DNA from: Bacteroidales bacterium
GTDB lineage: Bacteria; Bacteroidota; Bacteroidia; Bacteroidales; GCA-2748055
Assembly (NCBI GenBank): GCA_046485075.1
Contig: JAWOHR010000212.1
Location: 422 to 64,421, forward strand
DNA length: 64,000 bases
Direction: 5' to 3'
Part shown: in pieces, positions 1 through 64,000 of the stretch
How the letters are laid out: the number at the start of each line of letters is the position of its first letter
How positions within the stretch are numbered: position 1 is the first letter of the stretch
Position numbers and translations under genes: made by a program
Notes under the pieces: model-generated
The model's input: only the letters and a program-made list of their open reading frames with translations
Database searches by the model: none
Told to the model about the DNA's origin: nothing

Positions 1-735
1 TCGCAGGTGGCAGGATTGCCGTCTCTGACCGTTAGAGAGCTTGTTTCTCTCGGAAGAATGCCACATACAGGATGGCTCGGCAGGCTGGGGAAGAGAGATA
101 TGGAGATGGTGGAGCATACGATCCTGGAGTTGGGTCTGGGGCCATATATGGAAAGGAAACTGGATCAGTTGAGCGACGGAGAGAAGCAGCGGGTGATGAT
201 AGCCCGGGCACTGGTGCAGGACACACCCAATATGGTATTGGATGAACCAGCCGCTTACCTGGATATCCCCAATAAGTATGAACTGATCCGATTGCTCTCT
301 TTATTCCGGGACCGGGGTAAAACCATTGTCTACTCTACGCATGACCTGGAAACGGCACTCCTGTGTGCCGATAAATTCTGGGTGATCACGGATGGATTCA
401 TTCGTGAAGGATCTCCGGAGGACCTGGGTTTAGAGGGACTCTTTCAACAGCTTTTCGATGGCACGGGTATCACTTTTGATATGGAATCGGGGAGATTTAT
501 CCATTCCATCGATTCCCGGGGAAGTGTGGCACTTTCCGGCGCTTCTAGGGAGGCGGTTGCATGGACCAGGCACCTGCTTCGGAGAATCGGATTCACGGTA
601 TCTGCCGGGGATCAACCCATTGGAATCATGGTTCAATCAGGGGATAAACATTACTGGGAAATCGTACGGGAGGGTAAAGTTACTAAGGCTGACTCTCTCT
701 ATGACATGGCCCGGTTTTTGATCCAAAAACGATAA
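1..735 (+). CDS. ABC transporter ATP-binding protein, 5'-truncated by the window edge, with an extra C-terminal domain of about 110 aa
   Basis: The reading frame is open to position 1. It carries an ABC signature variant (LSDGEKQRVMIARAL), Walker B (MVLDEPAAYLD) and an H-loop (YSTHDL). Confidence 0.85.
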   Translation, partial: SQVAGLPSLTVRELVSLGRMPHTGWLGRLGKRDMEMVEHTILELGLGPYMERKLDQLSDGEKQRVMIARALVQDTPNMVLDEPAAYLDIPNKYELIRLLSLFRDRGKTIVYSTHDLETALLCADKFWVITDGFIREGSPEDLGLEGLFQQLFDGTGITFDMESGRFIHSIDSRGSVALSGASREAVAWTRHLLRRIGFTVSAGDQPIGIMVQSGDKHYWEIVREGKVTKADSLYDMARFLIQKR

Positions 736-771
736 TTCATTATTTTGAACATCACTTAAAACTACAAAATC

Positions 772-972
772 ATGAAAGTAAAAAAGATTTTTGCCTATTC
801 ACTTTCCACTCTTGTTTTACTTTTTTCATTAGTGGCCATCCTGGGCATCTGGGAACTGGTGGATATTGAATTCCTGATGGCCCGGTTGTTCAAGTCACTG
901 ATGGTGATCCTTGCCGCTGCAGCGGTGGTTGTGCTGATCTTCTCAATACTGGATCGTCCCCAGCAGCGCTAA
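772..972 (+). CDS. small hypothetical membrane protein (66 aa)
   Basis: ATG-initiated ORF with two hydrophobic helices. Its 3' end overlaps the convergent glycosyltransferase gene by 30 nt. No recognisable family. Confidence 0.3.
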   Translation: MKVKKIFAYSLSTLVLLFSLVAILGIWELVDIEFLMARLFKSLMVILAAAAVVVLIFSILDRPQQR

Positions 973-2070
973 GATTTTTTTTGCTCCGGCTTTGTTGGAA
1001 TACTCCTTCAGGGCTGACTCCCGCTCAATGACCTGTTGTTCAATGAAGGGACGTTTCATAAGTTCCTCCAGCTGATCGGTCATATCCTTCGGCTCTTCAG
1101 CAAGCTGGCAAAGGGATTCCAGACCTGTTCCCCCTATCATTTCGCTATTTACAAGGCAGTGCCTTCCTCCGAAGAGTGCATGCAGGAGTTTTAACTTAAT
1201 TCCGGTTGACTGGGCAGTGTATAGAAGGTTTACCTGGGCATCAGCGATCAGCCCGTCCATTTCCTTGTCGGAGGGATTGGCAATGACGCTGATATTTGAC
1301 CATGCCGATAGTTTCCGGATAAACGATTTGGAAGGGTTCTTTCCTGCTACCAATACCCTGTGGGAGATCTTTGAAAGTACATTACCGGCAATCCGGAGGA
1401 AGACATCAGAATTTTCTGCAACGGCCAAATTCCCGTGGAACAGGATGTAATCTCCCAGTCCGGGCTTAATGGTGATCTCATCAAATCTGTGAAACGCATG
1501 AATCAGAGAGGAGTGACCATACTTCTCCAGAAAATAATCCGTTTCCGGTCTGGAAATTCCAAGAATATGATCCGCATATCCCAGGACCTTCTCATAGTGG
1601 CGAAGTTTAATGGCCTCTGTATAAAGAAATATCTTATCATACAGCCTGTTTTCACTTCTGGAAAGGGCCTGGTAGTAATAATGCTCAATGTTATGTGCCC
1701 TTACCAGACACTTCTTACCTGCCTGAGCATAATGTACCAACCGGGAGGTGGAGTGCAGACCTTCGAAAAGTATCGGATAATTGTCTCTCAGGATTCTCTT
1801 TGGCATGATATTTGAATTCCTGGTAGTAACTATGTATGGATCTCTGTGGAGTGCATAGAAAAACCCGGAGTCTCTTTTATAATAGTGAACTTCAGCACAG
1901 AGATCCTCCAGTTCTTTGGAAGGCTGTCGGCCATATGTATAGCAATGAAGTATGATCTTAACTCCCTCCTGTTTCAGAGACTTCAACTTATAGTAGATGT
2001 CTATGACTCCCCCGTAGTCTGCCGGGTGCGGAACATTGAATGCGATTACATGAAGGTGTTGATCCGGCAT
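943..2070 (-). CDS. glycosyltransferase (GT-B fold, family 1/4-like)
   Basis: 375-aa ORF. The N-terminus (HVIAFNVPHPADYGGVIDIYYKLKSL) resembles a conserved Bacteroidota glycosyltransferase family. Recognition is from memory only. Confidence 0.5.
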   Translation of the reverse strand: MPDQHLHVIAFNVPHPADYGGVIDIYYKLKSLKQEGVKIILHCYTYGRQPSKELEDLCAEVHYYKRDSGFFYALHRDPYIVTTRNSNIMPKRILRDNYPILFEGLHSTSRLVHYAQAGKKCLVRAHNIEHYYYQALSRSENRLYDKIFLYTEAIKLRHYEKVLGYADHILGISRPETDYFLEKYGHSSLIHAFHRFDEITIKPGLGDYILFHGNLAVAENSDVFLRIAGNVLSKISHRVLVAGKNPSKSFIRKLSAWSNISVIANPSDKEMDGLIADAQVNLLYTAQSTGIKLKLLHALFGGRHCLVNSEMIGGTGLESLCQLAEEPKDMTDQLEELMKRPFIEQQVIERESALKEYSNKAGAKKILALLGTIQY

Positions 2071-2288
2071 GTTAAATCCTTTGAGGAAACTGCTCTCTGA
2101 GCTTTAAAGATAAGGTAAAAACATTAACATATTTTAAGGTTCTTTTTAAAATTTTAATGCAACAATTTAGCAATTTGCACGTTATATAGAATGTAGAAAG
2201 TTTATTGATTATCAGTGTGATAATTTCGTTCTTTTCATCTACAATTCATTTCATAGATTTAGTTTTAGGGTTAGTTTAGTTTTAAGGT

Positions 2289-2319
2289 CCCTCTGCGCTC
2301 GCGGGGGGATCTTTTTTTT
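2289..2319 (+). terminator. terminator-like GC-rich hairpin (cctctgcg/cgcgggggg) followed by a T8 run, 25 nt upstream of the argS ATG; function unclear
   Basis: Seen directly in the sequence: an 8-9 bp stem including G:U pairs at 2289-2308, then tttttttt at 2312-2319. There is no upstream + strand gene for it to terminate. Confidence 0.3.
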
Positions 2320-2326
2320 ATCTTTG
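2319..2326 (+). promoter_or_regulatory. candidate Bacteroidota primary-sigma -7 box TAtcTTTG for argS
   Basis: Exact match to the TAnnTTTG consensus, 19 nt upstream of the ATG at 2345. The box overlaps the TTG at 2324 that the ORF track uses as start, which argues for 2345 as the real start. Confidence 0.4.
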
Positions 2327-2344
2327 TCCGTCAGTAACGAAAAT

Positions 2345-4126
2345 ATGCAACGAATAGAACAAATTATAAAAACCCTGGCCATTGATGCCATCCATTCCTC
2401 CTGGAATACAAAAGTGCCCGAAGAGACGGTACAGGTTCAGAAAACCAGAAAAGAGTTTCAGGGAGATTATACACTGGTGGTATTTCCCTTATTGAAATTT
2501 TCAAAAAGAAGCCCCGAAGAGACAGCAGTAACCCTGGGAACTTATATTGTCGAGCACTCCAATATGATCTCCGGTTTCAATGTGATCAAGGGATTCCTTA
2601 ATCTTTTGGTTTCACACAATTTCTGGAGAGAGATGCTTCAGGGCGATCTTTCCGATCGGGGTTACGGCAGTACTCCCCTGACCCAATCCTCACCCCGGGT
2701 GATGATCGAATATTCATCCCCCAACACCAATAAACCACTCCATTTGGGTCATATCCGGAACATCCTGCTTGGACATTCCATGGCCAAAATTCTTAAATTC
2801 AGTGGTAGGCAGGTCAGGCAGGTGAACCTGGTAAACGACCGTGGAATCCATATCTGTAAATCCATGCTGGCATGGAAAAAGGAAGGAGACGGGGAGACTC
2901 CGGTTTCTTCCGGGCTAAAGGGAGATCACCTCGTAGGGAAGTACTATGTGATGTATGACCAGATGTTCAAAAAGCAAGTTAAAAATCTGGTTGATAGCGG
3001 AATACCTGAAAAGGAGGCGGAGGCAGAAGCTCCTGTGCTCCGGGAGGCGCGAGAGATGCTCCTGAAATGGGAGGCTGAAGATCCTGAGATACGCGCGCTT
3101 TGGGAGATGATGAATGGATGGGTTTACGCTGGCTTTGAGGAGACTTACCTCAGACTTGGAATTGAATTTGATAAAACCTATTACGAATCTGAAACCTATA
3201 AGCTGGGGAAATCAATTATCCTGAAAGGGCTCGAAGAAGGAGTTCTTTACTCCCGTGAAGACGGCTCCATTTGGGCAAACCTCGAGGAAGAGGGACTGGA
3301 TCATAAATTATTATTACGCTCCGACGGAACATCTGTCTATATGACCCAGGATATTGGGACTGCCCGGCAACGATTCAACGAGTTTGAGTTTGATTCACAT
3401 ATTTATGTGGTAGGAAATGAGCAGAACTACCATTTTCAGGTGTTAACCCTTGTATTGAAAAAGCTTGGATATGATTGGGCCGACCGGCTCTTTCATCTCT
3501 CCTATGGCATGGTTGAACTCCCGGAGGGAAAGATGAAATCAAGGGAGGGAACAATAGTGGATGCAGATGATCTGATGGATGAAATGGAAGCCACAGCCCA
3601 CCAGATGTCTGAGGAACTCGGGAAGCTGGATGAATACGATATTCAGGAGAGGGACAGGATCAACAGACAGGTGGGAATGGGTGCACTGAAATATTTTATA
3701 CTAAAGGTTGATGCCCGGAAGAACATGACTTTTGATCCCCGCGAATCAGTTGATTTCAATGGGAATACAGGGCCATTTATTCAATACACTTATGCAAGGA
3801 TTATGAGCCTGATCAGAAAAGGGTCTTTGATCCTCCGAAACGCAGGGAATACTCCCCTGGTTGACAAGGAGGTGTCACTGATCAGAATTATATATGACTA
3901 CCCTGAGGTAATCCGTGAAGCGTCCGATTCTCTTAACCCATCCCTGGTTGCAAATTTTCTTTATGAACTGGCCAAAGAGTTCAACCAGTATTATCACGAC
4001 CATAGTATCTTAAGTGCTGAAAGTGAGGAGCTGGTAGGTTTGCGTCTTCTGTTGGTTGAGGTTATCGGACAGGTGATTGAATCGGGGATGGATCTGTTGG
4101 GTATAGAAATGCCGGAACGAATGTAA
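2345..4126 (+). CDS. argS: arginine--tRNA ligase
   Basis: Class I HIGH motif (PLHLGHIRN), a KMSKS-like motif (GKMKSREG), and typical ArgRS length and C-terminal anticodon-binding region. Start moved to the first ATG. Confidence 0.95.
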   Translation: MQRIEQIIKTLAIDAIHSSWNTKVPEETVQVQKTRKEFQGDYTLVVFPLLKFSKRSPEETAVTLGTYIVEHSNMISGFNVIKGFLNLLVSHNFWREMLQGDLSDRGYGSTPLTQSSPRVMIEYSSPNTNKPLHLGHIRNILLGHSMAKILKFSGRQVRQVNLVNDRGIHICKSMLAWKKEGDGETPVSSGLKGDHLVGKYYVMYDQMFKKQVKNLVDSGIPEKEAEAEAPVLREAREMLLKWEAEDPEIRALWEMMNGWVYAGFEETYLRLGIEFDKTYYESETYKLGKSIILKGLEEGVLYSREDGSIWANLEEEGLDHKLLLRSDGTSVYMTQDIGTARQRFNEFEFDSHIYVVGNEQNYHFQVLTLVLKKLGYDWADRLFHLSYGMVELPEGKMKSREGTIVDADDLMDEMEATAHQMSEELGKLDEYDIQERDRINRQVGMGALKYFILKVDARKNMTFDPRESVDFNGNTGPFIQYTYARIMSLIRKGSLILRNAGNTPLVDKEVSLIRIIYDYPEVIREASDSLNPSLVANFLYELAKEFNQYYHDHSILSAESEELVGLRLLLVEVIGQVIESGMDLLGIEMPERM

Positions 4127-4166
4127 CCCGGGTAAATTTCTCTGCAATTTGAATATACAGCCATCT

Positions 4167-5315
4167 ATGAAACGGATTTTTATGTTACTGTTGGTAGTTC
4201 AGGTGACCATGGTCATTTCCGCCCAGAAGAGCAGGGTACTTTCCGCTGGTCAGATGATTGACCAGGGGAAATACGAGGAGGCAAAGGAGACTATCGAGCT
4301 TGCTATCTGGAACGAAAAGACTTCGTCATGGGCCCGGACCTATTATACCAGGGGCTTGCTTTGTCAGACTGCACATGAAGATGGGTTCGAGAAAAGGGAG
4401 GTCAAAAAGACAAGTCTCTATCCCGATCAGCTGTACCTTGCCTACAGCTCCTATGAACAGGCGATTGAGCTGGATGTAAGAAAACGGCTTCAACCTTCCA
4501 TTTCTCAGAAGTACTATCACCTTTCCAACGATTTCAGAAAAATGGGGCAGCGGCTATTCCAAAACGGCGAATTTGAAGGTGCATTTCGCGCCTTTGAACA
4601 TGCATTACTGGTGAACAATAGCAACCTGATCCATGCTAAGGCAGATACCAGCCTGATATATAATACAGCCCTGGCTGCTTATGAGAGTCAAAACTGGGAT
4701 ATGGCGATTGGTTACCTTACAGGATTGCATGAATTTGGACACGCCCCGGCCACCTCCATTCTGCTACACAATGCGTTTTTGGAAAACGGTGATTCCGCCA
4801 GGGCAGAGGAGGTGCTTAAGGAGGGTATTGAGATACACCATTATGAAAATCAGGTGGTGCTTTACCTGGTTAATCTTTATGTGGAAAGCGGCCGAAGCGA
4901 TCAGGCCCAGAGAATTTTGGAGGAAGCCATCAAAGAAAGGCCCGAAAACCATCGGTTTTTGTGGACCCGGGGATTGGTCTACATCAAAATGGGTCAACCT
5001 GAACAGGCCATTGAAAGCCTCAAGGCTTCCCTTGACCTGGCCCCCGGAGAATCAAAATTATACTACCATATTGGGGTGATTTACTATAATATGGGGATTG
5101 ATCTGACCGACAAATCAGTGCAGATTACCAATATTAACGAATACCTGGAGATGAAGAATCTTGCAAGGGATCGTTTCCGGGAGGCTGTGACCTGGCTTGA
5201 AAAATCCTTTGAAATGGATCCCTATAACGATGAGGCCATTTCAAAGCTTTATCACCTCTATAACCAACTTCAATTGGAGGAGAAGGAGGAGGCACTGAAG
5301 CTTCTGTTGGAGTGA
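4167..5315 (+). CDS. TPR repeat-containing secreted protein
   Basis: Signal peptide (MKRIFMLLLVVQVTMVISAQ) followed by several TPR-like repeats. Start set at the first ATG rather than the TTG at 4149. Confidence 0.7.
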   Translation: MKRIFMLLLVVQVTMVISAQKSRVLSAGQMIDQGKYEEAKETIELAIWNEKTSSWARTYYTRGLLCQTAHEDGFEKREVKKTSLYPDQLYLAYSSYEQAIELDVRKRLQPSISQKYYHLSNDFRKMGQRLFQNGEFEGAFRAFEHALLVNNSNLIHAKADTSLIYNTALAAYESQNWDMAIGYLTGLHEFGHAPATSILLHNAFLENGDSARAEEVLKEGIEIHHYENQVVLYLVNLYVESGRSDQAQRILEEAIKERPENHRFLWTRGLVYIKMGQPEQAIESLKASLDLAPGESKLYYHIGVIYYNMGIDLTDKSVQITNINEYLEMKNLARDRFREAVTWLEKSFEMDPYNDEAISKLYHLYNQLQLEEKEEALKLLLE

Positions 5316-7214
5316 TCAGAGGTTGAATGAAAGGGTGAGCCCCAGAAACTCCCGGAATTGTGGTCTGGCTACCTCTTTTTTACTTCCGTCGGGATGTGTG
5401 ACTGGCTCGTCATTAGCGTCATAAACAGGGAACCGCACATCGTCATCATAAATCAGATGCAGGTTCAGGCGAATGGTGAAAAACCAGTTGATCTTCTGCT
5501 CTATGATCATTTCCCAATCCACATCCACATTCTGAGGTTTGTACAGGTAGTTGGAAAAGAGTCTCACCCGGTTGATCATGGTAAGGTCTTTTAAAGGTCT
5601 GATTTCATTATTGAGCACCACCTGTAAACCCATCTCTCTTTTAGCCGACTTATCTGAAGCGATGCCGTGCCTGGTCTGGTCAATATGAGCTGTGTCGAGA
5701 ACAAAGGTCGTTTTGTAGGAGAGTGGGGCAAAGTTGATGGTGGTTTTCTCCATGGGTTTATACTCGGCACCCAACCCCAGGGTAATCGTTCCCGGATTCA
5801 GAAATTTTGAAACAGGAACTGAATCGTTGGGGTAGTTAAAACCCTTTGCGATCTGGGTCTTCATATAGAGTGAAGAACTCATCCCAATCTTTCCCCAAGC
5901 ATTCAGGTTATATTTGGAGTCCACCTCAAACTGGTCATTGTTTACCCGGTTTCCCTTCTCCTTGGTCCAGATGGTACCGAATTTCCACCTGGCGACATTG
6001 ATCCACTGGGTGTTTGCATCCTTATTATTGTAAGTGGCCCTGCCCATCACATCAATCGTTGTGGAAAAAGAACTCTCTCCACCCTTGGTCCAGTTGCCCA
6101 GGTAGGTTTGGCTCAGACCCAGAAGATTGGACATTGCAAAATCCCAGTATATGGGCTCCGGCTCAAGCATGGCCATCTCCTGAAGGGCTCTTTTTGGCTG
6201 TTCGAGAAATGAGGGCAGGTAACTGATCTTCTCCTGAACCAACCGGTTGAAATTGACATCATCCTCCATCAGCAGGCTGACCTCGTTGGTACCGGGATTC
6301 CCGATCCAGAGGGTAAGGGAGTCATTATTAAAGTTTTTCACCCAGAACCTGAAAGTCCGGTCTCTTCCGGTGGTCAGCCAATAGGGGGTATTCTGACCAA
6401 ACATATCGTTGATTATCAGTAATGTGGAATCTCTCCGGAGGTTGTAATCAAGCAGGGTATTGATCGCTTTCTGAAGCGAATCAAGCTGATGTTTACCACC
6501 GAGAATATAAAATGGAGAGGTTTCATCAGCGATCCAGGTGGTTCCGGGCAGGGAATAATGAATCTGAGTCCGGTCTTTGGAAAGCCGGGCCACTCTCCCC
6601 GAAGAAAGATTGGAGAGGGGAGGGGTAATGGACCCGTTAAGATATTTGTAAAGTTTGATCTCCAGCTCCCTGATTGCCGCAGTGTCAATAACCTGTTGAA
6701 GAATTGTGTCGGGGATAAACAGGGTTGAGTCAAGCTTTCCGTTCTCATCCAGTAGTGAGTCAGAAAGTATCAGAGTGGAGAAATCAACCGGGTAGACATA
6801 ACGTTCCTCCATTTTCAGGTAAAGGTTCGAGTTCCACCCCTGTGGATTAACCACAAAGGTGGAGTCATTGATCCATTTAACATCAACTGTCTCAACTACG
6901 ACCGGTGTTTCCCAGTGAATCGGTACCTTACTGAAATCATTGGAACGGAGAAACAGGGCTGCCGAATCATACGGCTCCCGGGTATGGTCCAGGAGCCTTT
7001 GAAGCGCTTCAACCACGATCTCCGAATCGGCCCTCCAAAGTTCCCTGTTGAGGGTGGCACGTTCCACATATTTCCACGCTGAATTCACATCGAATAAAGA
7101 ATCGGCAAAAGAACCATCAGGAATAGATTGCTCTGACCCGCTGTTAACAGCAGACTGAGCCATAATCTGACAGGTGGCCAGTAGTGCCAGAAATATCGGG
7201 AACAGTTGTCTCAT
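5316..7214 (-). CDS. secreted/outer-membrane protein with a C-terminal DUF3078-like beta-barrel
   Basis: Signal peptide (MRQLFPIFLALLATCQIMAQS). The C-terminal half has alternating beta-strand patterns and an NWTKGGES motif reminiscent of DUF3078. It ends in an aromatic/hydrophobic tail (LTLSFNL). Confidence 0.5.
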   Translation of the reverse strand: MRQLFPIFLALLATCQIMAQSAVNSGSEQSIPDGSFADSLFDVNSAWKYVERATLNRELWRADSEIVVEALQRLLDHTREPYDSAALFLRSNDFSKVPIHWETPVVVETVDVKWINDSTFVVNPQGWNSNLYLKMEERYVYPVDFSTLILSDSLLDENGKLDSTLFIPDTILQQVIDTAAIRELEIKLYKYLNGSITPPLSNLSSGRVARLSKDRTQIHYSLPGTTWIADETSPFYILGGKHQLDSLQKAINTLLDYNLRRDSTLLIINDMFGQNTPYWLTTGRDRTFRFWVKNFNNDSLTLWIGNPGTNEVSLLMEDDVNFNRLVQEKISYLPSFLEQPKRALQEMAMLEPEPIYWDFAMSNLLGLSQTYLGNWTKGGESSFSTTIDVMGRATYNNKDANTQWINVARWKFGTIWTKEKGNRVNNDQFEVDSKYNLNAWGKIGMSSSLYMKTQIAKGFNYPNDSVPVSKFLNPGTITLGLGAEYKPMEKTTINFAPLSYKTTFVLDTAHIDQTRHGIASDKSAKREMGLQVVLNNEIRPLKDLTMINRVRLFSNYLYKPQNVDVDWEMIIEQKINWFFTIRLNLHLIYDDDVRFPVYDANDEPVTHPDGSKKEVARPQFREFLGLTLSFNL

Positions 7215-7232
7215 AATAGAGAAAACGTGAAT

Positions 7233-8108
7233 TTAACTGTATATATTTCCCTTTGCCGCAAGAAGGGTATTACTTAGCAGGGACACCCTGGTCATTGGAC
7301 CCACTCCGCCCGGAACAGGGGTGATATAGGAACATAACGGAGCTACTTCATCGTATACCACATCACCCATCAGCCGAAAGCCGGATTTTGTTTCATTGGA
7401 GGGGACCCTGGTGGTACCTACATCAATCACTACGGCTCCTTCCTTGACCATGGATCCTTTGATAAAACCGGGAGCTCCCAATGCAGCAATCAGGATATCA
7501 GCTGATGCACACAACTTATCAAGGTCTTTTGTGCGGCTATGCGCTACTGTTACCGTTGCATTCATCGATTTCTGTGACATCAGAATACTCATGGGTCGTC
7601 CGACAATATTGCTACGGCCCACCACCACACAGTTTTTCCCTGATGTCTCGATCCCGTATCTTTTCAGCAATTCAATGATTCCAAAAGGTGTTGCAGATAT
7701 GAATGAGGGGAGTCCGATCACCGTTCTGCCCACATTCACAGGGTGAAACCCATCCACATCTTTTTTTGGGTTGATCGCCTCGATCACTTTCTGCTCACTA
7801 ATGTGACCGGGAAGGGGTAATTGCACAATAAAACCATCCAGATCCTTATCGCTGTTCAACTCTGCTATTTTATCCAGCAGGATATCCTCTGCAATATTCT
7901 CTTCGAAACGAACGAGAGTCGACCTGAACCCAACCTCCTCACAATCCTTGATCTTATAGGCCACATAGGTTTCACTTCCTCCGTCGTGCCCCACAAGAAT
8001 TGCAGCCAGGTGGGGAGCACGCCGGCCACTGGCTGTTATGACATCCACTTCAGCCCTGATTTCGGCTTTAATTTTCGTGGCCGTAGCCTTTCCATCTATG
8101 ATCTGCAT
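7233..8108 (-). CDS. folD: bifunctional methylenetetrahydrofolate dehydrogenase/methenyltetrahydrofolate cyclohydrolase
   Basis: Full-length FolD-like protein with [12 protein letters not shown] and [10 protein letters not shown] motifs. Confidence 0.95.
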
Positions 8109-8180
8109 CCTCTATTTTTAATTACAATGAACCTCCATCTTTCGTACTCTGGGTAACTTAATTACGGTTATTGCCCGCGG

Positions 8181-9503
8181 CTAGCGTAATTTGGGCATCT
8201 GCAATTTTTTTCCCTTGGAAGAAGTCATCATTTTCATCATTTTCCGGGTCTCATCAAACTGCTTTACAAGCCTGTTCACCTCTGCCACCGAAGTGCCACT
8301 GCCATCGGCGATCCTTTTCCTCCTGCTACCGTTCAGGAGTGCCGGATCTGAGCGTTCCTCAGGGGTCATGGAGTTGATGATGGCCTCAATTCCCATGAAA
8401 GCATCATCATCCAAATCCATATTTTTGAGCGCTTTCCCCATCCCTGGAATCATGGAAGCAAGATCCTTGATATTACCCATTTTTTTGATCTGCTGGATCT
8501 GTGACATGAAGTCGGTGAAATCGAACTGGTTTTTGGCGATCTTCTTCTGCAATATCCGGGCCTCCTCCTGGTCAAACTGCTCCTGGGCCTTTTCAACCAG
8601 CGATACAATATCACCCATACCCAGGATACGGTCTGCCATCCGTTTGGGATGGAATGCATCCAGGGCATCCATCTTCTCCCCGGTTCCCACAAATTTTATG
8701 GGTTTGTTGACCACCGACCTTATGGAAAGAGCTGCACCTCCCCGGGTATCACCATCCAGCTTGGTCAGAACTACCCCGTCAAAATCGAGTCTGTCATTGA
8801 ATTCACTTGCGGTATTTACAGCATCCTGTCCTGTCATGGAGTCCACAACGAAGAGGATCTCATGGGGAGTTACCGCATCTTTTACCGCTGTAATCTCCTT
8901 CATCATCTCCTCGTCAATGGCAAGGCGTCCTGCTGTATCGATAATGACTGTGTTGAAACCCTTCATCCTGGCCTCTCTGATTGCTGCTTTGGCAATCTTG
9001 ACCGGGTTCATGTTTCCATCCTCGGTATAGACAGGTACATTCACCTGCTCCCCTATAATCCTGAGTTGTTCAATGGCCGCAGGCCTGTAAACATCTCCCG
9101 CAACCAGCAGGGGATTTTTACCCTGTTTATTTTTCAGATGTAAGGCCAGTTTTCCCGAAAAGGTGGTTTTACCGGATCCCTGAAGACCTGCAATCAGGAT
9201 AACAGTGGGATTCCCCTTCAGCTGGATGGGTTCGTTCTCGCCCCCCATAAGGCGGGTGAGGTGGTCATGAACTATTTTAACCATCATCTCTGATGGTTTG
9301 ACCGCTGACAGTATCTTCTGACCAAGGGCTGCCTCCTTTACCTCTTCGGTAAACTGCTTGGCAATTTTAAAATTGACATCAGCATCCAGAAGGGCACGCC
9401 TGACATCCTTCAGCGTTTCAGCAACATTGATCTCTGTAATTCTGCCCTGGCCCTTCAATAATTTGAAGGAGCGTTCAAGTCGGTCCGATAAATTTTCAAA
9501 CAT
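8181..9503 (-). CDS. ffh: signal recognition particle protein
   Basis: SRP54-type GTPase motifs (GLQGSGKTT, DTAGR, TKLDGD) and a Met-rich C-terminal M domain. Confidence 0.97.
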   Translation of the reverse strand: MFENLSDRLERSFKLLKGQGRITEINVAETLKDVRRALLDADVNFKIAKQFTEEVKEAALGQKILSAVKPSEMMVKIVHDHLTRLMGGENEPIQLKGNPTVILIAGLQGSGKTTFSGKLALHLKNKQGKNPLLVAGDVYRPAAIEQLRIIGEQVNVPVYTEDGNMNPVKIAKAAIREARMKGFNTVIIDTAGRLAIDEEMMKEITAVKDAVTPHEILFVVDSMTGQDAVNTASEFNDRLDFDGVVLTKLDGDTRGGAALSIRSVVNKPIKFVGTGEKMDALDAFHPKRMADRILGMGDIVSLVEKAQEQFDQEEARILQKKIAKNQFDFTDFMSQIQQIKKMGNIKDLASMIPGMGKALKNMDLDDDAFMGIEAIINSMTPEERSDPALLNGSRRKRIADGSGTSVAEVNRLVKQFDETRKMMKMMTSSKGKKLQMPKLR

Positions 9504-9572
9504 CTGCCTTAGATTAATTCAGGCAGCAAAAGTAGCTAAAATCGGGCAGAGATAAAAGGAGAGCCGGATAGA

Positions 9573-10847
9573 TTAATCAGATTCTGAGTCCTCCACATGA
9601 AGGCTTCCCATGATTGTGATATCGGTCAGGTTCGTGTAGTCGTATATGTAAAAACCATCCTCTCCGACGGTAAACAGGAAGGAGGATAGCGGAATCACAT
9701 CAAAGGCATGGATATCGGTGAATTCTGATAGTTTGTGTGAGGTGATTTCATAGGGGTTAGTTGCATCATACACCTTCAGTCCGTGTTCACCTTCGCATAT
9801 GAAGAGGGTGTTATTGTCAATACCCAGACCGTATGGCTCGGTCATTGCATAAGAGGCCACTCTTTTTGGATTATACCTGTCGGCAATATCGATTACCTCC
9901 AACTGATTCTGGGTTCCCCCGCACCAGTTCCCGGAGCGAAGTGTTACATAGGCATAATCCTCCGCCACAACCACCGGGTCGCAAGCCGTAATATGCTGGT
10001 AGGTCGATAAAAGATTGGGCAAGGAAGGTTCTTCCAGGCTAAGGATGTGCATACCCCCGGAGGTTCCCACGTACATGTAACCCTGAGAGATGAAAAGGGT
10101 CTCCACATTTCCCCAGAGGTACAGCTCGTTTTTTACCACCGGCTCGCTGGTTTTACTGATCTCTATACTTTTCAGTTTATAGGTGCTTTCAAGTGTGTAG
10201 AGGTAGTTGTCATAGGTGAGAAACCTGGCCATAGATCCCCCCACTCCATAGGTATTTGCGTTACCTGTGGGTGCCCCGTCTGAACTGAATCTTGAGTTCA
10301 TACCATATTCCCAGAAAACGGGCCAGGGGTAAGGTTGATGGTAAATCTCCCGGGTAATCTCCTTGATATCATACCCCGTAATCACCCCCTTTTTCTGGTC
10401 GATTTCATCCAGTGGATATTGAGAGTCATAGGGTGGTATCACATACTCAAACAACTTTTCGACCCGTTGAATGAGCCGGGGCTGAAGCGGGTCAGCAATA
10501 TCTATCAAAACAAGGTCAATGTAACTGTCGGCATAAAGTACATTGTTTCGAACGGCCATATCCACATTACCTGGTATGGAAATGAATGCGCTGAGTTTAG
10601 GATTGGATGGATCGGTCAGGTCCACCACGTGAATTCCCTCCTGGTATTCATTAATGTACATAAAGGGTTCCATGAAGTAGATCTTACCTGGTTTTTTCAA
10701 CGCTTGTCCCGAATTTATTTCAAAAGAAGAGCGAAGTTCTTCATAGGAAATATAGATCGGAACATTGGCGGTATAGGTCTGCAGTCGTTTATCGGTGCAC
10801 GAGCTTACCGCCATGAGTGTGAAAAAGAGCAGGATGCTGTTTCGCAT
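9573..10847 (-). CDS. LVIVD-repeat beta-propeller lipoprotein
   Basis: Lipoprotein-type signal (LMAVSSC) and repeated LVIVD-like units (IHVVDLTDPSNP, LVLIDIADPLQP, LEVIDIADRYNP, LKVYDATNP). Confidence 0.65.
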   Translation of the reverse strand: MRNSILLFFTLMAVSSCTDKRLQTYTANVPIYISYEELRSSFEINSGQALKKPGKIYFMEPFMYINEYQEGIHVVDLTDPSNPKLSAFISIPGNVDMAVRNNVLYADSYIDLVLIDIADPLQPRLIQRVEKLFEYVIPPYDSQYPLDEIDQKKGVITGYDIKEITREIYHQPYPWPVFWEYGMNSRFSSDGAPTGNANTYGVGGSMARFLTYDNYLYTLESTYKLKSIEISKTSEPVVKNELYLWGNVETLFISQGYMYVGTSGGMHILSLEEPSLPNLLSTYQHITACDPVVVAEDYAYVTLRSGNWCGGTQNQLEVIDIADRYNPKRVASYAMTEPYGLGIDNNTLFICEGEHGLKVYDATNPYEITSHKLSEFTDIHAFDVIPLSSFLFTVGEDGFYIYDYTNLTDITIMGSLHVEDSESD

Positions 10848-10900
10848 AGGTTGATGTTTTTGGATTCCTTTTGAACCTAAGATGCAGTTTAGAAGCTGTC

Positions 10901-10928
10901 GGTTGCGTCACCCACGCAACCTTTTTTT
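10901..10928 (+). terminator. perfect 8-bp hairpin (ggttgcgt-caccc-acgcaacc) plus a T7 run inside a divergent promoter region; function unclear
   Basis: Seen directly in the sequence. It lies 47 nt upstream of the + strand gene that starts at 10975, and no + strand gene lies upstream of it. Confidence 0.3.
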
Positions 10929-10974
10929 CCAGGGGATCATCCTTGAAGAAGCTTCACCCATTTAAGTTTTTAAA

Positions 10975-11724
10975 ATGAAAAACGGCCTCAAATCCCTCTG
11001 CTTAAGTTTACTCCTGATTTTTGTAGTTTCAACCATGGCACCCGCGCAGGAGGTGGACCATATCTATCTCAAATCAGGCAGTGTCATCCAGGGGCGGATT
11101 CTGGAAATTGAGCCGGTTGATCACGTGAAGATAATGGATATGTGCGGTAACATCTGGTATTATGAAATCAGCGAGGTGGAAAAAATAACATCTGAATCCT
11201 TCAATGCCCCGGCACAGTCCAAACAAAAGGGTGGTTTCGATACCGGATTTGTGAACCTGACTTCCATTGGATTTCTGGCGGGTTCCTCCAATAACGAACA
11301 GGTGGCGCCTTTCTCGCTGGTAATGGTGAATGGATGGCGCAGTCAGATTGGAGCTTTTGTGGGTGCAGGTCTGGGGATCGAATTTCTCAATACGAACTAC
11401 CTTCCCATGTTTCTGGATATGAGGTATGACCTGACCGGGCAGGACGTGGTCCCATACCTGGTGGTTAAAGGTGGATATGCACTTCCCATGACTTCAGGTT
11501 ATTCAGAATACGATGTGGAATACACCTACCAGGGTGGTGCCCTGGCTGCAGCGGGAGTCGGACTTAAGATCAGGACCAGGGAGCATCTTGCCTGGGATGT
11601 TGAATTGATGTATCGCTACCAGAAAACCTCAAGATCGGAACAGTATGAGTGGAACAACCAGGAGTATCTTTACACAGATATTTACAACAGGATCGAGATA
11701 AGACTCGGATTCTATATCGACTAA
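10975..11724 (+). CDS. hypothetical outer-membrane beta-barrel protein
   Basis: Signal peptide (LLLIFVVSTMAPAQE), a Gly/aromatic-rich alternating pattern and a C-terminal aromatic residue pattern (RLGFYID). Confidence 0.5.
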   Translation: MKNGLKSLCLSLLLIFVVSTMAPAQEVDHIYLKSGSVIQGRILEIEPVDHVKIMDMCGNIWYYEISEVEKITSESFNAPAQSKQKGGFDTGFVNLTSIGFLAGSSNNEQVAPFSLVMVNGWRSQIGAFVGAGLGIEFLNTNYLPMFLDMRYDLTGQDVVPYLVVKGGYALPMTSGYSEYDVEYTYQGGALAAAGVGLKIRTREHLAWDVELMYRYQKTSRSEQYEWNNQEYLYTDIYNRIEIRLGFYID

Positions 11725-11752
11725 TCCGGCAGTCGGATTGGGTTTTCCTCCC

Positions 11753-11778
11753 GGGGCTGTCTCAAAAGGGACAGTCCC
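11753..11778. terminator. hairpin between convergent genes (candidate bidirectional terminator)
   Basis: ggggctgtc-tcaaaagg-gacagtccc gives a 9-bp stem with one G:U pair. It sits between the stops at 11724 (+) and 11835 (-). Confidence 0.45.
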
Positions 11779-11834
11779 TACTCGATTTTCTTAGGGACTT
11801 TTGAAACGGCCTCATTTTGTGCATTAAACCCGGA

Positions 11835-12407
11835 TTAGGCAGGTGTTTTCCTTGGCCGGCCCACTTTTCCTTTTTTAGTTCTTTTTGGCCGTCCGGGAAT
11901 TTCAACTTTGGCGGCATACTCCTTTCTGATCTTTCCAGGAGAATCGAACCAGTTTTTCAATGCAATATACTTTTCCCGGGTTCCCATTGAGAAGGTATCC
12001 AGCTTATGATCACGGTTTCTGAGCCTGAATACCACGTTGACAACGGCCTGCTTTGTGCTGGTTCTCTTTTGCGGTGAAATCTTGTTAAATGACATGATCT
12101 CATCGGTCAGCTGGTCATAGGTAACCGGTTTATCCATCTGCCGCATGCGTTTCATGACCATCAGTTCCCACTTGGATTTTTTTCCCGGTTTTTTCTTTGT
12201 GCCGATCTCTTTTTTCAAAGGATCAGAAATAATTCCTGCCGTACCTTTAAGCGGTGGTTCAAAGGCTACACCTGCAGGGATCTCCACATTCAGGCGGTTG
12301 AGTACCTGCGTGATATGGAGAATCCTGGCATTGGCTTTTTCATACTCCTCCAGGTAAAATTGTTTCATTTCATTAAGCTCATTATCAGGTATTTGGAGAG
12401 TCTTCAT
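11835..12407 (-). CDS. hypothetical basic protein with C-terminal AT-hook-like GRP motifs
   Basis: 190-aa ORF. It has a Lys-rich linker (GTKKKPGKKSK) and a C-terminal PGRPKRTKKGKVGRPRKTPA tail. Confidence 0.6.
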   Translation of the reverse strand: MKTLQIPDNELNEMKQFYLEEYEKANARILHITQVLNRLNVEIPAGVAFEPPLKGTAGIISDPLKKEIGTKKKPGKKSKWELMVMKRMRQMDKPVTYDQLTDEIMSFNKISPQKRTSTKQAVVNVVFRLRNRDHKLDTFSMGTREKYIALKNWFDSPGKIRKEYAAKVEIPGRPKRTKKGKVGRPRKTPA

Positions 12408-12492
12408 GCGCGGTTTGGAATAAAAGTGGGTCTGTTTAACATAAAAATTACGGAGGATAAAATTAAAATAAACCTTTTATAAAACAAAAATA

Positions 12493-13794
12493 TTATAATT
12501 TCCGAAGGGTAAATCGTAAAAAGAGAAACCCGGCCAGGCCTGCAAATAATGATCCTGCCAGTATACCCACTTTTGATGAGTCGAGCAGCATCTGCTGGTC
12601 AAAAAATGCCAGGTTGGCTACAAAAATTGACATGGTAAAACCAACCCCTGCCAATAAAGCAACCCCTATGATCTGTCCGAACCTGATTCCGGAAGGCAGT
12701 TCGGCGACCCCTGTTTTTACTCCAAGCCAGGAGAAGAGAGAGATTCCCAATAGTTTTCCGGCCACAAGGCTGAGGGCAATGGTTCCGCTCAGTGTAAGAT
12801 CCAGATCCATACCCTCTCCGAAAAGCTGAACACCGGAATTCGAAAGGGCAAAGAGTGGCATAATCAGATAGGCCACCCAGTTGTGAAGTTTGTGTTCCAG
12901 GTGTTGCAGCGGGGATTGAACCTGTTCAGTCCACTCTTCAAGATTATCGATCTCCTCAATCTGGGATTGGGACAAGAGCGGTGAATCGGGATTGCCCGTA
13001 ACCCTGATGGAATCCACCATGGTACAAAGTCCCTCCACGTAGGTATTCAGATCAATTTTTCGCCTGATGGGTATGGTAAATGCAAGCAATACCCCGGCAA
13101 TGGTAGGATGGATGCCTGCTTTCAGAAAAAGCACCCAGATCATAATCCCAAAAACCAGGACGGGACCCCAGACATATATTTTCCTGTGGGAAAGAAAAAA
13201 CAGAATCGCTAAAAGGATCATTGCAATGCCGATTAAAGACCATTTGATCTCTTCGCTGTAAAACAGTGCGATCACCAGTACAGCACCCAGGTCATCGACA
13301 ATGGCAAAAGCAATAAGAAAAATCTTTAGCCCGATGGGCACCTTTTTTCCAAGTAATTTCAATATGGCCAGGGAGAATGCGATATCAGTGGCCATGGGAA
13401 TTCCCCAGGCCCTGGAGGTCTCCTGATTTTGGTTCAGAATAAAAAACAGGATTACCGGAATGGCCATGCCTCCTGCGGCCGCGAAAAGAGGCAAAGACGC
13501 TTTTTTTACTGTATTTAGCTCTCCCAGGAGCAGCTCCCGTTTGATTTCCAGTCCGATAAGAAAGAAGAAAATGGCCATCAGTCCGTCATTGATCCAGAGG
13601 ATCAATGGTTTCACAAGTTCAAATCCTGAACCGCTGATACCAATCTTATATTCCCAGACCGCCAGGAAACGATCAGCCAGTGGCGAATTTGCAAGAATCA
13701 AGGCCAGCAGTGTAGCACTGAAGAGCAGGATCCCGCTAAGGCTCTCGATTTGAACAAATTTCTGAAAGGGTGTAACCTTGAATTTTTTTGCCAT
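12493..13794 (-). CDS. nhaA: Na+/H+ antiporter NhaA
   Basis: NhaA hallmarks (FFFLIGLEIKRELL, MATDIAF, AIVDDLGAV). Start moved to the internal ATG (MAKKFKV) so the gene does not overlap the upstream MaoC gene. Confidence 0.9.
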   Translation of the reverse strand: MAKKFKVTPFQKFVQIESLSGILLFSATLLALILANSPLADRFLAVWEYKIGISGSGFELVKPLILWINDGLMAIFFFLIGLEIKRELLLGELNTVKKASLPLFAAAGGMAIPVILFFILNQNQETSRAWGIPMATDIAFSLAILKLLGKKVPIGLKIFLIAFAIVDDLGAVLVIALFYSEEIKWSLIGIAMILLAILFFLSHRKIYVWGPVLVFGIMIWVLFLKAGIHPTIAGVLLAFTIPIRRKIDLNTYVEGLCTMVDSIRVTGNPDSPLLSQSQIEEIDNLEEWTEQVQSPLQHLEHKLHNWVAYLIMPLFALSNSGVQLFGEGMDLDLTLSGTIALSLVAGKLLGISLFSWLGVKTGVAELPSGIRFGQIIGVALLAGVGFTMSIFVANLAFFDQQMLLDSSKVGILAGSLFAGLAGFLFLRFTLRKL

Positions 13795-13876
13795 GATGGA
13801 TTCCGTTAAAGATGAATATTGTTCCAAAGATTCACTAAACGAGCGGATGAAAGGTTTAAACGGTTCATGATGATCC

Positions 13877-14353
13877 TCAGGAATCCTGTTTAAACTGGTA
13901 AAGGAAAACGACGACCCCTTTGAAGGCCGGCTTCCTTCCATCTTTAATCTCCATAACCACCTCCACTTCAACCTTGGCCGTTCCCCGCAGATTTACAATT
14001 GATTTCAATTTTGCTTTGATCCTGACTTCGCCATTCACCACCACGGGCTCACCAAATTTAAAGTTCTCAATTCCGTAATTTACAAGCATGGTGATGTTAT
14101 TTACCTGGATGATCTGATTCCACAGGTAAGGAAGCAACGATAGACTAAGATATCCATGGGAAATGGTATTGCCGTAGGGGCTCTCCTTTCTGGCCCTATC
14201 GCTGTCCACATGGATCCACTGATGGTCAAGTGTGGCATCGGCAAACTGATCTATCTGCTCCTGGGTGATCCTGTGGTACTCCGATACCCCCAGTTCTTTG
14301 CCTGCAAACCGCTCAAATTCCTCGTAACTGTTAATCATCAATTTTGACATCAT
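13877..14353 (-). CDS. MaoC-like (R)-specific enoyl hydratase/dehydratase (hotdog fold)
   Basis: MaoC pattern (DATLDHQWIHVD...PYGNTISHGYLSLSLL). Start set at the internal Met just after the stop of the upstream gene. Confidence 0.8.
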   Translation of the reverse strand: MMSKLMINSYEEFERFAGKELGVSEYHRITQEQIDQFADATLDHQWIHVDSDRARKESPYGNTISHGYLSLSLLPYLWNQIIQVNNITMLVNYGIENFKFGEPVVVNGEVRIKAKLKSIVNLRGTAKVEVEVVMEIKDGRKPAFKGVVVFLYQFKQDS

Positions 14354-14354
14354 C

Positions 14355-15506
14355 TTACGCTGCTTTATAATTGAATACAGGATTGGCATAGATGTGCAGG
14401 TAAATAATGCGCAGCTCCTCTCTGTCCATTCCCTTCAGGGTTGATATTTTTGCACCCATTGTCTCCATAAATTTCACTTTCTCACTTTCGGTGTAGTTTT
14501 GTATGTACCGGTTGCCTTTTTCAATGATGTCGGCTGCAATATAGTTGTTGGGCCATAATTTATATCCCTGATGGATCTGCCTGTCGATTTCCCTGGCAAT
14601 TTTTTCGATTACTTCATTGTCATGGTGGTGCTCCGATTTGAGTTTGAGAAGATGATCATTCAGCGGTGTGCCAAATGTGAAGTGGATCCTTCCTTTTTCG
14701 CCTGTAATTCCGGCAAGAATACTCATCAGATCCTCATTGGGGGATTTTACATATTTCTCCCTTCTGTCCATGTATAGCTCCCTGACTTTCTGTATATCAC
14801 AAGGTTCAACTTCATAGGAGATGCTGACCGGGACAATGTTCAGACCGGCCAGTGAATCGCAGGTTTGCTCGCTTCCCATTGCCAGCATTTTGATCAGACC
14901 GGTCTGGGTTCGATCATCCCCGTCCTTGGTTCTGCCATTTCGCTGGGCGATCCATATGGACTCTTTCTGCTCCTTTAGCACATAATTGATGTAGGCCGAG
15001 TTGATCATGGCATTTCGATACTGGGTAATCTTTGAACCTCCACGGTAGAAGGTAAACATCTTGTTCAGTTTTCCTAAATCCAGCAGCAGCTGCTCGGTCA
15101 TCAGGTTCTCGCTGAAGGTGATCTGGGATGTTTTATAACCTTTCATGTGCAGCAGGTACTGCATGATTGCGGCGTCAAGCACGATGTCACGGTGATTCGC
15201 CACGAAAAGATAGGGCTTTCCTGGATCAAGCCCCTCACTTCCCGATTGGGTCAGTCCTGCCGAGGTCTTTCCGACAATCGTTTTCACCGTATGATAGGAG
15301 AAGAATTCCTGGAACTGGTCAACACTTTCAATCCTTCGCAGATGATTGGTCAGCTCTTCCGAATCGGCACCTTCGAAAAGGTATTTCAGAACCCCTGCAA
15401 ATCCGGGATGGTTCAGGAGTCTTTCAATGGCCGGCTTTACCTCGTGATCGTAAAAGGGCCTGATCAAATCAAATTGTTCGGATAAATCCATATCCAAATA
15501 TGGCAA
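14355..15506 (-). CDS. PlsC-type glycerolipid/lysophospholipid acyltransferase
   Basis: HX4D acyltransferase motif (ANHRDIVLDA) in a 383-aa protein. Confidence 0.75.
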   Translation of the reverse strand: MPYLDMDLSEQFDLIRPFYDHEVKPAIERLLNHPGFAGVLKYLFEGADSEELTNHLRRIESVDQFQEFFSYHTVKTIVGKTSAGLTQSGSEGLDPGKPYLFVANHRDIVLDAAIMQYLLHMKGYKTSQITFSENLMTEQLLLDLGKLNKMFTFYRGGSKITQYRNAMINSAYINYVLKEQKESIWIAQRNGRTKDGDDRTQTGLIKMLAMGSEQTCDSLAGLNIVPVSISYEVEPCDIQKVRELYMDRREKYVKSPNEDLMSILAGITGEKGRIHFTFGTPLNDHLLKLKSEHHHDNEVIEKIAREIDRQIHQGYKLWPNNYIAADIIEKGNRYIQNYTESEKVKFMETMGAKISTLKGMDREELRIIYLHIYANPVFNYKAA

Positions 15507-15512
15507 TTTATC

Positions 15513-16799
15513 CTAAGTTTTCCGCCTGTCCATAAAAGTTACCGGTTTTCTGCTCAGGTTGGGGTTTTGCATCCGGGTTACCTCTTTTGGATTCATAAAC
15601 TGTATGGAAGGGGCCACCCGAAGCCTTGCCCTGAAGTGGTCCTTGATCCTTTTCTCAACGGAAGGGGTTGGAGTTCCACTTCCAATGATCACCAGGATAT
15701 CATCTGTATCGATGCTGTTGGTGGAAACGACTACGATGTAATTCTCAACCTCCTCGATTTCGTTCAGAATTTCATAGAACGCCGGCGGATAGAGGGTGGT
15801 CCCTTTGTATTTGATCATCTGGTTCTTCCTGCCTTCAATGGGCCCAACCCGAAGGGTACTCCTGCCACAACTGCATCTTTGAGTGAAATGGTGACAAATA
15901 TCTCCTGTTTTAAAGCGTACCAGGGGCATTCCTTCAACAGCCAGACTGGTGATGGTGACCTCGCCCAGTTCTCCCTGACCTACAGGATTGTTCTCCTGAT
16001 CAAGGAACTCCACCACAATCATTTCAGGGTTCAGATGCCCCCCTGCCCCGGCATGGCACTCGGTAAAGGCAGCCCCCATTTCCGTGGAGGCATAGGTGGA
16101 GTATAGTTTGATGTCCCAGTTTTTTATAATCCGCCGGCCCAGTTTATTGAGTCTGAAGTTGCTATCCCGGATGGGCTCGCCAATGCAAACGACACTCTTA
16201 ACCGAGGTGGCAGATAGGTCGATTTTTTGCTCCCTGGCGTAATCGATCAGTTTCAGGAGGAAAGAAGGAACCGTGACCAGAACAGTTGGGGATGTGCGTT
16301 GAATCGTGTCAAATTGCAGGAGTAAATTACCGGGTCCGACCCTGATGATTCCAGCACCCAGTTTCCGAAGGCCCAGAAAATAGGCCATGCCCGCCATGAA
16401 CCTGCGATCAAGGGTCAGCATCAGCTGGTAGATATCCCGGCTCGATCCATCGGCACAGATGAATGAAGCATACTCGTTATCGGCCAGTCGCTGCAGGTCC
16501 CTCTCTGTGGCTACGAAGGTGATTGGGCTGCCGGTGGTTCCCGATGTGGTCATGTAATCGATGATCTTTTCATGCTCCACGCAAAGAAAATCCATATTGC
16601 GCTGCTGAAGATGCTCTTTGGTGGTGACTGGCAATGAGGTCAGATCCTCAATAGAATGGATGGATTCTGCATTTAACCCGGCCAGGTGTTCACGATAGAA
16701 AGGGGAGTACTTCATCACGTATTCCATCTGTGATGAAAGAAGTTGAGATTGAACTTCCTGGATCTCTGAAATGGTTTTATAGGGTAGTTCCCTGTCCAT
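15513..16799 (-). CDS. adenylate-forming ligase of the phenylacetate-CoA ligase / F390 synthetase family (candidate aryl-acid activating enzyme)
   Basis: AMP-binding core motif (TTSGTTGSPITF), PaaK-like length and a C-terminal small domain. Confidence 0.8.
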   Translation of the reverse strand: MDRELPYKTISEIQEVQSQLLSSQMEYVMKYSPFYREHLAGLNAESIHSIEDLTSLPVTTKEHLQQRNMDFLCVEHEKIIDYMTTSGTTGSPITFVATERDLQRLADNEYASFICADGSSRDIYQLMLTLDRRFMAGMAYFLGLRKLGAGIIRVGPGNLLLQFDTIQRTSPTVLVTVPSFLLKLIDYAREQKIDLSATSVKSVVCIGEPIRDSNFRLNKLGRRIIKNWDIKLYSTYASTEMGAAFTECHAGAGGHLNPEMIVVEFLDQENNPVGQGELGEVTITSLAVEGMPLVRFKTGDICHHFTQRCSCGRSTLRVGPIEGRKNQMIKYKGTTLYPPAFYEILNEIEEVENYIVVVSTNSIDTDDILVIIGSGTPTPSVEKRIKDHFRARLRVAPSIQFMNPKEVTRMQNPNLSRKPVTFMDRRKT

Positions 16800-16811
16800 G
16801 ATGATCTGTTT

Positions 16812-18500
16812 TTATCTGATTCCTTTATCAATACTCTCCATTGCCTCCTTCACCTGCTTTCTGTCAACTTCCCTGGGAATCTCCCTGGATAATGATTGCT
16901 TATACATTTCAGAGGCACGCTGCAACTCACCATTGATGCGAAAGATCTCCCCGGCTATAAACCAGGGGTAATAGTAGAAGGGATTCAACCCGAGGTAAGC
17001 CTCTAATTCTGCATTGCTGACACTCCCTGCAACCCCCTGCTCAATATGGGCTTTAAGCCGCAGTGTTTCTCTGGTATATTCCCTGTATGACCTAAACTGC
17101 TCTGAATCAAGGAAAGGATCGGGTGCGATGCTCCGCTTTTCCAGCCAGATCTGGTCCGATACCCCGGTAGAATCTGCAAAAACACTGTTCAGATCGTAAC
17201 AAAGATAGGTTCCCAGCTGGTAGGGGGAGGTGGAGACCCACATCTTTAGTTCAGAGGGCTTGAATATGACCGAATGGTGGGCAATAAGCTGATTCACAGC
17301 TTTCTCATTCCCCATACCAATGGGTTTACCACCCATACCGTTCTGATCTCTCAGCAAAAGGGCAAAGGAGTTCTGGTCGTGTTTTTGGGTGGACTCCATC
17401 AACTCCAGGGTTCTTTCCCATCGGTACATAGAGGCTCCCTCAGCAATGTTTCTCAGGGTCAACTCTGAATTCCGGAAGGTTTCACTCTGAAAATGGTTTG
17501 TAAGTACCAGGTAATCTCCACCGGGATCGTAAAGTGCAATATTGCTGGGCGATTTTTCGATCACCACGGTCCTGTTGTCAGATGCAGAACTTACCAAAAA
17601 GGATTCAGAAACAAAGGTTTCTGAGTTCCCGGCAATCTCGTAAGCCTCCGAAATGTTCGATGCGTATTGAAGAATCTGCCGCGCAAGTATGGAAACGGGT
17701 GTTTTTGAGGACCCTGGAATGCCCGATTTTGCTGCGTTAAGTGTTACTACCAGCCCCTGGTCGTTCATTCCCGAAACCACTCCGATCATTCCTCCCCATG
17801 TAACAGAAGCAAATCTGTATCCTTTTTCCGGCTTGTAGAAGGCGATGATTTTTTCCCTGGCAAATTTTTCACCCATTGAAAAATCGAAGTTTCTTCCTAC
17901 CATAAGGTTGCCATCTGCCGACCGCTGGCCATTTACCTCAAGTGCCGTGCAGGCAACCAGGTTCATGTTTTGCAGTGCATGCCCCAGATCATGTGCAGCG
18001 TGGTAGCTGAGTATTCTCTGGTAAGCCGGACCAATGAAATTGAACGAATCGGAGGCATAAAGGGCAACACCATAGATTTCCCTTTGGTACTCAACCGGTA
18101 TATGACGGTCCAGGTTCCTGTTCATCCATACAACGACCTGTTTCAGGAAATTGAGGTAGATATCCGAAGGAACCATCTCCCTGAGTTTCTCCACGAAAAC
18201 CTCTTCCTGGTATCGGATCAGGTCCCTGGCCAGAATGCCGTTCTTTACCCCAAGCTGGAAATCTGATCCTTCGAGGTACATCTCCCAAAGCCCGTAGCTG
18301 TTCTGCTTCAACCAGCTCTCCTGGCATGTATATTGACGATCTCCCACCTCAATCCGGTCGGGTAGAGGCTCAGTTTCCCCTTCGCCTGTTGGGGGGTGTA
18401 CAGGCGTGATCAATTTGAACAATACCACGAGCAAAATAATCATCCATAAAAGGCCAATGGCCCACCTTGCCCATGTGTGTCCTGGTTTTCTTTTATTCAT
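16812..18500 (-). CDS. membrane-anchored C45-family (Ntn, acyl-CoA:6-APA acyltransferase-like) acyltransferase/hydrolase with a TPR-like tail
   Basis: N-terminal TM helix (WAIGLLWMIILLVVLF). Candidate autoproteolytic/nucleophile Cys in NLVACTAL, followed by GRNFDF. Helical-repeat C-terminus. Confidence 0.55.
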   Translation of the reverse strand: MNKRKPGHTWARWAIGLLWMIILLVVLFKLITPVHPPTGEGETEPLPDRIEVGDRQYTCQESWLKQNSYGLWEMYLEGSDFQLGVKNGILARDLIRYQEEVFVEKLREMVPSDIYLNFLKQVVVWMNRNLDRHIPVEYQREIYGVALYASDSFNFIGPAYQRILSYHAAHDLGHALQNMNLVACTALEVNGQRSADGNLMVGRNFDFSMGEKFAREKIIAFYKPEKGYRFASVTWGGMIGVVSGMNDQGLVVTLNAAKSGIPGSSKTPVSILARQILQYASNISEAYEIAGNSETFVSESFLVSSASDNRTVVIEKSPSNIALYDPGGDYLVLTNHFQSETFRNSELTLRNIAEGASMYRWERTLELMESTQKHDQNSFALLLRDQNGMGGKPIGMGNEKAVNQLIAHHSVIFKPSELKMWVSTSPYQLGTYLCYDLNSVFADSTGVSDQIWLEKRSIAPDPFLDSEQFRSYREYTRETLRLKAHIEQGVAGSVSNAELEAYLGLNPFYYYPWFIAGEIFRINGELQRASEMYKQSLSREIPREVDRKQVKEAMESIDKGIR

Positions 18501-20010
18501 CCCTGATCTCCTTTAACAGTTTTCCCAAATCCAGAAGTGGTTCACAGGTAAACAGAGCCGATAAGGTCACTCCCAGCACACCATGCAGTCCCACCCCGGA
18601 ACTTTGCCCCGTGAGGAAGAGGTTGGGTATCCTGGTGTTGGTTGATATATAGGAATAACGTGCATTCCTGCAGTCCTTCATGATTCCATAGACGGTTCCG
18701 TGCGGGGTACCGGTATAATCACGGAAAGTGAGAGGAGTGGCGGTATAGTAGGTCTCAATGGCATCCCTCAGACCTTTAAGGCGCGAATCTGCAAATTCTA
18801 TTAATAGTTCGGCCCTCTTGCGCTTAAAGGTGGTATAGTCTCTTCCTCTTTTTCCCACTGTGGTATTTTCCCACTGTTTAACCTCTTCATACTTCATGTA
18901 AGCAGAAATGGTCATGCTTTCCGCATACCCGGGATTGGATTGATCGGGTGTGGTGTATAGGATGCAGGCACCCGGCCAGGGTCTTTCGAAATAGGTTCCG
19001 GGATTCCAGGAATCACTCCCGGTTGCGATATTTACGTTTGAGTTGATGTTGAGTAACTTTCCCTTTTTTAAGACAATATAGAGGCAAAACGATCCAATGG
19101 TATTTTCAAGCTCTTGAATCCTTTGCACATATGCCTTTCGGAACACTCCCGGTTCAACCAGTTTAACGGTTAGTGCCGGGTGCAGGCTGGAGATGAAATG
19201 GTCCCCTTTAACCATCGATCCGTCCCGTAACTCAATAGCCGTTGCTCTCCTTTCGTTTGTAATAAATCTGACCACCTCGCTGTTTATCCTCACCTCTCCG
19301 CCGTTTTGGGCGATGACATGCTCCAGTGCAGTCGCAAGCCGGTCACTTCCTTTGCTGAATTTCCAGGCACTCTGAATATAATGGTAGTGGATAATGGCGT
19401 GGGTGATCAGGGGTGATTTTCCGGGCTCACCAGCATAAAAAGCGCTGTTCACACCCCACAGTGCGCGCAGTTCGTGATTGTCGGTAAGGCTGTCGATGAA
19501 TTCAAATGCATCGATCTGGGTGTAACGGGTATCTGCATCAAGGTGGTTCCTGAAATCCTGAAGGTTCAGCACATTGGTACTGTTCCAAATCTCCTCAATC
19601 TTTTCAAGGTATGCATGAATGGCCGCTCCCTCGGATGGGAAATAGGTGAGAAGACGTTCCCTGTGCGCCTCCATTCCGCCGGCAAGGAGGTACTCCCTGT
19701 CGGACAGGTAAAGTCGTTCATATTGATCCCGATCGAGTCGCTCCAGTCCGGTTTGATCCAGTATCCCCAGGTATTTGAATACCTGGTGAAGGATCTGCCC
19801 CTTCTCCATCGTTCCCACAAAGTGCATGGCTGAATTAAAGACAACTCCTTTTCGCTTGAAGGTTTGCAGGTTACCCCCGATCTGGTGATGTTTTTCAAGG
19901 ATCAGGACCCTGTAGCCATTGAGGGAAAGAAGCGCCCCGCACATCAATCCACCTATGCCGCTTCCAATGATAACCACATCGAATCCTCCGTTGTTTCTGC
20001 TTCTCTCCAT
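18493..20010 (-). CDS. FAD-dependent oxidoreductase, phytoene desaturase (CrtI)-like
   Basis: N-terminal dinucleotide fold (DVVIIGSGIGGLMCGALL...LEKHHQIGG) and CrtI-like length. Confidence 0.8.
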   Translation of the reverse strand: MERSRNNGGFDVVIIGSGIGGLMCGALLSLNGYRVLILEKHHQIGGNLQTFKRKGVVFNSAMHFVGTMEKGQILHQVFKYLGILDQTGLERLDRDQYERLYLSDREYLLAGGMEAHRERLLTYFPSEGAAIHAYLEKIEEIWNSTNVLNLQDFRNHLDADTRYTQIDAFEFIDSLTDNHELRALWGVNSAFYAGEPGKSPLITHAIIHYHYIQSAWKFSKGSDRLATALEHVIAQNGGEVRINSEVVRFITNERRATAIELRDGSMVKGDHFISSLHPALTVKLVEPGVFRKAYVQRIQELENTIGSFCLYIVLKKGKLLNINSNVNIATGSDSWNPGTYFERPWPGACILYTTPDQSNPGYAESMTISAYMKYEEVKQWENTTVGKRGRDYTTFKRKRAELLIEFADSRLKGLRDAIETYYTATPLTFRDYTGTPHGTVYGIMKDCRNARYSYISTNTRIPNLFLTGQSSGVGLHGVLGVTLSALFTCEPLLDLGKLLKEIRDE

Positions 20011-23000
20011 CTACCGGTAAATGATATAAGTAATATTTGAGGTGAGCCTTGAATGGTCAACCCTCTTCCATTGAAATCCCTTCCGTTCTGCCACACGCTC
20101 TATGGCAGTAGCGGGAAGAAAGGTAAGGGGATAGAGGGTCTTGTTGAACCGCAATATTCGGGTCGACTGGATTTCAGTGAATTTGGTATAGAGGGTACGC
20201 CGCTTTAAATCTGCATCTGCATCGCGAAGAATCACCATTCCCTTTATATTCAAAGCATCCATACAGCGTTCCAGGAGTGCGATCTGAAGTTCCTCGGTAA
20301 GGTAGTGCAAAACATCATTAAGAACAAAGACATCAGCTGAAGGCATACTAAATGAAGTGATGTCAGCATCAATGAACCGGATATGCTCCATCCCACGGGC
20401 CGCCATTCGGGCGGTCGCAATCTTCCGGTTGTCGTAATCGATTGCCGTGATATTCCGCTCCCGCGAGGTTAACCCCAGCATGATGGAAAGAAACCCAAAG
20501 CCGCATCCCAGATCAACCACCGAGGCATCGAAAGGAATGATCCTGTGATAGAATGCATAGTTTTTCTCCATGTTCAACTTGACTTTCAGGTACCACTCCA
20601 GGACAGGGCCTTTGTAGAGAAACAGACCAACCAGTTTGTTTCTGAAATAGCCGGTGTCTCCCAACTGTTGGTGCAGGATTTTGTACTCTTTCCGGTAGAA
20701 AGCCGTTACCTCTTTGGCCTGCAAATGGTAGGTCCTTTCACCTTCATACACCCTGTATTCCGGTCTGATTCTCTGATAAAATTTCATGGTAAGCCTTCCA
20801 TGCTTCAGGAAGTGCTCCGATTTTGGCAGGGCATCATACGCCCCATGGACAATCACCGGTTGAATATCCAAACCCAGCATGCTGGCTAAACCGAATGCAC
20901 CCTGGTGAAACCGTTTGATGGTGCCGTCGGGCGATCTGCTTCCTTCGGGGAAAGCCAGGATGGTGTAACCCTCCGCGACCTTCTGTTTGAGACCTTCAAA
21001 ATTGTAATCAAGTCCCTTGTAGATAGGGTAGTATCCGGCAAACCGGATAATGAATCCATAGAATGCATTGTTCCAAACCCACTTATTAACCAGTACAATC
21101 ATTTTGGGATTTAACTGGAGCAAAAATACCAGGTCCAGTTGTGACTGGTGGTTGGAGATGATCACTGAAGGTGTGGTGAAGTCGGCCAGTTCCCTGTTGA
21201 TGTAATTTTTACTGATGGGAAAAGAGATTTTTATAATAAAGCGGGTGGAAAGAAAGATCAGGTAACCCGCCAGCCTTTTCTTTCTACTTCGGTTAAGAGG
21301 CAGCAACATAATGAGGGGGAGGAGCAGTGTTGCCAGGATGGCGGAGCCAAGGAAAAGGATAAAGAACACCAATGTGGAGACCATAACCGAAAGGGTAAGC
21401 GGTTCAAGTCTGTAGTTACCCTTACTCCTGGTCAGGAAGTTAAAGAGCAGTGGCAGTAAAGTGTATGAAATAATGACCACTGTGGAGATACCGAATATGG
21501 AGACCAGGGCGATGGATTTCAGGGCCGGGTGCCGGGCAAATATGAGTACACCGATGGCACCGATGGTGGTCAGAGCCGACAGGAGGATCGATAACTTGTA
21601 GGGACCAAGACTCTGGTTGCCCTCCCGGTGTTTTGCAATGATCCCGTTCATGATAAATATGGCGTAATCGATTCCAAGCCCGAAAACAAATGTGGAAATG
21701 ATGATGTTGAAAATATTAATCTCAATCCGGAACAGCCCCATTAGCCCCAGGGTCCACATCCAGCTGACCATAATAGGGATAAAAGTGATCACTGCAATCT
21801 CGATCCTGCCAAAAAAAAGAAGGAGGATCAGGAAAACGACGATCATGGAGAGGGTGACCAGTTTACTAAAATCCTCTTTCAGAACATCGAAGAACTGGTT
21901 GATGAAGTACTGTCCGTCGAAAATGATAAACGCTTCATTCCCGGAGAGCCTCTTAAAAAGTTCAGGTTTAGCGGTTGGATCAACCATCAGGATGGAGACC
22001 ACCGACCAGACTCCATCTTCCATGGAGATGAAGTTGTGGAGGAACAGGTCCATCAATAAACCATACTCCTTCATAGGGATGGGTTGAAACTTTTTGTCCA
22101 GCAGGTCGAAAAAAGGCTGGAAGGCATCCTCCCTGAAGTGGTAATCCACTCCGCTGCGATTTATGTTAGCTTTAATGATTTCAGCATCAGAGGTTTCCCA
22201 GAAATCGTTCCACCGTTCAATTTTCTCCTTCTGTCCTTCGCCAGAAAGCATAAGATCCGAAACCCAGGAAATCTCCGTAACCACCCCATCCTCTTTGCAG
22301 GACTCCAGCATCAGGCGGTTGGATTCAATCTTTTTCAAAGCCTCTTCCAGCGAATTTCCCTGTGTGACCAGGTAGACAGAGCTGTTTGCCACCGAACTGA
22401 TGGATTTGAGTTTTGCCTCAGCACTGACCAGGTCATCCGACATGTAGTTCAGGGTGGAGATGTCACCGTTGAATCTGATGTTTTGTGAAGTAAAGGCAAA
22501 CAGAATGGTCAGCAACAAAAGAGATATCACCAGGGTTCGGTTCTTCTCAAAGGAGTACCCTACCATCTTTTCGATCCGTTTGGAAATCCTGGTTCTTTTG
22601 GGGTCTGAACCCTTCTCCCCATCCTTCATTAAGAGGGGAAGGACCACCAATACCGTGAGGGCAGCGAAGGTGACTGCAAAAGCAGCAAAGAATCCGATCT
22701 GGTTCATTGCCTGCGAATGAATAATCGAAAGACAGAGGAAGGCAGACGCAGTGGTAATCCCGCTCATGAGTATGGGCATTGTAATGCGACCGATGGTTTC
22801 CTTTATTGAATTACCTGACCTGATATGGGTAAAGAAGTGCAAAGAGTAGTCTACCGTAATTCCCATGAAGATCACACCAACCCCCAATCCAATGGCCGAG
22901 ACCTCACCGTAGATCAGGGTCAGCATGGCAATGGAGATCAGTGAACCTATCACCACCGGCAGAAACATGAATAAGATCACCCTGATCTTTCGGAAGAATA

Positions 23001-23853
23001 TAAGGAATATAAGAAGGAAGAAGATAAAAGCAATGGATAGGGTCAGTCTGATATCTTTCTTTACTCTTACCGAATTTGCCACAGCTACGGCAGTACCTCC
23101 GTAATAATCAATTTTGACAGGATCCAGGGTGGTAATTTCGCGGATGGACTGATCCATGTATTGGATGAGCTTCAGGTTCTCCTTGGTGTTGGATCCCGGA
23201 TATGCAGGATCCATGAATATCATCAGGTTCTTTTTGTCACGTGTAAATATGGCCGAGTTTAAGACCATGAAATTGTCATCAAGCTGAAACCTGTTAAGCT
23301 TTTTCAACGCGATGGGGGTAAGGTTCAGAGGGTCCTTCAGGATAAATTTTCCCGTAGCCATACCGGCCGGGGAGATCAGTGTTCTGAATCCTCGGTGGAT
23401 GGTCTTGTCGATCTCCTCCGGGGTGAGGATCTTCCCGATTTCTATGTAATCCTCTTCATCCAGAAAGATGGGCAGATTCTCCAGGATAAAGTCATAGATC
23501 CTGAGCATGGCATCACCACCCACCTTGAACCGGATATCACCCACCAGTTCCTTTCGTTGTTCGAGCATTTCAACCAGGTGCTCACCACTGGATATCAGAT
23601 GGTCCGGATCAACTTTGGATGTGTCCTCCAGGGAGACCATGAAAATGATCTGATCGGCCAGTTGCGATTTATCGAATACTTTACTGATTCGACTGATTCG
23701 CTGGTCCTCCGGAATAATTGCATTCAGATTCTCTTCGATCCTGACACCCGAGGCCACGAGGGCGAAAACGCCCATGACAATGGTGAACAGGAGGAAAAAC
23801 AACCATTTTCTCCTTTCAAGGGTTCTGTTGATAATTACAAAGACACTTTGCAT
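20011..23853 (-). CDS. trifunctional fusion: MMPL/RND-type exporter + lysophospholipid acyltransferase + class I SAM-dependent methyltransferase (1280 aa)
   Basis: Residues 1 to about 850 form two blocks of TM helices with large loops (MMPL-like). An HX4D motif (SNHQSQLDLVF) and FPEGSRSPDG lie near aa 900-960. SAM motif I (VVDLGCGFGFLS) is at aa 1112. Confidence 0.8.
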   Translation of the reverse strand: MQSVFVIINRTLERRKWLFFLLFTIVMGVFALVASGVRIEENLNAIIPEDQRISRISKVFDKSQLADQIIFMVSLEDTSKVDPDHLISSGEHLVEMLEQRKELVGDIRFKVGGDAMLRIYDFILENLPIFLDEEDYIEIGKILTPEEIDKTIHRGFRTLISPAGMATGKFILKDPLNLTPIALKKLNRFQLDDNFMVLNSAIFTRDKKNLMIFMDPAYPGSNTKENLKLIQYMDQSIREITTLDPVKIDYYGGTAVAVANSVRVKKDIRLTLSIAFIFFLLIFLIFFRKIRVILFMFLPVVIGSLISIAMLTLIYGEVSAIGLGVGVIFMGITVDYSLHFFTHIRSGNSIKETIGRITMPILMSGITTASAFLCLSIIHSQAMNQIGFFAAFAVTFAALTVLVVLPLLMKDGEKGSDPKRTRISKRIEKMVGYSFEKNRTLVISLLLLTILFAFTSQNIRFNGDISTLNYMSDDLVSAEAKLKSISSVANSSVYLVTQGNSLEEALKKIESNRLMLESCKEDGVVTEISWVSDLMLSGEGQKEKIERWNDFWETSDAEIIKANINRSGVDYHFREDAFQPFFDLLDKKFQPIPMKEYGLLMDLFLHNFISMEDGVWSVVSILMVDPTAKPELFKRLSGNEAFIIFDGQYFINQFFDVLKEDFSKLVTLSMIVVFLILLLFFGRIEIAVITFIPIMVSWMWTLGLMGLFRIEINIFNIIISTFVFGLGIDYAIFIMNGIIAKHREGNQSLGPYKLSILLSALTTIGAIGVLIFARHPALKSIALVSIFGISTVVIISYTLLPLLFNFLTRSKGNYRLEPLTLSVMVSTLVFFILFLGSAILATLLLPLIMLLPLNRSRKKRLAGYLIFLSTRFIIKISFPISKNYINRELADFTTPSVIISNHQSQLDLVFLLQLNPKMIVLVNKWVWNNAFYGFIIRFAGYYPIYKGLDYNFEGLKQKVAEGYTILAFPEGSRSPDGTIKRFHQGAFGLASMLGLDIQPVIVHGAYDALPKSEHFLKHGRLTMKFYQRIRPEYRVYEGERTYHLQAKEVTAFYRKEYKILHQQLGDTGYFRNKLVGLFLYKGPVLEWYLKVKLNMEKNYAFYHRIIPFDASVVDLGCGFGFLSIMLGLTSRERNITAIDYDNRKIATARMAARGMEHIRFIDADITSFSMPSADVFVLNDVLHYLTEELQIALLERCMDALNIKGMVILRDADADLKRRTLYTKFTEIQSTRILRFNKTLYPLTFLPATAIERVAERKGFQWKRVDHSRLTSNITYIIYR

Positions 23854-25038
23854 CTATCGCTTGGGTTTAAAAAGGATCAGTAGAATATAGGAGAGCAGGC
23901 CGGAAAACATTCCCGCAATAGAGGCAAAAACAACTGCTCCGGTTAGGTATTGTTTCAGATTCTGGCCAATGGAAGCAAGGTTCAGTTCCACATCAACCAG
24001 CCAGCTTCCATCACCAAGCACATAACTTCCCGCAACATAACTCAGGTATAGAATAATGGGGATCATCGGTGGAATACTGATGTTGGCTGTAATAAAAAAA
24101 ATCGCCTTGTTCAATTTCAACAGGTGTGCGAAAAAGAACCCGACGAGCAGCTGGTAACCCCAGATAGGCAAAATTCCCATGAAAATACCCAAGGCCACAG
24201 AAAAGGCGATCGTGTGATGGGGTGTTCCGCTTTTAATAATATCCTCCCTGAGAATCTGCCTCAGGCTCTTGCTCCGGTATTTACGATACAAATTCCGGGG
24301 CCTGAAATAGGCGAGGCCCAGGAATACCAGCATGAAATTTAATAGGGTGATCCGCATAAAATCCCTGAAAGGCCTGAAGTGGGAGACCCTTTGTTCGCCC
24401 GGCGGATAATACACCTTTATCGGAATCTCAGTGACGGGTATCTCCTTCCAGACCGTTTTTACAAGGAGCTCCAATTCGAACTCATACCTTCCTGAAACCA
24501 GGCGGGTCCCTTCCAGTTTCCTGATGGGATAGAGCCTGAATCCTGATTGGGTATCCTTCAGCCGGAGTCCGGTTCCAACCCGGAACCAGAAACTGGAGAG
24601 CGAGTTGGCAAACCGATTCCTGAGGGGCACGTTCTCCTTATCAAGAACCCTGGACCCCATTACTAATACAGGAGATTGATGATCCAGGACATCAAGGAAG
24701 GCAGGTATATCCCCGGCACTATGCTGACTGTCAGAATCGAGCGTAATGGCATAATCAAACCCTCTCTCAAGGGCTTTTGCAAAGCCTGCCCTCAAAGCAG
24801 CCCCTTTGCCCAAATTACGGGGGAAGGAAATCACTGTAATTGAAGGGTGTATGGAGAGAATGGCTGAAGTTTCATCAGTGGATCCGTCATTTACGACAAT
24901 CACTTCCGATTGGAAACTCTCCACCGAGCGAAGCAACTTATCCAGAAACCTGGCATTGTTGTAAGTCGGGATAACCACACAGCACTTTAACCGCTCAAAT
25001 ACCTCTTTATAGATTTTGTTTTTGCTCTCTGAACTCAC
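23854..25038 (-). CDS. family 2 glycosyltransferase fused to a DUF2062-like membrane domain
   Basis: GT2 motifs (VVIPTYNNARFL, VNDGSTDET, LDSDSQH). The C-terminal TM region (HHTIAFSVALGIFMGILPIWGYQ) is typical of DUF2062. Confidence 0.8.
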   Translation of the reverse strand: MSSESKNKIYKEVFERLKCCVVIPTYNNARFLDKLLRSVESFQSEVIVVNDGSTDETSAILSIHPSITVISFPRNLGKGAALRAGFAKALERGFDYAITLDSDSQHSAGDIPAFLDVLDHQSPVLVMGSRVLDKENVPLRNRFANSLSSFWFRVGTGLRLKDTQSGFRLYPIRKLEGTRLVSGRYEFELELLVKTVWKEIPVTEIPIKVYYPPGEQRVSHFRPFRDFMRITLLNFMLVFLGLAYFRPRNLYRKYRSKSLRQILREDIIKSGTPHHTIAFSVALGIFMGILPIWGYQLLVGFFFAHLLKLNKAIFFITANISIPPMIPIILYLSYVAGSYVLGDGSWLVDVELNLASIGQNLKQYLTGAVVFASIAGMFSGLLSYILLILFKPKR

Positions 25039-25384
25039 CCTGAAACTTTATAAATACTTTCTCATTTTTTATTAGCCGGGCAGTCACCTGCATTTGATCT
25101 CCCGATTTACTGAAAGATATGGTTGCATCGATCTCCGGTTCGCTTAACGGCATATGAACAGCCGTGAATTTAATCTGCTTTGCACCTGTGAGCATCAGGG
25201 GTACCCTCCATTCTCCCTCCAGGATATCTCTGATCATCATTAGCTGGCAAACACCAGGGGTGACCGGGAATCCGGGGAAATGTCCGCTATATACCAGGTG
25301 ATGTGAATTGATCAGCAGGGTGGCATGGATCCGATTCTGTTCTCTGCCGGTGACCCTGTAACTGTATAGACCATTGAACCCCAT
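25007..25384 (-). CDS. FabA/FabZ-like 3-hydroxyacyl-ACP dehydratase (hotdog)
   Basis: Catalytic-His motif context (HLVYSGHFPGFPVTPGV). Confidence 0.75.
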   Translation of the reverse strand: MGFNGLYSYRVTGREQNRIHATLLINSHHLVYSGHFPGFPVTPGVCQLMMIRDILEGEWRVPLMLTGAKQIKFTAVHMPLSEPEIDATISFSKSGDQMQVTARLIKNEKVFIKFQGEFREQKQNL

Positions 25385-25391
25385 TACACTA

Positions 25392-26072
25392 TTATCTTTT
25401 CAACTCAGTTAAGTCAATTCTCAGCCTGATTCCCCTGTGCACTATTCTGATCTCCAGGGGTTCAGGCCCGCCTGTTTTTTTAGTTTCCCCGATACCAATT
25501 TGAAAATCGACCCTTTCAAATAATCCATTTCGCCTTCGGATGCGGACCGGACCCAGATTCTCACAATAGTTGTAAGCGTAACGTTGTGAATTGTATCTGA
25601 ATTTCAACACCTCGGTAACTCCGTCATCCATTTGTCTGACCTTAAACTCAACAATTTGTGACAAATCTAGCAATAACGTTTGAAAATCGTTTTGCAGGGT
25701 CTTTAATATAGATGGCCGGTTTAAAAATTCCTGGACGCTCACTACCTCAACCCGGTCATTCCGGAATGCCATATCCAGCAGGTTTAGTCCCAGTTCGGAG
25801 AGGAAAACCACATGTATGGCACTGTCTGCAGGAAGCTGTTTTACCAGGATAAGCCCCGAATAGTAATCTCCGAACACATGGATGGCCGCTTTGAAAAGAA
25901 GGGACTCTTTCACAACGCCGAGGGGTGCGAATTTTCCAAGCCCGCCATTGGTTTGCAAGGTATCGATCTTCCCCTCTGAGTAAGGGGCAGACGCCCTGCA
26001 GAAAGGGATCAGTATATTAATAATCAACAGAGAAAACAGGATCCTCAATGGGCTCATTGATTTTCTTATCAA
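25392..26072 (-). CDS. hypothetical lipoprotein (possible LolB/DUF3261-like partner of the adjacent LolA-like gene)
   Basis: Signal peptide/lipobox-like N-terminus. Function is inferred from position only. The start is uncertain because the ORF overlaps the upstream gene by 41-56 nt. Confidence 0.45.
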   Translation of the reverse strand: MIRKSMSPLRILFSLLIINILIPFCRASAPYSEGKIDTLQTNGGLGKFAPLGVVKESLLFKAAIHVFGDYYSGLILVKQLPADSAIHVVFLSELGLNLLDMAFRNDRVEVVSVQEFLNRPSILKTLQNDFQTLLLDLSQIVEFKVRQMDDGVTEVLKFRYNSQRYAYNYCENLGPVRIRRRNGLFERVDFQIGIGETKKTGGPEPLEIRIVHRGIRLRIDLTELKR

Positions 26073-26670
26073 TAAATTTGATCACTGTATAGTCCTTCTC
26101 ACTCTCCTTCATGATGACCTCTTCAACAGTCAGGTCCAACTTGTTGAAATAGATCTCCATGGTGGAGATTACCTCTCTCATGCCGTTATCTTTTGGAACC
26201 AGGCTGATCTTGTATTGCCGGCTGTTTTCAAAAGCTGCCCTTTCAAACCTATCCCCGGTAATATTGCCCCTGACCATATCCACAATCAGGTTGTTGATCC
26301 CGGCAAAAGCAGGATTTGACTCAATGTCATATGCACTTACCTGTTCCCCGTCCCTGATGCGAAACTGTCCCTCGTGAATGACAATCACGTAATCAAACGG
26401 TTCCTTGTAGGCCCATCGAAGGTTGTTCTCTTTCTTGAACCAGAAGGCGCCATTGCTAATGATGGTTTCATCCAGGAACTCCAGCTGTTTCTGCTGGATA
26501 AAATTACTCTGTATGGTTTCGATCCTGGCTGCATTTTCATTGAGGCGGACAATAAGCTGGTCAATATTCTCCACCCTGCGAAACTCATCCTGCACCCTGT
26601 ATCCGCTGCCGGCAATGGTAACAAGGGTAAGTATCCACACCATGATCAACCTGGCTTTCATTACTCCCAT
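26017..26670 (-). CDS. LolA-like outer-membrane lipoprotein carrier family protein
   Basis: Signal peptide and a LolA-type pattern (IQSNFIQQKQLEFLDETIISNGAFWFKKENNLRWAYKEPFDYVIV). Confidence 0.75.
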   Translation of the reverse strand: MGVMKARLIMVWILTLVTIAGSGYRVQDEFRRVENIDQLIVRLNENAARIETIQSNFIQQKQLEFLDETIISNGAFWFKKENNLRWAYKEPFDYVIVIHEGQFRIRDGEQVSAYDIESNPAFAGINNLIVDMVRGNITGDRFERAAFENSRQYKISLVPKDNGMREVISTMEIYFNKLDLTVEEVIMKESEKDYTVIKFIDKKINEPIEDPVFSVDY

Positions 26671-26699
26671 TTTAATCTTTTGTTGATTGGACTATGGTC

Positions 26700-26707
26700 C
26701 AAAGGTA
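26700..26707 (-). promoter_or_regulatory. candidate -7 box TAccTTTG for the minus-strand pigment operon
   Basis: CAAAggTA on the + strand is TAccTTTG on the - strand. It lies 30 nt upstream of the start codon at 26670. Confidence 0.35.
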
Positions 26708-26724
26708 GTAAAAGAAAATATTAG

Positions 26725-26732
26725 TAGATTTG
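26725..26732 (+). promoter_or_regulatory. candidate -7 box TAgaTTTG for the plus-strand pigment operon
   Basis: Exact TAnnTTTG match 80 nt upstream of the GTG start at 26812. It sits back to back with the minus-strand box, 17 bp away. Confidence 0.35.
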
Positions 26733-26811
26733 TGGTTTTTCCGAAACCTTGAATTCAGAAGTTAAGGAATTGTAACTACATTTATCGAACCTCAAAATAC
26801 CTGGAAAGTTT

Positions 26812-28368
26812 GTGATAACGATAAAAGCGAAGGAGAGCCTGTCCATTCAGGCCGCAGAGGCGATTATACTGAATAGTGAGCCATTCGAACTGGATGCTGG
26901 GAGTCTCACGAAGGTGGAAGAGGGTCTCAATTTCCTGCTGGACTTTTCCGTTGAAAAGATTATATATGGCATTAATACAGGTTTTGGGCCCATGGCCCAG
27001 TATAAAATTGATAAAGATAAACAGGTTGAATTGCAATACAACCTGATACGGAGTCATTCCGCCGGAGCAGGGGAAAAAATCCCCGACCTCTATGTCAAAG
27101 CCTCAATGCTGGTCCGAATGCTTTCCATTATGCAGGGGAAATCGGGTATCCATCCCTCCTGTGTCACCCTGCTTCAATCTTTGATATTGAAGGATGTCTT
27201 TCCCCTGATCCCGGAACACGGTGGTGTGGGTGCAAGCGGTGACCTGGTCCAGCTATCACACATGGCACTGATCCTGATCGGTGAAGGGGAGGTGACTTAC
27301 CAGGGAATCTTAAGACCCACTGCGGAAGTTTTCAATGAACTTGGACTTAAACCGATCCGGGTAGTACTTAGGGAGGGATTGTCCCTGATCAACGGAACCT
27401 CGGTGATGACCGGGATCGGAATTATCAACGTGATTAAAGCTAAGCAGTTGCTGGACTGGTCGCTGGTGGCCTCTGCAATGATCAACGAAATTGTTAACTC
27501 CTTCGATGATCATTTTGCCCAGGAGCTCAACCAGGTGAAAAAGCACAGGGGCCAGGCATATATTGCCCGGACCATGGAGCAGATACTCTCCACCAGTAAA
27601 ATGATCCACAGGCGCGAGGAGTATTTTTACAATAACAACGAGGAGGCCCGCATCTTTAAACGAAGGGTCCAGGAGTATTACTCCCTGCGGTGCATACCAC
27701 AGATTCTTGGAGCTGTTTATGATACCATTCAATATGCAGAAGATGTGGTTGTCAATGAGATGAATTCCGTGAGTGACAACCCCATTGTGGATGTGGAAAA
27801 CAGAAATGTATTTCACGGGGGGAATTTTCACGGCGATTATGTTTCACTGGAGATGGATAAACTCAAGATCGCTGTCACGCGTGTTTCCATGCTTTCAGAG
27901 CGCCACCTGGCATTTTTATGCAATCCGAAACAAAACGAGTTGCTTCCACCTTTTATAAACCTCGGAAAACTGGGCCTTAACCTCGGAATGCAGGGAGTTC
28001 AGTTTACCTCAACTTCCACTGTTGCTGAAAATCAGGCTCTTTCAAACCCTCTTTACGTTCATAGCATTCCTACCAACAATGACAACCAGGATATGGTGAG
28101 TATGGGGACAAATTCAGCACTGATTGCCAAAAGAGTCATCGATAATGCCTACCAGGTTCAAGCCATCGAAATGATTGCCCTGTTGCAGGCAGTTGATTTT
28201 TTAAAGGCAGGAAACAGGCTTTCTGATACCACCCGTAGGTACTATGGCAAGCTGCGTGAATTGGTTCCAATGTTCATCGAGGACAGTCCGATGCATAAGG
28301 ATATTGAAAAGGTGAAATCGTTTCTGTTTAACACCAGGGTCGATCTTCCCGGGAGGGAAAAGGTATGA
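26812..28368 (+). CDS. aromatic amino acid ammonia-lyase (HAL/PAL/TAL family, MIO-dependent); tyrosine ammonia-lyase by context
   Basis: MIO-forming Ala-Ser-Gly triad in GGVGASGDLVQLSH, plus GINTGFGPMA and NNDNQDMVSMG motifs. GTG start. Confidence 0.9.
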   Translation: MITIKAKESLSIQAAEAIILNSEPFELDAGSLTKVEEGLNFLLDFSVEKIIYGINTGFGPMAQYKIDKDKQVELQYNLIRSHSAGAGEKIPDLYVKASMLVRMLSIMQGKSGIHPSCVTLLQSLILKDVFPLIPEHGGVGASGDLVQLSHMALILIGEGEVTYQGILRPTAEVFNELGLKPIRVVLREGLSLINGTSVMTGIGIINVIKAKQLLDWSLVASAMINEIVNSFDDHFAQELNQVKKHRGQAYIARTMEQILSTSKMIHRREEYFYNNNEEARIFKRRVQEYYSLRCIPQILGAVYDTIQYAEDVVVNEMNSVSDNPIVDVENRNVFHGGNFHGDYVSLEMDKLKIAVTRVSMLSERHLAFLCNPKQNELLPPFINLGKLGLNLGMQGVQFTSTSTVAENQALSNPLYVHSIPTNNDNQDMVSMGTNSALIAKRVIDNAYQVQAIEMIALLQAVDFLKAGNRLSDTTRRYYGKLRELVPMFIEDSPMHKDIEKVKSFLFNTRVDLPGREKV

Positions 28369-29093
28369 AGACGGCCTTGGTGACAGGTGGTTCAAGGGGG
28401 ATTGGTAAAGCGATCTCAGTCAGGCTAGGCAGGGATGGCTATCATGTGATCGTAAACTACAGGTCTGACGATACCGCAGCTGCCGAAACCCTTGAAAGGA
28501 TCAGGAACGCGGGAGGGGATGGTGAACTGCTTAAGTTTGATGTTTCCAGTCCGGAGGAGGTAAACCGGGTGCTCGACCAGTGGCACGAGGCCAATCCCGG
28601 AAAACAGATTACCATCCTGGTGAACAACGCTGGTCTCACCAGGGATAATCTGATGGTATTCATGTCGGATCAGGAGTGGAAGGATGTGATGGCGACCAAC
28701 CTGGATAGTTTCTTTTTCATAACCCGGCGACTGCTTCAGAATATGCTGATTGGCAAATGGGGACGTATCGTGAACATTGTCTCCCTCTCGGGACAGAAAG
28801 GAGTGCCAGGTCAGGTAAATTATTCAGCTTCCAAGGGAGCTGTGATTGCAGCCACAAAATCACTGGCCATGGAGGTGGGAAAGAAAAAAGTAACCGTAAA
28901 TGCAGTGGCTCCCGGTTTTATCCGCACCGATATGACGAAAGACATGGATGAAAAACAGCTGTCGGCACTGGTGCCCCTGCGCCGGTTCGGCGAACCTGAA
29001 GAGGTTGCTGAGGTGGTCAGCTTCCTGGTTTCAGACGGCGCCTCATACATCACCGGAGAGACCATATCCGTAAATGGAGGAATGTACAGTTAG
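28365..29093 (+). CDS. 3-oxoacyl-ACP reductase (FabG-like SDR)
   Basis: TGGSRGIGKAI cofactor motif, NNAG, and the catalytic YSASK motif. Confidence 0.9.
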   Translation: MKTALVTGGSRGIGKAISVRLGRDGYHVIVNYRSDDTAAAETLERIRNAGGDGELLKFDVSSPEEVNRVLDQWHEANPGKQITILVNNAGLTRDNLMVFMSDQEWKDVMATNLDSFFFITRRLLQNMLIGKWGRIVNIVSLSGQKGVPGQVNYSASKGAVIAATKSLAMEVGKKKVTVNAVAPGFIRTDMTKDMDEKQLSALVPLRRFGEPEEVAEVVSFLVSDGASYITGETISVNGGMYS

Positions 29094-29094
29094 G

Positions 29095-30321
29095 ATGAAC
29101 AGAAGGGTAGTTATAACAGGCGTGGGGATTTACTCAACCATTGGTAAAAATGCTGAGGAGGTAAAAAATTCATTATACCTGGGAAGTTCCGGTATTGGAA
29201 TTGATCCCCGGCGTGTCGATCTGGGATTCAGGTCAACCCTCACCGGGATACTTGAACGCCCTTCCCTGAAAGGATTGCTTCCCAGGCGCATGCGCATAGG
29301 GATGGCCGAGCAGGGGGAGTACGCCTATATTGCAACCATGGAGGCACTTGAACAGGCGAAGGTCCATATGGATTACCTGGAAAACAATGAAGTGGGGATT
29401 CTTTACGGGAACGACAGTTCTGCAATTCCCGTTATTGAAGCCATCGATATCGTCAGGGAAAAGAGGGATACTACCCTGATTGGTTCAGGCTCCATTTTCC
29501 AGTCAATGAATAGCACCATCACCATGAACCTTGCAGTAATCCTTAAATTGAAAGGGATTAACTTTACAATAAGCGCTGCATGCGCCAGCAGTTCCCATGC
29601 CATCGGCATGGCTCATCTGATGATTTCTCAGGGTCTGCAGGATATGATCATCTGTGGAGGGGGGCAGGAGGTGAATCCCGAATCCATGGGCAGTTTTGAT
29701 GGCCTAAGTGCATTTTCAATCCGCATGGACCAGCCACAGGCGGCATCAAGGCCTTTTGACAGGGACAGGGATGGCCTGGTTCCCAGTGGGGGCGCAGCCA
29801 CGCTGGTTGTTGAGTCTCTGCAGTCGGCACTGTCCAGGGGTGCGGATATACTGGGGGAGATCAGGGGCTATGGATTTTCCTCCAATGGAGATCATATTTC
29901 GGTACCAAACGTCGACGGCCCGACACGATCACTGGAGCGGTGCCTGAAACATGCCGGAATGGTTCCTTCTGAAATCGACTACGTAAATGCGCATGCCACC
30001 TCCACTCCCGTTGGCGATAGCAACGAGGCGATTGCCCTGGCCAATGTATTTGGTGAAAAGGGTGTACCGGTCAGCTCCACCAAATCCATGACAGGGCACG
30101 AGATGTGGATGGGTGGGGCAAGTGAGGTGATCTACTCCCTGCTTATGATGCAGAACTCATTCATCGCTCCAAACATCAATTTTGAAAATCCTGATGAAGC
30201 ATCGGCAAGATTGAACATTATTGCCAGGAAAACCGATTATAATATAGAGGCATTTTTGTCTAACTCTTTTGGTTTCGGAGGGACAAATTCCTCTTTAATT
30301 GTATCAAAATACAGGAAATAG
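29095..30321 (+). CDS. beta-ketoacyl-ACP synthase (KAS I/II type, Cys-His-His)
   Basis: Active-site Cys (ISAACASSSHAI) and His motifs (NAHATSTPVGD, TGHEMWMGGA). Start moved to the ATG (MNRRVVITGVG). Confidence 0.9.
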   Translation: MNRRVVITGVGIYSTIGKNAEEVKNSLYLGSSGIGIDPRRVDLGFRSTLTGILERPSLKGLLPRRMRIGMAEQGEYAYIATMEALEQAKVHMDYLENNEVGILYGNDSSAIPVIEAIDIVREKRDTTLIGSGSIFQSMNSTITMNLAVILKLKGINFTISAACASSSHAIGMAHLMISQGLQDMIICGGGQEVNPESMGSFDGLSAFSIRMDQPQAASRPFDRDRDGLVPSGGAATLVVESLQSALSRGADILGEIRGYGFSSNGDHISVPNVDGPTRSLERCLKHAGMVPSEIDYVNAHATSTPVGDSNEAIALANVFGEKGVPVSSTKSMTGHEMWMGGASEVIYSLLMMQNSFIAPNINFENPDEASARLNIIARKTDYNIEAFLSNSFGFGGTNSSLIVSKYRK

Positions 30322-30337
30322 CTAACTTACACGTGAA

Positions 30338-30577
30338 ATGCAAAGGGCAGAGATAATAGAGAAAGTAAATGAGTTTTTAATGGATGAGTTTGAGATCGAG
30401 GAGAGTGCCCTGGGTCCGGATGCTCATCTGATTGATGACCTGGGGATTGAAAGCCTTGATTTTGTGGATATTGTTGTAACCATCGAAAAGGAATTCGGGT
30501 TTAAAGTGAAAAGGGAAGAGATCACCAATGTTCGCACCCTGAATGATCTTTACGGATATATTGAGAAGCGGGTGTGA
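30338..30577 (+). CDS. acyl carrier protein
   Basis: 79 aa and acidic, with a phosphopantetheine-attachment context (DDLGIESLDFVDIV). Confidence 0.85.
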   Translation: MQRAEIIEKVNEFLMDEFEIEESALGPDAHLIDDLGIESLDFVDIVVTIEKEFGFKVKREEITNVRTLNDLYGYIEKRV

Positions 30578-30601
30578 CCACCCGTCCAATCTAATCGATG
30601 T

Positions 30602-31498
30602 GTGATGCCCGGATGGTCTGGAAAATCAAAAGGAGGGGCACTGGGGTACCGGATCTTTCTCTTACTGATCAGGCACACCCGTATTCATGTTACCTATTAT
30701 TTTATCAGGATCGTTGCACTCTATTACCTCCTTTTTTCAGATAAAAGGAGTCTGAGGTACTATTTTCGATCCATTCACGGTTATAGCCGTTGCTCCACCC
30801 TGAGGAGTATCTATCAGAATTACTGCCTGCTTGGAGAGGTACTGGTGGATAAAGTGGCCATGTTGTCGGGTGCAAAAACGGACTATTCCTTCCATTTCGA
30901 AGGCGAAGAGCATCTTCAGACCATGAGTTCCATGGGAAAGGGTGGTGTTCTCATCGGTGCGCACATGGGGAACTGGGAGGTGGCCGGACAACTGCTTGAA
31001 AGAATTGATACGCCTGTGAATATTGTGATGCGGGAAGCGGAACATGAGCAGATCAGGAAGTTGCTTGAGGAGGTGATGGTAAACAGGAACCTCAGGGTCA
31101 TTCCCCAGAAGGAGGACTATTCCCACCTGTTCCTCATTGATGAAGCCCTTAAAAATCATGAATTTGTGGTCTTACACGGAGACAGGTATACACAGGGTGC
31201 CAATACCGTTTCCGTTTCTTTCATGGGTAAACCGGCGCGCTTTCCGTCGGGACCGATCTACCTGGCCAGCAAAAGGGGTGTGCCTGTCTCTTTTGTATTC
31301 ACCCTCAAAGAGGGGAAAACACATTATCACTTCTATGCCACCCCCGGGAAAGTATATCCTTATCCGGCGCGGATCAAAACACGGTTGGCAGAAATCCACC
31401 AGATGGTGGAATCATATGTCCGGTCTCTGGAGAAAATGGTCAGAAAATACCCCCTTCAATGGTTTAATTACTACGCTTTCTGGGAAGAGGAGATTTAG
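30602..31498 (+). CDS. LpxL/HtrB-like lysophospholipid acyltransferase (LPLAT)
   Basis: N-terminal TM helix and an LpxL-type catalytic dyad context (GAHMGNWEVAG). Confidence 0.75.
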   Translation: MMPGWSGKSKGGALGYRIFLLLIRHTRIHVTYYFIRIVALYYLLFSDKRSLRYYFRSIHGYSRCSTLRSIYQNYCLLGEVLVDKVAMLSGAKTDYSFHFEGEEHLQTMSSMGKGGVLIGAHMGNWEVAGQLLERIDTPVNIVMREAEHEQIRKLLEEVMVNRNLRVIPQKEDYSHLFLIDEALKNHEFVVLHGDRYTQGANTVSVSFMGKPARFPSGPIYLASKRGVPVSFVFTLKEGKTHYHFYATPGKVYPYPARIKTRLAEIHQMVESYVRSLEKMVRKYPLQWFNYYAFWEEEI

Positions 31499-31567
31499 TT
31501 AAATGATACGTTGCAGAAAGATTGAAAAAATGGTGCTAAATTCACTGCGAAAGATGAAAGTCAGGAT

Positions 31568-32641
31568 ATGAAACTTAACTACGGATCTGATAAAAAGTCC
31601 GCTTTACAGGCAAAATTCGATGCCCAGAAAATAGCTTTTGGGCCAATCATGTTCCAGGCGGCCAGAACCCTGAGAGATCTTGGCATTCTGGGTCTGATCC
31701 GTTCCCACAGGAGCGAAGGAATAGGGATGGAGGAGATTGCCCGTGAGCTTGACCTGAGCCTTTACGGAGTAAAAGTTCTGCTGGAGGCGGGACTAAGCAT
31801 GGAACTTCTTATGGTGCAGGAGGGCAGGTTCAGAATCACCAAAACCGGTTGGCACATTCTTAGCGATGAGCTCACCAATGTCAATATGGATTTTACGCAT
31901 TACGTGAACTATCTGGGAATGTATAGCCTGGATGAATCGATCCGTACCGGGACCCCAACCGGTCTGAAGAATTTTGGTGAGTGGGATACCCTTTATGAGG
32001 GACTCAGCCAGTTTCCCCCACAGGTGCAGAAGAGCTGGTTTGCCTTTGATCACTTCTATTCCGACTACTCCTTTTCGGAGATATTGCCACTGGTTCTAAC
32101 CCCCGGGGTAAGGCAGATCCTTGATGTGGGGGGCAATACAGGGAAATTTGCAATCCGTTGTGCCAGGTGGAACGAAGATGTGCATATCACCATCCTGGAT
32201 CTTCCCGGACAACTTGAAAAAGCCATGACCAGTATCGATCATGAGGGGTTATCAAGCCGCATCACCTGTATTCCCATTAACCTCCTTGACCATTCCAGAA
32301 ATTTCCCCGGGGGTATGGATGTGATCTGGATGAGTCAGTTCCTGGATTGTTTTTCAAAGGAGGATATTTTGGAATTATTGCGTCGCAGCAGGGAGGCGAT
32401 GGGGAGCCATTCAGCACTCTTTATCATGGAGTTGCTGTGGGATCGTCAGAAATTTGAAGCGTCCACCTACAGCCTGCATGCCACATCGCTTTACTTCTCT
32501 AATATTGCCAATGGATGCAGCCAGATGTACCATTCTGATGATTTACTTGAACTGATTGAGCAATCGGGCATGATGGTAGAGGATTCCTATGATTACATCG
32601 GCATCAGCCATACGCTCCTCAAATGCAGGCTGAAGTCGTGA
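31568..32641 (+). CDS. class I SAM-dependent (O-)methyltransferase with an N-terminal dimerisation/winged-helix domain
   Basis: SAM motif I (ILDVGGNTGKFA) and a plant/actinomycete OMT-like architecture. Confidence 0.8.
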   Translation: MKLNYGSDKKSALQAKFDAQKIAFGPIMFQAARTLRDLGILGLIRSHRSEGIGMEEIARELDLSLYGVKVLLEAGLSMELLMVQEGRFRITKTGWHILSDELTNVNMDFTHYVNYLGMYSLDESIRTGTPTGLKNFGEWDTLYEGLSQFPPQVQKSWFAFDHFYSDYSFSEILPLVLTPGVRQILDVGGNTGKFAIRCARWNEDVHITILDLPGQLEKAMTSIDHEGLSSRITCIPINLLDHSRNFPGGMDVIWMSQFLDCFSKEDILELLRRSREAMGSHSALFIMELLWDRQKFEASTYSLHATSLYFSNIANGCSQMYHSDDLLELIEQSGMMVEDSYDYIGISHTLLKCRLKS

Positions 32642-33066
32642 ATAAAAAGAAACTTTCAGATTTGGATATCCTGCAGTTCATTCCCCAGCGTGACCCAATG
32701 GTTATGGTTTCGGGACTTCAATGGGCCAGCGATCACGCAGTCACCACCTGGTTTCTGATTAAAGAGGGGAATATATTTCTGAAGGATGGACGATTGCGGG
32801 AAGAGGGTCTCATTGAAAATATTGCCCAGAGCGGTGCTGCCATGATTGGTTACCGTGCCATGGTTAACAAAGAGCCGATAAAGAATGGCTATATTGGGGG
32901 TATTAAAAATCTGGAGGTACACTCGCTGCCGGAAACGGGAGTCCGGCTGACCACATCGGTCACTGAAACCTATCATGTAATGGATACCAGCATTATTGTT
33001 GGAGAGGTTAGGGTCGATGATCAGCTGATAGCCAGGTGTGAAATGAAAGTATTTTTGCAACCATAA
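32623..33066 (+). CDS. hotdog-fold dehydratase (ApeI-like)
   Basis: 147 aa. The FIPQRDPMVMV N-terminal motif resembles aryl-polyene cluster dehydratases. Assignment rests on size, motif and context. Confidence 0.55.
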   Translation: MQAEVVNKKKLSDLDILQFIPQRDPMVMVSGLQWASDHAVTTWFLIKEGNIFLKDGRLREEGLIENIAQSGAAMIGYRAMVNKEPIKNGYIGGIKNLEVHSLPETGVRLTTSVTETYHVMDTSIIVGEVRVDDQLIARCEMKVFLQP

Positions 33067-33076
33067 AAAATTTCAT

Positions 33077-33679
33077 ATGAAAAAACTCACCTTATTCATT
33101 CTGATTGGAACCCTATGGTTTTCCTGCCAGGCAGCCGGGCCCTCCCAGGTCACCGATGAACTGGTTTGGTTTGGTATTGATTACACCCTGGTGAAATTTA
33201 TCGGTACATCGGACCAGTTCAGTGATCTCCCGAAAATTCAGAGTTACTATTTCCGGAGCTGGAATGAATTGATTCTGGCTGAAAAGGATAAGTACGACCT
33301 GAACAGTGCATTTTCCATGGCGACCATACACTATAATATGGAGAACACCATTTTACGAAGTGAGCAAAGGGTTATGGATGGAATTGTGCAGCATAACGAT
33401 TACACCATTGATGAAGATCAGGTAAAAAACGTGGTCAGTTTAAATTTGGATCCTTCCGTGAATCAGGTGGGCGCCATTTTTGTCATGGAGACCCTCAACA
33501 AAACTGAGGAAATCTCGACCATGTGGCTGGCTGTTTTTAATATTGCATCAGGCGAGATTCTTTACATGAGAAAGTACAGTGGCGCAGTGGGCGGCTTCGG
33601 ATTCCGTAACTATTATGCAAAGAGTTATTACAATGTAATTCAAAACCTGAGGGTGGTACCCAGAAACCCTGCAAAGTGA
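33077..33679 (+). CDS. hypothetical lipoprotein
   Basis: Signal peptide with a Cys (LIGTLWFSCQ). No recognisable family. Embedded in the operon with a 4-nt stop/start overlap to the next gene. Confidence 0.5.
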   Translation: MKKLTLFILIGTLWFSCQAAGPSQVTDELVWFGIDYTLVKFIGTSDQFSDLPKIQSYYFRSWNELILAEKDKYDLNSAFSMATIHYNMENTILRSEQRVMDGIVQHNDYTIDEDQVKNVVSLNLDPSVNQVGAIFVMETLNKTEEISTMWLAVFNIASGEILYMRKYSGAVGGFGFRNYYAKSYYNVIQNLRVVPRNPAK

Positions 33680-34107
33680 AGATCACAGAATTAACCGATA
33701 AAACTGAAACCACCGTGCGCTTCAGTGAGGTGGATGCCATGGGCATCGTCTGGCACGGAAATTTTGTTAAATATATGGAAGATGGTCGCGAATCGTTTGG
33801 ACGAACATACGGTCTGGGCTATTATGACCTTTATGAACAGGGCTTACTGGTCCCCCTTGTAAAGATGGATATCAGTTACAAATTACAGGTGAAGTACGGA
33901 GAACGCATTTTAATTGAAACCACCTGGGTGAACTGCGATGCCGCTAAAATCCTTTTCAGGTACAGGATCTGTCGTGCAACCGACAACGCACTATTGATGT
34001 CGGCATCCACAACACAGGTATTCCTCAATTTGAAGGGGGAACTGGAACTGACCAACCCGCAGTTTTTCCTGGAGTGGAAAAAGAGGAACAGAATTGAGAC
34101 CCGGTGA
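33676..34107 (+). CDS. 4HBT/YbgC-type acyl-CoA/ACP thioesterase
   Basis: VRFSEVDAMGIVWHGNFVKYMEDGR is typical of 4HBT hotdog thioesterases. Confidence 0.8.
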   Translation: MKITELTDKTETTVRFSEVDAMGIVWHGNFVKYMEDGRESFGRTYGLGYYDLYEQGLLVPLVKMDISYKLQVKYGERILIETTWVNCDAAKILFRYRICRATDNALLMSASTTQVFLNLKGELELTNPQFFLEWKKRNRIETR

Positions 34108-35255
34108 TATCTAAAATGATTCAAACCTACCTGGAAAATAGCAACATTATCTCTCCCCTGGGATGGAATACGCGTCAGAACCTCCAATCGGTGCTGTCGG
34201 GTAGGGAGGGTATACGTATCTGCAATGACCGGAGCCTTTCACCGGTAGATCTGCCCATAGCACGCCTTGATTGGGACGAACTGGAAAGACGCTTCCATGA
34301 GATGATAGCCCGGGATGCAAAGGAACAATTCACCCGGTTTGAGAAGATGGGGATTCTCTCCATAAAAGATACAATTACGGATTCTGAGGTGGACCCGGCC
34401 GACCCGGAAACCGCCTTGATTCTTGCTACCACAAAGGGAAATGTCGAATTATTGGATCACCCGGCCGGATTTGAAAAAGAGCGGCTGCATCTCTGGAAAT
34501 CTGCAGAGGTGATCGCACGCTTTTTTGGTATAAAAACCCGGCCTGTGGTTGTTTCCAATGCATGTGTTTCCGGAGTGTCGGCAATGCTGGTCGGCCGGCA
34601 AATGATCTCCTCGGGGCGTTGCAAACATGCCCTTGTTCTGGGTGCTGACACCGTCTCGAAGTTCATTTTATCCGGATTTCAATCCTTTAAGTCTTTGAGC
34701 AATGAGCCATGCAAACCCTTTGACCATCAGCGAAATGGTCTCACTCTTGGAGAGGGGGCAGCTTCAGTGGTGATCTCCGGTATGCATGGACAGGTGGAAT
34801 TGGTCTCGGGATCAACCAGTAACGATGCAAATCATATCTCCGGTCCATCTCGTAACGGAGATGGATTGTTGCTGGCTATTATGAACACGATCAAAGGGCA
34901 AGGTCTGCCCGGGATTATTTCGGCACATGGTACCGCAACCCTTTACAACGATGAGATGGAGTCCATTGCAATTACCCGGGCCGGACTGGCAGGGGTGGCT
35001 GTAAACAGTCTGAAGGGGTACTTCGGACATACACTGGGTGCTGCAGGAATCCTGGAGAGCATTGTCAACATTGAAGCGATGAAGCTGGGGCTTTTTCCCG
35101 CCACCAAAGGTTATTCCACTCTGGGAGTATCAGGGGAGATAAATGTTTCAAACCAGAGCGGGGTGATAGAAGCTGGCTCTATGCTTAAAATTGCATCAGG
35201 ATTTGGTGGCTGCAATGCCGCGGCCCTCTTTACATTGAGATCATGGAGATCGTAA
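34104..35255 (+). CDS. beta-ketoacyl synthase (Cys-His-His type)
   Basis: Cys (VSNACVSGVSAM) and His motifs (SAHGTATLYND, FGHTLGAAG). Confidence 0.8.
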   Translation: MISKMIQTYLENSNIISPLGWNTRQNLQSVLSGREGIRICNDRSLSPVDLPIARLDWDELERRFHEMIARDAKEQFTRFEKMGILSIKDTITDSEVDPADPETALILATTKGNVELLDHPAGFEKERLHLWKSAEVIARFFGIKTRPVVVSNACVSGVSAMLVGRQMISSGRCKHALVLGADTVSKFILSGFQSFKSLSNEPCKPFDHQRNGLTLGEGAASVVISGMHGQVELVSGSTSNDANHISGPSRNGDGLLLAIMNTIKGQGLPGIISAHGTATLYNDEMESIAITRAGLAGVAVNSLKGYFGHTLGAAGILESIVNIEAMKLGLFPATKGYSTLGVSGEINVSNQSGVIEAGSMLKIASGFGGCNAAALFTLRSWRS

Positions 35256-35806
35256 ACCACATCAGGATCATCAATGGAGAGGTCCGTGTAAACGACATAT
35301 CCCGGTTTAGTCATGCCGACAGAGAACTTAAATCATTTGGAAGGAGCCTGTATAAACATCTCGGAATCTCCTATGCCAAGTTCTATAAGATGTCGCCCCT
35401 GAGCCAACTGGGATTCCTGGCTTCGGAAATGATCCTGGCCGGGCAGAATCTCTCCAGAGTGGATCTTGAAAAAGTCTCCATTGTGATTGCAAACTCATCC
35501 TCCTCCATTCATACGGACAGGATTTACCAGGAAACAGTGGAATCCACCCCAAGCCCGGCTATATTTGTATACACACTACCTAACATTGTGATCGGTGAGA
35601 TATGCATCCGGAACGGTTTTAAAGGAGATGGGGTCTTTTTTATACAGGAAAGTTTTGATAAAGAGTTTATATTTGAACATGCTGAATCGCTGATTCATTC
35701 AGGTCGTTCAGCCCTTTGCCTTGCAGGCTGGCTGGAAGTGGATCTGGAGGGGGATTATCTTGCCGATCTCTCGCTGTTGAAAGGAGAATGGCAATTAAAT
35801 GTATGA
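35243..35806 (+). CDS. stand-alone ketosynthase N-terminal-half-like protein without a catalytic Cys
   Basis: 187 aa. The pattern PSPAIFVYTLPNIVIGEICIRNGFKG resembles the region before the KS active site, but no Cys follows it. Confidence 0.45.
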   Translation: MEIVNHIRIINGEVRVNDISRFSHADRELKSFGRSLYKHLGISYAKFYKMSPLSQLGFLASEMILAGQNLSRVDLEKVSIVIANSSSSIHTDRIYQETVESTPSPAIFVYTLPNIVIGEICIRNGFKGDGVFFIQESFDKEFIFEHAESLIHSGRSALCLAGWLEVDLEGDYLADLSLLKGEWQLNV

Positions 35807-35809
35807 ATT

Positions 35810-36064
35810 ATGGATGAATTGATTGAAAAACTGAAAGCAGAATTGATTGAACATCTCAACCTTGAAGATATGGAGCCCCGTGACATCGATGCTGAAGCAC
35901 CCCTGTTTGGAGACGGTTTGGGACTCGACTCCATCGATGCCCTGGAGATTATTGTTCTTTTGGAGAAAGAGTATGATATCAAAATCAGCGATCCGCGTGA
36001 GGGCAAGGATATCATGTACTCGGTGGGTACACTTGCCAGGTTTATTGAAGGTAACCGAAAATAG
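35810..36064 (+). CDS. acyl carrier protein
   Basis: 84 aa with a DSL-type attachment site (GLGLDSIDALEIIV). Confidence 0.85.
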   Translation: MDELIEKLKAELIEHLNLEDMEPRDIDAEAPLFGDGLGLDSIDALEIIVLLEKEYDIKISDPREGKDIMYSVGTLARFIEGNRK

Positions 36065-36067
36065 AGC

Positions 36068-37276
36068 ATGACCTCCCCGATGGATGATCATATCTGGATT
36101 ACGGGAATTGGCGTAGCCTGCTCCATAGGATTGAATGTGGAGGAGAGCCTCAATGCACTGATATCGGGGAGAAGAGGTATTGGCCCCATACGGCTTTTGG
36201 ATACAATTCATAAAGATCATTTCCGGGTGGGGGAGATTGCGCTTACCGATCATCAGATGATGGAGGTTCTGGGGATTCCTGTAATCCTGTATAAACGTTT
36301 TACCCGTACCTCTTTAATTGGTATGATGGCAGCAAAGGAAGCCCTCCTGGCCTCGGGCATTGATCTGGCCGATGGAGTATCCACGGCTCTGGTTTCTGCC
36401 ACAACCGTGGGAGGGATGGATAAAACCGAGCGGGAGTTTTCCAGGGGAAATGTGGCATCGGGTTTCGTGTCGACTCACCCCTGTGGCGATTCGACCGATA
36501 AAATTGCCGATTTCCTGGGATTAACGGGATACCGGACAACCCTGAGTACAGCCTGTTCGTCCAGTGCCAATGCCATTATTCATGCTGCACGACTGATAAA
36601 GCACCGAAGAGTGGATCGTGCCATTGTGGGGGGGGTTGATGCTCTTTCCAGGTTTACATTGAACGGGTTCAATTCACTGATGATCCTGGACCGGGAGGAG
36701 TGCCGGCCCTTTGATCGCAACCGGAAGGGTCTGAACCTGGGTGAGGGCTCAGGATACCTTGTCATGGAGCCGGAACGTCTCCTTTCACCCGGCGATAAAA
36801 GAAAGATTTGCAGACTTTCAGGATATGCCAACGCCAATGATGCACATCACCAGACTGCATCATCACCCGACGGACAGGGTGCATATGATGCCATGAGGGG
36901 TGCTTTGGCCAGCGGTGGACTTAATCCGGGTGAAATTGATTACATCAACGCCCATGGAACGGGGACAGAAAACAATGATGCATCCGAGGGTGCTGCTCTG
37001 GTGAGGGTATTTGGTGACCTAATGCCTCCCTTCAGTTCCACGAAAGCATTTACAGGACATACACTGGGAGCTGCAGCCGGAATAGAGGCAGTTTTTTCCA
37101 TCCTGGCCATTCAACAGGGAGTCCTTTTTCCCGGACTGGGTTTTGAGGAACCCATGGAAGCGCCCTCCATTTCCCCTGTTCCATTTTTGGAAGTGGGATT
37201 AGACATTCAGCATGTACTATCCAACTCTTTTGGTTTCGGGGGAAACAACTCCACACTGATTTTCTCAAAATCCTAG
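36068..37276 (+). CDS. beta-ketoacyl-ACP synthase (FabF-like, Cys-His-His)
   Basis: LSTACSSSANAI, NAHGTGTENND and TGHTLGAAAG motifs. Confidence 0.9.
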   Translation: MTSPMDDHIWITGIGVACSIGLNVEESLNALISGRRGIGPIRLLDTIHKDHFRVGEIALTDHQMMEVLGIPVILYKRFTRTSLIGMMAAKEALLASGIDLADGVSTALVSATTVGGMDKTEREFSRGNVASGFVSTHPCGDSTDKIADFLGLTGYRTTLSTACSSSANAIIHAARLIKHRRVDRAIVGGVDALSRFTLNGFNSLMILDREECRPFDRNRKGLNLGEGSGYLVMEPERLLSPGDKRKICRLSGYANANDAHHQTASSPDGQGAYDAMRGALASGGLNPGEIDYINAHGTGTENNDASEGAALVRVFGDLMPPFSSTKAFTGHTLGAAAGIEAVFSILAIQQGVLFPGLGFEEPMEAPSISPVPFLEVGLDIQHVLSNSFGFGGNNSTLIFSKS

Positions 37277-37279
37277 GGA

Positions 37280-38353
37280 ATGGCCATCTATATCCAATCG
37301 GCTGAAGCCATCTCACCCCAGGATACATTCCGCCCTGATTCTTTGAGCTTTCTTTCTCCCAAGTCAGAAGGGCTCAGGCAGCTGCCGGAAGAGGGTTACT
37401 ATACCTGTATTCATCCCGATTACAAGCAAATGATCAATCCGACATCCCTAAGGCGAATGTCACCCTTGGTCCGGATGGGTATGGCAGCTTCGAAGGTGTG
37501 CATGGAAGAGGCCGGTCTTGAGAAGCCTGATGCCATCCTTGTGGGTTCAGGGCTGGGTTGTGTAAGGGATACTGTCAAATTCCTGAACCAGGTAACCGAC
37601 AACCAGGAACTATTGCTTAATCCCACTGCCTTTATCCAGTCCACCCATAATACAGTATCCGGACAAATTGCCCTGATGCTGGGTTGCAGGGCATACAACC
37701 TTACTTTTTCGCAAAATACCATTTCGTTCGAGACCGCCCTGCTGGAAGGAATGATGTTGCTGGACGAGGGACAAGCCCGGAATATCCTCCTGGGAGGTAT
37801 CGATGAAGTGGTGGAGGAGAGCTATCGGTTGTTGGATAAAAACGGTTGTGTGAATGGACCCGTGGGAGAGGGATGTAACTTTTTTGTGATCTCCTCCGAA
37901 AGATCAGGAAAGAGTATGGCCAGGGTGGATGGATTGGAGATGCTTAACCGCTGCGAAAAACCGGAGGAACTTACCGGATACACACTCTCATTCCTGGCAT
38001 CCAAAGGGGTGGCGGCCGGAGAGATCGATCTGTTTGTTTCTGGCCGTAATGGCGATGATGGTTATGCACATATCTACAGCCAGCTGGAAAAACTCTTTCC
38101 TGCGGATAAAGTGATGGCATACAAGCATCTGGTTGGTGAATATCATACGGCATCAGCATTTGGTATGTGGTTATCAGCCCGGCTCATTCGTGAAAATGGG
38201 TTTCCGGATTCAGAACTGTTACATCCAAAGGAAACTGGTTCTGATACGGAGACAGGTTTGGCGGGAAGTCTTCCCATCCGGCGGGCGTTGCTGTTTAATC
38301 AGAACAAAGGTCGCGATTTCACCTGGATCCTGATTTCTCATCCAGATACCTGA
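37280..38353 (+). CDS. ketosynthase-like chain-length-factor-type subunit (catalytic Cys absent)
   Basis: Thiolase-fold-like protein. The position that aligns by eye with the KS Cys reads TFSQNTISFETAL. The gene starts 4 nt after the preceding KS. Confidence 0.7.
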   Translation: MAIYIQSAEAISPQDTFRPDSLSFLSPKSEGLRQLPEEGYYTCIHPDYKQMINPTSLRRMSPLVRMGMAASKVCMEEAGLEKPDAILVGSGLGCVRDTVKFLNQVTDNQELLLNPTAFIQSTHNTVSGQIALMLGCRAYNLTFSQNTISFETALLEGMMLLDEGQARNILLGGIDEVVEESYRLLDKNGCVNGPVGEGCNFFVISSERSGKSMARVDGLEMLNRCEKPEELTGYTLSFLASKGVAAGEIDLFVSGRNGDDGYAHIYSQLEKLFPADKVMAYKHLVGEYHTASAFGMWLSARLIRENGFPDSELLHPKETGSDTETGLAGSLPIRRALLFNQNKGRDFTWILISHPDT

Positions 38354-38366
38354 CAGATCCTCAGCC

Positions 38367-39128
38367 ATGAAAAGGTTTTATAGGGTCACAGCGATTTTTG
38401 CAGGCATATTTTTCCTGCTTTTCACACCCTTTATGGAACCTGTTCGTCTGCCACTTGTAATTGTGGTACTCTCATTATACGGATTTCTTCTTATTTCCGG
38501 AGCATCAAGGATTGAATCCCAGTTCTTTGTGCGCGCTTCATGCCGGGGAGATGCCGCAGATAATAAAGTAGCGATCACCTTTGACGATGGTCCATATGGG
38601 AAGCGTTCATTAGAAATTCTTGAGATATTAAGTAGACATGACTGCCTGGCCTCTTTCTTTCTCATCGGGCGCAAAGCAAAGGATGACCCTGAAATCGTGA
38701 AAATGATGTTAAAAGATGGTCATCTCATTGGGAATCATTCCTTCAGTCATTCAAATCTCTTTCCGCTTTACAGCCCTGCCCGGATCAAACGTGAGCTGGA
38801 TGAGACCAATCGTATTCTTGAAGCGGCCGGTTCAAAGCCGGTTCGTCTCTTTCGGCCACCATTCGGGGTTACCAACCCCAATGTTGCCAGGGGCGTAAGA
38901 ACCTCGGGAATGAAGGTGGCAGGATGGAGCATCCGGTCATTTGACACACGGGACCAGGCAGCCGATAAAGTTGTAAAGAGGATCCTGAAGAGGTTGGGGG
39001 GAGGGGATGTGGTACTCCTGCATGAGACCTCGAAACACATCCTGGAGATTCTTGAACAACTATTACCCGCCATTCGCCAGGCAGGTCTTACCTGTATAAC
39101 TTTGGATCAGATGTTTGAATCACAATGA
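38367..39128 (+). CDS. polysaccharide deacetylase (NodB homology domain) with an N-terminal membrane anchor
   Basis: NodB motifs (VAITFDDGP, IGNHSFSH, RPPFG). Confidence 0.85.
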   Translation: MKRFYRVTAIFAGIFFLLFTPFMEPVRLPLVIVVLSLYGFLLISGASRIESQFFVRASCRGDAADNKVAITFDDGPYGKRSLEILEILSRHDCLASFFLIGRKAKDDPEIVKMMLKDGHLIGNHSFSHSNLFPLYSPARIKRELDETNRILEAAGSKPVRLFRPPFGVTNPNVARGVRTSGMKVAGWSIRSFDTRDQAADKVVKRILKRLGGGDVVLLHETSKHILEILEQLLPAIRQAGLTCITLDQMFESQ

Positions 39129-39142
39129 TGAATCCTGTTTCC

Positions 39143-39856
39143 CTATTTATCTGATCTGACCCGTTCAAAATTTACAAAATCGTAATTCATCTCTCCGGTT
39201 TCGACTGTGTGAATCGTTAGGGTCTGAATACCTTTTACAAGTTGAACCTCAGCAATATTACCGATGTAGTTCCAGTGGTGCCATTGTCTCCAGGCAACGG
39301 TATCTTCAGCAACAAAAGTAGAAGGCACTAAAACGGGTCCGCTGACATCCAAATCATTTACTGAAAATGAAATCCTGCCATTTTTGTTTGCTGTATACAT
39401 CAGTCCGAGTTGATAGGTCCCATCGGTTTCAACGTCAATGGTATATTTAGCCCATTCACCGGGTTTGGTCCAACCCACATAGAGCTGATCCTTCTCCTGA
39501 TCCACAAAATTAAAGGGTGTGTTATCGATCGCCGGGTCCTGGAATTTGGTGTAGGAGATATCCACAGCTTCGTTGATCCTGAATTCGTGCAGGTATGAAC
39601 CATCGGCCTTATTCAGACCGCCGCTCCCCGAGTTAACCGAGTCGCTGTCATGGAACGCGATGCCTTCCCCTCCAAAATCATAATATTCGCACTGAACTTT
39701 TCCAGGTATGATTTGAGCACCATTGCTGTAAACCAGGTCTTCATATGGGGTTCCAGTATAGCTTGTCCGGAACTCTGAGCCACATGAGACCATGAACCAT
39801 AGTACAAGAATTGTAGTGGCATAGGGTGGAAGATATTTATAATATTCAGTTCTCAT
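39143..39856 (-). CDS. CBM6/35-like carbohydrate-binding lipoprotein
   Basis: Lipobox (WFMVSCG). GKVQCEYYDFGGEGIAFHDSD and GEWAKYTIDVETDGTYQL are typical of CBM6-type modules. Confidence 0.55.
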   Translation of the reverse strand: MRTEYYKYLPPYATTILVLWFMVSCGSEFRTSYTGTPYEDLVYSNGAQIIPGKVQCEYYDFGGEGIAFHDSDSVNSGSGGLNKADGSYLHEFRINEAVDISYTKFQDPAIDNTPFNFVDQEKDQLYVGWTKPGEWAKYTIDVETDGTYQLGLMYTANKNGRISFSVNDLDVSGPVLVPSTFVAEDTVAWRQWHHWNYIGNIAEVQLVKGIQTLTIHTVETGEMNYDFVNFERVRSDK

Positions 39857-39874
39857 CGAAGGATATTTTGTGCT

Positions 39875-40786
39875 TTAATCCAATTTCCCGTCCAACCAGT
39901 GGATGATGTTTAGCAGTAATTGATAATTTTCAGAGGCCATCTCATTGTTCATCCCCATTTTTATTTTTTCAGGACCTGCTAACTGTGCCGTAAACATGGC
40001 TGCTTCTCCAAATGCAACTATTTTCCCTTTTCCATATTCTTTGAAAGCTCCCTGTGACCAGCCCTTTACCCTAAATTTAATGGTCTTTTCATCAAAGACC
40101 CAGGCTGTATCGGGCAGCAGATTCACATAATTTTCATTGAAAATCAGTACTGGAATGGCATCATCAGGAAATTTAAATCCCTGCCCGGTGAAAGATGTAA
40201 TCTGCTCAACACTTTCACTTTTATCTCTTCCCTTTGTAATTACACTTCCAATAAGGGTACCCTCCTGAAGTTTAAAAACAGCAGGTCCATCAGAAACAGT
40301 ATCAAATACAAATCCGTTGGAAAATTCAAATCCAAACTCCGCAGCTAGATCTTTTGCCGCTCCAGCCATTGGCATATGATCGGCAATTAAAAACAGGCTT
40401 CCACCATTTCTTACCCATTTCCTGATAACCTTGATCTCAGAGTCAGTAAACGCCGAGGGATTGGGTAAATACCAATCCTCCATATTAATTTCGTTCAAAG
40501 CATTTGAGATTACGAGAATCTTTCCTTTTAATAATTCAGCCTTGCTAAATGCACCTCTATATCCTTGCACTTTATATCCATCTCTTTCCAGGAGATTTGA
40601 GAAAGCCTTATATCGGCCATTCTTTGTATGAAAGTTATGGTGCCCTTCGTCAATAAACACGACGGGGCCTTTCCCACATTCATATTCAGGATTTTGAATA
40701 GCCGGATTATAGGTAGTATCAGCAATTTGTTGCGAAAACACCCAGCCGGGTATGATCAAAACGACAAGCAGGATTAATGGCTTCAT
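39875..40786 (-). CDS. hypothetical secreted protein (possible class I glutamine-amidotransferase-like fold)
   Basis: The internal Met gives a clean signal peptide (MKPLILLVVLIIPGWVFSQQ). No confident family assignment. Confidence 0.45.
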   Translation of the reverse strand: MKPLILLVVLIIPGWVFSQQIADTTYNPAIQNPEYECGKGPVVFIDEGHHNFHTKNGRYKAFSNLLERDGYKVQGYRGAFSKAELLKGKILVISNALNEINMEDWYLPNPSAFTDSEIKVIRKWVRNGGSLFLIADHMPMAGAAKDLAAEFGFEFSNGFVFDTVSDGPAVFKLQEGTLIGSVITKGRDKSESVEQITSFTGQGFKFPDDAIPVLIFNENYVNLLPDTAWVFDEKTIKFRVKGWSQGAFKEYGKGKIVAFGEAAMFTAQLAGPEKIKMGMNNEMASENYQLLLNIIHWLDGKLD

Positions 40787-40866
40787 TTCATTATACTTGA
40801 ATTTATTACTTATGTTTGAAATGTAAAAGTCGCCCAATGATTAACGGATTAGTTTCCCATTTTTTT

Positions 40867-41907
40867 TTACAACATATCATACTTATCAGCAAAGAATATT
40901 AATAACAGGGTTAATGAAAATGCCACTACGGGTGCAATGAACCACATAACAAAAAATCTTTTTACCTCAGTTTTATTGAAAATATTTTTGGTGCCAAGTT
41001 TTGCAACACCTATCCCTAATATGGCCGCAACATTTAATTGAACCAATGAGGTCGGAATTCCTTTTGTTAGTGATGCTAATAATAATAAACTTGCTGATAC
41101 AAAAGCTATAATAACCGCTTCAAATTTTCCGAATAAAACAATTTCCTTCCCGGTTTTCTTTACAATCTTATGTCCAAAAATTGAGCTCCCGATTCCAAAA
41201 TTTGGAGCTACAATCAGGGTTGATAATATCAATATTAATATGAAGTTTTCATTTAGCGATATATCAAGTTCATTTGCTGTCATTGAAGCGATTGGACCAG
41301 CAGCATTGGCAACATTATTCGCTCCGATCGAAAAAGCAACATATAGGGACATGATTACTAATAATCCATTCCAGATGGGTTTCATATTTTCGTTTTGGGC
41401 TCTTTGCAAAGTGAGGCCTCTTCGCCTCATGGGCCTGTATATATATTTTCCCAGAAGTAAACTCAGGAAAAATGATATTACCGGCAAAATAAACCAGGTT
41501 GGTATTATTTCCAGGAATAATTTGTCGGAGTGCAGGTCCTTAAAATATATGGATATAGCGGTAACCGATAGAACTGTGGATTGACTTGTGGATTGTGGTA
41601 TTCCAGCTAAATTTGCAATCAGCAGCGAAATGGCTACTGAAAAAAGAATAATGGTCACAACTGTTGTGGTCATCATTTCTGGATCAAGCAAATCTTTCCC
41701 CAATGTGGTTGCTGTCCCCTTTCCGGCAATAATTGCCCCGAGAAACACCATTATACCAAATAGTCCGGGAATCAGACTTTTTTTAATAACATTAGCTCCA
41801 TATGCCGCTGAAAAAGCAGGAGCAGTTCCACTTCCTCCCATATTTATTGCCAGAAACATTGCAATAATGTAGGGGAGTAATAAATGGCTAAATAAGGGTG
41901 ATATCAT
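40867..41907 (-). CDS. inorganic phosphate transporter, PiT family
   Basis: Duplicated PiT signature (NMGGSGTAPAFSAAYGAN and GANNVANAAGP) in a polytopic protein. Confidence 0.85.
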   Translation of the reverse strand: MISPLFSHLLLPYIIAMFLAINMGGSGTAPAFSAAYGANVIKKSLIPGLFGIMVFLGAIIAGKGTATTLGKDLLDPEMMTTTVVTIILFSVAISLLIANLAGIPQSTSQSTVLSVTAISIYFKDLHSDKLFLEIIPTWFILPVISFFLSLLLGKYIYRPMRRRGLTLQRAQNENMKPIWNGLLVIMSLYVAFSIGANNVANAAGPIASMTANELDISLNENFILILILSTLIVAPNFGIGSSIFGHKIVKKTGKEIVLFGKFEAVIIAFVSASLLLLASLTKGIPTSLVQLNVAAILGIGVAKLGTKNIFNKTEVKRFFVMWFIAPVVAFSLTLLLIFFADKYDML

Positions 41908-42105
41908 ATTTTATATCATACAACATGAGTAAAAATACGGAAATAAAATTGGCAAGCAACTATTTTTCGGGCTGTGTATCTCCCATCCCCAGTGCAATCC
42001 TTGATAAAAAGTTGATATCTATTTTGCTCTCAGGCTAGGGGAGCGGGGCAGATTTAATTATCTTACAAAAAGCGATTATCTTTACACCTTCAATTGAGGA
42101 GATAG

Positions 42106-43515
42106 ATGAGTGAGAATAAGGAGCAGGTATTTGAGAACGAGGAGTTCGAGATTTTATTAAGGAAATACGAAGACATGCGTAGCGGTGTTCAGTCGATCTT
42201 TTTCGATGTGGAAGAGTTTGAACAGATCATCGATTACTTCCTGGACGATTTTCAGTACGACGAGGCCAAAGAGGCAGCCAACCTGGGTGAAAAACAACAT
42301 CCTTCTTCGGTCGAGATAAAATATAAATTTGTCCATATTTTCATTGAACAGGGAAATGCAAAAAAGGCCTTGGCTCTTCTGGAGGAGATTCCTGTATGGG
42401 AGGAGGAAAACCCCGAAAGATTTTTTCTGAAGGGGACTGCCTATTGTCTCATGGGAAAACTTAAGGAAGCGGAGCGACAGTTCGACAGGGCCCTGGAACT
42501 TTCCGGCGACGAAACATTTGAGGCGCTTTTAAATATCTCCATTGCATTTGAGAATGTCAGGCACTATGAGCTTGCCATTAAGTACCTCATTCAGGCTTTC
42601 AGACAACAGCCCGAAAATCTTTCCGTTTTATATGACATGGGGTATTTCTATGAGAGACTGCACCGATTTGATGACAGCCTGAAGTATTATGAGAAGTATC
42701 TCGATCTTGATCCCTATTCTGACAATGTGTGGTATAACATGGGAATTGTATATCAGAAAATTGAACAGCACGAAAAGGCTGTTGAAGCATATGACTTTTC
42801 AATCGCCATCAATCCCGATTACGCTTCTGCCTACTTCAATAAGGCTGCGGTCTGGATCAATACCGATCGTTTGGAAAAAGCAATTTCCTGCTACAGGGAC
42901 TTTCTGGAGATTGATCCTGAAAACACACAGGCATACTGCTACATGGGGGATTGTTATGAGCAGATGGAGCGGCTCGATGACGCGGTGGCGGCTTTTCAAA
43001 AGGTCATCGAAATTGACAATACCGATCCGGAAGGGTGGTTTGGTGCCGGTATGATTTACAACCTCCAGAACAGTCACCAGGAGGCCATTACATACATTCT
43101 GAAAGCTATTGAATTCGATAATACCAATCTTGACTACTGGATCAACCTGGGATATGTAAATGAAGATGCAGGGCTGATCGAAGAGGCTCTTAAATGTTAT
43201 GCTTATGTAACCCGAACCGATCCGGCCGATCTGGATGGCTGGATTGCGCTTTCTGCACTGTTGATGAAGGAGGGAGACTTTGAACACGCGATTCATTTTC
43301 TTCGTGACGCCTTTGTGCATCATCCCAAGGAGGCTTTGATCAAAGTGAAGATGGCGGTTTGCCACCTGAAACTTGGAGAAAACCACAAGGCGGCAAAGCT
43401 CCTGGAAGAGGGCCTTGAGCAGGATTCTTCACTTGTTTCAGATTTTGCCCACTACCATCCGGAAGGGTCTTATGGTATTGATATCAAACGTATTATCCAA
43501 AAGTATAAAGCATAA
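42106..43515 (+). CDS. TPR repeat protein (cytoplasmic)
   Basis: More than 8 consecutive 34-aa TPR-like repeats (for example NVWYNMGIVYQKIEQHEKAVEAYDFSIAINP). Confidence 0.8.
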   Translation: MSENKEQVFENEEFEILLRKYEDMRSGVQSIFFDVEEFEQIIDYFLDDFQYDEAKEAANLGEKQHPSSVEIKYKFVHIFIEQGNAKKALALLEEIPVWEEENPERFFLKGTAYCLMGKLKEAERQFDRALELSGDETFEALLNISIAFENVRHYELAIKYLIQAFRQQPENLSVLYDMGYFYERLHRFDDSLKYYEKYLDLDPYSDNVWYNMGIVYQKIEQHEKAVEAYDFSIAINPDYASAYFNKAAVWINTDRLEKAISCYRDFLEIDPENTQAYCYMGDCYEQMERLDDAVAAFQKVIEIDNTDPEGWFGAGMIYNLQNSHQEAITYILKAIEFDNTNLDYWINLGYVNEDAGLIEEALKCYAYVTRTDPADLDGWIALSALLMKEGDFEHAIHFLRDAFVHHPKEALIKVKMAVCHLKLGENHKAAKLLEEGLEQDSSLVSDFAHYHPEGSYGIDIKRIIQKYKA

Positions 43516-43521
43516 GCGTAT

Positions 43522-44304
43522 ATGAATTTTAAGATCAGCCATATTCCGGAAAGAAGTTCCGGGAACAGGAACCATGGACTTACCATGATGATGGATAAAG
43601 GTTTAAGTCTGGGCGAAGCAGGATATTTTGTGGATTCCAGTGCACCCTACACCGACCTGGTTAAATTCGGATTTGGTACTGCCCTGATCACCAGGAATCT
43701 AAAGGAGAAGGTGAAACTTTATCAGAATGCAGGATTGAAACCCTATTTTGGAGGTACGCTTTTTGAAATGTTTTTCATCCGAAACCAATTCGATGACTAC
43801 AGGAGATTTGTATCTGAATCGGGATTGAATAACGTGGAGGTTTCCGATGGAACCATCAGGATGGAGCATGATGAGAAGCTGAGGTGTATTGAAATTCTGT
43901 CGTCCGATTTCCAGGTACTTTCCGAAGTGGGAAGCAAGGTAAAGGGGGTCGAGTTATCCAACGAAATGTGGGTATCTTGCATGAAGAGCGAGCTTGAAGC
44001 CGGAGCCTGGAAGGTTATTGGAGAGGCGCGGGAGAGTGGCACCATTGGCTTATATCAGTCGGACGGTTCTGCCAACAGGGAGTTAATTGACGATATCATG
44101 AAAGAGATATCGGTAGAAGATGTACTTTGGGAAGCCCCCAATAAGCCACAGCAGATTATGTTTATACAGATGATTGGTGCCAATGTGAACCTGGGAAATA
44201 TTGCCCCCAACGAGGTGGTTTCACTGGAAGCATTACGCTGCGGTATGAGGGGTGATACTTTTTTCGACGTATTACCCAAAGAGTTCCATTCCAGAAAATT
44301 GTAA
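43522..44304 (+). CDS. comA: phosphosulfolactate synthase (ComA family)
   Basis: The GLTMMMDKGL...YTDLVKFGFGT pattern and the 260-aa TIM-barrel size are characteristic of (2R)-phospho-3-sulfolactate synthase. Confidence 0.75.
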   Translation: MNFKISHIPERSSGNRNHGLTMMMDKGLSLGEAGYFVDSSAPYTDLVKFGFGTALITRNLKEKVKLYQNAGLKPYFGGTLFEMFFIRNQFDDYRRFVSESGLNNVEVSDGTIRMEHDEKLRCIEILSSDFQVLSEVGSKVKGVELSNEMWVSCMKSELEAGAWKVIGEARESGTIGLYQSDGSANRELIDDIMKEISVEDVLWEAPNKPQQIMFIQMIGANVNLGNIAPNEVVSLEALRCGMRGDTFFDVLPKEFHSRKL

Positions 44305-45235
44305 CCTATTGAAACGTACCATTAAACAATACCTGTTGATTGTCCTACGTGGCATGGGGATGGGTGCAGCGGATGTAATTCCGGGAGTATCCGGGGGTAC
44401 CATTGCCTTTATAACCGGGATTTACGAAGAGCTGGTCCAATCCATAAAGAGCATTAATATTGAAGCCTTAAAGTTCCTTTTTACCGGACATTGGAAATCA
44501 TTTTGGAAACAGGTAAACGGAAACTTCCTGCTGGCAGTATTTGGCGGTGTTTTCATATCTGTACTCTCACTGGCGAAAGTCATGGAGTTCTTACTGGAGG
44601 AGCATCCCATCCTGATCTGGTCATTCTTTTTTGGACTTATCCTTGCTTCCTCCTATGTGGTCTCCAGGAAAATCACAAAGTGGGAATATGCCTATGTGGT
44701 GGCTCTGGTTACCGGGATCGCCGTGGCATTCTATATCACGAGTGTGACCCCTTCAACAACCACAGATGCATCCTGGTTTGTAGTTCTTTCGGGAGGCCTG
44801 GCAAGTTGTGCAATGATCCTTCCCGGAATTTCAGGCAGTTTCATTTTACTTCTGCTGGGGAAATACGAATTTGCGCTTCAGGCAGTCAATGAAAGGATGG
44901 TGATGGACCTTCTGTTGCTTGGGGGAGGGGCTGTAGTCGGCCTGATCCTATTTTCGAACCTGCTTGCCTGGTTGTTAAAAAATTTCCACGATGCTACGGT
45001 CGCATTACTGGTGGGATTCATGATCGGCTCCCTGAACAAGATATGGCCCTGGAAACAAACCATCAAAACCATCATCGTGGATGACCAGGTGAGGCCCCTC
45101 ATTGAGAAGAACATTCTGCCCTCCTTCAGAGAATCTGGAGACCTGGTTTTAATGGCCTTCCTGATGGCCCTGGCGGGCATAGCCATCATTGTCCTGATTG
45201 AGATTGTCCTGACTAAAAATACCTCCTCCGAATAG
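44252..45235 (+). CDS. DUF368 family membrane protein (candidate undecaprenyl-phosphate translocase family)
   Basis: Hallmark DVIPGVSGGTIAFITGIYEEL and a second PGISGSFILLLLG repeat. The true start is probably downstream of 44304 (TTG at 44309 or the MGMG Met), which removes the 53-nt overlap with comA. Confidence 0.85.
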   Translation: MILFSTYYPKSSIPENCNLLKRTIKQYLLIVLRGMGMGAADVIPGVSGGTIAFITGIYEELVQSIKSINIEALKFLFTGHWKSFWKQVNGNFLLAVFGGVFISVLSLAKVMEFLLEEHPILIWSFFFGLILASSYVVSRKITKWEYAYVVALVTGIAVAFYITSVTPSTTTDASWFVVLSGGLASCAMILPGISGSFILLLLGKYEFALQAVNERMVMDLLLLGGGAVVGLILFSNLLAWLLKNFHDATVALLVGFMIGSLNKIWPWKQTIKTIIVDDQVRPLIEKNILPSFRESGDLVLMAFLMALAGIAIIVLIEIVLTKNTSSE

Positions 45236-45254
45236 CATCCTTCTTACAGACTTT

Positions 45255-46007
45255 ATGGACCTTCGACTATACGGACTGATCGGTTTTCCCCTGGGACACA
45301 GTTTTTCGGTTCCTTATTTCACAAGGAAGTTTAGTTTGGAGAATATCGAAGCTGAATATCGAAACTTTCCACTGGAAGAAATAGGTGACTTCGGGGAGCT
45401 GGTCAGAAGGGAGCCCCGTTTGGCGGGACTTAATGTAACGGTTCCTTATAAGCAAAGGATCATTCCCTATCTGGACGCATTGCACCCCACGGCCAGAAGC
45501 ATCGGTGCGGTGAATACCATTTTCTTTTGCAGGAAGGAAAAGCGCTTATCTTTGCTTGGGTATAACACCGACGTTCATGGTTTCGAGCGTTCCCTGAAGG
45601 AGCACCTCACGCCAGATCACCGTCAGGCACTGGTCCTTGGAACCGGTGGCTCTTCAAAAGCGGTTATTTTTGTCCTGCGAAGTCTGGGCATTGCATTTCA
45701 ATTGGTGAGCCGGGTAAGGGGAGAGGGGCTCCTTTCATACGACCAGATTGACCGGGAGATTATGGAGAGTCATACCCTGATTGTCAATACCACCCCTCTG
45801 GGTATGTATCCTGCGGTGGATGCCTGTCCTGAAATTCCATACCATGCCATCACCCCGGGGCATTTGCTTTTTGACCTGATTTATAATCCTGAAATGACCC
45901 GGTTCTTAAGCCTTGGTCGCGAGAAGGGTGCAACCATTGTAAATGGATTCGATATGTTGGTCTACCAGGCCGAAGGTTCATGGGAAATCTGGAACAAAAA
46001 GAGATAG
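45255..46007 (+). CDS. aroE: shikimate dehydrogenase
   Basis: GLIGFPLGHSFS, NVTVPYKQ and GTGGSSKAV motifs. Confidence 0.9.
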   Translation: MDLRLYGLIGFPLGHSFSVPYFTRKFSLENIEAEYRNFPLEEIGDFGELVRREPRLAGLNVTVPYKQRIIPYLDALHPTARSIGAVNTIFFCRKEKRLSLLGYNTDVHGFERSLKEHLTPDHRQALVLGTGGSSKAVIFVLRSLGIAFQLVSRVRGEGLLSYDQIDREIMESHTLIVNTTPLGMYPAVDACPEIPYHAITPGHLLFDLIYNPEMTRFLSLGREKGATIVNGFDMLVYQAEGSWEIWNKKR

Positions 46008-46013
46008 GAAACA

Positions 46014-46799
46014 ATGGCATCTGTTTTCCATAAACCATTCACCATCACATCCTACGAATTAAATCCCGGGGGTGATGCCCGGCTGACCACCATTGCCAAC
46101 TATTTCCAGGAGGTCGCGTATCATCATGCCAATGAGCTGGGTTTTGGATATGAACAGATGAAAGAGCGCCGAACCCTTTGGATGCTCTCCCGCATGAAGA
46201 TCCGCATGTTCAGTTACCCTGCCTGGAACGACAGGGTCATTGTGGAGACCTGGCCAAGCGGGATAGATAAATTATTTGCCCTGAGAGATTTTCGTGTAAC
46301 CAATCCTGAAGGAAATTCACTTGGAATTGCCACAACCTGCTGGTTGATTGTAAATTTGGATACCCACAGGCCCATCCGTCCGGGAGCTGAACTGGAGCGT
46401 TTTTCGCGGATCGAATATGGCGAACCTGTCTTCGATTCAAACCTCGAAAAAATTGAGCTGCCTGTCGAACCCGTATCACTGGGCCGGCACACTGTCGTTT
46501 TCTCCGACCTGGATATAGTGGGCCATGTGAACAATGTGAAGTACATGGACTGGTGTATTGATGCTGCCATGACTGAAGGATTGAATGATCAGGCAATCAT
46601 GGAATTTGAGATTAATTTTCTTCATGAAGCGCTCCTGAATAATCATGTGGTGATCAAAGGGGTGGAGGAGGCGCCCGGATCCGGCAGACCGGAACGTTCC
46701 CAAACCCTGGTGGCAACGAGGGAAGAGGACGGACTGGAGCTGATCCGTGCAAGAATACAATGGAAGCCTACATGCAATGAAACGGTATTTCACGAATAG
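46014..46799 (+). CDS. acyl-ACP thioesterase (FatA/B-like double hotdog)
   Basis: The N-terminal pattern (FTITSYELNPGGDARLTTIANYFQEVAYHHANELG) and the length fit the acyl-ACP thioesterase family. Confidence 0.85.
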   Translation: MASVFHKPFTITSYELNPGGDARLTTIANYFQEVAYHHANELGFGYEQMKERRTLWMLSRMKIRMFSYPAWNDRVIVETWPSGIDKLFALRDFRVTNPEGNSLGIATTCWLIVNLDTHRPIRPGAELERFSRIEYGEPVFDSNLEKIELPVEPVSLGRHTVVFSDLDIVGHVNNVKYMDWCIDAAMTEGLNDQAIMEFEINFLHEALLNNHVVIKGVEEAPGSGRPERSQTLVATREEDGLELIRARIQWKPTCNETVFHE

Positions 46800-47560
46800 G
46801 TGAACCCTTCATAACCGATATCCACAAGGAACAATCCGGCCGCCGGAACAGACTGACCGGCATCTCTGCGGTTCCGGGCATCAACGATCCGTTGAAAACC
46901 CTGCGCATCAAGCTTGCCCTGACCGGCTTCCAGCATGGTACCTGCAAGCGACCGAACCATGTTTCTAAGAAACCGGTCCGCCTTGATTTCAAAAAGATAT
47001 CCGCTTTCCATATGGCTCCAATGTGCAGTGATCACCTTGCAGTGGTTGTTTTTAACATCGCTGTGTAACTTGCTGAAGCTGGTGAAATCTCTGGTGTTTA
47101 AAATGATTTCACAACACTGCTCCATGACTTCCATATCAAGCTCCCCATAAAGGTAATGGGAATAGGCACGGTTGAACAGGGGCTTTATAGAGGAGATCTG
47201 GTAGTGGTAGGTTCGGTAAATGGCCGAAAACCTTGCGTGCATGTCGGAGCCGACTTCCCGGATCCCGTAAATCACGATGTCTTCAGGCAGAAATCTATTC
47301 AGCCTGAAAAGAAACCGGGGATCATCAGGCCCGGAGAAATTCCCGGAGTAGCTTTTTTTAAGGAAGTCAAAATGCGCAATGAAGCGGGATGCGTGAACAC
47401 CCGTATCAGTCCTGCCTGCTCCGGTTACCTGTATTTTCTCCTGCAACAATATGGAAAGGGCATTTTCAAGAACCTCCTGAACTGTTTTACAGCTGGGTTG
47501 TATCTGCCAGCCATGGTATCCGGTCCCGTCAAAGGCCATGTGAATGAAATACCTGCTCAT
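46790..47560 (-). CDS. truA: tRNA pseudouridine(38-40) synthase
   Basis: Catalytic Asp motif (GAGRTDTGVHA) and TruA length. Confidence 0.93.
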   Translation of the reverse strand: MSRYFIHMAFDGTGYHGWQIQPSCKTVQEVLENALSILLQEKIQVTGAGRTDTGVHASRFIAHFDFLKKSYSGNFSGPDDPRFLFRLNRFLPEDIVIYGIREVGSDMHARFSAIYRTYHYQISSIKPLFNRAYSHYLYGELDMEVMEQCCEIILNTRDFTSFSKLHSDVKNNHCKVITAHWSHMESGYLFEIKADRFLRNMVRSLAGTMLEAGQGKLDAQGFQRIVDARNRRDAGQSVPAAGLFLVDIGYEGFTYS

Positions 47561-47706
47561 GGTTCTGCAAAATTTCTTAAAAATACCCTTTTATTAACAT
47601 TTTTTAACCCCAGGCCCCTTTCTTATGGAGAAATTCGAGGCTATTTTTGTGCTCCAAAAGTTATGGAGAACATAACGAAATGATTATTAACTAAAAGAAT
47701 CCATAG

Positions 47707-48702
47707 ATGAGTCAGGAAGTGAATATCAAAGAGCTGAATGAAAGGATCAAAAAGGAAAGTGAATTTGTTGATCTGATCAACCTGGAGATACATAAAGTGA
47801 TTGTGGGTCAGAAGAGCCTGGTGGAACGGCTGCTCATTGGACTTCTATCCGACGGACACATCCTGCTTGAAGGAGTTCCGGGTCTGGCAAAAACCCTGGC
47901 TATTACCACGCTCTCCCAAACCATTGATGCTAAATTCAGCCGGATCCAGTTCACACCCGATCTTCTGCCGGCCGATCTGCTGGGAACCATGATCTATAGT
48001 CAGAAAAGAGAAGAATTTTTGGTAAGGAAAGGACCCATTTTTGCCAATCTGATTCTTGCAGATGAAATTAACCGCTCCCCTGCCAAGGTACAGAGTGCCC
48101 TGCTTGAGGCCATGCAGGAGAAGCAGGTGACCATCGGGGAGGAGACCTATCCACTGGAGAGGCCGTTCCTGGTGTTGGCCACACAGAACCCTCTTGAGCA
48201 GGAGGGAACCTATCCTCTGCCGGAGGCCCAGGTTGACCGTTTCATGATGAAGGTAATGGTTACCTATCCCAGCCGCGAAGAGGAGAAGCTGATTATAAGG
48301 GAGAACCTGGCCAGTGTATTCCCGAAAGCAATTCAGATTTTAAAACCCTCCGATATCATGAAAGCCAGGGAGGTGGTTAAGGAGGTTTACCTGGATGAAA
48401 AGATTGAGAACTATATCCTTGATATTGTTTTTGCCACCCGAAACCCCGAAAAGGCTGGTTTGGCACAATTTGTGCCCCTGATCCATTACGGGGGATCACC
48501 GCGTGCCAGCATTAATCTGGCCAGAGCAGCCAAGGCTTATGCCTTTATCAAAAGAAGGGGTTATGTGGTACCGGAGGATATCAGGGCAGTATGTCATGAT
48601 GTACTCAGGCACAGGATCGGATTAACATATGAGGCAGAAGCAGAGAACATTTCAACCGAAAACATTATATCTGAGATATTGAACAATGTAGAGGTCCCGT
48701 AG
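47707..48702 (+). CDS. MoxR-family AAA+ ATPase (first gene of the Bat-type operon)
   Basis: Walker A (GVPGLAKT), Walker B (LILADEINR) and MoxR-typical TQNPLEQEGTYPLPEAQVDRF. Confidence 0.93.
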   Translation: MSQEVNIKELNERIKKESEFVDLINLEIHKVIVGQKSLVERLLIGLLSDGHILLEGVPGLAKTLAITTLSQTIDAKFSRIQFTPDLLPADLLGTMIYSQKREEFLVRKGPIFANLILADEINRSPAKVQSALLEAMQEKQVTIGEETYPLERPFLVLATQNPLEQEGTYPLPEAQVDRFMMKVMVTYPSREEEKLIIRENLASVFPKAIQILKPSDIMKAREVVKEVYLDEKIENYILDIVFATRNPEKAGLAQFVPLIHYGGSPRASINLARAAKAYAFIKRRGYVVPEDIRAVCHDVLRHRIGLTYEAEAENISTENIISEILNNVEVP

Positions 48703-48707
48703 GAAAG

Positions 48708-49118
48708 ATGAAAACGATCTTTTTCATATGCGCTGTCCTCCTTGGATTCGGAAGCCATCTATACAGTCAGACCATGGTAGGGCTCTCCAAGGACGAGGTA
48801 ATTGCTGCTGTAAATAAGGATCATAAGGAGTTTCACAAGGATGATTCGGTAATCAAACAGAGGTTCAACTACCTGAAATATGTGAACGGACCCCGCACCA
48901 GAACCTGGATCATCTATTTCAATGATCAGGATGTTTGCAGGAGTTCAAAGATGGTATGCGACTATTCCGATTTCGATTTGGTACTTAAGGATATCAACAG
49001 CAGGTTCAAACAGAAGGAGGAGTCGTTGTGGGAGTTCCAGGCCGGTTCCGATACCATCCAGGTTGAACTCATCAGACTGGAGTGGTATTTCACCATTCGG
49101 GAATCGAAAAAATTATAG
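48708..49118 (+). CDS. small hypothetical secreted protein inserted between the moxR and DUF58 genes
   Basis: 136-aa ORF with a signal peptide (IFFICAVLLGFGSHLYSQ). No recognisable family. Confidence 0.45.
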   Translation: MKTIFFICAVLLGFGSHLYSQTMVGLSKDEVIAAVNKDHKEFHKDDSVIKQRFNYLKYVNGPRTRTWIIYFNDQDVCRSSKMVCDYSDFDLVLKDINSRFKQKEESLWEFQAGSDTIQVELIRLEWYFTIRESKKL

Positions 49119-49984
49119 TCTTGGAAGCAAAAGAACTCTTAAAGAAAGTACGGAAGATTGAGATCAAGACCCGCGGTCTTTCCCGGCAAATCTTTGCCGG
49201 TGAATACCACAGCGCCTATAAGGGGCGGGGGATGACCTTCTCTGAAGTTCGGGAATACCAGTACGGAGACGATATTCGCACCATCGACTGGAATGTCACA
49301 GCAAGGTTTAACCACCCGTATGTGAAAGTTTTTGAGGAGGAGCGGGAGCTTACGGTTATGCTCCTGATCGATGTAAGTGGATCGGGCAGTTTCGGAACAG
49401 AGCAGCAGATGAAACGTGATTTGATTACTGAAATCTCCGCTGTTTTATCCTTTTCGGCCATTGAAAATAATGACAAGATCGGGGTAATCATGTTCAGCGA
49501 CCGGATCGAAAAATTCATTCCTCCCCAGAAGGGACGCAAGCATATCCTCAGGATCATCAGGGAACTCATCGAGTTTCAACCTGTCAGTAAGGGCACAGAT
49601 ATTTCTGAGAGCCTGCGGTTTCTTACCAATGCCATCAAGAAACGATGTACTGCATTTGTCATCTCCGATTTCCGGGACAAGGGGTATGCCAGGTCGCTGC
49701 AGGTGGCAAATAACAAACATGATGTGGCTGCCCTTCACATCTATGACCGGAGAGAATCTTCCCTGCCCTCAGTAGGACTAATCAGGGTCCTGGATGCTGA
49801 GACCGGCCGTGAACGCTGGGTCGACACATCCAGTCGCCGGGTCAGGGAAAGCTATACAATGAAGTGGGAGAGTCACGAAGAGATGATGAAGGAGATATTT
49901 ACCCGTGCAGGTGTGGATCATGTCTCACTTCGTACTGGTACCGACTATGTCAAACCGCTGATCAGGCTGTTTAAGAAGAGATAA
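49082..49984 (+). CDS. DUF58 domain protein (MoxR-associated, VWA-like)
   Basis: Hallmark REYQYGDDIRTIDWNVTAR. The real start is probably the TTG at 49121, just after the upstream stop. Confidence 0.88.
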   Translation: MVFHHSGIEKIIVLEAKELLKKVRKIEIKTRGLSRQIFAGEYHSAYKGRGMTFSEVREYQYGDDIRTIDWNVTARFNHPYVKVFEEERELTVMLLIDVSGSGSFGTEQQMKRDLITEISAVLSFSAIENNDKIGVIMFSDRIEKFIPPQKGRKHILRIIRELIEFQPVSKGTDISESLRFLTNAIKKRCTAFVISDFRDKGYARSLQVANNKHDVAALHIYDRRESSLPSVGLIRVLDAETGRERWVDTSSRRVRESYTMKWESHEEMMKEIFTRAGVDHVSLRTGTDYVKPLIRLFKKR

Positions 49985-49985
49985 C

Positions 49986-50969
49986 ATGAAGGATTGGGTT
50001 AGACATATTTTCTCATTTTCCCTCCTTTGGATCGTCATGGTGCTACAGGCACAAATCATCACTGTGCAATCGAAACTCAGCTCCGATTCAATGATGATCG
50101 GTGACCATCTGTTGTTTACCATCCATGTGGAGTCTGCCAGGGATGTAGCCTTCCGGATGCCAATGGTTACCGATACACTTAGCAGGGACCTGGAGGTACT
50201 TGCTCCGTTCAGGGCAGATACCGTTCAAACCGGTGAGGGAGGATGGGTGATCGACCATTCCTATATTATTACAGCTTTTGAACCGGGATTAAAGTTGATT
50301 CCGGCTCAGCGGGTAATCTACACCATCCATTCGACCACCGATACAGCCCTCAGCATGCCACTGTTGATCCATATCTACGCACCAGCCGTGGATACCTCAC
50401 AACAGATAAAACCCATTAAGCCTCCATTGAATACCCCCGTTACTCTGAAGGAGATTATTCCATGGGCGGTTTTGGGAATTGTGGTATGGCTTGCGGGTAC
50501 TTTGATATTTGCACTGATATGGATGTACAGACAACGAAAACGCGACCCGGAGATTTTCTCCATCAAGCCGCAGGAACCCGCCCATATTGTCGCTTTCAGG
50601 GAGCTTGACAGGCTGAAGAATAAGAAATTATGGGAATCAGGACAGGTGAAACTGTACTATACGGAGCTTACAGAAATAACCAGACGATATATCGAGCGTC
50701 AATACGGAATTCCCGCCCTTGAGAGAACCACCTGCGAGATCCTGCAGGCCTTTCGAAGGTCCAATACAGAGGACCCTCTTTTGGATGAGATGTTAAAGGA
50801 TTTACTGGAGCTGGCCGACCTTGTCAAATTTGCCAAAGAGGATCCGCTTCCTTTGGAGAATCAGACTAATCTGAACAATGCGTATCTGTTTGTGCAGAAA
50901 ACATATCCCATGTTCCTGGAGGAAAAAACGGAGGAATTGAAATTAACAGAGGAGGAGAGTCATGAGTAA
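49986..50969 (+). CDS. hypothetical single-pass membrane protein of the Bat operon
   Basis: Signal peptide, an extracytoplasmic domain, a TM helix (WAVLGIVVWLAGTLIFALIWMY) and a cytoplasmic tail. The stop overlaps the batA start. Confidence 0.6.
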   Translation: MKDWVRHIFSFSLLWIVMVLQAQIITVQSKLSSDSMMIGDHLLFTIHVESARDVAFRMPMVTDTLSRDLEVLAPFRADTVQTGEGGWVIDHSYIITAFEPGLKLIPAQRVIYTIHSTTDTALSMPLLIHIYAPAVDTSQQIKPIKPPLNTPVTLKEIIPWAVLGIVVWLAGTLIFALIWMYRQRKRDPEIFSIKPQEPAHIVAFRELDRLKNKKLWESGQVKLYYTELTEITRRYIERQYGIPALERTTCEILQAFRRSNTEDPLLDEMLKDLLELADLVKFAKEDPLPLENQTNLNNAYLFVQKTYPMFLEEKTEELKLTEEESHE

Positions 50970-51957
50970 CCTGGAATTTGCATATCCGGCCTTCTTCTGG
51001 GCACTGGTGCTTCTGCCGCTGATGATCCTCTGGTACATTTTCCGCGGAAGGAAAAGTACAAGTTCGATGACCCTTTCAGGGTTTGAAAACCTGGATGAAC
51101 GGGTGGGGTCGTCAAGGATCTGGCTGAGGCACCTCCTGGCTCTCCTCCGGCTCTCCGTGGTAAGCCTGATTGTGGTGGTACTGGCCAGACCCCAGTCCTC
51201 TAACAAGTGGGAACAGGTTACTACCGAAGGGATTGACATCGTAATGTGTATGGATGTTTCAGGGAGTATGCGAGCGATGGATTTCAGGCCCAACAGGCTG
51301 GAGGCTTCCAAAGATGTGGGAATTGAATTTGTAAATGCCCGGGAGAATGACCGGTTCGGACTTGTTGTATTTGCAGGTGAAAGTTTCACCCAGTGTCCCA
51401 TGACCACCGACAGGGGAGTCGTGATCAATTTTCTTAATGATATCGATTTCGGGGTGATTGAAGACGGGACAGCTATCGGAATGGGACTTGCAACCGCTGT
51501 GAACAGGATCAAGGATAGTCGTGCTAAAAGCAAGGTCGTGATTCTGCTTACCGACGGGGTCAATAACCAGGGAGATGTGGGACCTCTTACTGCTGCGGAA
51601 ATTGCTGCCAGCTTCGGGATTCGGGTATATACCATCGGAGTGGGTACCCAGGGAACAGCCCCGGTACCGGTGCAGGATGCCTTTGGGCGGATGGTGACCA
51701 GAAACATGCCCGTGGAGATTGATGAGGATGTTTTAAAGAAAATTGCCGAGACTACCGATGGCACCTATTTCAGGGCCACAGATAACCGCAAGCTCAGGGA
51801 GATCTATCAGCAGATTGATCAGATGGAGAAGACAAGGTTGGATGTGAAGCAGTTCAGCAAAAGAAAGGAAGAGTATTTTCCATTCCTGCTTGCAGCCATG
51901 CTGATCCTCCTGTTTGAGATCATGCTCAGGTATACCATATTCAGAACCATACCATAA
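50962..51957 (+). CDS. batA: VWA domain membrane protein BatA
   Basis: N-terminal TM helices and a VWA MIDAS motif (DVSGSM ... LLTDGVNN). Confidence 0.88.
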   Translation: MSNLEFAYPAFFWALVLLPLMILWYIFRGRKSTSSMTLSGFENLDERVGSSRIWLRHLLALLRLSVVSLIVVVLARPQSSNKWEQVTTEGIDIVMCMDVSGSMRAMDFRPNRLEASKDVGIEFVNARENDRFGLVVFAGESFTQCPMTTDRGVVINFLNDIDFGVIEDGTAIGMGLATAVNRIKDSRAKSKVVILLTDGVNNQGDVGPLTAAEIAASFGIRVYTIGVGTQGTAPVPVQDAFGRMVTRNMPVEIDEDVLKKIAETTDGTYFRATDNRKLREIYQQIDQMEKTRLDVKQFSKRKEEYFPFLLAAMLILLFEIMLRYTIFRTIP

Positions 51958-51959
51958 TT

Positions 51960-53003
51960 ATGATACAGTTTGCACATAAAGAGATACTCTGGTTCCTGAC
52001 TGCCGTGCTGCTCATGCTGGTTGGCTACAGCCTTTACTGGAGGCACAGGAGGCGCTCCATTGAAAGAATGGGTGACCCGGAATTGATGGCATTGCTGATG
52101 CCTGATGCCTCTGTTAGTGCCCACCAATGGAAATTTTTCCTGCTCCTGATGGGAACTACCCTGTTGATTGTCGCTGCGTCAGGACCGAGATTGGGTTCAA
52201 AACTGGAGGAAATTGATTTGAAGGGGCGCGAGATCATCATTGCCCTCGATGTATCCAACAGTATGCTGGCCGAAGACATCAAACCCTCCCGGCTCGAGCG
52301 CTCGAGGCAGATGATTAACCGAATGGTCGACCGTATGACCAATGATAAGATCGGGTTAATCGTCTTTGCCGGGGATGCCTATACACAAATCCCCATCACA
52401 GACGACTACCCCAGTGTGAAGATGTTTCTGGAAGGTGCCGGACCCGACATGGTTTCCAAGCAGGGTACTGCCATCGGAGCAGCAATAAACCTGGCCACCA
52501 GATCGTTTTCAGGCTCTTCCGAAGAACGTTCCGATGACAGGGTTCTGCCCAGCCAGGCCATTGTGGTCATTACCGACGGGGAGAACCATGAGGATGATGC
52601 GGTGGGAGAAGCAAAGGCGGCTGCCGAAAGAGGGATAAAAGTCTATACGGTGGGACTGGGTGATCCTAACGGAGTGCCCATCCCCATGAGTCCGGGAAGC
52701 AGTTCAACACGGCGCGACCGTGAAGGTCAGGTTGTGGTAAGCAAACTGAATGAGAAGTTATTGAAGGAGGTGGCCACAGCCGGTAACGGGGCCTATATTG
52801 CCGGCGACCGGATCAACAGCCTTCTGGATGAACTGGATCAGTTGGAAAAGAGAGATATAGATACGCATGTATTTTCAGATTTTGCTGAAAGATTCCAGTA
52901 TTTTGCCGGGTTTTCGCTTCTCTTTCTGTTCCTGGAGTTTATGATCCGATCCAGAAAAAATCCCATTTTGAAACGATACAACCTTTTCAAAACAGAGAAG
53001 TGA
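51960..53003 (+). CDS. batB: VWA domain membrane protein BatB
   Basis: MIDAS motif (DVSNSM ... VITDGENH), with N- and C-terminal TM helices. Confidence 0.88.
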   Translation: MIQFAHKEILWFLTAVLLMLVGYSLYWRHRRRSIERMGDPELMALLMPDASVSAHQWKFFLLLMGTTLLIVAASGPRLGSKLEEIDLKGREIIIALDVSNSMLAEDIKPSRLERSRQMINRMVDRMTNDKIGLIVFAGDAYTQIPITDDYPSVKMFLEGAGPDMVSKQGTAIGAAINLATRSFSGSSEERSDDRVLPSQAIVVITDGENHEDDAVGEAKAAAERGIKVYTVGLGDPNGVPIPMSPGSSSTRRDREGQVVVSKLNEKLLKEVATAGNGAYIAGDRINSLLDELDQLEKRDIDTHVFSDFAERFQYFAGFSLLFLFLEFMIRSRKNPILKRYNLFKTEK

Positions 53004-53722
53004 TGAGAATGGCAAAAATCGCAATGGCATGCCTGATGGTAACAATTTCCTTTTCCATGCAGGCACAAAATGACCGCAAAGTGATCCGTCAGGGTATAAA
53101 ATCTTATGATCATGGCGATTTCAGTGAGGCAGAGGTGCAATTCAGAAAAGCGAAGGACATGAATCATGAGTCATTTGAGGCGGAGTACAATACCGGGGCA
53201 GCTCTTTATAAACAGGAGAAGTTCGAAGAGAGTTCCAAACAGTATTTGAACCTGGCCCAAAAAGCAGAGGATCCGAATTCCATGGGCAATGTGTGGCACA
53301 ATATTGGAAACAGCCTCCTTGAATCTCAAAAATATGGGGAGAGCATTGAAGCCTACAAAAACAGCCTCCGTTTAAACCCCAAAGATCAGGATACCAAGTA
53401 CAACCTTGCCTATGCCATGCAGAAGTTGCAGGAGCAGCAGCAGCAAGAACAAAATCAGGACCAGAACCAGGATCAGCAGGATCAACAGAAGCAGGATCAG
53501 CAAGAACAAAATCGGGACCAGAACCAGGATCAGCAGGATCAACAGAATCAGGATCAGCAGGATCAACAGAAGCAGGATCAGCAAGATCAACCCATGCAGA
53601 TCTCAAGGGAGGATGCTCAGCGCATGCTCGACGCCATACAGCAACAGGAGAAGGATGTAAAGGAAAAGGTAGATGAGAAAAAGGCTGCTGCTGCCAAGGT
53701 AAAAACAGAAAAGGATTGGTAA
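53000..53722 (+). CDS. batC: TPR protein BatC with a Gln/Asp-rich low-complexity tail
   Basis: Signal peptide, TPR repeats, operon position after batB, and a C-terminal QDQ repeat region. Confidence 0.75.
   Translation: MMRMAKIAMACLMVTISFSMQAQNDRKVIRQGIKSYDHGDFSEAEVQFRKAKDMNHESFEAEYNTGAALYKQEKFEESSKQYLNLAQKAEDPNSMGNVWHNIGNSLLESQKYGESIEAYKNSLRLNPKDQDTKYNLAYAMQKLQEQQQQEQNQDQNQDQQDQQKQDQQEQNRDQNQDQQDQQNQDQQDQQKQDQQDQPMQISREDAQRMLDAIQQQEKDVKEKVDEKKAAAAKVKTEKDW
53432..53590 (+). repeat. in-frame tandem repeat inside batC (a 57-nt unit duplicated, with an extra 24-nt internal duplication in the second copy)
   Basis: Unit 1 (53447-53503) and unit 2 (53504-53584) are near-identical. They differ by one a/g change and a 24-nt insertion, and they encode QEQN(Q/R)DQNQDQQDQQ(NQDQQDQQ)KQDQQ. 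Confidence 0.85.
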
Positions 53723-53743
53723 ATTGCACGACTTTAAATCCGG

Positions 53744-55585
53744 ATGAACATCAAAAAAAACATATGGCTTATTCTTCTGCTCCTGACTGCCTTATCGGTT
53801 AAAGGTCAGGAGGATGGCTATAGGGCAACTGCACCCGGGATGGTGAGGGCAGGTGAACAGTTCCAGTATGTGATAGAAGGATCTAAACAGGGAGATGTGT
53901 CCCTTCCGTCCATAGAGGGATTCCAGTTGCTGGCCGGACCGTTTTCATCATTTTCATCGCACTCACAATGGATCAATGGAAAAATGAGCATGGAGACGGT
54001 GGTGACCTACACCCATATTTTCAGGGCAAACCAGCCGGGAACCTACACCATTCCACCCGCAACGGTGCGAGCAGGCCGCAAGGATTACAAGACCAACGTG
54101 GTCGAAATAACGGTTACAGGTATTGGTTCTCAGCCACCCCCCGCGGGTGGCAATGGCCAGGGAGTGGCACCGGACGGCTCAGGCGCACAGGAGGTGGAAT
54201 CCGATGGGTCTGATCCCGTTTTTCTGAGGGTGATCCCCAACAAGACAAATGTATATGTGGGTGAACAACTGTTAAGCGTACTAAGGGTTTACACCCGTGT
54301 AAATACAAGGCCTGCCGGTGGAACAAAAGATATCCCCTATGAAGGGTTTTATAAAAAATCACTTGACCCCGATGCAAGTGCCACAAGACAAGATATCAAC
54401 GGGGAGCAGTTTGTTACCCAGATCATACAGCGTCACATACTCATACCCCAAAAATCCGGAGAGATCGTTATTGAACCCTTTGATTCGGAGTGGATGGTTC
54501 AGCAGAGGGTTCAGCGGCAAAGCAACAGTGTATTTGACAGCTTTTTTGATGACCCGTTCTTTAGTAGTGTGCAGGAGGTACCTACAAACCTGTCGACTTC
54601 TCCGGTTACAATTCATGTAAAGCCACTGCCGGCAGGTGCACCTGCCGGATTTACCGGGGGGGTCGGGAGTTTTTCCATGAAGGCAGAACTCTCTGCCGAA
54701 GAGGTTGAAGTCAACGAGGCCCTGAGCCTCAGGATCACGATCCGGGGAACCGGAAACCTGCCTTTAATGGGAGAGCCGGAAGTAAACCTGCCACCCGATC
54801 ATGATCTATATGATGTAAGCCACTCCCTGAACATTTCTGTCTCCGGCAACCAGATTGGTGGCTCCGTAACCTATGAATACCCTATTGTTGCCAGGCATGC
54901 GGGCCGTTTCAGGATCGCTCCCATTCAATTCTCCTGGTTCGATCCGGCCTCCGGATCGTACCATTCAACCACCAGCGGTGAGTTTAATTTCACAGTTCTG
55001 AAGGGCAATACAGAGGATGGAACCGGGAATGTTTATATTCCAGGTATCATGAAGGAGAGTGTGGAAAACCTGGGAATAGATATTCGGGATATCACGCGCA
55101 TGACTCCTGCCCTGACCCCTGTGGCATACAGCCTGATGGGGCAGCGATGGTACAGAATGCTCTACCTTGTTATTGTGCTGCTGGTCACTGTGTTTATTCT
55201 TTATATCAGGACCGTTTCCCGGCGAAATGCCGACCTGAGGCTTATGAGGAACCGGAAGGCCAGCCGCTCAGCCCTGAACAGGTTTAAACTTGCCGATAAG
55301 TACCGGAAAAGTGGTGATGAAGATCGTTTTTATGACGAGGTTGGAAAGGCGATCTGGGGATACCTGGCGGATAAACTTGGAATTGAGACCTCGGGACTAT
55401 CCCGCGAGGCAATCAGCTCAAAACTGGCTTACAGGAATGTTTCTCCGGAATTGCTGGAAGAGTTCTCACGTATCCTGGACGAGACCGAATTCTCGAGGTT
55501 TGCCCCAACCGCTGATAAATCCGCAACGGATCAGCTGTACAGGGATGCCCTGCATTTAATCAAAAACCTTGAAAACAGTCTGTGA
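53744..55585 (+). CDS. batD: BatD-like oxygen-tolerance protein
   Basis: Signal peptide, a large extracytoplasmic region, one TM helix (LYLVIVLLVTVFILYI), a cytoplasmic tail, and position after batC. Confidence 0.8.
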   Translation: MNIKKNIWLILLLLTALSVKGQEDGYRATAPGMVRAGEQFQYVIEGSKQGDVSLPSIEGFQLLAGPFSSFSSHSQWINGKMSMETVVTYTHIFRANQPGTYTIPPATVRAGRKDYKTNVVEITVTGIGSQPPPAGGNGQGVAPDGSGAQEVESDGSDPVFLRVIPNKTNVYVGEQLLSVLRVYTRVNTRPAGGTKDIPYEGFYKKSLDPDASATRQDINGEQFVTQIIQRHILIPQKSGEIVIEPFDSEWMVQQRVQRQSNSVFDSFFDDPFFSSVQEVPTNLSTSPVTIHVKPLPAGAPAGFTGGVGSFSMKAELSAEEVEVNEALSLRITIRGTGNLPLMGEPEVNLPPDHDLYDVSHSLNISVSGNQIGGSVTYEYPIVARHAGRFRIAPIQFSWFDPASGSYHSTTSGEFNFTVLKGNTEDGTGNVYIPGIMKESVENLGIDIRDITRMTPALTPVAYSLMGQRWYRMLYLVIVLLVTVFILYIRTVSRRNADLRLMRNRKASRSALNRFKLADKYRKSGDEDRFYDEVGKAIWGYLADKLGIETSGLSREAISSKLAYRNVSPELLEEFSRILDETEFSRFAPTADKSATDQLYRDALHLIKNLENSL

Positions 55586-56337
55586 TGAAAATAGTTAAAC
55601 TTTGCTTGATCCTGTTTTTTAGTGCAAGCCAGCTGTTTGCTTCCGTCGATTCAATCTATATGCAGGCAGTGAAACTCTACGAGGCGGGTGAATTCGAATC
55701 AGCACTGGAAACCTGGCAGAGGGTAGTGGATTCAGGCTATGAGTCACCCGAACTATATTACAACATGGGAAATGCAGCGTTTCGCTCCAACAGCATCGGT
55801 TATGCTGCCCTTTATTATGAAAAGGCGTTGAAGCTTGATCCCTCCTATGGGGATGCCGCACATAACCTGGAATTTCTTTCGCGCTATAAATCGGATGGCT
55901 TTGAGGAGGTGCCCGAATTTTTTATCCGGACCTGGATCTCTTCAACTGTGAAGGCTCTACCAGAACGGACCTGGAGCATTATGGCACTGGCCGGATTTTT
56001 ATTCACGGTTTTTTTCCTGCTACTTTATATCTTTGCACGTGGACTCACCCTTAAAAAAACCGGATTCTTTGCAGGCCTTGGGGGGCTCATTTTTACCGCT
56101 TTCACTTTATTTTCGGCAGTTGCAACTTACCACGAAATAATACGGCCGGATTCGGGAATCATTCTATCTCCCTCGGTCACTGTGAAAAGCACACCCAGTG
56201 AGACCGGAACAGAGTTGTTTATCCTGCATGAAGGGACCAGGGTAAAGGTGAACGAGGAGGTGACCGGATGGCATAACATCCGGATTATCGACGGCAGGGA
56301 AGGTTGGATCAGGACGGGTGATTTCGGGACCATTTAA
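55582..56337 (+). CDS. batE: BatE-like TPR + SH3b domain membrane protein
   Basis: TPR repeats (ELYYNMGNAAFRSN...YYEKALKLDP), two TM helices and a C-terminal SH3b-like GWHNIRIIDGREGWI. Confidence 0.75.
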   Translation: MMKIVKLCLILFFSASQLFASVDSIYMQAVKLYEAGEFESALETWQRVVDSGYESPELYYNMGNAAFRSNSIGYAALYYEKALKLDPSYGDAAHNLEFLSRYKSDGFEEVPEFFIRTWISSTVKALPERTWSIMALAGFLFTVFFLLLYIFARGLTLKKTGFFAGLGGLIFTAFTLFSAVATYHEIIRPDSGIILSPSVTVKSTPSETGTELFILHEGTRVKVNEEVTGWHNIRIIDGREGWIRTGDFGTI

Positions 56338-56343
56338 ACCAGG

Positions 56344-57498
56344 ATGAAGATGCCAGTGAAGAAGAGTTTCCAGGAGATCAATGAAAAAATCAGAAAGGGG
56401 AATGCGGTTGTTCTCACAGCCGAGGAGGTTTCTGCCATGGGCAGGGAGCTTTCGCCGGCCCAGGTAGCAGAAAAGGTCGATGTGGTCACCACGGCAACTT
56501 TCGGACCCATGTGCTCATCGGGCCTGTTCATAAATACCGGCCACCCTGATCCGCCCATCAGAATGGAGAGCGCAACTCTCAACGGAGTCCCTGTTTTTAC
56601 CGGGATCGCCGCTGTCGATCTTTATATCGGGGCTACCGAGAACCATCCGGAGCGGCCCGATTATGGCGGAGCGCACATCATTGAAGAGCTGATTGACGGG
56701 AAGGATGTGGAGCTTATCGCCCACGCCAAAGGAACCGACTGCTATCCAAGGCGCGATATCCGAACCACCATCAACCGGGATAATATCAATGAGATGATGA
56801 TGTTCAATCCCCGCAATGCATACCAGAACTATCCTGCAGCCGTCAATGGTTCTAACCGGATCAAGTATACCTACATGGGTAGCTTGCTTCCACATATGGG
56901 CAATGCAAACTACAGTACTTCCGGTGAGCTGAGTCCGTTGCTCAATGATCCTGATATGCGGACCATCGGTCTGGGAACACGGATTTTTCTCGGCGGAACC
57001 ACAGGCTATGTGAGCTGGCATGGAACTCAGTACAGGAGCAATGCTGAGCGCAACGACCATGGCGTTCCCGTTTCCAATTCTGCTACCCTTTCAGTGATCG
57101 GGAATGCCAAAAACATGAGTTCCTCCTTTATAAAAGCCGCCTATTATGAAAAATACGGAGTATCTATCTTTGTGGGAATCGGAATCCCCATACCGGTGCT
57201 GGATGAGGAGATGGCTGCCAGGGTGATGATCAGGAACGATCAGATTACCACCCGAATTCTGGATTATGGTTACCCGGACCACCCGGAGGTTGGCAGGATT
57301 AATTACGCCCAGCTCATGTCAGGTGAGATTGAACTTAACGGGAAATTGATCAGGACCTCTTCTCTTTCAAGTTTATACAAAGCCCGAAAGATAGCGGATA
57401 TTTTAAAAAAGCAGGTGAGTAGCGGTACATTTTTGCTGACCGAACCCCTGGAGGCATTCCCGGCTGGAAAAGGATTGAATTCACTTGAAATCAGGTGA
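56344..57498 (+). CDS. DUF39 / COG1900-type homocysteine biosynthesis protein
   Basis: The N-terminus (SFQEINEKIRKGNAVVLTAEEV) and the length match the DUF39 family implicated in sulfide-dependent homocysteine synthesis in methanogens. Confidence 0.8.
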   Translation: MKMPVKKSFQEINEKIRKGNAVVLTAEEVSAMGRELSPAQVAEKVDVVTTATFGPMCSSGLFINTGHPDPPIRMESATLNGVPVFTGIAAVDLYIGATENHPERPDYGGAHIIEELIDGKDVELIAHAKGTDCYPRRDIRTTINRDNINEMMMFNPRNAYQNYPAAVNGSNRIKYTYMGSLLPHMGNANYSTSGELSPLLNDPDMRTIGLGTRIFLGGTTGYVSWHGTQYRSNAERNDHGVPVSNSATLSVIGNAKNMSSSFIKAAYYEKYGVSIFVGIGIPIPVLDEEMAARVMIRNDQITTRILDYGYPDHPEVGRINYAQLMSGEIELNGKLIRTSSLSSLYKARKIADILKKQVSSGTFLLTEPLEAFPAGKGLNSLEIR

Positions 57499-57535
57499 GC
57501 CGATTAAATGATCAAGGACTGGAGAGGAATAAAGG

Positions 57536-57958
57536 ATGAAAAAAGAGAAGAAAAGGCTGGTGCTCAGGTTTCCGGCAGAGCGTGTCAATGAGCCCATCAC
57601 CTACGTATTAATCAAGGAGTATGATGTGAGAATCAACATTCTCAATGCCGACATCACACATGGCAAGGTGGGGAACCTGCTTATCGAGATGAGTGGTGAA
57701 CCCGTGAATATGAATGAGGCATTGGAATATCTTAAAAATAAGAATGTTGGCATATCTCCGGTGGTGAAGACCATCCTTTTCGATGAAACGAAATGTATCC
57801 ATTGCGGAGCCTGCGCTTCAGTCTGCTTTCCAGGTGCACTCACCATAAAGGATTCCTCCCGTAAACTGAAATTTTCGCCTGAGCTTTGTATTGCGTGTGA
57901 ACTCTGTATTAAAGCATGTCCCCTTCAGCTGTTTGAACTCAATTTCGGAGAAAATTAA
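57536..57958 (+). CDS. NIL domain fused to a 2x[4Fe-4S] ferredoxin
   Basis: NIL motif (VRINILNADI) followed by two CxxCxxCxxxCP clusters (CIHCGACASVCFP, CIACELCIKACP). Confidence 0.85.
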   Translation: MKKEKKRLVLRFPAERVNEPITYVLIKEYDVRINILNADITHGKVGNLLIEMSGEPVNMNEALEYLKNKNVGISPVVKTILFDETKCIHCGACASVCFPGALTIKDSSRKLKFSPELCIACELCIKACPLQLFELNFGEN

Positions 57959-58741
57959 TTGTATCAGCCCAGGATATACCGGGAAGAGATGAATTCGGAC
58001 CGTTTCCGTTTTTTCTCTTCGCTTCACCATGAATCCGACCTTCTGGTTGGTATCAGTCATCACCTCTACCAACCCTTTGTTGAATCTGTATGCAGGGAGG
58101 AACAAATGCGCCTCTATGAGCTGCTCATTAGTCACATGGCGCTCCATCCCGACTTTGCAACCTCCCTTGATCCGCTTGAGATGCCGGGCGATAACGGAGA
58201 CATGCCGTTTGAACTGAAAACCATGTATGACTGTGCAATGACTACCGGTACCGGACCGATGAGTTCGGTGGCCGGACTCTTCGCCCGGGAGGTGGGCAGG
58301 GCCATTGCAAAGCATACCGGGGCAGGATCCGGTCCTGGAGGGGTCAAGATTCATTCTGCTGAAGTGATGGTGGAGAACGGGGGAGATCTCTATATAAGGA
58401 ACAGGGATGATCTGGTGGTGGCGGTTCATGCCGGGGAGGTGGCGCTTTCGGGAAAACTGGGCCTGGTGATCCCACCGGGTGAATGGGGCATATGTACCTC
58501 ATCAGGCACTATAGGTCACTCCTTCAGCATGGGGAGAGCAGATGCTGTCACCATTGTCTCACGAGATACTCCGCTGGCCGATGCATGGGCTACAGCGCTC
58601 GCCAACCAGGTGCAGGGCAGGGAAGATATCCGGCCGCTGCTGGACCGTGTGGCGGGGATACCCGAAATTCTCGCCTGTGTGATAATTGCCGGAGGAGAGG
58701 TAGGAATCCGGGGAATATTTGAAACAAAAATTCTAACTTAG
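57959..58741 (+). CDS. UPF0280 / COG2122 family protein (ApbE-like superfamily)
   Basis: The N-terminus (YQPRIYREEM...FRFFSSLHHESDLLVG) and the 260-aa size resemble UPF0280. Recognition is from memory only. Confidence 0.55.
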   Translation: MYQPRIYREEMNSDRFRFFSSLHHESDLLVGISHHLYQPFVESVCREEQMRLYELLISHMALHPDFATSLDPLEMPGDNGDMPFELKTMYDCAMTTGTGPMSSVAGLFAREVGRAIAKHTGAGSGPGGVKIHSAEVMVENGGDLYIRNRDDLVVAVHAGEVALSGKLGLVIPPGEWGICTSSGTIGHSFSMGRADAVTIVSRDTPLADAWATALANQVQGREDIRPLLDRVAGIPEILACVIIAGGEVGIRGIFETKILT

Positions 58742-58746
58742 GATTT

Positions 58747-60459
58747 GTGAATAGTCTCATTCTGGTCATACTCGCAATTGCCGGTTACCTGGCTTCATAC
58801 CGTTTTTACGGGCGATATCTGGGAAACAAGGTCCTTAAACTGGCTGCCACACGTATCATGCCTTCCCATGAGCTGAACGATGGGGTGGACTATGTCCCAA
58901 CCAAATCGCACATTGTTTTCGGCCACCATTTTACCACGATTGCCGGACTGGGGCCCATTGTCGGACCTGCTATCGGAATTATTTGGGGATGGCTCCCGGC
59001 CTTCTTATGGGTATTCCTGGGAAGTATTTTCATGGGAGCCGTTCACGACTTTACCACCCTGGTTGTCTCCGCAAGAAATAAAGGTCGCTCCATAGGTGAA
59101 CTCACCGGAGAAATGATCAGCCCCTCCACGAGGTATGCACTTCAGTTTATCATGCAGCTGTTACTATTCATCGTACTTGCGGTTTTTGCAATGATCGTGG
59201 GTAGCCTGTTTGTCATGTATCCCGAATCGGTGATCCCTGTGTGGTTCCAGATTCCCGTGGCGGTCTGGCTGGGATGGCAGATCCGCAGGGGTAAAAACGA
59301 CCTGGTATATTCCATAATAGCCCTCCTTTTGCTCTATGGTTTCGTGATCCTGGGAGTCAGGTTTCCGGTTTCCCTACCCTGGGATCAACAAACCTCAGTT
59401 GTGGTCTGGTGCATTCTCCTTTTTATCTATGTATTTTTCGCCTCCACCATACCCGTGCAGAAATTGCTTCAGCCGCGCGATTACATCAATTCTCACCAGC
59501 TATTGGTGGCCATGGCCTTTCTGATCCTGGGAATAATAATTGCGCACCCGCTCATTTCCGCCCCAGCCATTAACCAGGCTGCTTTAGCCCCGGATTCAGA
59601 CGTTCCTCCAATGGCACCCATCCTGTTTATCATCATAGCCTGTGGTGCCATTTCTGGCTTCCATTCCCTGGCCAGTTCGGGGACCACCGTAAAACAGGTT
59701 GACCGGGAGACAGATGCGCTTCCCATCGGATATGGCGCCATGATTACCGAAAGTCTCCTGGCTGTTCTTGTGATTATAGCAGCCGGAGCAGGTCTTGGTA
59801 TGGGACTCGAGGCCGATGGGGAGGTGTTGACCGGCCTGGCGGCTTATAAACATCACTACACTTCATGGTCATCCGCAAACGGACTGGCCGCCAAGCTGGA
59901 TGCATTTATTATCGGGTCAGCAAACCTCTTCTCCAGCTTCGGTCTGCCCGTTAAATACGGAGCAGCGTTTGTGGTAGTCTTTATTGTGTCATTTGCCAAT
60001 ACAACACTCGACTCTGCAGCAAGAATCCAGCGCATTTCGCTCCAGGAGATCTTTAGCCGGCCAGACCGAAGCATCAGGAAGCCCTTCAACAACCGTTACC
60101 TGGCCACTTTGATCATTGTGGTTTCCGCGGCTTGCCTGACTTTCTTCAAACCGGGAGGACAGGGGGCCATGGTGCTGTGGCCGCTCTTCGGATCCCTTAA
60201 CCAGCTGATGGCTGCCCTGGCACTTGGGGTGGTTACAGTTTACTTTCATGCAAAAAAAATGCCCATCTGGTATACTGCCATCCCCATGGTTCTGGTCCTG
60301 GCGTTTACCCTTTGGGCCATGGTAACGAATCTGAATGATTTCATCCTGGAAGGCGAAATTTTGCTTGTGATACTGTCGGGCATCATCCTGTTACTGACAA
60401 CATGGCTCGCCGTGAGCAGTATTCTGGCCCTGACCGCGAAAAAACAGAGCGGCTATTGA
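58747..60459 (+). CDS. cstA: carbon starvation protein CstA family (peptide/pyruvate transporter family)
   Basis: Hallmark FGHHFTTIAGLGPIVGPAIG in a polytopic 570-aa protein. GTG start. Confidence 0.9.
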   Translation: MNSLILVILAIAGYLASYRFYGRYLGNKVLKLAATRIMPSHELNDGVDYVPTKSHIVFGHHFTTIAGLGPIVGPAIGIIWGWLPAFLWVFLGSIFMGAVHDFTTLVVSARNKGRSIGELTGEMISPSTRYALQFIMQLLLFIVLAVFAMIVGSLFVMYPESVIPVWFQIPVAVWLGWQIRRGKNDLVYSIIALLLLYGFVILGVRFPVSLPWDQQTSVVVWCILLFIYVFFASTIPVQKLLQPRDYINSHQLLVAMAFLILGIIIAHPLISAPAINQAALAPDSDVPPMAPILFIIIACGAISGFHSLASSGTTVKQVDRETDALPIGYGAMITESLLAVLVIIAAGAGLGMGLEADGEVLTGLAAYKHHYTSWSSANGLAAKLDAFIIGSANLFSSFGLPVKYGAAFVVVFIVSFANTTLDSAARIQRISLQEIFSRPDRSIRKPFNNRYLATLIIVVSAACLTFFKPGGQGAMVLWPLFGSLNQLMAALALGVVTVYFHAKKMPIWYTAIPMVLVLAFTLWAMVTNLNDFILEGEILLVILSGIILLLTTWLAVSSILALTAKKQSGY

Positions 60460-60734
60460 ATGATCCGAAAATGGGAGAGGGGAGATACCGGGTTTTCCTT
60501 TACCTCGATTCGTTCCACCCAGCAGTAACCCGGACCGTTCCGGCACCACTGAATGTATCGGTTGCAAGCTTCTGTATCTCCCTGGATCAGTGTCAGAACC
60601 GATCCGTCTGGTTGGTTCTCGACCCAGCCTTTCAGTCCGAGTGATCTGGCCTGGTTTCGGGCTGCATATCTGAATCCCACCCCCTGTACACGGCCGTAAA
60701 CAAAAATTTCATATTGTTTCCCGGTGTTTTTCAT
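60453..60734 (-). CDS. acyP: acylphosphatase
   Basis: 93 aa with GRVQGVGFRY and GWVENQPDGSV motifs. Confidence 0.9.
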   Translation of the reverse strand: MKNTGKQYEIFVYGRVQGVGFRYAARNQARSLGLKGWVENQPDGSVLTLIQGDTEACNRYIQWCRNGPGYCWVERIEVKENPVSPLSHFRIIQ

Positions 60735-60843
60735 GCGTCAAAGTTATGAAATATACCCGGCATAAATAATAGTCCCCAGGTTGAACCAACCCTCCCCCGG
60801 ATTGTTTATTTTCCAAACAAGAAAAATTTATAAAACGTTTGAT

Positions 60844-61395
60844 ATGAAAAATATAACACGATTCCTTATCATAGCAATGCTTACTCTGTCGGTACAACTG
60901 TGGTCACAGGATCATTTCTACGACTTTACGGTCAAAGACATTCACGGTAAAGACTTTCCTCTATCCAAATTAAAGGGAAAAAAGGTGCTGGTGGTTAATA
61001 CTGCTTCAAAGTGTGGTTTTACGCCTCAATATGAAGATCTTGAAAGAATCTACCGGGAGTATAAGGAGAGGGATTTTGTGATCATCGGCTTTCCCAGTAA
61101 CGATTTTGCAGGCCAGGAACCAGGTAGTAACAGCGAGATTGCCTTATTCTGCACCGAAAAGTTTGACGTTACCTTTCCCATTATGGAAAAGATTTCCGTC
61201 AAGGGTGATGAGATGCATCCGCTTTACAGGTGGCTGACCACTAAAGCACAGAATGGAGTGGAGGATAGTAATGTTTCCTGGAACTTTCAGAAATATCTGA
61301 TCGACCCCGACGGGACTTTGGTGGGAAATGTCGCTCCAAGAAAGAAGCCGGATAGTGACGAAATTCTCGCCTGGATTATTGGGGAGAAAGAATAA
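60844..61395 (+). CDS. glutathione peroxidase (Cys type), secreted/periplasmic
   Basis: Catalytic NTASKCGFT and WNFQKYLI motifs. Start moved to the ATG that gives a signal peptide (MKNITRFLIIAMLTLS). Confidence 0.9.
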   Translation: MKNITRFLIIAMLTLSVQLWSQDHFYDFTVKDIHGKDFPLSKLKGKKVLVVNTASKCGFTPQYEDLERIYREYKERDFVIIGFPSNDFAGQEPGSNSEIALFCTEKFDVTFPIMEKISVKGDEMHPLYRWLTTKAQNGVEDSNVSWNFQKYLIDPDGTLVGNVAPRKKPDSDEILAWIIGEKE

Positions 61396-63634
61396 CCATG
61401 GTGTAATTCACCTCCTCCTTCAGGTCCGAATGGATCAGCAGGATATCTCTCCTTTCCACCCTGCCGTCAGCCAGGATCAGTTCCTGGTTGGTGTGTCTGC
61501 CGGGCGACTTGCTGAGAGCCGGATCACAAAAATGAGATATCACAGAAGTTCCCGGATTTTGACTGAAGAGACGGCTCACCTGGTTTCCCGAGACCTCTTT
61601 CTCCTTCAGGCCCCATAATTTTTCCGCAGTCCGGTTAAAAAAAAGGATAAAACCCATGTTGTTGATGGTGATAACCGGATGGGGTAACTCGTCCAGAATA
61701 TGGGTGTATCGTTTCACCTCTCTGTCAAACCTGGCTTTCTCCTCTTTACGCAACTGGTTCGAACCTTCCAGTTTTTTCTTTAAATCGAGGCCTGCCATTC
61801 TCAGCTCCTCCTCTTTTCGGATCAGCTGTTCATGATTCCTGCGCGATGCCAACTCCATCTCCTTTTCCTTGGTCACCTCGTTTGCCAGGAAGATCACTTT
61901 TTCCACCTCACCATATACATCGTTTGCTGAAAGGAATGTGGCCCTGAACCACAGTTCCTCCTCGTATTTTGATTGCATTCTCAATTGCCCCTGGAAAGCA
62001 TCACCCCTGATCACCTTTTCCCATATCTCAGTGAACCGCTCCTGATCCTCTGCACCGAAAAAATCAAAAACGTTCATCAGATCCAGTTCAATGTCGGTAT
62101 ACTTAAGTGTCCTGCTGAACAGTTTGTTGCTCATCAACAGTTTTCCTCCAGGGGTAAAAACGGCTTTTAAATTAAGCCGGTCAATGGCCTGGATCTGACC
62201 CTCAAAATCCAGACTCTGTTTTTTCTGCTCGGTGGAATCCATGGCCAGGAAAAGGATCTTTTCCACCTCACCGTCATCACGTCTCACACAGGTGTAGGAC
62301 GCCATGGTCCAAAGATCCTGACCCAACTTGGTTTCATGTTTCATGTAACCCTCATAGTGTCTTCCACCCTTGGCCAGCTTGTTCCACATACCATTGAACC
62401 ATGGCCGCTCATTTTCATTGATGAACATGGTGATATGCTTGCCCTCCACTTCCCGGTTACCCTGGTACCCCAGTTTCTTCAGAAATCTGGTATTGGCGTA
62501 AAGCAGTTTCCCTTCAGCATCATACTCTGCACGCATCAGGGTATGATTTACAGTGTTGGTAAAACTGATAAAAATTTCTGCATTGAGGGCAGCCTCTTCC
62601 TGTGTACGTTTTAGCGCCTCCATGTTTTGTTTCATCTGTTCATCCTGTACCACAAGCCTGGCAGCCTGAGCCTGGGTCTCCTTCAGCAACTGCTCTGTCC
62701 TGAGTTTACTTTCCATGGTATGAAGTGTGGTGGCGATATTTTCAGCCACCCTTGCCACAAATTGAAGCTGATGTTCCTCCAGGTTTTTGAAGGAGGCGAT
62801 TTCGATAATCCCGAATACCTGGTTATTCCAGATGAAGGGTTCTATAAGCAGGTAAGTTGGATTGGCCTTTCCCAGTCCGGATGTTATGGTGAGATAACCA
62901 TCCGGAATTTTATCGGTATAGAAGCCTTTCCTCTCCAGGACCACTGCGCCAATGAGACCATCCCCCCAGGAAATTTTTTTATCCGGAAATTTTTTTCTTT
63001 CATAAGCATGACAGGCGATCATATGGAGCTGTTTCTCCTCCTCATTGTTAAGGTAGATAGCACCCTGGTTGGCACCCAGATATCTTACCAGGCCCGAAAG
63101 GGCAGCATAGGCCATCGACTCCGGATCACTGGTATGTGTTCTGAGGATATCCCCGAATTCGGCCAGACCCTGCGATACCCAGTTCCTCTGACGCTCCTCC
63201 TGGTGCCTCTGACGTTCTATCTCCCGGTTCCTGACCAGGGTATCCTTCAGTTTATTAAGAGATTCAGAAAGGGTCTGGTCTGCATCGGCATGGGCAAATG
63301 AAGTATTCAGGTCACCAGCAATCAAGGCATGGGTAAATCGCCTGATCTCCTGGTTCTTGTCAGTCTCGTTCTGAACTTTGGTAGCGAAGGCATCCATCTG
63401 TCTGAACCTCCAGTTTCCCACAAGAGCACCGATAAGGGTTCCCGCCAGGGGAAATATATCATACATATAAAGGAACCAGAGTCTTCGATGAAGGCTGCCA
63501 ATAACCTGGAAGCTGAATGATTCATCAAAAGATATGAAAAGGATCAGGTAAATTGAAAGGAGAATGGCAAAACCAAGTGACAGTCCAAGCGCACCGTAAC
63601 GGATGATCATCTCCCTTTTATTCAGTTCCCCCAT
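61376..63634 (-). CDS. membrane sensor protein: 2 TM + coiled coil + GAF + three PAS-like domains, with no recognisable output domain
   Basis: TM helices at the N-terminus. GAF-like block (GAIYLNNEEEKQLHMIACHAY...VFGIIEIASF). Three PAS-like blocks of about 110 aa separated by coiled coils. The protein ends right after the third PAS block. Confidence 0.75.
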   Translation of the reverse strand: MGELNKREMIIRYGALGLSLGFAILLSIYLILFISFDESFSFQVIGSLHRRLWFLYMYDIFPLAGTLIGALVGNWRFRQMDAFATKVQNETDKNQEIRRFTHALIAGDLNTSFAHADADQTLSESLNKLKDTLVRNREIERQRHQEERQRNWVSQGLAEFGDILRTHTSDPESMAYAALSGLVRYLGANQGAIYLNNEEEKQLHMIACHAYERKKFPDKKISWGDGLIGAVVLERKGFYTDKIPDGYLTITSGLGKANPTYLLIEPFIWNNQVFGIIEIASFKNLEEHQLQFVARVAENIATTLHTMESKLRTEQLLKETQAQAARLVVQDEQMKQNMEALKRTQEEAALNAEIFISFTNTVNHTLMRAEYDAEGKLLYANTRFLKKLGYQGNREVEGKHITMFINENERPWFNGMWNKLAKGGRHYEGYMKHETKLGQDLWTMASYTCVRRDDGEVEKILFLAMDSTEQKKQSLDFEGQIQAIDRLNLKAVFTPGGKLLMSNKLFSRTLKYTDIELDLMNVFDFFGAEDQERFTEIWEKVIRGDAFQGQLRMQSKYEEELWFRATFLSANDVYGEVEKVIFLANEVTKEKEMELASRRNHEQLIRKEEELRMAGLDLKKKLEGSNQLRKEEKARFDREVKRYTHILDELPHPVITINNMGFILFFNRTAEKLWGLKEKEVSGNQVSRLFSQNPGTSVISHFCDPALSKSPGRHTNQELILADGRVERRDILLIHSDLKEEVNYTMVILSPQ

Positions 63635-63701
63635 TCTATTGTGACTGCAAGCACTAAATTTAGTTAATAATTTCTATTTTTATCACGCTCAATTTCTTTC
63701 C

Positions 63702-64000
63702 ATGCCCAACCTGCGAATACTCATCGTTGACGATATTTACTCCAACAGATACCTTCTGTCAGAACTTGTTAAAATGACCGGCAATGAAGTAGTGCTGGCT
63801 CAAAACGGGGAGGAGGCGATCCGTATTCTTGAAAACCAGGAGATTGACCTGGTATTTATGGATATAGAGATGCCTGTGATGAATGGAATTGAGACTACCC
63901 TGTACATCCGGAAGGAAATGCCTTTTCCGAATAACGCTTTACCTATCATTGCCCTGACCGCGCACAATCCGGAGCTCTTTTTTGAAGATTTCTCTGATGT
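63702..64000 (+). CDS. response regulator receiver domain protein (3'-truncated by the window edge)
   Basis: Translated by hand from the ATG at 63702: MPNLRILIVDDIYSNRYLL...IDLVFMDIEMPVMNGIE...IIALTAH. This gives the acidic DD pair, a phospho-acceptor Asp context and a conserved Thr. It is absent from the ORF track because it runs off the window end. Confidence 0.85.
   Translation, partial: MPNLRILIVDDIYSNRYLLSELVKMTGNEVVLAQNGEEAIRILENQEIDLVFMDIEMPVMNGIETTLYIRKEMPFPNNALPIIALTAHNPELFFEDFSD

Follow-up and report, generated by a model that had tools for sequence, protein, structure and literature searches.

A probable aryl polyene pigment cluster of the flexirubin (flx) type from an uncultured Bacteroidales bacterium, with a proposed pathway

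A locus of 25 genes from the genome of an uncultured Bacteroidales bacterium, located in a 64 kb window (the whole stretch of 64,000 nucleotides that was analysed), is very probably a flexirubin-type (flx) aryl polyene (APE) pigment cluster that would follow the pathway proposed below. Five of its proteins, FlxA, FlxB, FlxY, LolA2 and LolB2, pass the cut-offs of flexirubin-specific NCBIfam equivalogs, and LolA2 and LolB2 have been reported from flexirubin-type loci only (PMC11885536). A previous sequence-only reading had placed the locus in the APE/flexirubin family, which was correct, and the five equivalogs narrow it to the flx type. The cluster is an ordinary, well-preserved member of this already described family. 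Relationships to known proteins were established by homology, and the pathway steps are inferred from characterised enzymes of Chitinophaga pinensis and of Xenorhabdus, Escherichia coli and A. baumannii.

The open reading frame (ORF) list reproduced exactly the two divergent operons recognised previously, with 10 minus-strand genes (26670 down to 13877) and 15 plus-strand genes (26812 to 39128) separated by a 141 bp gap. Neighbouring genes overlap or are at most 70 nt apart. The features are:

13877–14389, minus: MaoC-like hotdog hydratase/dehydratase (Pfam MaoC_dehydratas, 7.9e-20)
14355–15506, minus: PlsC-like acyltransferase (Pfam Acyltransferase, 7e-6; motif NHRDIVLD), with a probable ATG start at 15491
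15513–16799, minus: FlxY, PaaK-like 4-coumarate-CoA ligase
16812–18500, minus: FlxW, C45 Ntn autoproteolytic acyltransferase (Pfam AAT, 5.6e-20)
18493–20010, minus: FlxV, CrtI/CrtD-like FAD oxidoreductase (Pfam Amino_oxidase, NAD_binding_8)
20011–23853, minus: FlxU, 1280 aa fusion of MMPL/RND exporter, LPLAT acyltransferase and SAM methyltransferase
23854–25038, minus: FlxT, GT2 glycosyltransferase ending in a DUF2062 membrane domain
25007–25384, minus: FlxS, small ApeI-like hotdog dehydratase subunit
25392–26072, minus: FlxR, LolB2-like lipoprotein
26017–26670, minus: FlxQ (LolA2), periplasmic carrier
26671–26811: divergent intergenic region with a conserved 32 nt core (26701–26732)
26812–28368, plus: FlxA, tyrosine ammonia-lyase (MIO enzyme)
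28365–29093, plus: FlxB, 3-ketoacyl-ACP reductase (ApeQ homologue)
29074–30321, plus: FlxC, FabB-like Cys-His-His ketosynthase (ApeR homologue; Pfam ketoacyl-synt N and C domains)
30338–30577, plus: FlxD, ApeF-like acyl carrier protein (Pfam PP-binding, 4e-12)
30602–31498, plus: FlxE, LpxL-type (lipid A-type) acyltransferase (Pfam Lip_A_acyltrans, 1.9e-19)
31568–32641, plus: FlxJ, SAM methyltransferase (ApeB homologue), putatively for aryl-ring methylation
32623–33066, plus: FlxF, small ApeP-like hotdog dehydratase subunit
33077–33679, plus: FlxG, 200 aa lipoprotein with no assigned function
33676–34107, plus: FlxH, 4HBT/YbgC-type thioesterase (ApeK homologue; Pfam 4HBT_2, 1.1e-15)
34104–35255, plus: FlxI, third Cys-His-His ketosynthase (ApeO paralogue; Pfam KS N and C domains)
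35243–35806, plus: FlxL, 187 aa single-thiolase-half protein without the catalytic Cys
35810–36064, plus: FlxM, acyl carrier protein (ApeE homologue; Pfam PP-binding, 4e-9)
36068–37276, plus: FlxN, Cys-His-His elongating ketosynthase (ApeO homologue)
37280–38353, plus: FlxO, Cys-less ketosynthase-like chain-length factor (Pfam Ketoacyl-synt_2, 1.9e-14)
38367–39128, plus: FlxP, membrane-anchored NodB-type polysaccharide deacetylase (Pfam Polysacc_deac_1, 2.8e-31)

As the flanks are housekeeping genes, NhaA at one end and PHO4 with a convergent CBM6 gene at the other, the boundaries of the cluster are real. Every one of the 25 ORFs is intact, with catalytic motifs kept, and has coherent family matches or conserved homologues (Pfam, NCBIfam and homologue searches). 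The Pfam and NCBIfam runs confirmed nearly all of the families that had been assigned by eye, namely the aromatic ammonia-lyase, PaaK-like ligase, two acyl carrier proteins (ACPs), FabG-type SDR, 4HBT thioesterase, O-methyltransferase, GT2, LolA-like, LolB-like, MMPL, C45 acyltransferase, CrtI-like flavoprotein, NodB deacetylase and MaoC proteins and three LPLAT-type acyltransferase domains. Six related MAG loci share the divergent architecture, with intact genes and 43–100% protein identity. The core of the intergenic region carries two back-to-back TAnnTTTG boxes (minus strand, 26700–26707; plus strand, 26725–26732), and its 29 specified positions are identical in L001, L002, L003, L005, L007 and L010, while the flanking DNA has diverged. 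This core is a predicted bidirectional promoter that probably drives both operons. As gene set, gene order and promoter core have been kept in relatives at this range of identities, purifying selection is indicated. A remnant that is decaying or silent and yields no product would be consistent with a cluster that includes no phosphopantetheinyl transferase and has no dar genes nearby, but the intact ORFs, the preserved motifs and the conservation among relatives make this very unlikely.

The first two steps are assigned to proteins with flexirubin-specific matches. FlxA scored 798.5 bits against FlxA_rubin_TAL (cut-off 700) and 6.8e-160 against Pfam Lyase_aromatic, and has the MIO motif ASG at residues 141–143. 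FlxY scored 632 bits against FlxY_rubin (cut-off 520), and the C. pinensis FlxY enzyme has already been characterised (PMC3992019). Tyrosine would be converted to 4-coumarate by FlxA, and 4-coumarate to 4-coumaroyl-CoA by FlxY, so that the predicted starter is tyrosine-derived coumaroyl-CoA and not 4-hydroxybenzoate. FlxJ is 43% identical to ApeB (3e-109), though at 493 bits it is under the 560 bit cut-off of FlxJ_fam_MTase, and it may methylate the aryl ring.

For chain building, alignment of the ketosynthases (KSs) bore out the three Cys-His-His enzymes (at 29074, 34104 and 36068) and the Cys-less, chain-length factor (CLF)-like KS recognised by eye. The latter is FlxO (37280), in which Thr replaces Cys and the His pair is absent. 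FlxN is 41% identical to ApeO (8e-59, reciprocal best hit) and has FabF, 6qsp_A and 7f28_B as PDB matches. FlxI is 32% identical to ApeO (2e-34), and its best PDB match is Xenorhabdus doucetiae ApeO (6qsp_A, 9e-30). FlxC is 36% identical to ApeR (7e-74, reciprocal best hit) and is under both the FabB and FabF equivalog cut-offs. FlxO shares 27% identity with ApeC (2e-6, reciprocal best hit), and its only PDB sequence match was the ishigamide CLF (6kxd_B, 7e-5). The half-KS noted previously is FlxL, for which sequence-level evidence is weak; its AlphaFold model (pLDDT 87.3) matched FabF N-terminal halves in Foldseek (E 2e-6) and the ApeC chains 7f28_C (A. baumannii, 198 aa; TMt 0.62) and 6qsp_B (TMt 0.50), so the modelled fold is that of an ApeC-type half-size CLF. 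Of the ACPs, FlxM is 49% identical to ApeE (2e-23) and has the serine motif DSI, and FlxD is 38% identical to ApeF (9e-15). FlxB scored 382 bits against FlxB_rubin_SDR (cut-off 340) and is 44% identical to ApeQ (2e-67). We propose that FlxC helps in early elongation rounds, that FlxN:FlxO and FlxI:FlxL, adjacent in the cluster, act as KS:CLF pairs, and that FlxB reduces each beta-keto group.

These KS and ACP genes are members of the FabF/FabB/AcpP superfamilies, and FlxB also clears the cut-off of one generic FabG equivalog (288 bits versus 273), as might be expected of a locus that encodes no pigment pathway but the type II fatty acid synthase used for housekeeping, along with lipid A or phospholipid acyltransferases. 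However, the flexirubin-specific models are the best matches for FlxB, FlxA, FlxY, LolA2 and LolB2, the KSs and ACPs miss the equivalog cut-offs for housekeeping FabF, FabB and AcpP, the KSs by a wide margin (e.g. 378 versus 630), and FabI, FabD and FabH are absent. The locus also encodes a tyrosine ammonia-lyase, a coumarate ligase and two CLFs, one Cys-less and one half-size, and has proteins whose reciprocal best hits are Ape proteins. A housekeeping role is effectively refuted.

Of the three or four hotdog dehydratases proposed previously, two small ones, weakly detectable by sequence (weak FabA/FabZ matches for FlxS and weak FabZ matches for FlxF), stand, and the protein at 33077 is a lipoprotein. 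FlxS has the His motif GHFPGFPVTPGV but not the Glu, and in hhalign it matched ApeI (probability 82%, E 1e-5) but not ApeP. Conversely, FlxF has the Glu motif LIENIAQSG but not the HFP His motif, and matched ApeP (probability 77%, E 2e-5) but not ApeI. Motifs, adjacency and homology suggest that FlxF and FlxS form a heterodimer with one shared active site, His from FlxS and Glu from FlxF, as ApeP and ApeI would, and that dehydration by this heterodimer yields the conjugated polyene. FlxG was rejected as a hotdog dehydratase, as it has a signal peptide with Cys, and its model (pLDDT 89) has no more than weak fold matches, to the envelope lipoproteins PelC, GNA1162 and LpoB (TM 0.3–0.45); 87 homologues were found, but no family in Pfam or NCBIfam.

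The MMPL exporter, one of the LPLAT domains and a second methyltransferase domain, not recognised alongside the confirmed O-methyltransferase, are all parts of FlxU, so the cluster contains two methyltransferase domains. In FlxU, the MMPL/RND part (approximately residues 1–850; Pfam MMPL, 2.9e-23) matches ApeM (5e-21), the LPLAT part (about 890–1030; Acyltransferase, 5.8e-14; HX4D motif NHQSQLD) matches ApeD (4e-13) and the methyltransferase (about 1100–1220) matches Methyltransf_25 (9e-11). FlxQ scored 182.6 bits against LolA2_flexi (cut-off 125) and 4.7e-12 against Pfam LolA, and FlxR, which has a signal peptide with Cys, scored 67.4 bits against LolB2_flexi (cut-off 60). Export to the outer membrane would involve the FlxU MMPL domain, LolA2 and LolB2. 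FlxT (Pfam Glycos_transf_2, 1.6e-25; DUF2062, 4e-15) and FlxE correspond to the two halves of E. coli ApeJ, FlxT to the N-terminal GT2 half (32% identity, 2e-36) and FlxE to the C-terminal half (residues 250–550; 27% identity, 3e-26). FlxH is 28% identical to ApeK (7e-17). FlxP has the metal motifs TFDD and HSFSH as well as a hydrophobic N-terminal segment, FlxW scored 215 bits against C45_proenzyme (cut-off 85), and the crtI family match of FlxV is under its cut-off. The polyenoyl chain would be transferred to a lipid anchor, and the candidates for attachment are FlxH, FlxW, FlxE, the FlxU acyltransferase domain, the PlsC-like acyltransferase, FlxT and FlxP. We can only guess at the roles of FlxV, FlxW, FlxP, FlxG, the second methyltransferase domain and the PlsC-like acyltransferase.

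By analogy with C. pinensis, the anchor would most likely be a dialkylresorcinol, with dar genes predicted elsewhere in the genome. No darA or darB was found in the 64 kb window, and in the six related MAG loci L001, L003, L005, L007, L009 and L010 the 10 kb on each side of flxA contain no dar genes, all genes mapped in that range being flx genes. Alternatively, the same chromophore pathway could end in an APE-lipid-like glycolipid, in which an amino sugar, joined to a glycerophospholipid by FlxT and FlxE and deacetylated by FlxP, carries the aryl polyene as an ester, with the FlxU acyltransferase domain and the PlsC-like protein acylating the lipid and export via MMPL and LolA2/LolB2. The final lipid product had been described as unresolved, which is fair for flexirubin-type clusters, but an APE-lipid structure has been reported for Xenorhabdus, where ApeD and ApeJ are the proposed builders of a GalNAc-phosphate-glycerol lipid carrying the APE (10.1101/2020.12.19.423268). 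The matches of FlxT and FlxE to the two ApeJ halves and of FlxU to ApeD, the lack of dar genes in the window, the extra acyltransferase conserved in the minus-strand operon and a NodB deacetylase compatible with an amino-sugar intermediate are consistent with such a product. However, ApeJ-, ApeD- and NodB-like genes are also found in C. pinensis and Flavobacterium johnsoniae, both of them proven to produce flexirubins, so their presence cannot separate the two products, and as the C. pinensis dar genes are at a distant locus, their absence from 64 kb says little. We found no report of an APE-lipid from Bacteroidota in the literature consulted, and consider the glycolipid unlikely, though a good deal less so than a remnant.

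Comparison of gene order and content with the C. pinensis and F. johnsoniae flx and E. coli ape clusters supported flx membership. The cluster matches C. pinensis flxA–flxY almost gene for gene, and shares with the C. pinensis table the exporter-acyltransferase-methyltransferase fusion (Cpin_1873), the C45 protein, a retinol-reductase-like protein and the deacetylase. Thus, the C45 acyltransferase (counterparts by annotation and position, Cpin_1875 and Fjoh_1076), the CrtI-like oxidoreductase and the NodB deacetylase (Cpin_1868 and Fjoh_1086), regarded previously as extras, are FlxW, FlxV and FlxP of published clusters and, like the exporter fusion, standard flx members, although what FlxW, FlxV and FlxP do is, as noted previously, unproven. 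The ape cluster of E. coli CFT073 contains homologues of 15 of the proteins or domains, 13 by BLASTP, of which 12 are strong and reciprocal, and two (the dehydratases) by profile. The pairs are FlxB=ApeQ, FlxC=ApeR, FlxN=ApeO, FlxO=ApeC, FlxM=ApeE, FlxD=ApeF, FlxJ=ApeB, FlxH=ApeK, FlxT=ApeJ (GT2 half), FlxQ=ApeL (marginal, 2e-4 by BLASTP; 60% by profile), FlxS=ApeI, FlxF=ApeP and FlxU=ApeM and ApeD. The Ape letters assigned previously agree with Table 1 of PMC8253772 and, except for ApeH and ApeN, with these matches. FlxY had no BLASTP match to ApeH and a profile match of just 8% probability, which points to analogy, not homology, and no similarity between LolB2 and ApeN was detectable.

The cluster departs from the models in minor ways only. 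Its Q–Y block has the opposite orientation, and both a halogenase and a phosphopantetheinyl transferase are missing; as there is no halogenase in the cluster, the chromophore is predicted to be methylated, not chlorinated. The MaoC gene adjoins the PlsC-like acyltransferase gene only in the close relative L012. It was not found after this gene in L014, L015, L019 and L020, and in L016 a GH2 gene lies between the two and MaoC is nearer NhaA, so MaoC probably lies next to the cluster without belonging to it. The PlsC-like acyltransferase, absent from the published flxA–Y list, directly follows the FlxY-type ligase in L012, L013, L014, L015, L016, L019 and L020, and is the last conserved gene of the minus-strand operon in the source lineage.

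The divergent layout described in the sequence-only reading was reproduced exactly by the ORF list, with ten minus-strand genes running from 26670 down to 13877 and fifteen plus-strand genes running from 26812 to 39128. The 141 bp from which the two operons diverge was likewise confirmed, as 26671-26811. Adjacent genes in the cluster either overlap or have no more than approximately 70 nt between them. The features discussed here are:

12493-13971, NhaA ORF as listed
13877-26670, minus strand, ten-gene operon
14355-15506, minus strand, PlsC-like acyltransferase gene
20011-23853, minus strand, flxU (1280 aa exporter, acyltransferase and methyltransferase fusion)
26671-26811, divergent intergenic region
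26701-26732, 32 nt conserved core, a putative promoter or regulator site
26812-39128, plus strand, fifteen-gene operon
33077-33679, plus strand, flxG
43522-46799, row of four consecutive genes beginning with a ComA-like gene
47707-55585, Bat-type aerotolerance operon
56344-57498, homocysteine-biosynthesis sulfur-incorporation enzyme gene

Upstream, the cluster is flanked by genes for ArgRS, FolD, Ffh and NhaA, and downstream by a convergent gene for a CBM6 protein followed by genes for PHO4, a TPR protein, ComA, shikimate dehydrogenase, the Bat aerotolerance operon and the homocysteine-biosynthesis enzyme. As these flanks consist of unrelated housekeeping genes and the GC content does not shift across the cluster region, we conclude that the cluster and its boundaries are real. 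At one edge, the 492 aa NhaA ORF, which was called from a TTG start, shares 95 nt with the 3' end of the MaoC gene. As the NhaA Pfam domain starts at residue 71 and the orthologue in the related locus L016 is only 432 aa, the true start probably lies approximately 180 nt further downstream, in which case the two genes would not overlap.

When the 25 proteins were scanned with Pfam and NCBIfam models, nearly all of the families that had been assigned by eye were recovered. Five of the proteins passed the curated cut-offs of NCBIfam flexirubin equivalogs:

Cluster proteins passing NCBIfam flexirubin equivalog cut-offs (score, cut-off)
FlxA, tyrosine ammonia-lyase: FlxA_rubin_TAL, 798.5 bits, 700
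FlxB, SDR ketoreductase: FlxB_rubin_SDR, 382 bits, 340
FlxY, 4-coumarate-CoA ligase: FlxY_rubin, 632 bits, 520
LolA2, periplasmic carrier: LolA2_flexi, 182.6 bits, 125
LolB2, lipoprotein: LolB2_flexi, 67.4 bits, 60

FlxA includes the MIO motif ASG, and the LolA2/LolB2 pair is reported to be specific to flexirubin-type loci (PMC11885536). The ring methyltransferase FlxJ scored 493 bits with FlxJ_fam_MTase, which is below the cut-off of 560, and is 43% identical to ApeB over its full length. The ketosynthases (KSs) and acyl carrier proteins (ACPs) scored well under the NCBIfam cut-offs for the housekeeping proteins FabF, FabB and AcpP. The cluster is a member of a known and well-modelled family, and the sequence-only reading was accurate and well interpreted. 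Current NCBI models would annotate the cluster correctly, and standard genome-mining tools would call it 'arylpolyene'.

Gene-by-gene lists are available for flxA-flxY of Chitinophaga pinensis DSM 2588 (Cpin_1853-1877) and for the Flavobacterium johnsoniae cluster (Schöner et al. 2014, PMC3992019). Comparison with C. pinensis relied on the published annotation and gene order (PMC3992019, Tables S4 and S5) and on HMMs derived from such proteins, rather than on sequence alignment. At that level, the gene set agrees with the published lists, and 23 of the 25 C. pinensis gene types (A-J, L-W and Y) are present in the window. The order on the plus strand is A, B, C, D, E, J, F, G, H, I, L, M, N, O, P and that on the minus strand is Q (LolA2), R (LolB2), S, T, U, V, W, Y, and within each block it is largely that of C. 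pinensis. Besides the proteins recognized by the equivalog models, the shared set includes the type II KS, chain-length factor (CLF), ACP, dehydratase, thioesterase, exporter-acyltransferase, GT2, C45, reductase and deacetylase genes. The C45, CrtI-like and NodB genes, which had been regarded as extras, are in fact the canonical members flxW, flxV ('retinol reductase') and flxP, and have homologues in F. johnsoniae. Similarly, FlxU of C. pinensis likewise joins acyltransferase and methyltransferase domains to an exporter (PMC3992019), so the 1280 aa triple fusion is not new. The differences from C. pinensis are the absence of flxK (halogenase) and flxX (holo-ACP synthase), the relocation of flxJ to between flxE and flxF, and the gene or genes that follow flxY, namely that for the PlsC-like acyltransferase and perhaps that for MaoC. 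The Q-Y block is divergent from flxA here, whereas the C. pinensis table lists A-P then Q-Y consecutively and does not give strands.

The cluster of F. johnsoniae UW101 (Fjoh_1075-1110; McBride 2009, Schöner 2014) has in common with the cluster examined here the ligase, C45, retinol-reductase-like, exporter-acyltransferase, GT2, dehydratase, LolB2/LolA2, deacetylase, KS/CLF/ACP, thioesterase, LpxL-type acyltransferase and ammonia-lyase genes. However, homologues of FlxJ and FlxG, both present here, are absent from it, and it includes darA/darB, ABC transporter and halogenase genes, none of which are present here, within a single 37 kb cluster. The dialkylresorcinol genes darA/darB are required for the KOH-shifting aryl polyene-dialkylresorcinol ester by which a flexirubin is chemically defined. 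Neither darA nor darB was found among the scanned ORFs of at least 150 aa in the 64 kb window, and no other pigment genes were found in the remainder of the window, which is occupied by housekeeping genes, the Bat operon and the like. In C. pinensis, the dar genes are at a distant locus (PMC3992019), and in both genomes they are not adjacent to the flx genes. Thus, their absence from this window does not exclude membership of the flexirubin family.

The window proteins were compared with those of the Escherichia coli CFT073 ape cluster (NC_004431.1, 1143500-1163500), the annotation of which agrees with Table 1 of PMC8253772, using BLASTP and hhalign profile comparison. The correspondence with Ape proteins proposed in the sequence-only reading mostly held, the exceptions being ApeH and ApeN. 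Nine pairs were reciprocal best matches:

Reciprocal best BLASTP matches to CFT073 Ape proteins (identity, E value)
FlxB = ApeQ: 44%, 2e-67
FlxC = ApeR: 36%, 7e-74
FlxN = ApeO: 41%, 8e-59
FlxO = ApeC: 27%, 2e-6
FlxM = ApeE: 49%, 2e-23
FlxD = ApeF: 38%, 9e-15
FlxJ = ApeB: 43%, 3e-109
FlxH = ApeK: 28%, 7e-17
FlxQ = ApeL: weak and marginal, 2e-4

The two-domain ApeJ is split here, its GT2 half matching FlxT (2e-36) and its LpxL-type acyltransferase half matching FlxE (3e-26). Conversely, ApeM (5e-21) and ApeD (4e-13) are fused, together with an additional methyltransferase, in FlxU. In the hhalign comparison, FlxF matched ApeP (77%, E 2e-5) and FlxS matched ApeI (82%, E 1e-5), with no cross-matches. 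Hence, homologues of ApeB, C, D, E, F, I, J, K, L, M, O, P, Q and R of the ape clusters (E. coli CFT073, Xenorhabdus doucetiae and Acinetobacter baumannii) are present, and the ape core of Grammbitter et al. 2020 (KS, CLF, ACPs, dehydratases, ketoreductase and transporter) is complete. Both systems combine a highly reducing type II PKS with a half-size CLF, with a dehydratase that is a heterodimer (a predicted one here) and with export via MMPL and LolA-like proteins. The starter differs: here it derives from tyrosine, via a tyrosine ammonia-lyase plus a PaaK-like CoA ligase, whereas ape uses 4-hydroxybenzoate via the acyl-ACP synthetase ApeH. The ligase had been equated with ApeH, but FlxY has no BLASTP match to ApeH and an hhalign probability of just 8%, and the equation of the LolB-like protein with ApeN failed in the same comparison, which found no meaningful similarity between LolB2 and ApeN. 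Neither BLASTP nor hhalign found a match among the window proteins to ApeG (COG4648 membrane protein), the ApeA lipoprotein or ApeN (DUF3261), and FlxG, considered as a counterpart of ApeA, ApeG or ApeN, had no meaningful profile similarity to any of them. At most, LolB2 and FlxG may be analogous in function to these types of protein. The cluster exceeds the ape complement by FlxI (a third KS), a further CLF-like protein and the C45, CrtI-like, NodB and PlsC-like acyltransferase proteins.

Alignment of the five KS-like proteins located the Cys-His-His triad in those starting at 29074 (FlxC), 34104 (FlxI) and 36068 (FlxN), the three ketosynthases of this kind that had been counted by eye. The protein starting at 37280 (FlxO) has Thr at the Cys position and no His pair, consistent with its earlier description as a Cys-less, CLF-like KS, and the half-KS, FlxL (start 35243), is 187 aa and does correspond to no more than a KS N-terminal half. 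Sequence-only searches with FlxL, FlxF and FlxS gave results at or under threshold, and these proteins were resolved by profile comparison and structure prediction. FlxL has approximately 2,700 standalone relatives, each of approximately 185 aa. Its AlphaFold model (pLDDT 87) matches the N-terminal halves of FabF proteins (E 2e-6), and the best size-normalized structural match was the 198 aa A. baumannii ApeC (PDB 7F28 chain C; TMt 0.62), a CLF built from a single thiolase fold (Lee et al.). The model thus identifies FlxL as a predicted ApeC-type half-size CLF. For FlxI, the top PDB match was X. doucetiae ApeO; the Ape structures available are 6QSP and 7F28. The sole sequence-level PDB match for FlxO was the ishigamide CLF Iga12 (E 7e-5), from the ishigamide KS/CLF entry 6KXD. 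The highly reducing type II PKS for ishigamide (Iga11/Iga12; PDB 6KXD-F) is also a polyene-forming KS:CLF system. However, its amide-polyene pathway is actinobacterial and has neither an aryl starter nor genes for lipid export, and the similarity of FlxO to Iga12 is remote. From gene adjacency, we infer two KS:CLF pairs, FlxI:FlxL and FlxN:FlxO, and FlxC would be an ApeR-like accessory KS.

FabZ-type active sites are made up of a His and a Glu contributed by opposite subunits. FlxS has the FabZ-type His motif GHFPGFPVTPGV with Met in place of the catalytic Glu, while FlxF includes the Glu motif LIENIAQSG and is without the His motif. As the motifs are complementary, FlxF and FlxS are predicted to form a heterodimer with one active site, which would parallel the heterocomplexes reported among Ape enzymes (PMC8253772). 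FlxG was also considered as a hotdog protein, which was rejected. Its fold is confidently predicted (pLDDT 89) but bears only a weak resemblance to the envelope lipoproteins PelC, GNA1162, LpoB and the TolB N-domain, so FlxG is given no function. A signal peptide is present in FlxG together with a lipobox-like Cys; it was assigned to no family, and has only 87 detectable homologues, almost all of them in this Bacteroidales lineage.

A genome scan with FlxA returned ten relatives, all in MAGs of uncultured Bacteroidota/Bacteroidales, and the divergent architecture is retained in six of the ten (43-100% protein identity). The PlsC-like acyltransferase, which has an atypical motif (NHRDIVLD), is not in the published flxA-Y list. 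Its family is large, with 6,845 matches at E<=1e-10 among the 8,000 candidates scored. A metagenome scan with this acyltransferase returned just two short contigs, and its genomic context was taken from five homologue loci. In seven other contexts, loci L014, L015, L016, L019 and L020 among them, its gene is directly after that for the FlxY-type ligase and downstream of the CrtI-like and C45 genes. Five of the seven share just 48-67% identity. We conclude that the PlsC-like acyltransferase gene is the conserved terminal gene of the minus-strand operon in this lineage. The MaoC gene adjoins it only in the closest relative; a GH2 gene lies between them in L016, and MaoC is absent elsewhere. As this adjacency is patchy, it is doubtful that MaoC belongs to the cluster.

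The same loci differ in other details. Genes for a 4Fe-4S ferredoxin-like protein and a PAF-acetylhydrolase-like alpha/beta hydrolase are found between the C45 and ligase genes in L014 (7473-8711), L019 (2576-4698) and L020 (2549-4658), and L015 includes two copies of the CrtI-like gene. The acyltransferase-methyltransferase part of FlxU is encoded by a gene separate from the exporter gene in L014, and apparently also in L015, where the gene is cut by the end of the locus.

The 141 bp intergenic region includes a 32 nt core, AAAGGTAGTAAAAGAAAATATTAGTAGATTTG, in which the 29 specified positions are identical across six related MAG loci, although the intergenic DNA around it has diverged. Within the core, two TAnnTTTG boxes lie back to back, one on each strand and oriented toward its operon. 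We take TAnnTTTG to be the Bacteroidota-type -7 box consensus. The core can also be read as an inverted repeat, CAAAnnTA-N17-TAnnTTTG. TAnnTTTG is not enriched across the window (44 found, 36 expected), so the case for a promoter comes from the position of the boxes and their conservation across loci. A scan for sigma-70 promoters and terminators gave no useful information in this Bacteroidota genome. The core probably serves as a bidirectional promoter, as a regulator site, or as both.

By homology to characterized enzymes, FlxA and FlxY would convert tyrosine to 4-coumaroyl-CoA. The polyene would then be built by a type II system consisting of FlxC, FlxN:FlxO, FlxI:FlxL, the ACPs FlxD and FlxM, the FlxB ketoreductase and the FlxF:FlxS dehydratase, with FlxJ methylating the ring. 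As there is no halogenase, the product is predicted to be unchlorinated. Candidates for transfer of the chain to its anchor are FlxH, FlxW, FlxE, FlxT, FlxP, the acyltransferase domain of FlxU and the PlsC-like acyltransferase, and export to the outer membrane would involve the MMPL domain of FlxU and LolA2/LolB2. By analogy with C. pinensis, the default anchor would be a dialkylresorcinol, the product of dar genes located elsewhere in the genome. An outer-membrane aryl polyene glycolipid, instead of or besides the dialkylresorcinol ester, seems an unlikely product in this lineage, though four features would suit it: the NodB deacetylase, FlxT and FlxE as the equivalent of ApeJ, the fusion of an ApeD-like domain to the exporter, and the additional PlsC-like acyltransferase conserved in the lineage. 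It would resemble the amino-sugar phospholipid of the Xenorhabdus APE lipid, the structure of which has been reported (10.1101/2020.12.19.423268), and would be built on a de-N-acetylated amino sugar. However, ApeJ- and ApeD-type genes are also found in proven flexirubin producers, so they do not discriminate between the ester and the glycolipid. If a glycolipid were the product, 'flexirubin clusters' would generally encode a larger, hidden lipid. A search of the literature turned up no more recent enzymology for the late steps of the flexirubin pathway.

The additions to what was already modelled are small and of modest value. Among uncultured Bacteroidales/Marinilabiliales-like bacteria, flexirubin-type clusters that share the conserved divergent layout and putative promoter core are widespread. 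The Flx-Ape correspondence has been tested at the sequence level, including FlxT with FlxE, FlxU, FlxF/FlxS and the two KS:CLF pairs, and the conserved extra acyltransferase encoded after FlxY is a candidate enzyme for attachment of the pigment to its lipid.

Three of the features downstream of the cluster deserve mention. The Bat-type operon, which encodes a MoxR AAA ATPase, a DUF58 protein, BatA and VWA proteins and BatD, is typical of Bacteroidota. The four consecutive genes at 43522-46799 encode a ComA-like phosphosulfolactate synthase, a VCA0040-like membrane protein, a shikimate-dehydrogenase-like protein and an acyl-ACP thioesterase, and could represent a small sulfonate- or lipid-related operon. 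The homocysteine-biosynthesis enzyme was identified by Pfam HcyBio (1e-143). The pathway is known chiefly from anaerobes and methanogens, and its presence would hint that the host lives anaerobically.

What the first reader, a model, noticed from the sequence alone, without database searches (positions are those of the whole stretch)
20011..23853. Single 1280-aa polypeptide fusing an MMPL exporter, a lysophospholipid acyltransferase and a SAM methyltransferase
In the model ape/flexirubin loci the exporter, acyltransferase and methyltransferase are separate proteins. Here one uninterrupted ORF carries all three: an MMPL-like 12-TM region (about nt 21300-23853), an HX4D/FPEGSRS acyltransferase module (about nt 20675-21245) and a motif-I-bearing methyltransferase (VVDLGCGFGFLS, about nt 20014-20640).

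The fusion implies that lipid acylation, methylation and membrane export of the pigment-lipid are physically coupled. It is a natural Rosetta-stone link between these activities. A second free-standing methyltransferase (31568-32641) and two more acyltransferases are also present, so the fused domains probably have a distinct substrate.
Basis: partly seen in the sequence, partly recalled or inferred. Interest (0 to 1): 0.6.

Follow-up and report, generated by a model that had tools for sequence, protein, structure and literature searches.

The report
Known FlxU exporter-acyltransferase-methyltransferase fusion
The 1280-residue three-in-one membrane protein (lipid exporter, acyltransferase, methyltransferase) is real and under selection, but it is the ordinary FlxU gene of flexirubin-type pigment clusters, noted in 2014 and already named in RefSeq, and its biochemistry is still untested.

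Summary
Window 20011-23853 (-) is one 1280-codon ORF with an MMPL/RND transporter (residues 1-808), a PlsC-type acyltransferase (about 815-1040) and a class I SAM methyltransferase (1106-1280). All three pass Pfam cut-offs and keep their catalytic motifs.

It is not new. The gene sits in the flxT-U-V-W-Y order of the Chitinophaga pinensis flexirubin cluster. [quoted passage not shown] At least 399 species genomes carry a relative. This scan has flagged the same architecture in at least 77 other genomes, and the follow-up verdicts I read also called it FlxU.

What I add:
- The fused parts correspond to ApeM plus ApeD. ApeB's counterpart is the free-standing methyltransferase at 31568-32641, so the fused methyltransferase is an extra domain.
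- In Flavobacterium-like lineages the fused methyltransferase has decayed, and the ApeB-like methyltransferase was not found in any of them.
- This genome has no detectable DarB, so the product is probably an aryl-polyene lipid, not a classical flexirubin.

The parts
20011..23853 (-). Whole flxU-type gene: 1280 codons plus a TAG stop. TAG-ATG abutment with the neighbouring gene at both ends.
   Evidence: ORF and translation; the upstream junction reads ...CGA TAG ATG CAA... and the downstream junction ...CGG TAG ATG GAG...
21430..23853 (-). MMPL/RND transporter, residues 1-808. TM1, periplasmic loop 1 (about 41-263), TM2-6, TM7, periplasmic loop 2 (about 461-659), TM8-12.
   Evidence: Pfam MMPL 82.8 bits. 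NCBIfam HpnN/HAE3 profiles hit but fall below their equivalog cut-offs. Hydropathy. AF2 helices. Closest solved protein is HpnN: 6wu0 at 4.4e-13 and 5khs by fold at 2.7e-08. E. coli ApeM aligns to residues 13-801.
22837..22854 (-). TM4 motif VDYSLH with the invariant D335-Y336 pair, a candidate proton relay.
   Evidence: D335 and Y336 are invariant in alignment A1. Coordinates. The proton-relay role is inferred from MmpL3/HpnN literature as I recall it.
21655..21672 (-). TM10 motif IDYAIF with the invariant D729-Y730 pair, the second half of the candidate proton relay.
21226..21411 (-). Two hydrophobic helices, residues 815-876 (AF2 helices 821-850 and 855-876), flanked by basic clusters TRSKGNYR and NRSRKKR. 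They are homologous to the N-terminal two-helix membrane anchor of PlsC.
   Evidence: Hydropathy and charges. AF2. The profile of A2 positions 29-240 aligns to T. maritima PlsC 5kym residues 11-225 at 7.9e-18.
20734..21225 (-). PlsC/LPLAT-type acyltransferase catalytic core, residues 877-1040. HX4D at 902-907 (nt 21133-21153 for NHQSQLD) and FPEGSRS at 968-974 (nt 20932-20952).
   Evidence: PF01553 52.5 bits. H902, D907, P969, E970, G971 and R973 invariant. Foldseek to 5kym with target TM-score 0.77-0.80. ApeD aligns to residues 824-1044 at 4e-16.
20539..20733 (-). Helical linker, residues 1041-1105, carrying the strongly conserved motif KGPVLEWYLKVK (1081-1092, nt 20578-20613).
   Evidence: K1081, G1082, P1083, L1085, E1086, W1087, Y1088 and K1092 invariant. 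The motif is lost exactly in the homologues whose MT has decayed. Modelled at high confidence.
20014..20538 (-). Class I SAM-dependent methyltransferase, residues 1106-1280. Motif I VVDLGCGFG (nt 20494-20520), acidic AIDYD (nt 20431-20445), LNDVLHY (nt 20302-20322).
   Evidence: Six Pfam MTase models above cut-off. D1114, G1116, G1118, G1120, D1139 and D1180 invariant. Foldseek to 3dtn, CmoA/YecO and BelI/CysG with target TM-score 0.61-0.71. Profile hits to phosphoethanolamine N-methyltransferases at 7e-10.
23854..25038 (-). Upstream neighbour: GT2 glycosyltransferase fused to DUF2062 (FlxT position). Homologous to the N-terminal half of E. coli ApeJ.
   Evidence: Pfam. blastp ApeJ residues 8-232 at 3e-36. 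Gene order compared with Schoner 2014.
18493..20010 (-). Downstream neighbour: FAD-dependent amine-oxidase/phytoene-desaturase-like oxidoreductase (FlxV position).
   Evidence: Pfam. Gene order.
26017..26670 (-). LolA-like carrier (FlxQ/ApeL position), the presumed periplasmic acceptor for the exported lipid.
   Evidence: Pfam LolA 4.7e-12. Weak blastp hit to ApeL at 1e-05.
31568..32641 (+). Free-standing O-methyltransferase-like enzyme, the true ApeB (and probably FlxJ) counterpart.
   Evidence: Pfam. blastp to E. coli ApeB: 43% identity over 352 aa, E 4e-109.
30602..31498 (+). LpxL-type acyltransferase (FlxE position). Homologous to the C-terminal half of E. coli ApeJ, not to ApeD.
   Evidence: Pfam Lip_A_acyltrans. 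blastp ApeJ residues 250-550 at 7e-26.

Best explanation
This gene is an orthologue of FlxU, the exporter-acyltransferase-methyltransferase fusion of flexirubin-type aryl-polyene pigment clusters in Bacteroidota.

Shown here:
- One selected ORF encodes a 12-TM MMPL/RND transporter of the HpnN/ApeM kind.
- It is followed by a PlsC-like two-helix membrane anchor, a PlsC/LPLAT acyltransferase with intact HX4D and PEGxR motifs, a conserved helical linker, and a class I SAM methyltransferase with intact motif I.
- The transporter half is the counterpart of E. coli ApeM and the acyltransferase is the counterpart of ApeD. The methyltransferase has no counterpart in the E. coli ape cluster.

Inferred mechanism:
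- The acyltransferase and methyltransferase sit on the cytoplasmic face of the inner membrane.
- The ApeD-like domain acylates a lyso-glycerolipid type anchor with a cluster-made acyl chain, as proposed for ApeD in Xenorhabdus.
- The methyltransferase, rigidly packed against it, methylates a still unknown membrane-bound intermediate. This is probably not the ring position served by the ApeB-like enzyme.
- The proton-driven RND half then extracts the finished pigment-lipid and passes it to the LolA-like carrier for delivery to the outer membrane.
- No DarB was detected in this genome, so the product is more likely an aryl-polyene lipid than a dialkylresorcinol-ester flexirubin.
For: Identity and architecture:
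- ORF and domains. Catalytic residues invariant in 12 and 36 homologues.
- The gene order GT2-DUF2062 / fusion / FAD oxidoreductase / Ntn-AAT / F390-type ligase equals flxT-U-V-W-Y.
- FlxU is described as exporter plus acyl- and methyltransferase domains. The RefSeq trifunctional name is quoted in PMC12968099.

Conservation:
- 922 and 2780 homologues in two searches, with the top 120 of each nearly all about 1280 aa and carrying all three Pfam sets.
- At least 399 species genomes carry a relative.
- 459 representatives at 50% identity reach E<=1e-30 for the AT-MT part, and 115 of the best 150 are full length.
- dN/dS is 0.12-0.23 in every domain and at both junctions.

Correspondence to ape genes: blastp of CFT073 ApeM, ApeD, ApeB and ApeJ against the window's proteins.

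Structure:
- AF2 of residues 800-1280 gives pLDDT 90 and pTM 0.86. AF2 of residues 430-1280 gives pLDDT 86 and pTM 0.74.
- PlsC 5kym matches with target TM-score 0.77-0.80, class I MTases with 0.6-0.7, and HpnN is the top transporter hit.

Cytoplasmic placement:
- Basic clusters flank the 815-856 hydrophobic stretch on both sides.
- Residues 828-876 are homologous to PlsC's two-helix anchor.
- SAM and acyl-ACP/CoA are cytoplasmic (established knowledge).

Roles of ApeD, ApeB and ApeM come from Grammbitter et al. and Johnston et al..

No DarB: best score 28.5 bits against a cut-off of 550 in a 99.4%-complete genome. The same model scores 694 bits in G123.
Against: - No experiment on any FlxU exists in the literature I could search.
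- The acyl donor, the acyl acceptor and the methyl acceptor are all unknown.
- The 821-850 helix is 30 residues long and could in principle span the membrane.
- AT-containing forms were present in all 16 DarB-positive genomes examined. The two AT-less forms were both in DarB-negative genomes. This is also compatible with the AT working on dialkylresorcinol.
- C. pinensis has two methyltransferases but only one methionine-derived methyl in flexirubin, so the fused MT's product is unaccounted for.
- The MT is dispensable in whole lineages.
Confidence: 0.7

Rival explanations
1. The fused acyltransferase performs the final flexirubin step. It esterifies the aryl-polyene acid to the phenolic OH of a dialkylresorcinol directly at the exporter, rather than acylating a glycerolipid.
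For: All 16 DarB-positive genomes among the 19 carrying a homologue retain the AT domain. The two forms that lost the AT (G091, G279) are in DarB-negative genomes. The enzyme that joins polyene and DAR has not been shown experimentally; Schoner 2014 only proposes FlxW.
Against: This genome (99.4% complete) and G079 keep an intact AT without DarB. The AT is homologous to ApeD of E. coli, which makes no DAR. NCBIfam now names a separate BtrH-related acyltransferase, DarH, in DAR clusters. The co-occurrence counts come from few, related lineages.
Confidence: 0.12
2. The fused methyltransferase is a chromophore (aryl-ring) methyltransferase acting together with, or redundantly to, the ApeB/FlxJ-like enzyme. 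It is not an enzyme with a distinct lipid substrate.
For: Decay of the fused MT and absence of the ApeB-like MT go together: 0 of 13 genomes with a decayed MT have the ApeB-like gene, against 4 of 5 with an intact MT. The same holds for the published pair: F. johnsoniae lacks FlxJ, and Fjoh_1078 is listed without an MT domain. Xenorhabdus APE lipids carry mono- and dimethyl rings. Fold neighbours include natural-product C- and O-methyltransferases.
Against: In Xenorhabdus, ApeB alone accounts for both ring methyls; the apeB deletion gives desmethyl products. C. pinensis flexirubin takes up only one methionine methyl despite having two MTs. The fused MT shares no detectable similarity with ApeB or the window's free MT. 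G279 keeps the ApeB-like MT with no fused MT at all. Kin are not independent.
Confidence: 0.3
3. The AT and MT domains of this protein are non-catalytic scaffolds or cargo-recognition modules for the exporter (pseudo-enzymes).
For: In Flavobacterium-like and Chryseobacterium-like genomes the MT has lost motif I (ILHLANDFG) and about 32 residues, yet the remnant is retained. This shows the domain can persist without catalysis.
Against: In this protein and in 36 aligned homologues every catalytic motif is invariant: HX4D, PEGxR, DxGxGxG and the acidic beta-2 residue. dN/dS of the MT is 0.23 and of the AT 0.12.
Confidence: 0.05
4. The long ORF is an assembly or sequencing artefact that joins two or three adjacent genes.
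For: The source is a metagenome-type assembly of 230 contigs, and reads could not be inspected.
Against: The same colinear 1275-1300 aa protein occurs in hundreds of independent assemblies, including closed chromosomes. The 95%-identical L001 has the identical frame, and both junctions are under purifying selection. The published C. pinensis FlxU has the same domains.
Confidence: 0.01

Closest known systems
[quoted passage not shown]
   Same: Same three domains in the same order. Same position between flxT (GT2-DUF2062) and flxV (FAD oxidoreductase), followed by flxW (Ntn/AAT) and flxY (F390-type ligase). Similar size: FlxU's self-score of 2659 bits fits about 1280-1290 aa.
   Different: I could not fetch the C. 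pinensis sequence, so no direct alignment was made. The host here has no detectable DarB, unlike C. pinensis, which makes a DAR-ester flexirubin. FlxU itself has never been characterised.
Fjoh_1078 of Flavobacterium johnsoniae and the roughly 1215-1224 aa forms found here (L088, L089, L090, L095)
   Same: Orthologous position in the cluster. Intact MMPL and PlsC-type AT. Fjoh_1078 is listed as 'predicted exporter- and acyltransferase domain', 37% identical to FlxU over 91% of its length.
   Different: Their C-terminal domain is a decayed methyltransferase: motif I has become ILHLANDFG or ILHMADDFG, about 32 residues are deleted and the GPVLEWY linker motif is lost. The window's protein keeps all of these.
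E. coli CFT073 / Xenorhabdus doucetiae aryl-polyene system: ApeM (RND), ApeD (LPLAT), ApeB (SAM MTase), ApeJ (GT2/acyltransferase)
   Same: ApeM aligns to residues 13-801 (21% identity, 3e-16). ApeD aligns to residues 824-1044 (27%, 4e-16). The cluster also has LolA-like, thioesterase, KS/CLF and ACP genes. The proposed logic of acylating a lipid anchor, exporting by RND and handing to Lol-like carriers is the same.
   Different: ApeM and ApeD are separate genes in E. coli. The fused MT has no ape counterpart: ApeB matches the window's free-standing MT at 43% identity. Conversely, ApeJ is a single protein in E. coli but two genes here, GT2-DUF2062 and an LpxL-like AT. The starter here is tyrosine-derived via an ammonia-lyase, not 4-HBA.
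HpnN, the hopanoid RND transporter of Burkholderia (PDB 5KHN/5KHS, 6WU0)
   Same: Closest solved relative of the transporter half by sequence (4.4e-13) and by fold. It is a lipid-shuttling MMPL-type RND with two periplasmic domains.
   Different: Far below the NCBIfam HpnN equivalog cut-offs (108 against 752 bits for TIGR03480, 39.8 against 1100 for NF052374). HpnN has no fused enzymes, and its cargo and gene context differ.
PlsC, the 1-acyl-sn-glycerol-3-phosphate acyltransferase of Thermotoga maritima (PDB 5KYM)
   Same: The fold matches with target TM-score 0.77-0.80 over about 240 columns, including the N-terminal two-helix membrane motif. HX4D and the PEGTR-type motif are conserved.
   Different: About 20% identity. 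Below the TIGR00530 cut-off (53.8 against 102.95 bits). It is fused between a transporter and a methyltransferase. The genome has separate small PlsC-like genes (L083 and L084) that could be the housekeeping enzyme.

Membership tests
FlxU-type trifunctional MMPL/LPLAT/methyltransferase | Single polypeptide with MMPL, then PlsC-type acyltransferase, then class I methyltransferase, in that order | tested here: met
   Pfam hits above cut-off in that order. Colinear full-length alignment with 12 and 36 homologues.
FlxU-type trifunctional MMPL/LPLAT/methyltransferase | Located in a flexirubin/aryl-polyene type cluster between flxT (GT2-DUF2062) and flxV (FAD oxidoreductase) | tested here: met
   Neighbour domains compared with the published gene lists. 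The same synteny is seen in L088 and L093-L095.
FlxU-type trifunctional MMPL/LPLAT/methyltransferase | Direct sequence similarity to C. pinensis FlxU (Cpin_1873) | not testable with these tools
   The C. pinensis sequence could not be fetched. Named loci returned did not include Chitinophaga. Orthology rests on architecture, synteny and the family's continuity across Bacteroidota.
RND superfamily, MMPL/HpnN-like (aryl-polyene exporter ApeM kind) | 12 TM helices with two large periplasmic loops (after TM1 and TM7), and a Pfam MMPL match | tested here: met
   Hydropathy. AF2 helices for TM7-12 and periplasmic domain 2. PF03176 82.8 bits with two stretches. Full-length alignment to ApeM.
RND superfamily, MMPL/HpnN-like (aryl-polyene exporter ApeM kind) | Charged or polar proton-relay residues in TM4 and TM10 | tested here: met
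   D335-Y336 and D729-Y730 are invariant. Their function as a relay is inferred from MmpL3/HpnN literature, not tested.
HpnN (hopanoid transporter) equivalog | Score above the NCBIfam equivalog cut-off | tested here: not met
   TIGR03480 108.2 against 751.85 bits. NF052374 39.8 against 1100 bits. Related, but not an HpnN.
PlsC/LPLAT (AGPAT) acyltransferases | HX4D catalytic dyad and (F/Y)PEG(T/S)R motif, and the PlsC fold | tested here: met
   H902-D907 and P969-E970-G971 with R973, invariant. PF01553 52.5 bits. 5kym at 7.9e-18 and target TM-score 0.77-0.80.
PlsC/LPLAT (AGPAT) acyltransferases | Housekeeping 1-acylglycerol-3-phosphate acyltransferase (TIGR00530 cut-off) | tested here: not met
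   53.8 against 102.95 bits. It is a family member by fold and motifs but not the housekeeping subfamily.
Class I SAM-dependent methyltransferases | Rossmann-like fold with motif I (D/E)xGxGxG and an acidic residue at the end of beta-2 | tested here: met
   VVDLGCGFG (1112-1120) and D1139 are invariant. Six Pfam models above cut-off. Fold matches to 3dtn, CmoA and others.
ApeB / FlxJ-type aryl-ring methyltransferase | Sequence similarity to ApeB | tested here: not met
   ApeB hits only the free-standing MT at 31568-32641 (4e-109) and not the fused MT, even at E<=1.
Classical flexirubin (DAR-ester) pathway | Presence of DarB (and DarA) in the genome | tested here: not met
   NF053539 best score 28.5 bits against a cut-off of 550 in a 99.4%-complete genome. 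No homologue of G123's DarB-adjacent gene. A DarH-family gene is present on another contig.

The most novel reading that the evidence does not exclude
FlxU could be an RND transporter that finishes its own cargo. The ApeD-like acyltransferase and the extra methyltransferase, held as one rigid unit on the cytoplasmic face, would build or mark the pigment-lipid directly at the entrance of the transporter. Export would then be licensed by acylation and methylation. The methyl mark would not be the known ring methyl. It might be a head-group methylation or a transient, BioC-style carboxyl methylation that is absent from the mature pigment. That would be a mode of enzyme-coupled RND transport not yet demonstrated, and it would explain why C. 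pinensis has two methyltransferases but only one methyl in flexirubin.
Probability: 0.15. Interest if true: 0.65.

Novelty: already known. Interest (0 to 1): 0.22.

Why it matters
Aryl-polyene and flexirubin clusters are among the most widespread biosynthetic gene clusters in Gram-negative bacteria. How their products are attached to a lipid and moved to the outer membrane is still only a model.

FlxU is a natural fusion of the ApeM-type exporter with the ApeD-type acyltransferase. This supports the view that anchor acylation and export are functionally linked. FlxU also offers a single handle (one protein, three sets of point mutants) to test that model.

For this window specifically, the gene is an ordinary family member. 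The useful corrections are:
- The fused acyltransferase is the ApeD equivalent.
- The fused methyltransferase is an extra domain with no assigned product.
- The host appears to lack the dialkylresorcinol branch.

Tried and rejected
- **Read-level check of the junctions.** I replaced it with a comparison to an independent assembly and dN/dS.
- **My own expectation about ApeD.** I expected the LpxL-like AT next to the ACP (30602-31498) to be the ApeD equivalent and the fused AT to be 'extra'. blastp rejected this: ApeD hits only the fused AT, and the LpxL-like AT matches the C-terminal half of ApeJ.
- **Direct sequence comparison with model organisms.** A second homologue search from the Sphingobacteriaceae orthologue gave no RefSeq isolate names. 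The control genomes of the genome search include no flexirubin producer. Literature was used instead.
- **Geometric test of topology.** I ran AF2 on residues 430-1280 to ask whether AT and MT lie opposite the periplasmic domain. The model is good (pLDDT 86, pTM 0.74), but coordinates are not exposed, so the orientation could not be measured.
- **Assigning the MT a substrate from homology.** Hits are generic class I enzymes. Phosphoethanolamine N-methyltransferases are only marginally the best (41 against 37 bits), and fold hits are mixed. This is not diagnostic.
- **Stand-alone AT-MT proteins.** Most short hits in the representative library are 5'-truncated gene calls. Only a few (P0241, P0346) start exactly at the domain boundary.
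- **Taxonomic names.** Names of the sampled G-genomes are hidden. Equating g10 with Flavobacterium and g12 with Chryseobacterium is inference only.

Full report
**Observation.** The window holds one open reading frame at 20011..23853 on the minus strand, 1280 codons, starting with ATG. Pfam finds all three claimed domains above its curated cut-offs:
- MMPL: 82.8 bits, two stretches.
- PF01553 acyltransferase: 52.5 bits, residues 893-1002.
- Class I methyltransferase models: Methyltransf_25 at 42.7 bits, residues 1112-1205, and five others.

NCBIfam adds HpnN-like/HAE3 RND profiles and the AGPAT domain. All of these fall well below the equivalog cut-offs, so the parts belong to these superfamilies without being the housekeeping or hopanoid enzymes.

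The quoted motifs sit at residues 901-907 (NHQSQLD), 968-974 (FPEGSRS) and 1112-1120 (VVDLGCGFG). The gene abuts both neighbours as TAG-ATG with no spacer.

The substitute evidence is strong.
- A homologue search returned 922 relatives. The best 120 were almost all 1275-1314 aa and carried the same three Pfam sets, at 41-78% identity.
- A scan of species-representative genomes found at least 399 genomes with a relative. The best 80 all aligned over the full length. They come from Bacteroidales, Marinilabiliaceae, Paludibacteraceae, Saprospiraceae, Sphingobacteriaceae and Flavobacteriales.
- A second search seeded from the Sphingobacteriaceae orthologue found 2780 relatives.
- In an exhaustive library clustered at 50% identity, the AT-MT part alone has 459 relatives at E<=1e-30. 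Of the best 150, 115 are at least 1228 aa long.
- The 95%-identical orthologue from an independent assembly (L001) has the identical 1280-codon frame. dN/dS is 0.21 (MMPL), 0.18 (junction 1), 0.12 (AT), 0.20 (linker/junction 2) and 0.23 (MT).

**Context.** The gene lies in a two-operon cluster of the aryl-polyene/flexirubin kind.
- On the plus strand: an aromatic amino-acid ammonia-lyase, a ketoreductase, three ketosynthases plus a chain-length-factor-like partner, an ACP, an LpxL-type acyltransferase, an O-methyltransferase, a hotdog thioesterase and a polysaccharide deacetylase.
- On the minus strand: a LolA-like carrier, two small ORFs with no Pfam match, GT2-DUF2062, the fusion, an FAD oxidoreductase, an Ntn/AAT-family protein, an F390-type ligase, a PlsC-type acyltransferase and a MaoC dehydratase.

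The order GT2-DUF2062 / fusion / FAD oxidoreductase / Ntn / ligase is the flxT-U-V-W-Y order of the published Chitinophaga pinensis cluster.

**What is already known.**
- The supplementary table of Schoner et al. [quoted passage not shown]
- The same table lists the Flavobacterium johnsoniae orthologue Fjoh_1078 as 'predicted exporter- and acyltransferase domain', 37% identical over 91% coverage.
- I found no paper that tests the protein.
- This scan has noted the same architecture in at least 77 other genomes. The follow-up agents whose notes I read reached the same FlxU verdict. I reached mine before reading those notes.

It is right for the proteobacterial ape loci. In E. coli CFT073, ApeM (RND), ApeD (LPLAT) and ApeB (SAM methyltransferase) are separate genes (PMC8253772; RefSeq annotation).

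**Which ape genes correspond to which domain?** I translated the CFT073 ape genes from the annotated record and compared them with the window's proteins.
- ApeM aligns to fusion residues 13-801 (21% identity, 3e-16).
- ApeD's only hit in the window is the fused acyltransferase, residues 824-1044 (27%, 4e-16). It does not hit either free-standing acyltransferase.
- ApeB matches the free-standing methyltransferase at 31568-32641 (43% over 352 residues, 4e-109). It does not hit the fused methyltransferase.
- ApeJ is the mirror case. Its N-terminal half matches GT2-DUF2062 (3e-36) and its C-terminal half matches the LpxL-type acyltransferase (7e-26). These are two genes here.

FlxU is therefore ApeM plus ApeD plus a third domain that the E. 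coli system lacks. This corrected my own prior guess that the LpxL-like enzyme was the ApeD equivalent.

**Structure and topology.**
- AlphaFold2 on residues 800-1280 with 36 homologues gave mean pLDDT 90 and pTM 0.86. That implies a fixed arrangement of acyltransferase, helical linker and methyltransferase.
- The model matches T. maritima PlsC (5KYM, target TM-score 0.77) and small-molecule class I methyltransferases (3DTN, CmoA/YecO, BelI/CysG).
- A profile of the family aligns residues 828-1039 to PlsC residues 11-225 (7.9e-18). The two helices at 821-850 and 855-876 therefore correspond to PlsC's N-terminal two-helix membrane motif.
- Basic clusters flank the 815-856 hydrophobic stretch on both sides (TRSKGNYR and NRSRKKR). 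An RND transporter ends in the cytoplasm, and SAM and acyl-thioesters are cytoplasmic (established knowledge). Together these place both enzymes on the cytoplasmic face. This is inference.
- The second model (residues 430-1280, pLDDT 86, pTM 0.74) could not be measured because coordinates are not exposed.
- The transporter half is closest to HpnN by sequence and by fold.
- It keeps invariant Asp-Tyr pairs in TM4 and TM10. I recall that MmpL3 uses such pairs as its proton relay.

**Variation in the family.** Among 401 sampled genomes of the phylum, 19 others carry a clear orthologue. I read eight of these loci directly. The rest are assigned by open-frame length and extent of match.
- Five have the intact three-domain form (1277-1302 aa frames). 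L093 and L094 were confirmed by Pfam.
- Twelve have frames of 1219-1243 aa. In the four I read (L088, L089, L090, L095; annotated ORFs 1215-1224 aa), the C-terminal 220 residues are a decayed methyltransferase. Pfam, run on three of them (L088, L089, L095), finds no MTase. In the alignment of all four, motif I reads ILHLANDFG or ILHMADDFG, about 32 residues are missing, and the conserved linker motif GPVLEWY is gone.
- One (993 aa) has deleted the acyltransferase but keeps the decayed tail.
- One (812 aa) is transporter only.

This matches the published contrast between FlxU and Fjoh_1078.

The ApeB-like free methyltransferase is present in 4 of the 5 genomes with an intact fused MT, in 0 of the 13 with a decayed one, and in the transporter-only genome. 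F. johnsoniae likewise lacks FlxJ. These lineages are related, so the count overstates independence.

A few representatives in the exhaustive library start exactly at the MMPL/AT boundary (P0241, P0346). A few others join a short new N-terminus to the TM8-12 bundle (P0244, P0260, P0263). These suggest rare split or half-transporter forms. Many other short hits are plain 5' fragments.

**What does this organism make?**
- NCBIfam has curated DarB, DarH and FlxA models. They score 694, 517 and 902 bits in the Flavobacterium-like genome G123.
- In the window's own genome (99.4% complete), DarB reaches only 28.5 bits against a cut-off of 550.
- The gene next to G123's DarB has no homologue in this genome.
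- A DarH-family gene is present on another contig.
- Among the 19 genomes with an orthologue, 16 have DarB. The two forms without the acyltransferase are both DarB-negative. G079, like this genome, keeps the acyltransferase without DarB.

The product here is therefore more likely an aryl-polyene lipid than a dialkylresorcinol ester.

**Mechanism, with its status.**
- Shown: the architecture, conservation of catalytic residues, homology to ApeM and ApeD, the rigid AT-MT unit, and the operon context with a LolA-like carrier.
- Inferred from Xenorhabdus and E. coli work: the ApeD-like domain acylates a lyso-glycerolipid anchor at the inner leaflet. The RND half then exports the finished lipid toward the outer membrane via the LolA-like protein.
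- Unknown: the methyl acceptor. ApeB alone accounts for ring methylation in Xenorhabdus. C. pinensis flexirubin contains one methionine-derived methyl although the cluster has two methyltransferases.
- I therefore favour a substrate other than the ring, such as a head group or a transient mark (about 0.4). The chromophore is next (about 0.3). The co-loss of both methyltransferases keeps the chromophore rival alive.

**Verdict.** The finding is real, correctly located and correctly parsed into domains. It is an ordinary member of a family that is already annotated and was already noted in the model flexirubin cluster. Novelty: already known. Interest is low to moderate. It rests on the untested biochemistry and on the small refinements above: the ApeM+ApeD equivalence, the extra methyltransferase and its decay series, and the absence of DarB in this host.

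Noticed in passing
window 23854-25038 (-) and 30602-31498 (+): E. coli ApeJ (GT2/acyltransferase, one protein) corresponds to two separate genes here. Its residues 8-232 match GT2-DUF2062 (3e-36) and its residues 250-550 match the LpxL-type acyltransferase (7e-26). This is a fusion/split relationship running opposite to that of FlxU.
   Followed up: partly
G000:C147:20264-21235 (own genome, another contig): A DarH-family BtrH-related acyltransferase scores above the NCBIfam cut-off (329.9 against 300 bits), although the genome has no DarB above cut-off and no homologue of G123's DarB-adjacent gene. RND-type genes lie nearby on the same contig.
   Followed up: no
L088 7998-11669, L089 8054-11728, L090 8251-11898, L095 7949-11620: FlxU orthologues of about 1215-1224 aa whose C-terminal domain is a decayed methyltransferase: motif I lost, a roughly 32-residue deletion, and the linker motif GPVLEWY lost. 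None of the 13 genomes assigned this state has an ApeB/FlxJ-like methyltransferase.
   Followed up: yes
L092 8232-11213 and L091 9075-11513: Further eroded forms: a 993-aa protein (MMPL plus decayed MT tail, acyltransferase deleted) and an 812-aa MMPL-only protein. In L091 a cupin/JmjC-like gene (11500-12375) follows the transporter where the FAD oxidoreductase normally sits. Both genomes lack DarB.
   Followed up: partly
window 20578-20613 (-), residues 1081-1092: The linker motif KGPVLEWYLKVK is among the most conserved stretches of the whole protein (eight invariant residues in 12 sequences). It disappears together with MT motif I in the decayed forms, so it probably belongs functionally to the methyltransferase, perhaps as a substrate lid.
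   Followed up: partly
proteins P0241, P0346; P0244, P0260, P0263: Rare alternative architectures appear in the representative library. Some are free-standing AT-MT proteins starting exactly at the MMPL/AT boundary. Others are proteins of about 677-691 aa with a short novel N-terminus joined to the TM8-12 bundle plus AT-MT. Their genomic context could not be examined.
   Followed up: no
protein P0143: A FlxU homologue labelled 'Burkholderiales bacterium' is 81% identical to a Sphingobacteriaceae protein. This is probably a mis-binned Bacteroidota contig, not a proteobacterial FlxU.
   Followed up: no
window 40001-42000: G+C drops to 0.377 against about 0.46-0.50 elsewhere in the window, just beyond the pigment cluster.
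   Followed up: no

What the first reader, a model, noticed from the sequence alone, without database searches (positions are those of the whole stretch)
56344..58741. Methanogen-type sulfide-dependent homocysteine module (DUF39 + NIL-ferredoxin + UPF0280) as a contiguous trio in a Bacteroidota genome
DUF39/COG1900 proteins and NIL-domain ferredoxins are the pair reported as required for homocysteine synthesis from aspartate semialdehyde and sulfide in Methanosarcina (MA1821/MA1822). From memory, a COG2122/UPF0280 ApbE-like protein (MA1715) was linked to the same sulfur-trafficking process by phylogenetic profiling.

Here all three are adjacent and co-directional, with gaps of 37 nt and 0 nt. 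That is physical-linkage evidence that they work together. The chemistry of the DUF39 reaction and the role of UPF0280 remain poorly defined. Their presence also marks this organism as an anaerobe or microaerophile living with free sulfide.
Basis: partly seen in the sequence, partly recalled or inferred. Interest (0 to 1): 0.6.

Follow-up and report, generated by a model that had tools for sequence, protein, structure and literature searches.

The report
Known sulfide-dependent homocysteine gene trio
Three adjacent genes in this uncultured Bacteroidales bacterium are a further copy of an already described pathway that makes the methionine precursor homocysteine from aspartate semialdehyde and sulfide; here it is an optional extra beside the classical route, so the finding is real but ordinary.

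Summary
Window 56344-57498 is a full-length PF01837/HcyBio (DUF39, COG1900a) protein. 57536-57958 is a NIL domain plus a 2x[4Fe-4S] ferredoxin. 57959-58741 is a COG2122/PRK04334 ApbE-fold protein. The gaps are 37 nt and 0 nt.

[quoted passage not shown] Both defining DUF39 cysteines, all eight ferredoxin cysteines and the COG2122 motifs are conserved, and the genes are under purifying selection.

It is not new:
- Adjacency of the three genes was published in 2014, and the genetic requirement for all three in 2018.
- The same gene order occurs in 64 of 76 related loci across about ten phyla.
- Databases already name close relatives 'homocysteine biosynthesis protein'.
- This scan has flagged the trio in at least 108 other genomes.

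The copy belongs to a bacterial clade, not a methanogen one. The genome also has MetA, O-acetylhomoserine sulfhydrylase and MetH, so the trio is a second route.

Local particulars: the trio is a clean cassette between batE and cstA. It is present in 35 of 49 genus genomes and was lost at least three times. It lacks the SAM riboswitch and the metH linkage seen in other Bacteroidota.

Interest is low.

The parts
56344..57498 (+). L-ASST catalytic subunit (DUF39 / COG1900a / PF01837 HcyBio), 384 aa. It has no CBS tail. Its only two cysteines are C57 and C133.
   Evidence: PF01837 at E=1.2e-143 over the full profile. MMP16 model TIGR03287 scores only 122 bits against a 364-bit cut-off. C57 is conserved in 90/90 and C133 in 91/91 relatives. 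The AlphaFold2 model has pLDDT 95.2. dN/dS is about 0.03-0.05.
57536..57958 (+). NIL-domain ferredoxin (MA1822 type), 140 aa: an N-terminal NIL domain (residues 7-72) and two CX2CX2CX3C [4Fe-4S] motifs.
   Evidence: PF09383 at 62.6 bits; Fer4 family matches. All eight cysteines are invariant in 80-81 relatives. It directly follows DUF39 in most related loci.
57959..58741 (+). COG2122 / UPF0280 (PRK04334) ApbE-fold protein (MA1715 / DvMF_0044 type), 260 aa, TTG start abutting the preceding stop codon.
   Evidence: NF003323 at E=1.2e-53, 182 bits, below its 271-bit cut-off. PDB 2o34 at E=1.8e-19 by sequence and TM 0.75-0.85 by fold; ApbE/Ftp at TM about 0.5. Conserved motifs are GPM, ENGGD and C179-x-S..G-x-S-x-S-x-G-x-AD. 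No Pfam match even at E<=10.
55582..56337 (+). batE (TPR + SH3b), last gene of the Bat/MoxR-VWA operon. It is the upstream boundary of the cassette, 6 nt before DUF39.
   Evidence: Pfam TPR and SH3_3 matches. In genus-mates without the trio, batE is followed directly by cstA.
58747..60459 (+). cstA (carbon starvation / pyruvate-peptide transporter family). It is the downstream boundary of the cassette, 5 nt after COG2122.
   Evidence: PF02554 at E=6.4e-140. The batD-batE-trio-cstA order is conserved in the genus. batE and cstA abut where the trio is absent.

Best explanation

Proposed mechanism:
- The DUF39/COG1900a subunit takes sulfur on its conserved cysteines (C57, C133) and transfers it to aspartate semialdehyde.
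- The NIL-ferredoxin supplies electrons through two [4Fe-4S] clusters to reduce the intermediate to homocysteine.
- The NIL domain probably confers methionine feedback.
- The COG2122 ApbE-fold protein helps deliver or mobilise sulfide.
- Homocysteine is then methylated by MetH, which is encoded elsewhere in the genome.

What is shown here: family membership, conserved residues, gene order, purifying selection, and the link to SAM riboswitches and metH in relatives. What is taken from the literature on other organisms, or inferred: the chemistry and the role of each subunit.

In this genus the system is an accessory cassette. It sits at one fixed site between the Bat operon and cstA and was inherited from the genus ancestor. 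It has been deleted cleanly several times. It is redundant with the core MetA / O-acetylhomoserine sulfhydrylase route.
For: Family and residues:
- Full-length PF01837, NIL+Fer4 and PRK04334 matches.
- C57 and C133 fall in the FGPMCSSG and GTDCYPR motifs, which are invariant in COG1900a-type relatives, including the CBS-tailed archaeal representative P0127.
- These correspond to Cys54 (essential) and Cys131 of MA1821 (PMC12068725).
- The COG2122 model matches DVU1097 (2o34) and the ApbE fold.

Links to methionine in relatives:
- Rfam finds a SAM-I riboswitch directly upstream of DUF39 in 9 of the 20 non-genus loci tested.
- An nhmmer profile finds one in 22 of 80 loci.
- A full-length metH directly follows the trio in Mariniphaga anaerophila and a Prolixibacteraceae MAG.

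Genetics elsewhere:
- All three genes are needed for homocysteine synthesis in D. vulgaris (PMC5764234).
- DUF39 is needed in D. alaskensis (PMC4045070).

Substrate supply: asd is present.

Selection: dN is far below dS for all three genes.

Cassette behaviour in the genus:
- 35 of 49 genus genomes carry it.
- COG2122 was absent from all five DUF39-less genomes tested.
- batE abuts cstA in four of those five.
- At least 3 changes are forced on the flank tree.
- The same sister pairs appear in the cassette tree and the flank tree.

Redundancy:
- MetA scores 478 bits against a 460.5 cut-off.
- O-acetylhomoserine sulfhydrylase scores 657 bits against 495 and lies next to metH.
- The sulfhydrylase is present in 26 of 26 high-quality genus genomes.
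Against: - No experiment exists on this organism or any Bacteroidota member, so activity is inferred by homology.
- COG2122 scores below the NCBIfam equivalog cut-off (182 against 271 bits).
- MA1821 itself was not in my alignment. The Cys54/Cys131 correspondence rests on motif, spacing (76 against 77 residues) and a CBS-tailed archaeal representative.
- Because the classical route is present, the cassette's contribution to homocysteine supply in vivo is unknown.
- The window lacks the SAM riboswitch and the metH linkage that tie relatives to methionine.
- dS is saturated, so the dN/dS values are rough.
- Gain-versus-loss polarity rests on a short two-gene flank tree.
Confidence: 0.85

Rival explanations
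1. The cassette's main product here is not homocysteine. Because MetA/MetY already supply homocysteine, the DUF39 enzyme would act on another aldehyde. One candidate is sulfoacetaldehyde, giving a coenzyme-M-like thiol fed by the ComA gene 12 kb upstream. Alternatively it would act as a general persulfide relay.
For: L-ASST may partly substitute for the paralogous CoM synthase MMP16 in M. acetivorans (PMC12068725). The classical homocysteine route is complete and core in the genus. A ComA homolog lies at window 43522-44304. The window has no SAM riboswitch.
Against: ComA is present in 26 of 26 high-quality genus genomes, including those without the cassette, so the two do not co-vary. The protein is COG1900a type with both L-ASST cysteines and scores far below the MMP16 model. 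Related copies in other Bacteroidota, at 59-65% DUF39 identity, are under SAM riboswitches or followed by metH. No other CoM genes were noted.
Confidence: 0.06
2. The cassette is a decaying, functionally redundant relic on its way to loss in this genome.
For: It is redundant with MetA/MetY. It was lost at least three times in the genus. It has no dedicated regulatory element.
Against: All three ORFs are intact. Every catalytic cysteine and motif is conserved. dN/dS is about 0.03-0.24. DUF39 is better conserved (70-87% identity) than the flanking batE (51-79%) across the genus.
Confidence: 0.04
3. The trio is a recent horizontal import from methanogenic archaea into this Bacteroidota genome.
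For: PF01837 was not found in 400 other sampled Bacteroidota genomes. The pathway was first characterised in methanogens.
Against: The nearest relatives are other Bacteroidales (a Rikenellaceae-labelled sister clade with 90% support), then Spirochaetota and Fidelibacterota. Archaeal copies are only 52-53% identical and carry a CBS tail that is absent here. Within the genus, the cassette tree recovers the same sister pairs as the flank tree, and its divergence matches that of neighbouring core genes. GC content is not deviant.
Confidence: 0.02

Closest known systems
L-aspartate semialdehyde sulfurtransferase of Methanosarcina acetivorans (MA1821 DUF39-CBS + MA1822 NIL-ferredoxin, helped by MA1715 COG2122)
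   Same: The same three protein families. Both conserved DUF39 cysteines are present. The ferredoxin has the same NIL plus 2x[4Fe-4S] architecture. As in M. acetivorans, the genome also keeps an O-acetylhomoserine sulfhydrylase, so the route is redundant.
   Different: There is no C-terminal CBS (SAM-sensing) domain on DUF39. COG2122 is adjacent here, whereas MA1715 lies apart from MA1821-22 by gene numbering. Identity to archaeal copies is only about 50%.
Desulfovibrio DUF39 / NIL-ferredoxin / COG2122 homocysteine pathway (Dde_3007; DvMF_1464, DvMF_0262, DvMF_0044; DVU2938)
   Same: A bacterial, CBS-less DUF39. All three families are required genetically there (PMC5764234, PMC4045070). The COG2122 fold matches D. 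vulgaris DVU1097 (2o34), TM 0.75-0.85.
   Different: By locus-tag numbering, the three genes are dispersed in Desulfovibrio, and they are the only homocysteine route there. Here they are contiguous and supplementary to MetA/MetY.
Dehalococcoides DET0921:DET0919 and the SAM-riboswitch-controlled DUF39-NIL/Fd-COG2122(-metH) operons of other bacteria, including Mariniphaga anaerophila
   Same: The same contiguous, co-directional gene order, found in 64 of 76 loci and in 30 of 31 Bacteroidota loci.
   Different: The window and its genus lack the SAM-I riboswitch and the downstream metH. Instead, the cassette is wedged between batE and cstA with 5-6 nt gaps.
MMP16 / ComF coenzyme M synthase (COG1900d)
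   Same: The same PF01837 superfamily and analogous aldehyde-to-thiol chemistry (PMC12068725).
   Different: The window protein scores 122 bits against a 364-bit cut-off on TIGR03287. It has no inserted ferredoxin domain, and it has the COG1900a cysteine pattern.

Membership tests
L-ASST catalytic subunit (COG1900a, PF01837 HcyBio) | Full-length match to PF01837 above the gathering score | tested here: met
   478.7 bits against 26.2; profile positions 1-349 of 349
L-ASST catalytic subunit (COG1900a, PF01837 HcyBio) | Essential cysteine equivalent to MA1821 Cys54 | tested here: met
   C57 lies in the FGPMCSSG motif. It is invariant in 90/90 relatives and in the CBS-tailed archaeal representative P0127. 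MA1821 itself was not in the alignment, so the correspondence rests on motif and spacing (PMC12068725).
L-ASST catalytic subunit (COG1900a, PF01837 HcyBio) | Second conserved (persulfide-bearing) cysteine equivalent to MA1821 Cys131 | tested here: met
   C133 lies in the GTDCYPR motif and is invariant in 91/91 relatives. The spacing is 76 residues, against 77 in MA1821.
L-ASST catalytic subunit (COG1900a, PF01837 HcyBio) | Not the MMP16/COG1900d paralog (no inserted ferredoxin; below the TIGR03287 cut-off) | tested here: met
   TIGR03287 scores 122.1 bits against a 363.95-bit cut-off. There is no insertion relative to P0262 in alignment A1.
L-ASST catalytic subunit (COG1900a, PF01837 HcyBio) | C-terminal CBS pair (a feature of archaeal members only) | tested here: not met
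   The protein ends about 20 residues after the HcyBio domain and has no CBS tail, unlike P0127. Bacterial members such as Dde_3007 also lack it (PMC4045070), so this does not exclude membership.
L-ASST catalytic subunit (COG1900a, PF01837 HcyBio) | Homocysteine formation from aspartate semialdehyde plus sulfide; auxotrophy on deletion | not testable with these tools
   This needs biochemistry or genetics.
NIL-ferredoxin electron-donor subunit (MA1822 type) | N-terminal NIL domain plus two CX2CX2CX3C [4Fe-4S] motifs, encoded next to DUF39 | tested here: met
   PF09383 scores 62.6 bits against 24. C87/90/93/97 and C118/121/124/128 are invariant. The gene lies 37 nt downstream of DUF39.
COG2122 / UPF0280 (PRK04334; MA1715, DvMF_0044, DVU1097) | Sequence match to the family model | tested here: inconclusive
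   NF003323 gives E=1.2e-53 over residues 2-255, but 182.1 bits is below the equivalog cut-off of 271. There is no Pfam model match. PDB 2o34 matches at E=1.8e-19.
COG2122 / UPF0280 (PRK04334; MA1715, DvMF_0044, DVU1097) | Truncated ApbE-like fold shared with DVU1097 | tested here: met
   The model has pLDDT 91.1. 2o34 matches at TM 0.75-0.85, E=3.6e-17. ApbE/Ftp/FmnB match at TM 0.45-0.57 with 10-15% identity.
COG2122 / UPF0280 (PRK04334; MA1715, DvMF_0044, DVU1097) | Conserved genomic association with DUF39 | tested here: met
   It lies downstream and co-directional in 64 of 76 trios and in 5 more loci without the ferredoxin gene. It was absent, together with DUF39, from all five DUF39-less genus-mates tested.
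SAM-riboswitch-controlled methionine operon | RF00162 aptamer upstream of the first gene | tested here: not met
   None was found in the window at the gathering score or at E<=10. None was found in the whole genome. One is present in 22 of 80 relatives' loci.

The most novel reading that the evidence does not exclude
In this genus the L-ASST cassette has been uncoupled from SAM-riboswitch control and from metH. It is now transcribed as the tail of the Bat (MoxR-VWA 'aerotolerance') operon, together with cstA.

On this reading, an oxygen-sensitive, ferredoxin-driven homocysteine route is switched with an envelope or oxygen-stress programme rather than by methionine status. It would serve as a backup to MetA/MetY under anoxic or low-sulfide conditions. 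Its repeated clean loss would track lineages that moved to more oxic or sulfide-poor niches.
Probability: 0.25. Interest if true: 0.35.

Novelty: new member of a known kind. Interest (0 to 1): 0.18.

Why it matters
It matters little beyond correct annotation. It adds an uncultured Bacteroidales genus to the hosts of a known, still mechanistically unresolved pathway.

Three points have modest value:
- The natural presence/absence polymorphism at one fixed site, in 35 of 49 species, is a ready-made comparative set. It could be used to ask when a second, Fe-S-dependent homocysteine route pays off beside MetA/MetY.
- The cultured Mariniphaga anaerophila DSM 26910 carries trio-metH. It offers a Bacteroidota host in which the pathway could be tested genetically.
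- A confident DUF39 model has no structural neighbour in the PDB. This underlines that the family still needs an experimental structure.

Tried and rejected
Co-transcription across batE-DUF39 and COG2122-cstA could not be tested.
- Promoters and terminators: the sigma-70 promoter and intrinsic-terminator scans gave counts at chance level. The Bacteroidetes -7 motif TAnnTTTG is not enriched (44 found, 36 +/- 6 expected). Its only matches near the trio are inside batE (56028) and inside DUF39 (57165). One more lies 58 nt before moxR (47642). No operon boundaries can be called.
- Phylum sampling: 0 of 400 other genomes had PF01837, which first suggested a genus-unique acquisition. I rejected this after search for related loci returned 32 Bacteroidota loci among its 80 best hits, 29 of them from lineages outside this genus.
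- CoM-like role through the nearby ComA: rejected as the main reading, because ComA is core to the genus regardless of the cassette.
- Complementary distribution with the classical route: rejected. The O-acetylhomoserine sulfhydrylase is universal in the genus.
- Structures: the PDB sequence search for DUF39 found nothing. The fold search found nothing meaningful either. Model coordinates are not exposed to scripts, so the C57-C133 distance could not be measured.
- Literature: searches for DVU1097 found no paper linking 2o34 to the genetics.
- Regulation of the classical genes: no SAM riboswitch was found at metY-metH, metA or asd of this genome.
- Homoserine dehydrogenase: seen only as a fragment at a contig edge. 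This is taken as an assembly break, not an absence.
Full report
OBSERVATION

- 56344-57498 encodes a 384-aa protein. It matches Pfam PF01837 (HcyBio, formerly DUF39) across the entire 349-position profile at E=1.2e-143.
- 57536-57958 encodes a 140-aa protein with an N-terminal NIL domain (PF09383, 62.6 bits). It also has two CX2CX2CX3C [4Fe-4S] motifs.
- 57959-58741 starts with TTG directly after the TAA of the ferredoxin gene. It encodes a 260-aa protein.
  - It matches NCBIfam NF003323 (PRK04334) at E=1.2e-53, below that model's equivalog cut-off.
  - It has no Pfam match, even at E<=10.
  - It matches PDB 2o34 at E=1.8e-19.

The gaps of 37 nt and 0 nt are correct.

WHAT IT IS

[quoted passage not shown] Its DUF39 subfamily is COG1900a. 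The subfamily is defined by two nearly universal cysteines, Cys54 (essential in vivo) and Cys131, in MA1821 numbering (PMC12068725).

The window protein contains exactly two cysteines, C57 and C133.

- They fall in the motifs FGPMCSSG and GTDCYPR.
- Both motifs are invariant in the closest cluster representatives, including a 504-aa CBS-tailed archaeal type. More divergent DUF39 subfamilies lack them.
- Across 91 related loci, C57 is conserved in 90/90 and C133 in 91/91.
- The protein scores only 122 bits on the MMP16 (CoM synthase, COG1900d) model, against a 364-bit cut-off.
- It lacks the archaeal CBS tail, as does the genetically characterised Desulfovibrio Dde_3007.

All eight ferredoxin cysteines are invariant.

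COG2122 keeps a conserved set of motifs: GPM, ENGGD and C179-x-S...G-x-S-x-S-x-G-x-AD.

- Its AlphaFold2 model has pLDDT 91.
- The model superposes on 2o34, which is DVU1097 of D. vulgaris, at TM 0.75-0.85.
- It superposes more distantly on ApbE/Ftp flavin transferases, at TM about 0.5 and 10-15% identity.
- The 'ApbE-like' description is therefore right at the fold level.

The DUF39 model is very confident (pLDDT 95.2). It has no structural neighbour in the PDB (best E=0.12, TM about 0.1) and no sequence relative there.

Pairwise dN is far below dS for all three genes against genus-mates. dN/dS is about 0.03-0.05 for DUF39, about 0.07 in the one comparison that could be estimated for the ferredoxin, and 0.13-0.24 for COG2122. 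dS is saturated, so these values are rough.

INDEPENDENT LINKS TO METHIONINE

Rfam finds a SAM-I riboswitch (RF00162) directly upstream of DUF39 in 9 of the 20 non-genus loci tested. An nhmmer profile built from those finds one in 22 of the 80 related loci, 13 of them Bacteroidota.

In the cultured Mariniphaga anaerophila DSM 26910 and in a Prolixibacteraceae MAG, the trio is followed directly by a full-length metH scoring over 2,000 bits.

The substrate-supplying asd gene is present in the window's genome.

HOW COMMON THE LAYOUT IS

Of 76 related loci with enough downstream sequence, 64 show the same co-directional order DUF39, NIL-ferredoxin, COG2122.

- These include 30 of 31 Bacteroidota loci.
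- They also include all 9 Spirochaetota loci, 18 Bacillota loci, and members of Thermotogota, Atribacterota, Thermodesulfobacteriota and two archaeal phyla.

PMC4045070 (2014) already states that DUF39 orthologs are often adjacent to, or fused with, a ferredoxin and often adjacent to COG2122. PMC5764234 (2018) shows that all three are required in D. vulgaris and cites the contiguous DET0921:DET0919 cluster of Dehalococcoides.

Close relatives are already named 'homocysteine biosynthesis protein [Bacteroidota/Bacteroidales bacterium]' by NCBI and 'L-aspartate semialdehyde sulfurtransferase' by JGI. This scan itself holds 111 earlier findings of the same trio, in at least 108 other genomes.

ORIGIN

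A random draw of 400 other Bacteroidota genomes (180 genera) contained no PF01837. The family is therefore rare in the phylum. It is not unique to this genus, however.

- A pattern search of GTDB species genomes returned copies labelled Rikenellaceae, Prolixibacteraceae, Draconibacterium, rumen Bacteroidaceae and Prevotellaceae, and Butyricimonas.
- In a DUF39 tree, the window groups with its genus in a clade with SH-aLRT support of 99.
- That clade is sister, with support of 90, to a clade labelled Rikenellaceae.
- Both lie inside a cluster of Bacteroidota, Spirochaetota and Fidelibacterota.
- Archaeal copies are distant, at 52-53% identity.

'Methanogen-type' thus describes where the pathway was discovered, not where this copy came from.

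THE LOCAL STORY

Within the genus (49 species genomes), 35 carry DUF39, including 20 of the 26 high-quality genomes.

- All 14 examined genus loci have the upstream order batD-batE-DUF39. In all 12 of those that extend that far, the NIL-ferredoxin and COG2122 genes follow, and cstA follows in 11 of the 12.
- I examined five high-completeness genus-mates that lack DUF39. COG2122 is absent from all five.
- In four of those five, batE is followed directly by cstA.

The trio is therefore a discrete cassette at one fixed site.

On a batD+batE flank tree, the cassette-less genomes are scattered. Starred branches force at least 3 changes, and the best tree needs 4. One cassette-less genome is the close sister of a cassette-bearing one.

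The cassette tree and the flank tree recover the same sister pairs. DUF39 divergence (70-87% identity) is comparable with that of cstA. The simplest reading is inheritance from the genus ancestor followed by repeated clean deletions. This polarity is an inference from a short two-gene tree.

Two other Bacteroidales lineages (L032, L051) also have bat genes upstream of the trio.

- L032 has a SAM riboswitch before the trio. It also has a histidine kinase gene and an ECF sigma factor gene interposed before cstA.
- The bat...cstA neighbourhood may therefore be older than the genus and may have been compacted here.

The window's genome has no SAM-I riboswitch at the trio or at its classical met genes. 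None was found anywhere else in the genome.

REDUNDANCY AND ECOLOGY

They are present.

- MetA of the acetyl type scores 478 bits against a 460.5-bit cut-off.
- An O-acetylhomoserine sulfhydrylase scores 657 bits against 495 and lies immediately upstream of metH.
- There are two further Cys/Met PLP enzymes.
- A homoserine dehydrogenase fragment sits at a contig edge.
- The sulfhydrylase is in 26 of 26 high-quality genus genomes.

The cassette is therefore an accessory second route. M. acetivorans is the same: loss of L-ASST alone gives no auxotrophy. A simple knockout would probably be prototrophic and would not refute the assignment.

The genome encodes a heme-copper oxidase and a cytochrome bd oxidase. 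No siroheme sulfite reductase was found in a 99.4%-complete assembly, while CysD is present. This is compatible with a microaerophile or facultative organism that relies on reduced sulfur. It does not indicate a strict anaerobe.

RIVALS

- A CoM-like or other-thiol role, prompted by the ComA gene 12 kb upstream and by the reported moonlighting of L-ASST. This is not supported. ComA is core to the genus whether or not the cassette is present. The protein is clearly COG1900a.
- Decay as a relic. Intact ORFs, invariant catalytic residues and purifying selection contradict this.
- Recent import from methanogens. The tree contradicts this.

VERDICT

The system, its gene order and the role of COG2122 are already published and already reflected in database names.

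What is particular to this locus:
- It is an accessory cassette.
- It lacks the riboswitch.
- It is embedded in the bat-cstA run.
- It has been lost repeatedly.

This is a modest evolutionary and regulatory footnote whose functional meaning is untested.

Noticed in passing
window 56344-57498 (model m5953841eb374): A very confident AlphaFold2 model of the DUF39 protein (pLDDT 95.2, pTM 0.91) has no structural neighbour in the PDB as of April 2026 (best Foldseek E=0.12, TM about 0.1). It has no sequence relative there either. The family still lacks any experimental structure.
   Followed up: partly
whole genome G000 (window lies on contig C170): No SAM-I riboswitch was found anywhere in the 99.4%-complete genome, either by Rfam RF00162 or by an nhmmer profile built from relatives (best E=2.8). 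Yet 22 of 80 related loci carry one in front of DUF39. How this genus regulates methionine synthesis is open.
   Followed up: partly
L045:6001-12226 (Mariniphaga anaerophila DSM 26910) and L040:5712-12132: In Prolixibacteraceae the trio is followed directly by a full-length metH. In L040 it is also preceded by a SAM-I riboswitch. This gives a compact aspartate-semialdehyde-to-methionine operon in a cultured Bacteroidota species that could serve as a genetic model.
   Followed up: partly
G000 contigs C220:66984-71092, C198:6474-7352; window 43522-44304: A heme-copper oxidase and a cytochrome bd oxidase lie side by side. No NIR_SIR sulfite reductase was found, but CysD is present, and ComA is core to the genus (26 of 26 high-quality genomes). 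Sulfate may be activated for sulfonation (sulfolactate or sulfonolipids) rather than reduced to sulfide.
   Followed up: no
L043, L044 (Fidelibacterota), L086 (Cloacimonadota), L090, L093: In these loci DUF39 is followed directly by COG2122, with no NIL-ferredoxin gene between them. In the two Desulfurobacterium loci (L099, L105) DUF39 stands alone. Some cluster representatives (P0124, P0125) carry a C-terminal ferredoxin fused to DUF39.
   Followed up: no
L032:2373-11617 (uncultured Bacteroidales): The neighbourhood is the same but looser: batE, then a PAS histidine kinase on the opposite strand, then a SAM riboswitch and the trio, then an ECF sigma factor on the opposite strand, then cstA. 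This suggests that the position between bat and cstA predates the window's genus.
   Followed up: partly
window 58320-58350 (COG2122 residues about 121-130): There is a glycine-rich insertion of about 5 residues (GAGSGPGGVK region) that is absent from most relatives outside the genus. It is modelled with low confidence (pLDDT about 55).
   Followed up: no
genus genome G456, contig C22:345186-359276: Both DUF39 and ComA are split into fragments with internal stop codons in this 65%-complete, 40-contig assembly. Frameshift errors in the assembly are more likely than true pseudogenes.
   Followed up: no
G000 contig C8 (L002:1399-4266) and C137 (L011:1489-2013): The O-acetylhomoserine sulfhydrylase gene lies directly upstream of metH. 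A second, partial MetA-like ORF sits at a contig end in addition to the full-length metA on C172.
   Followed up: no
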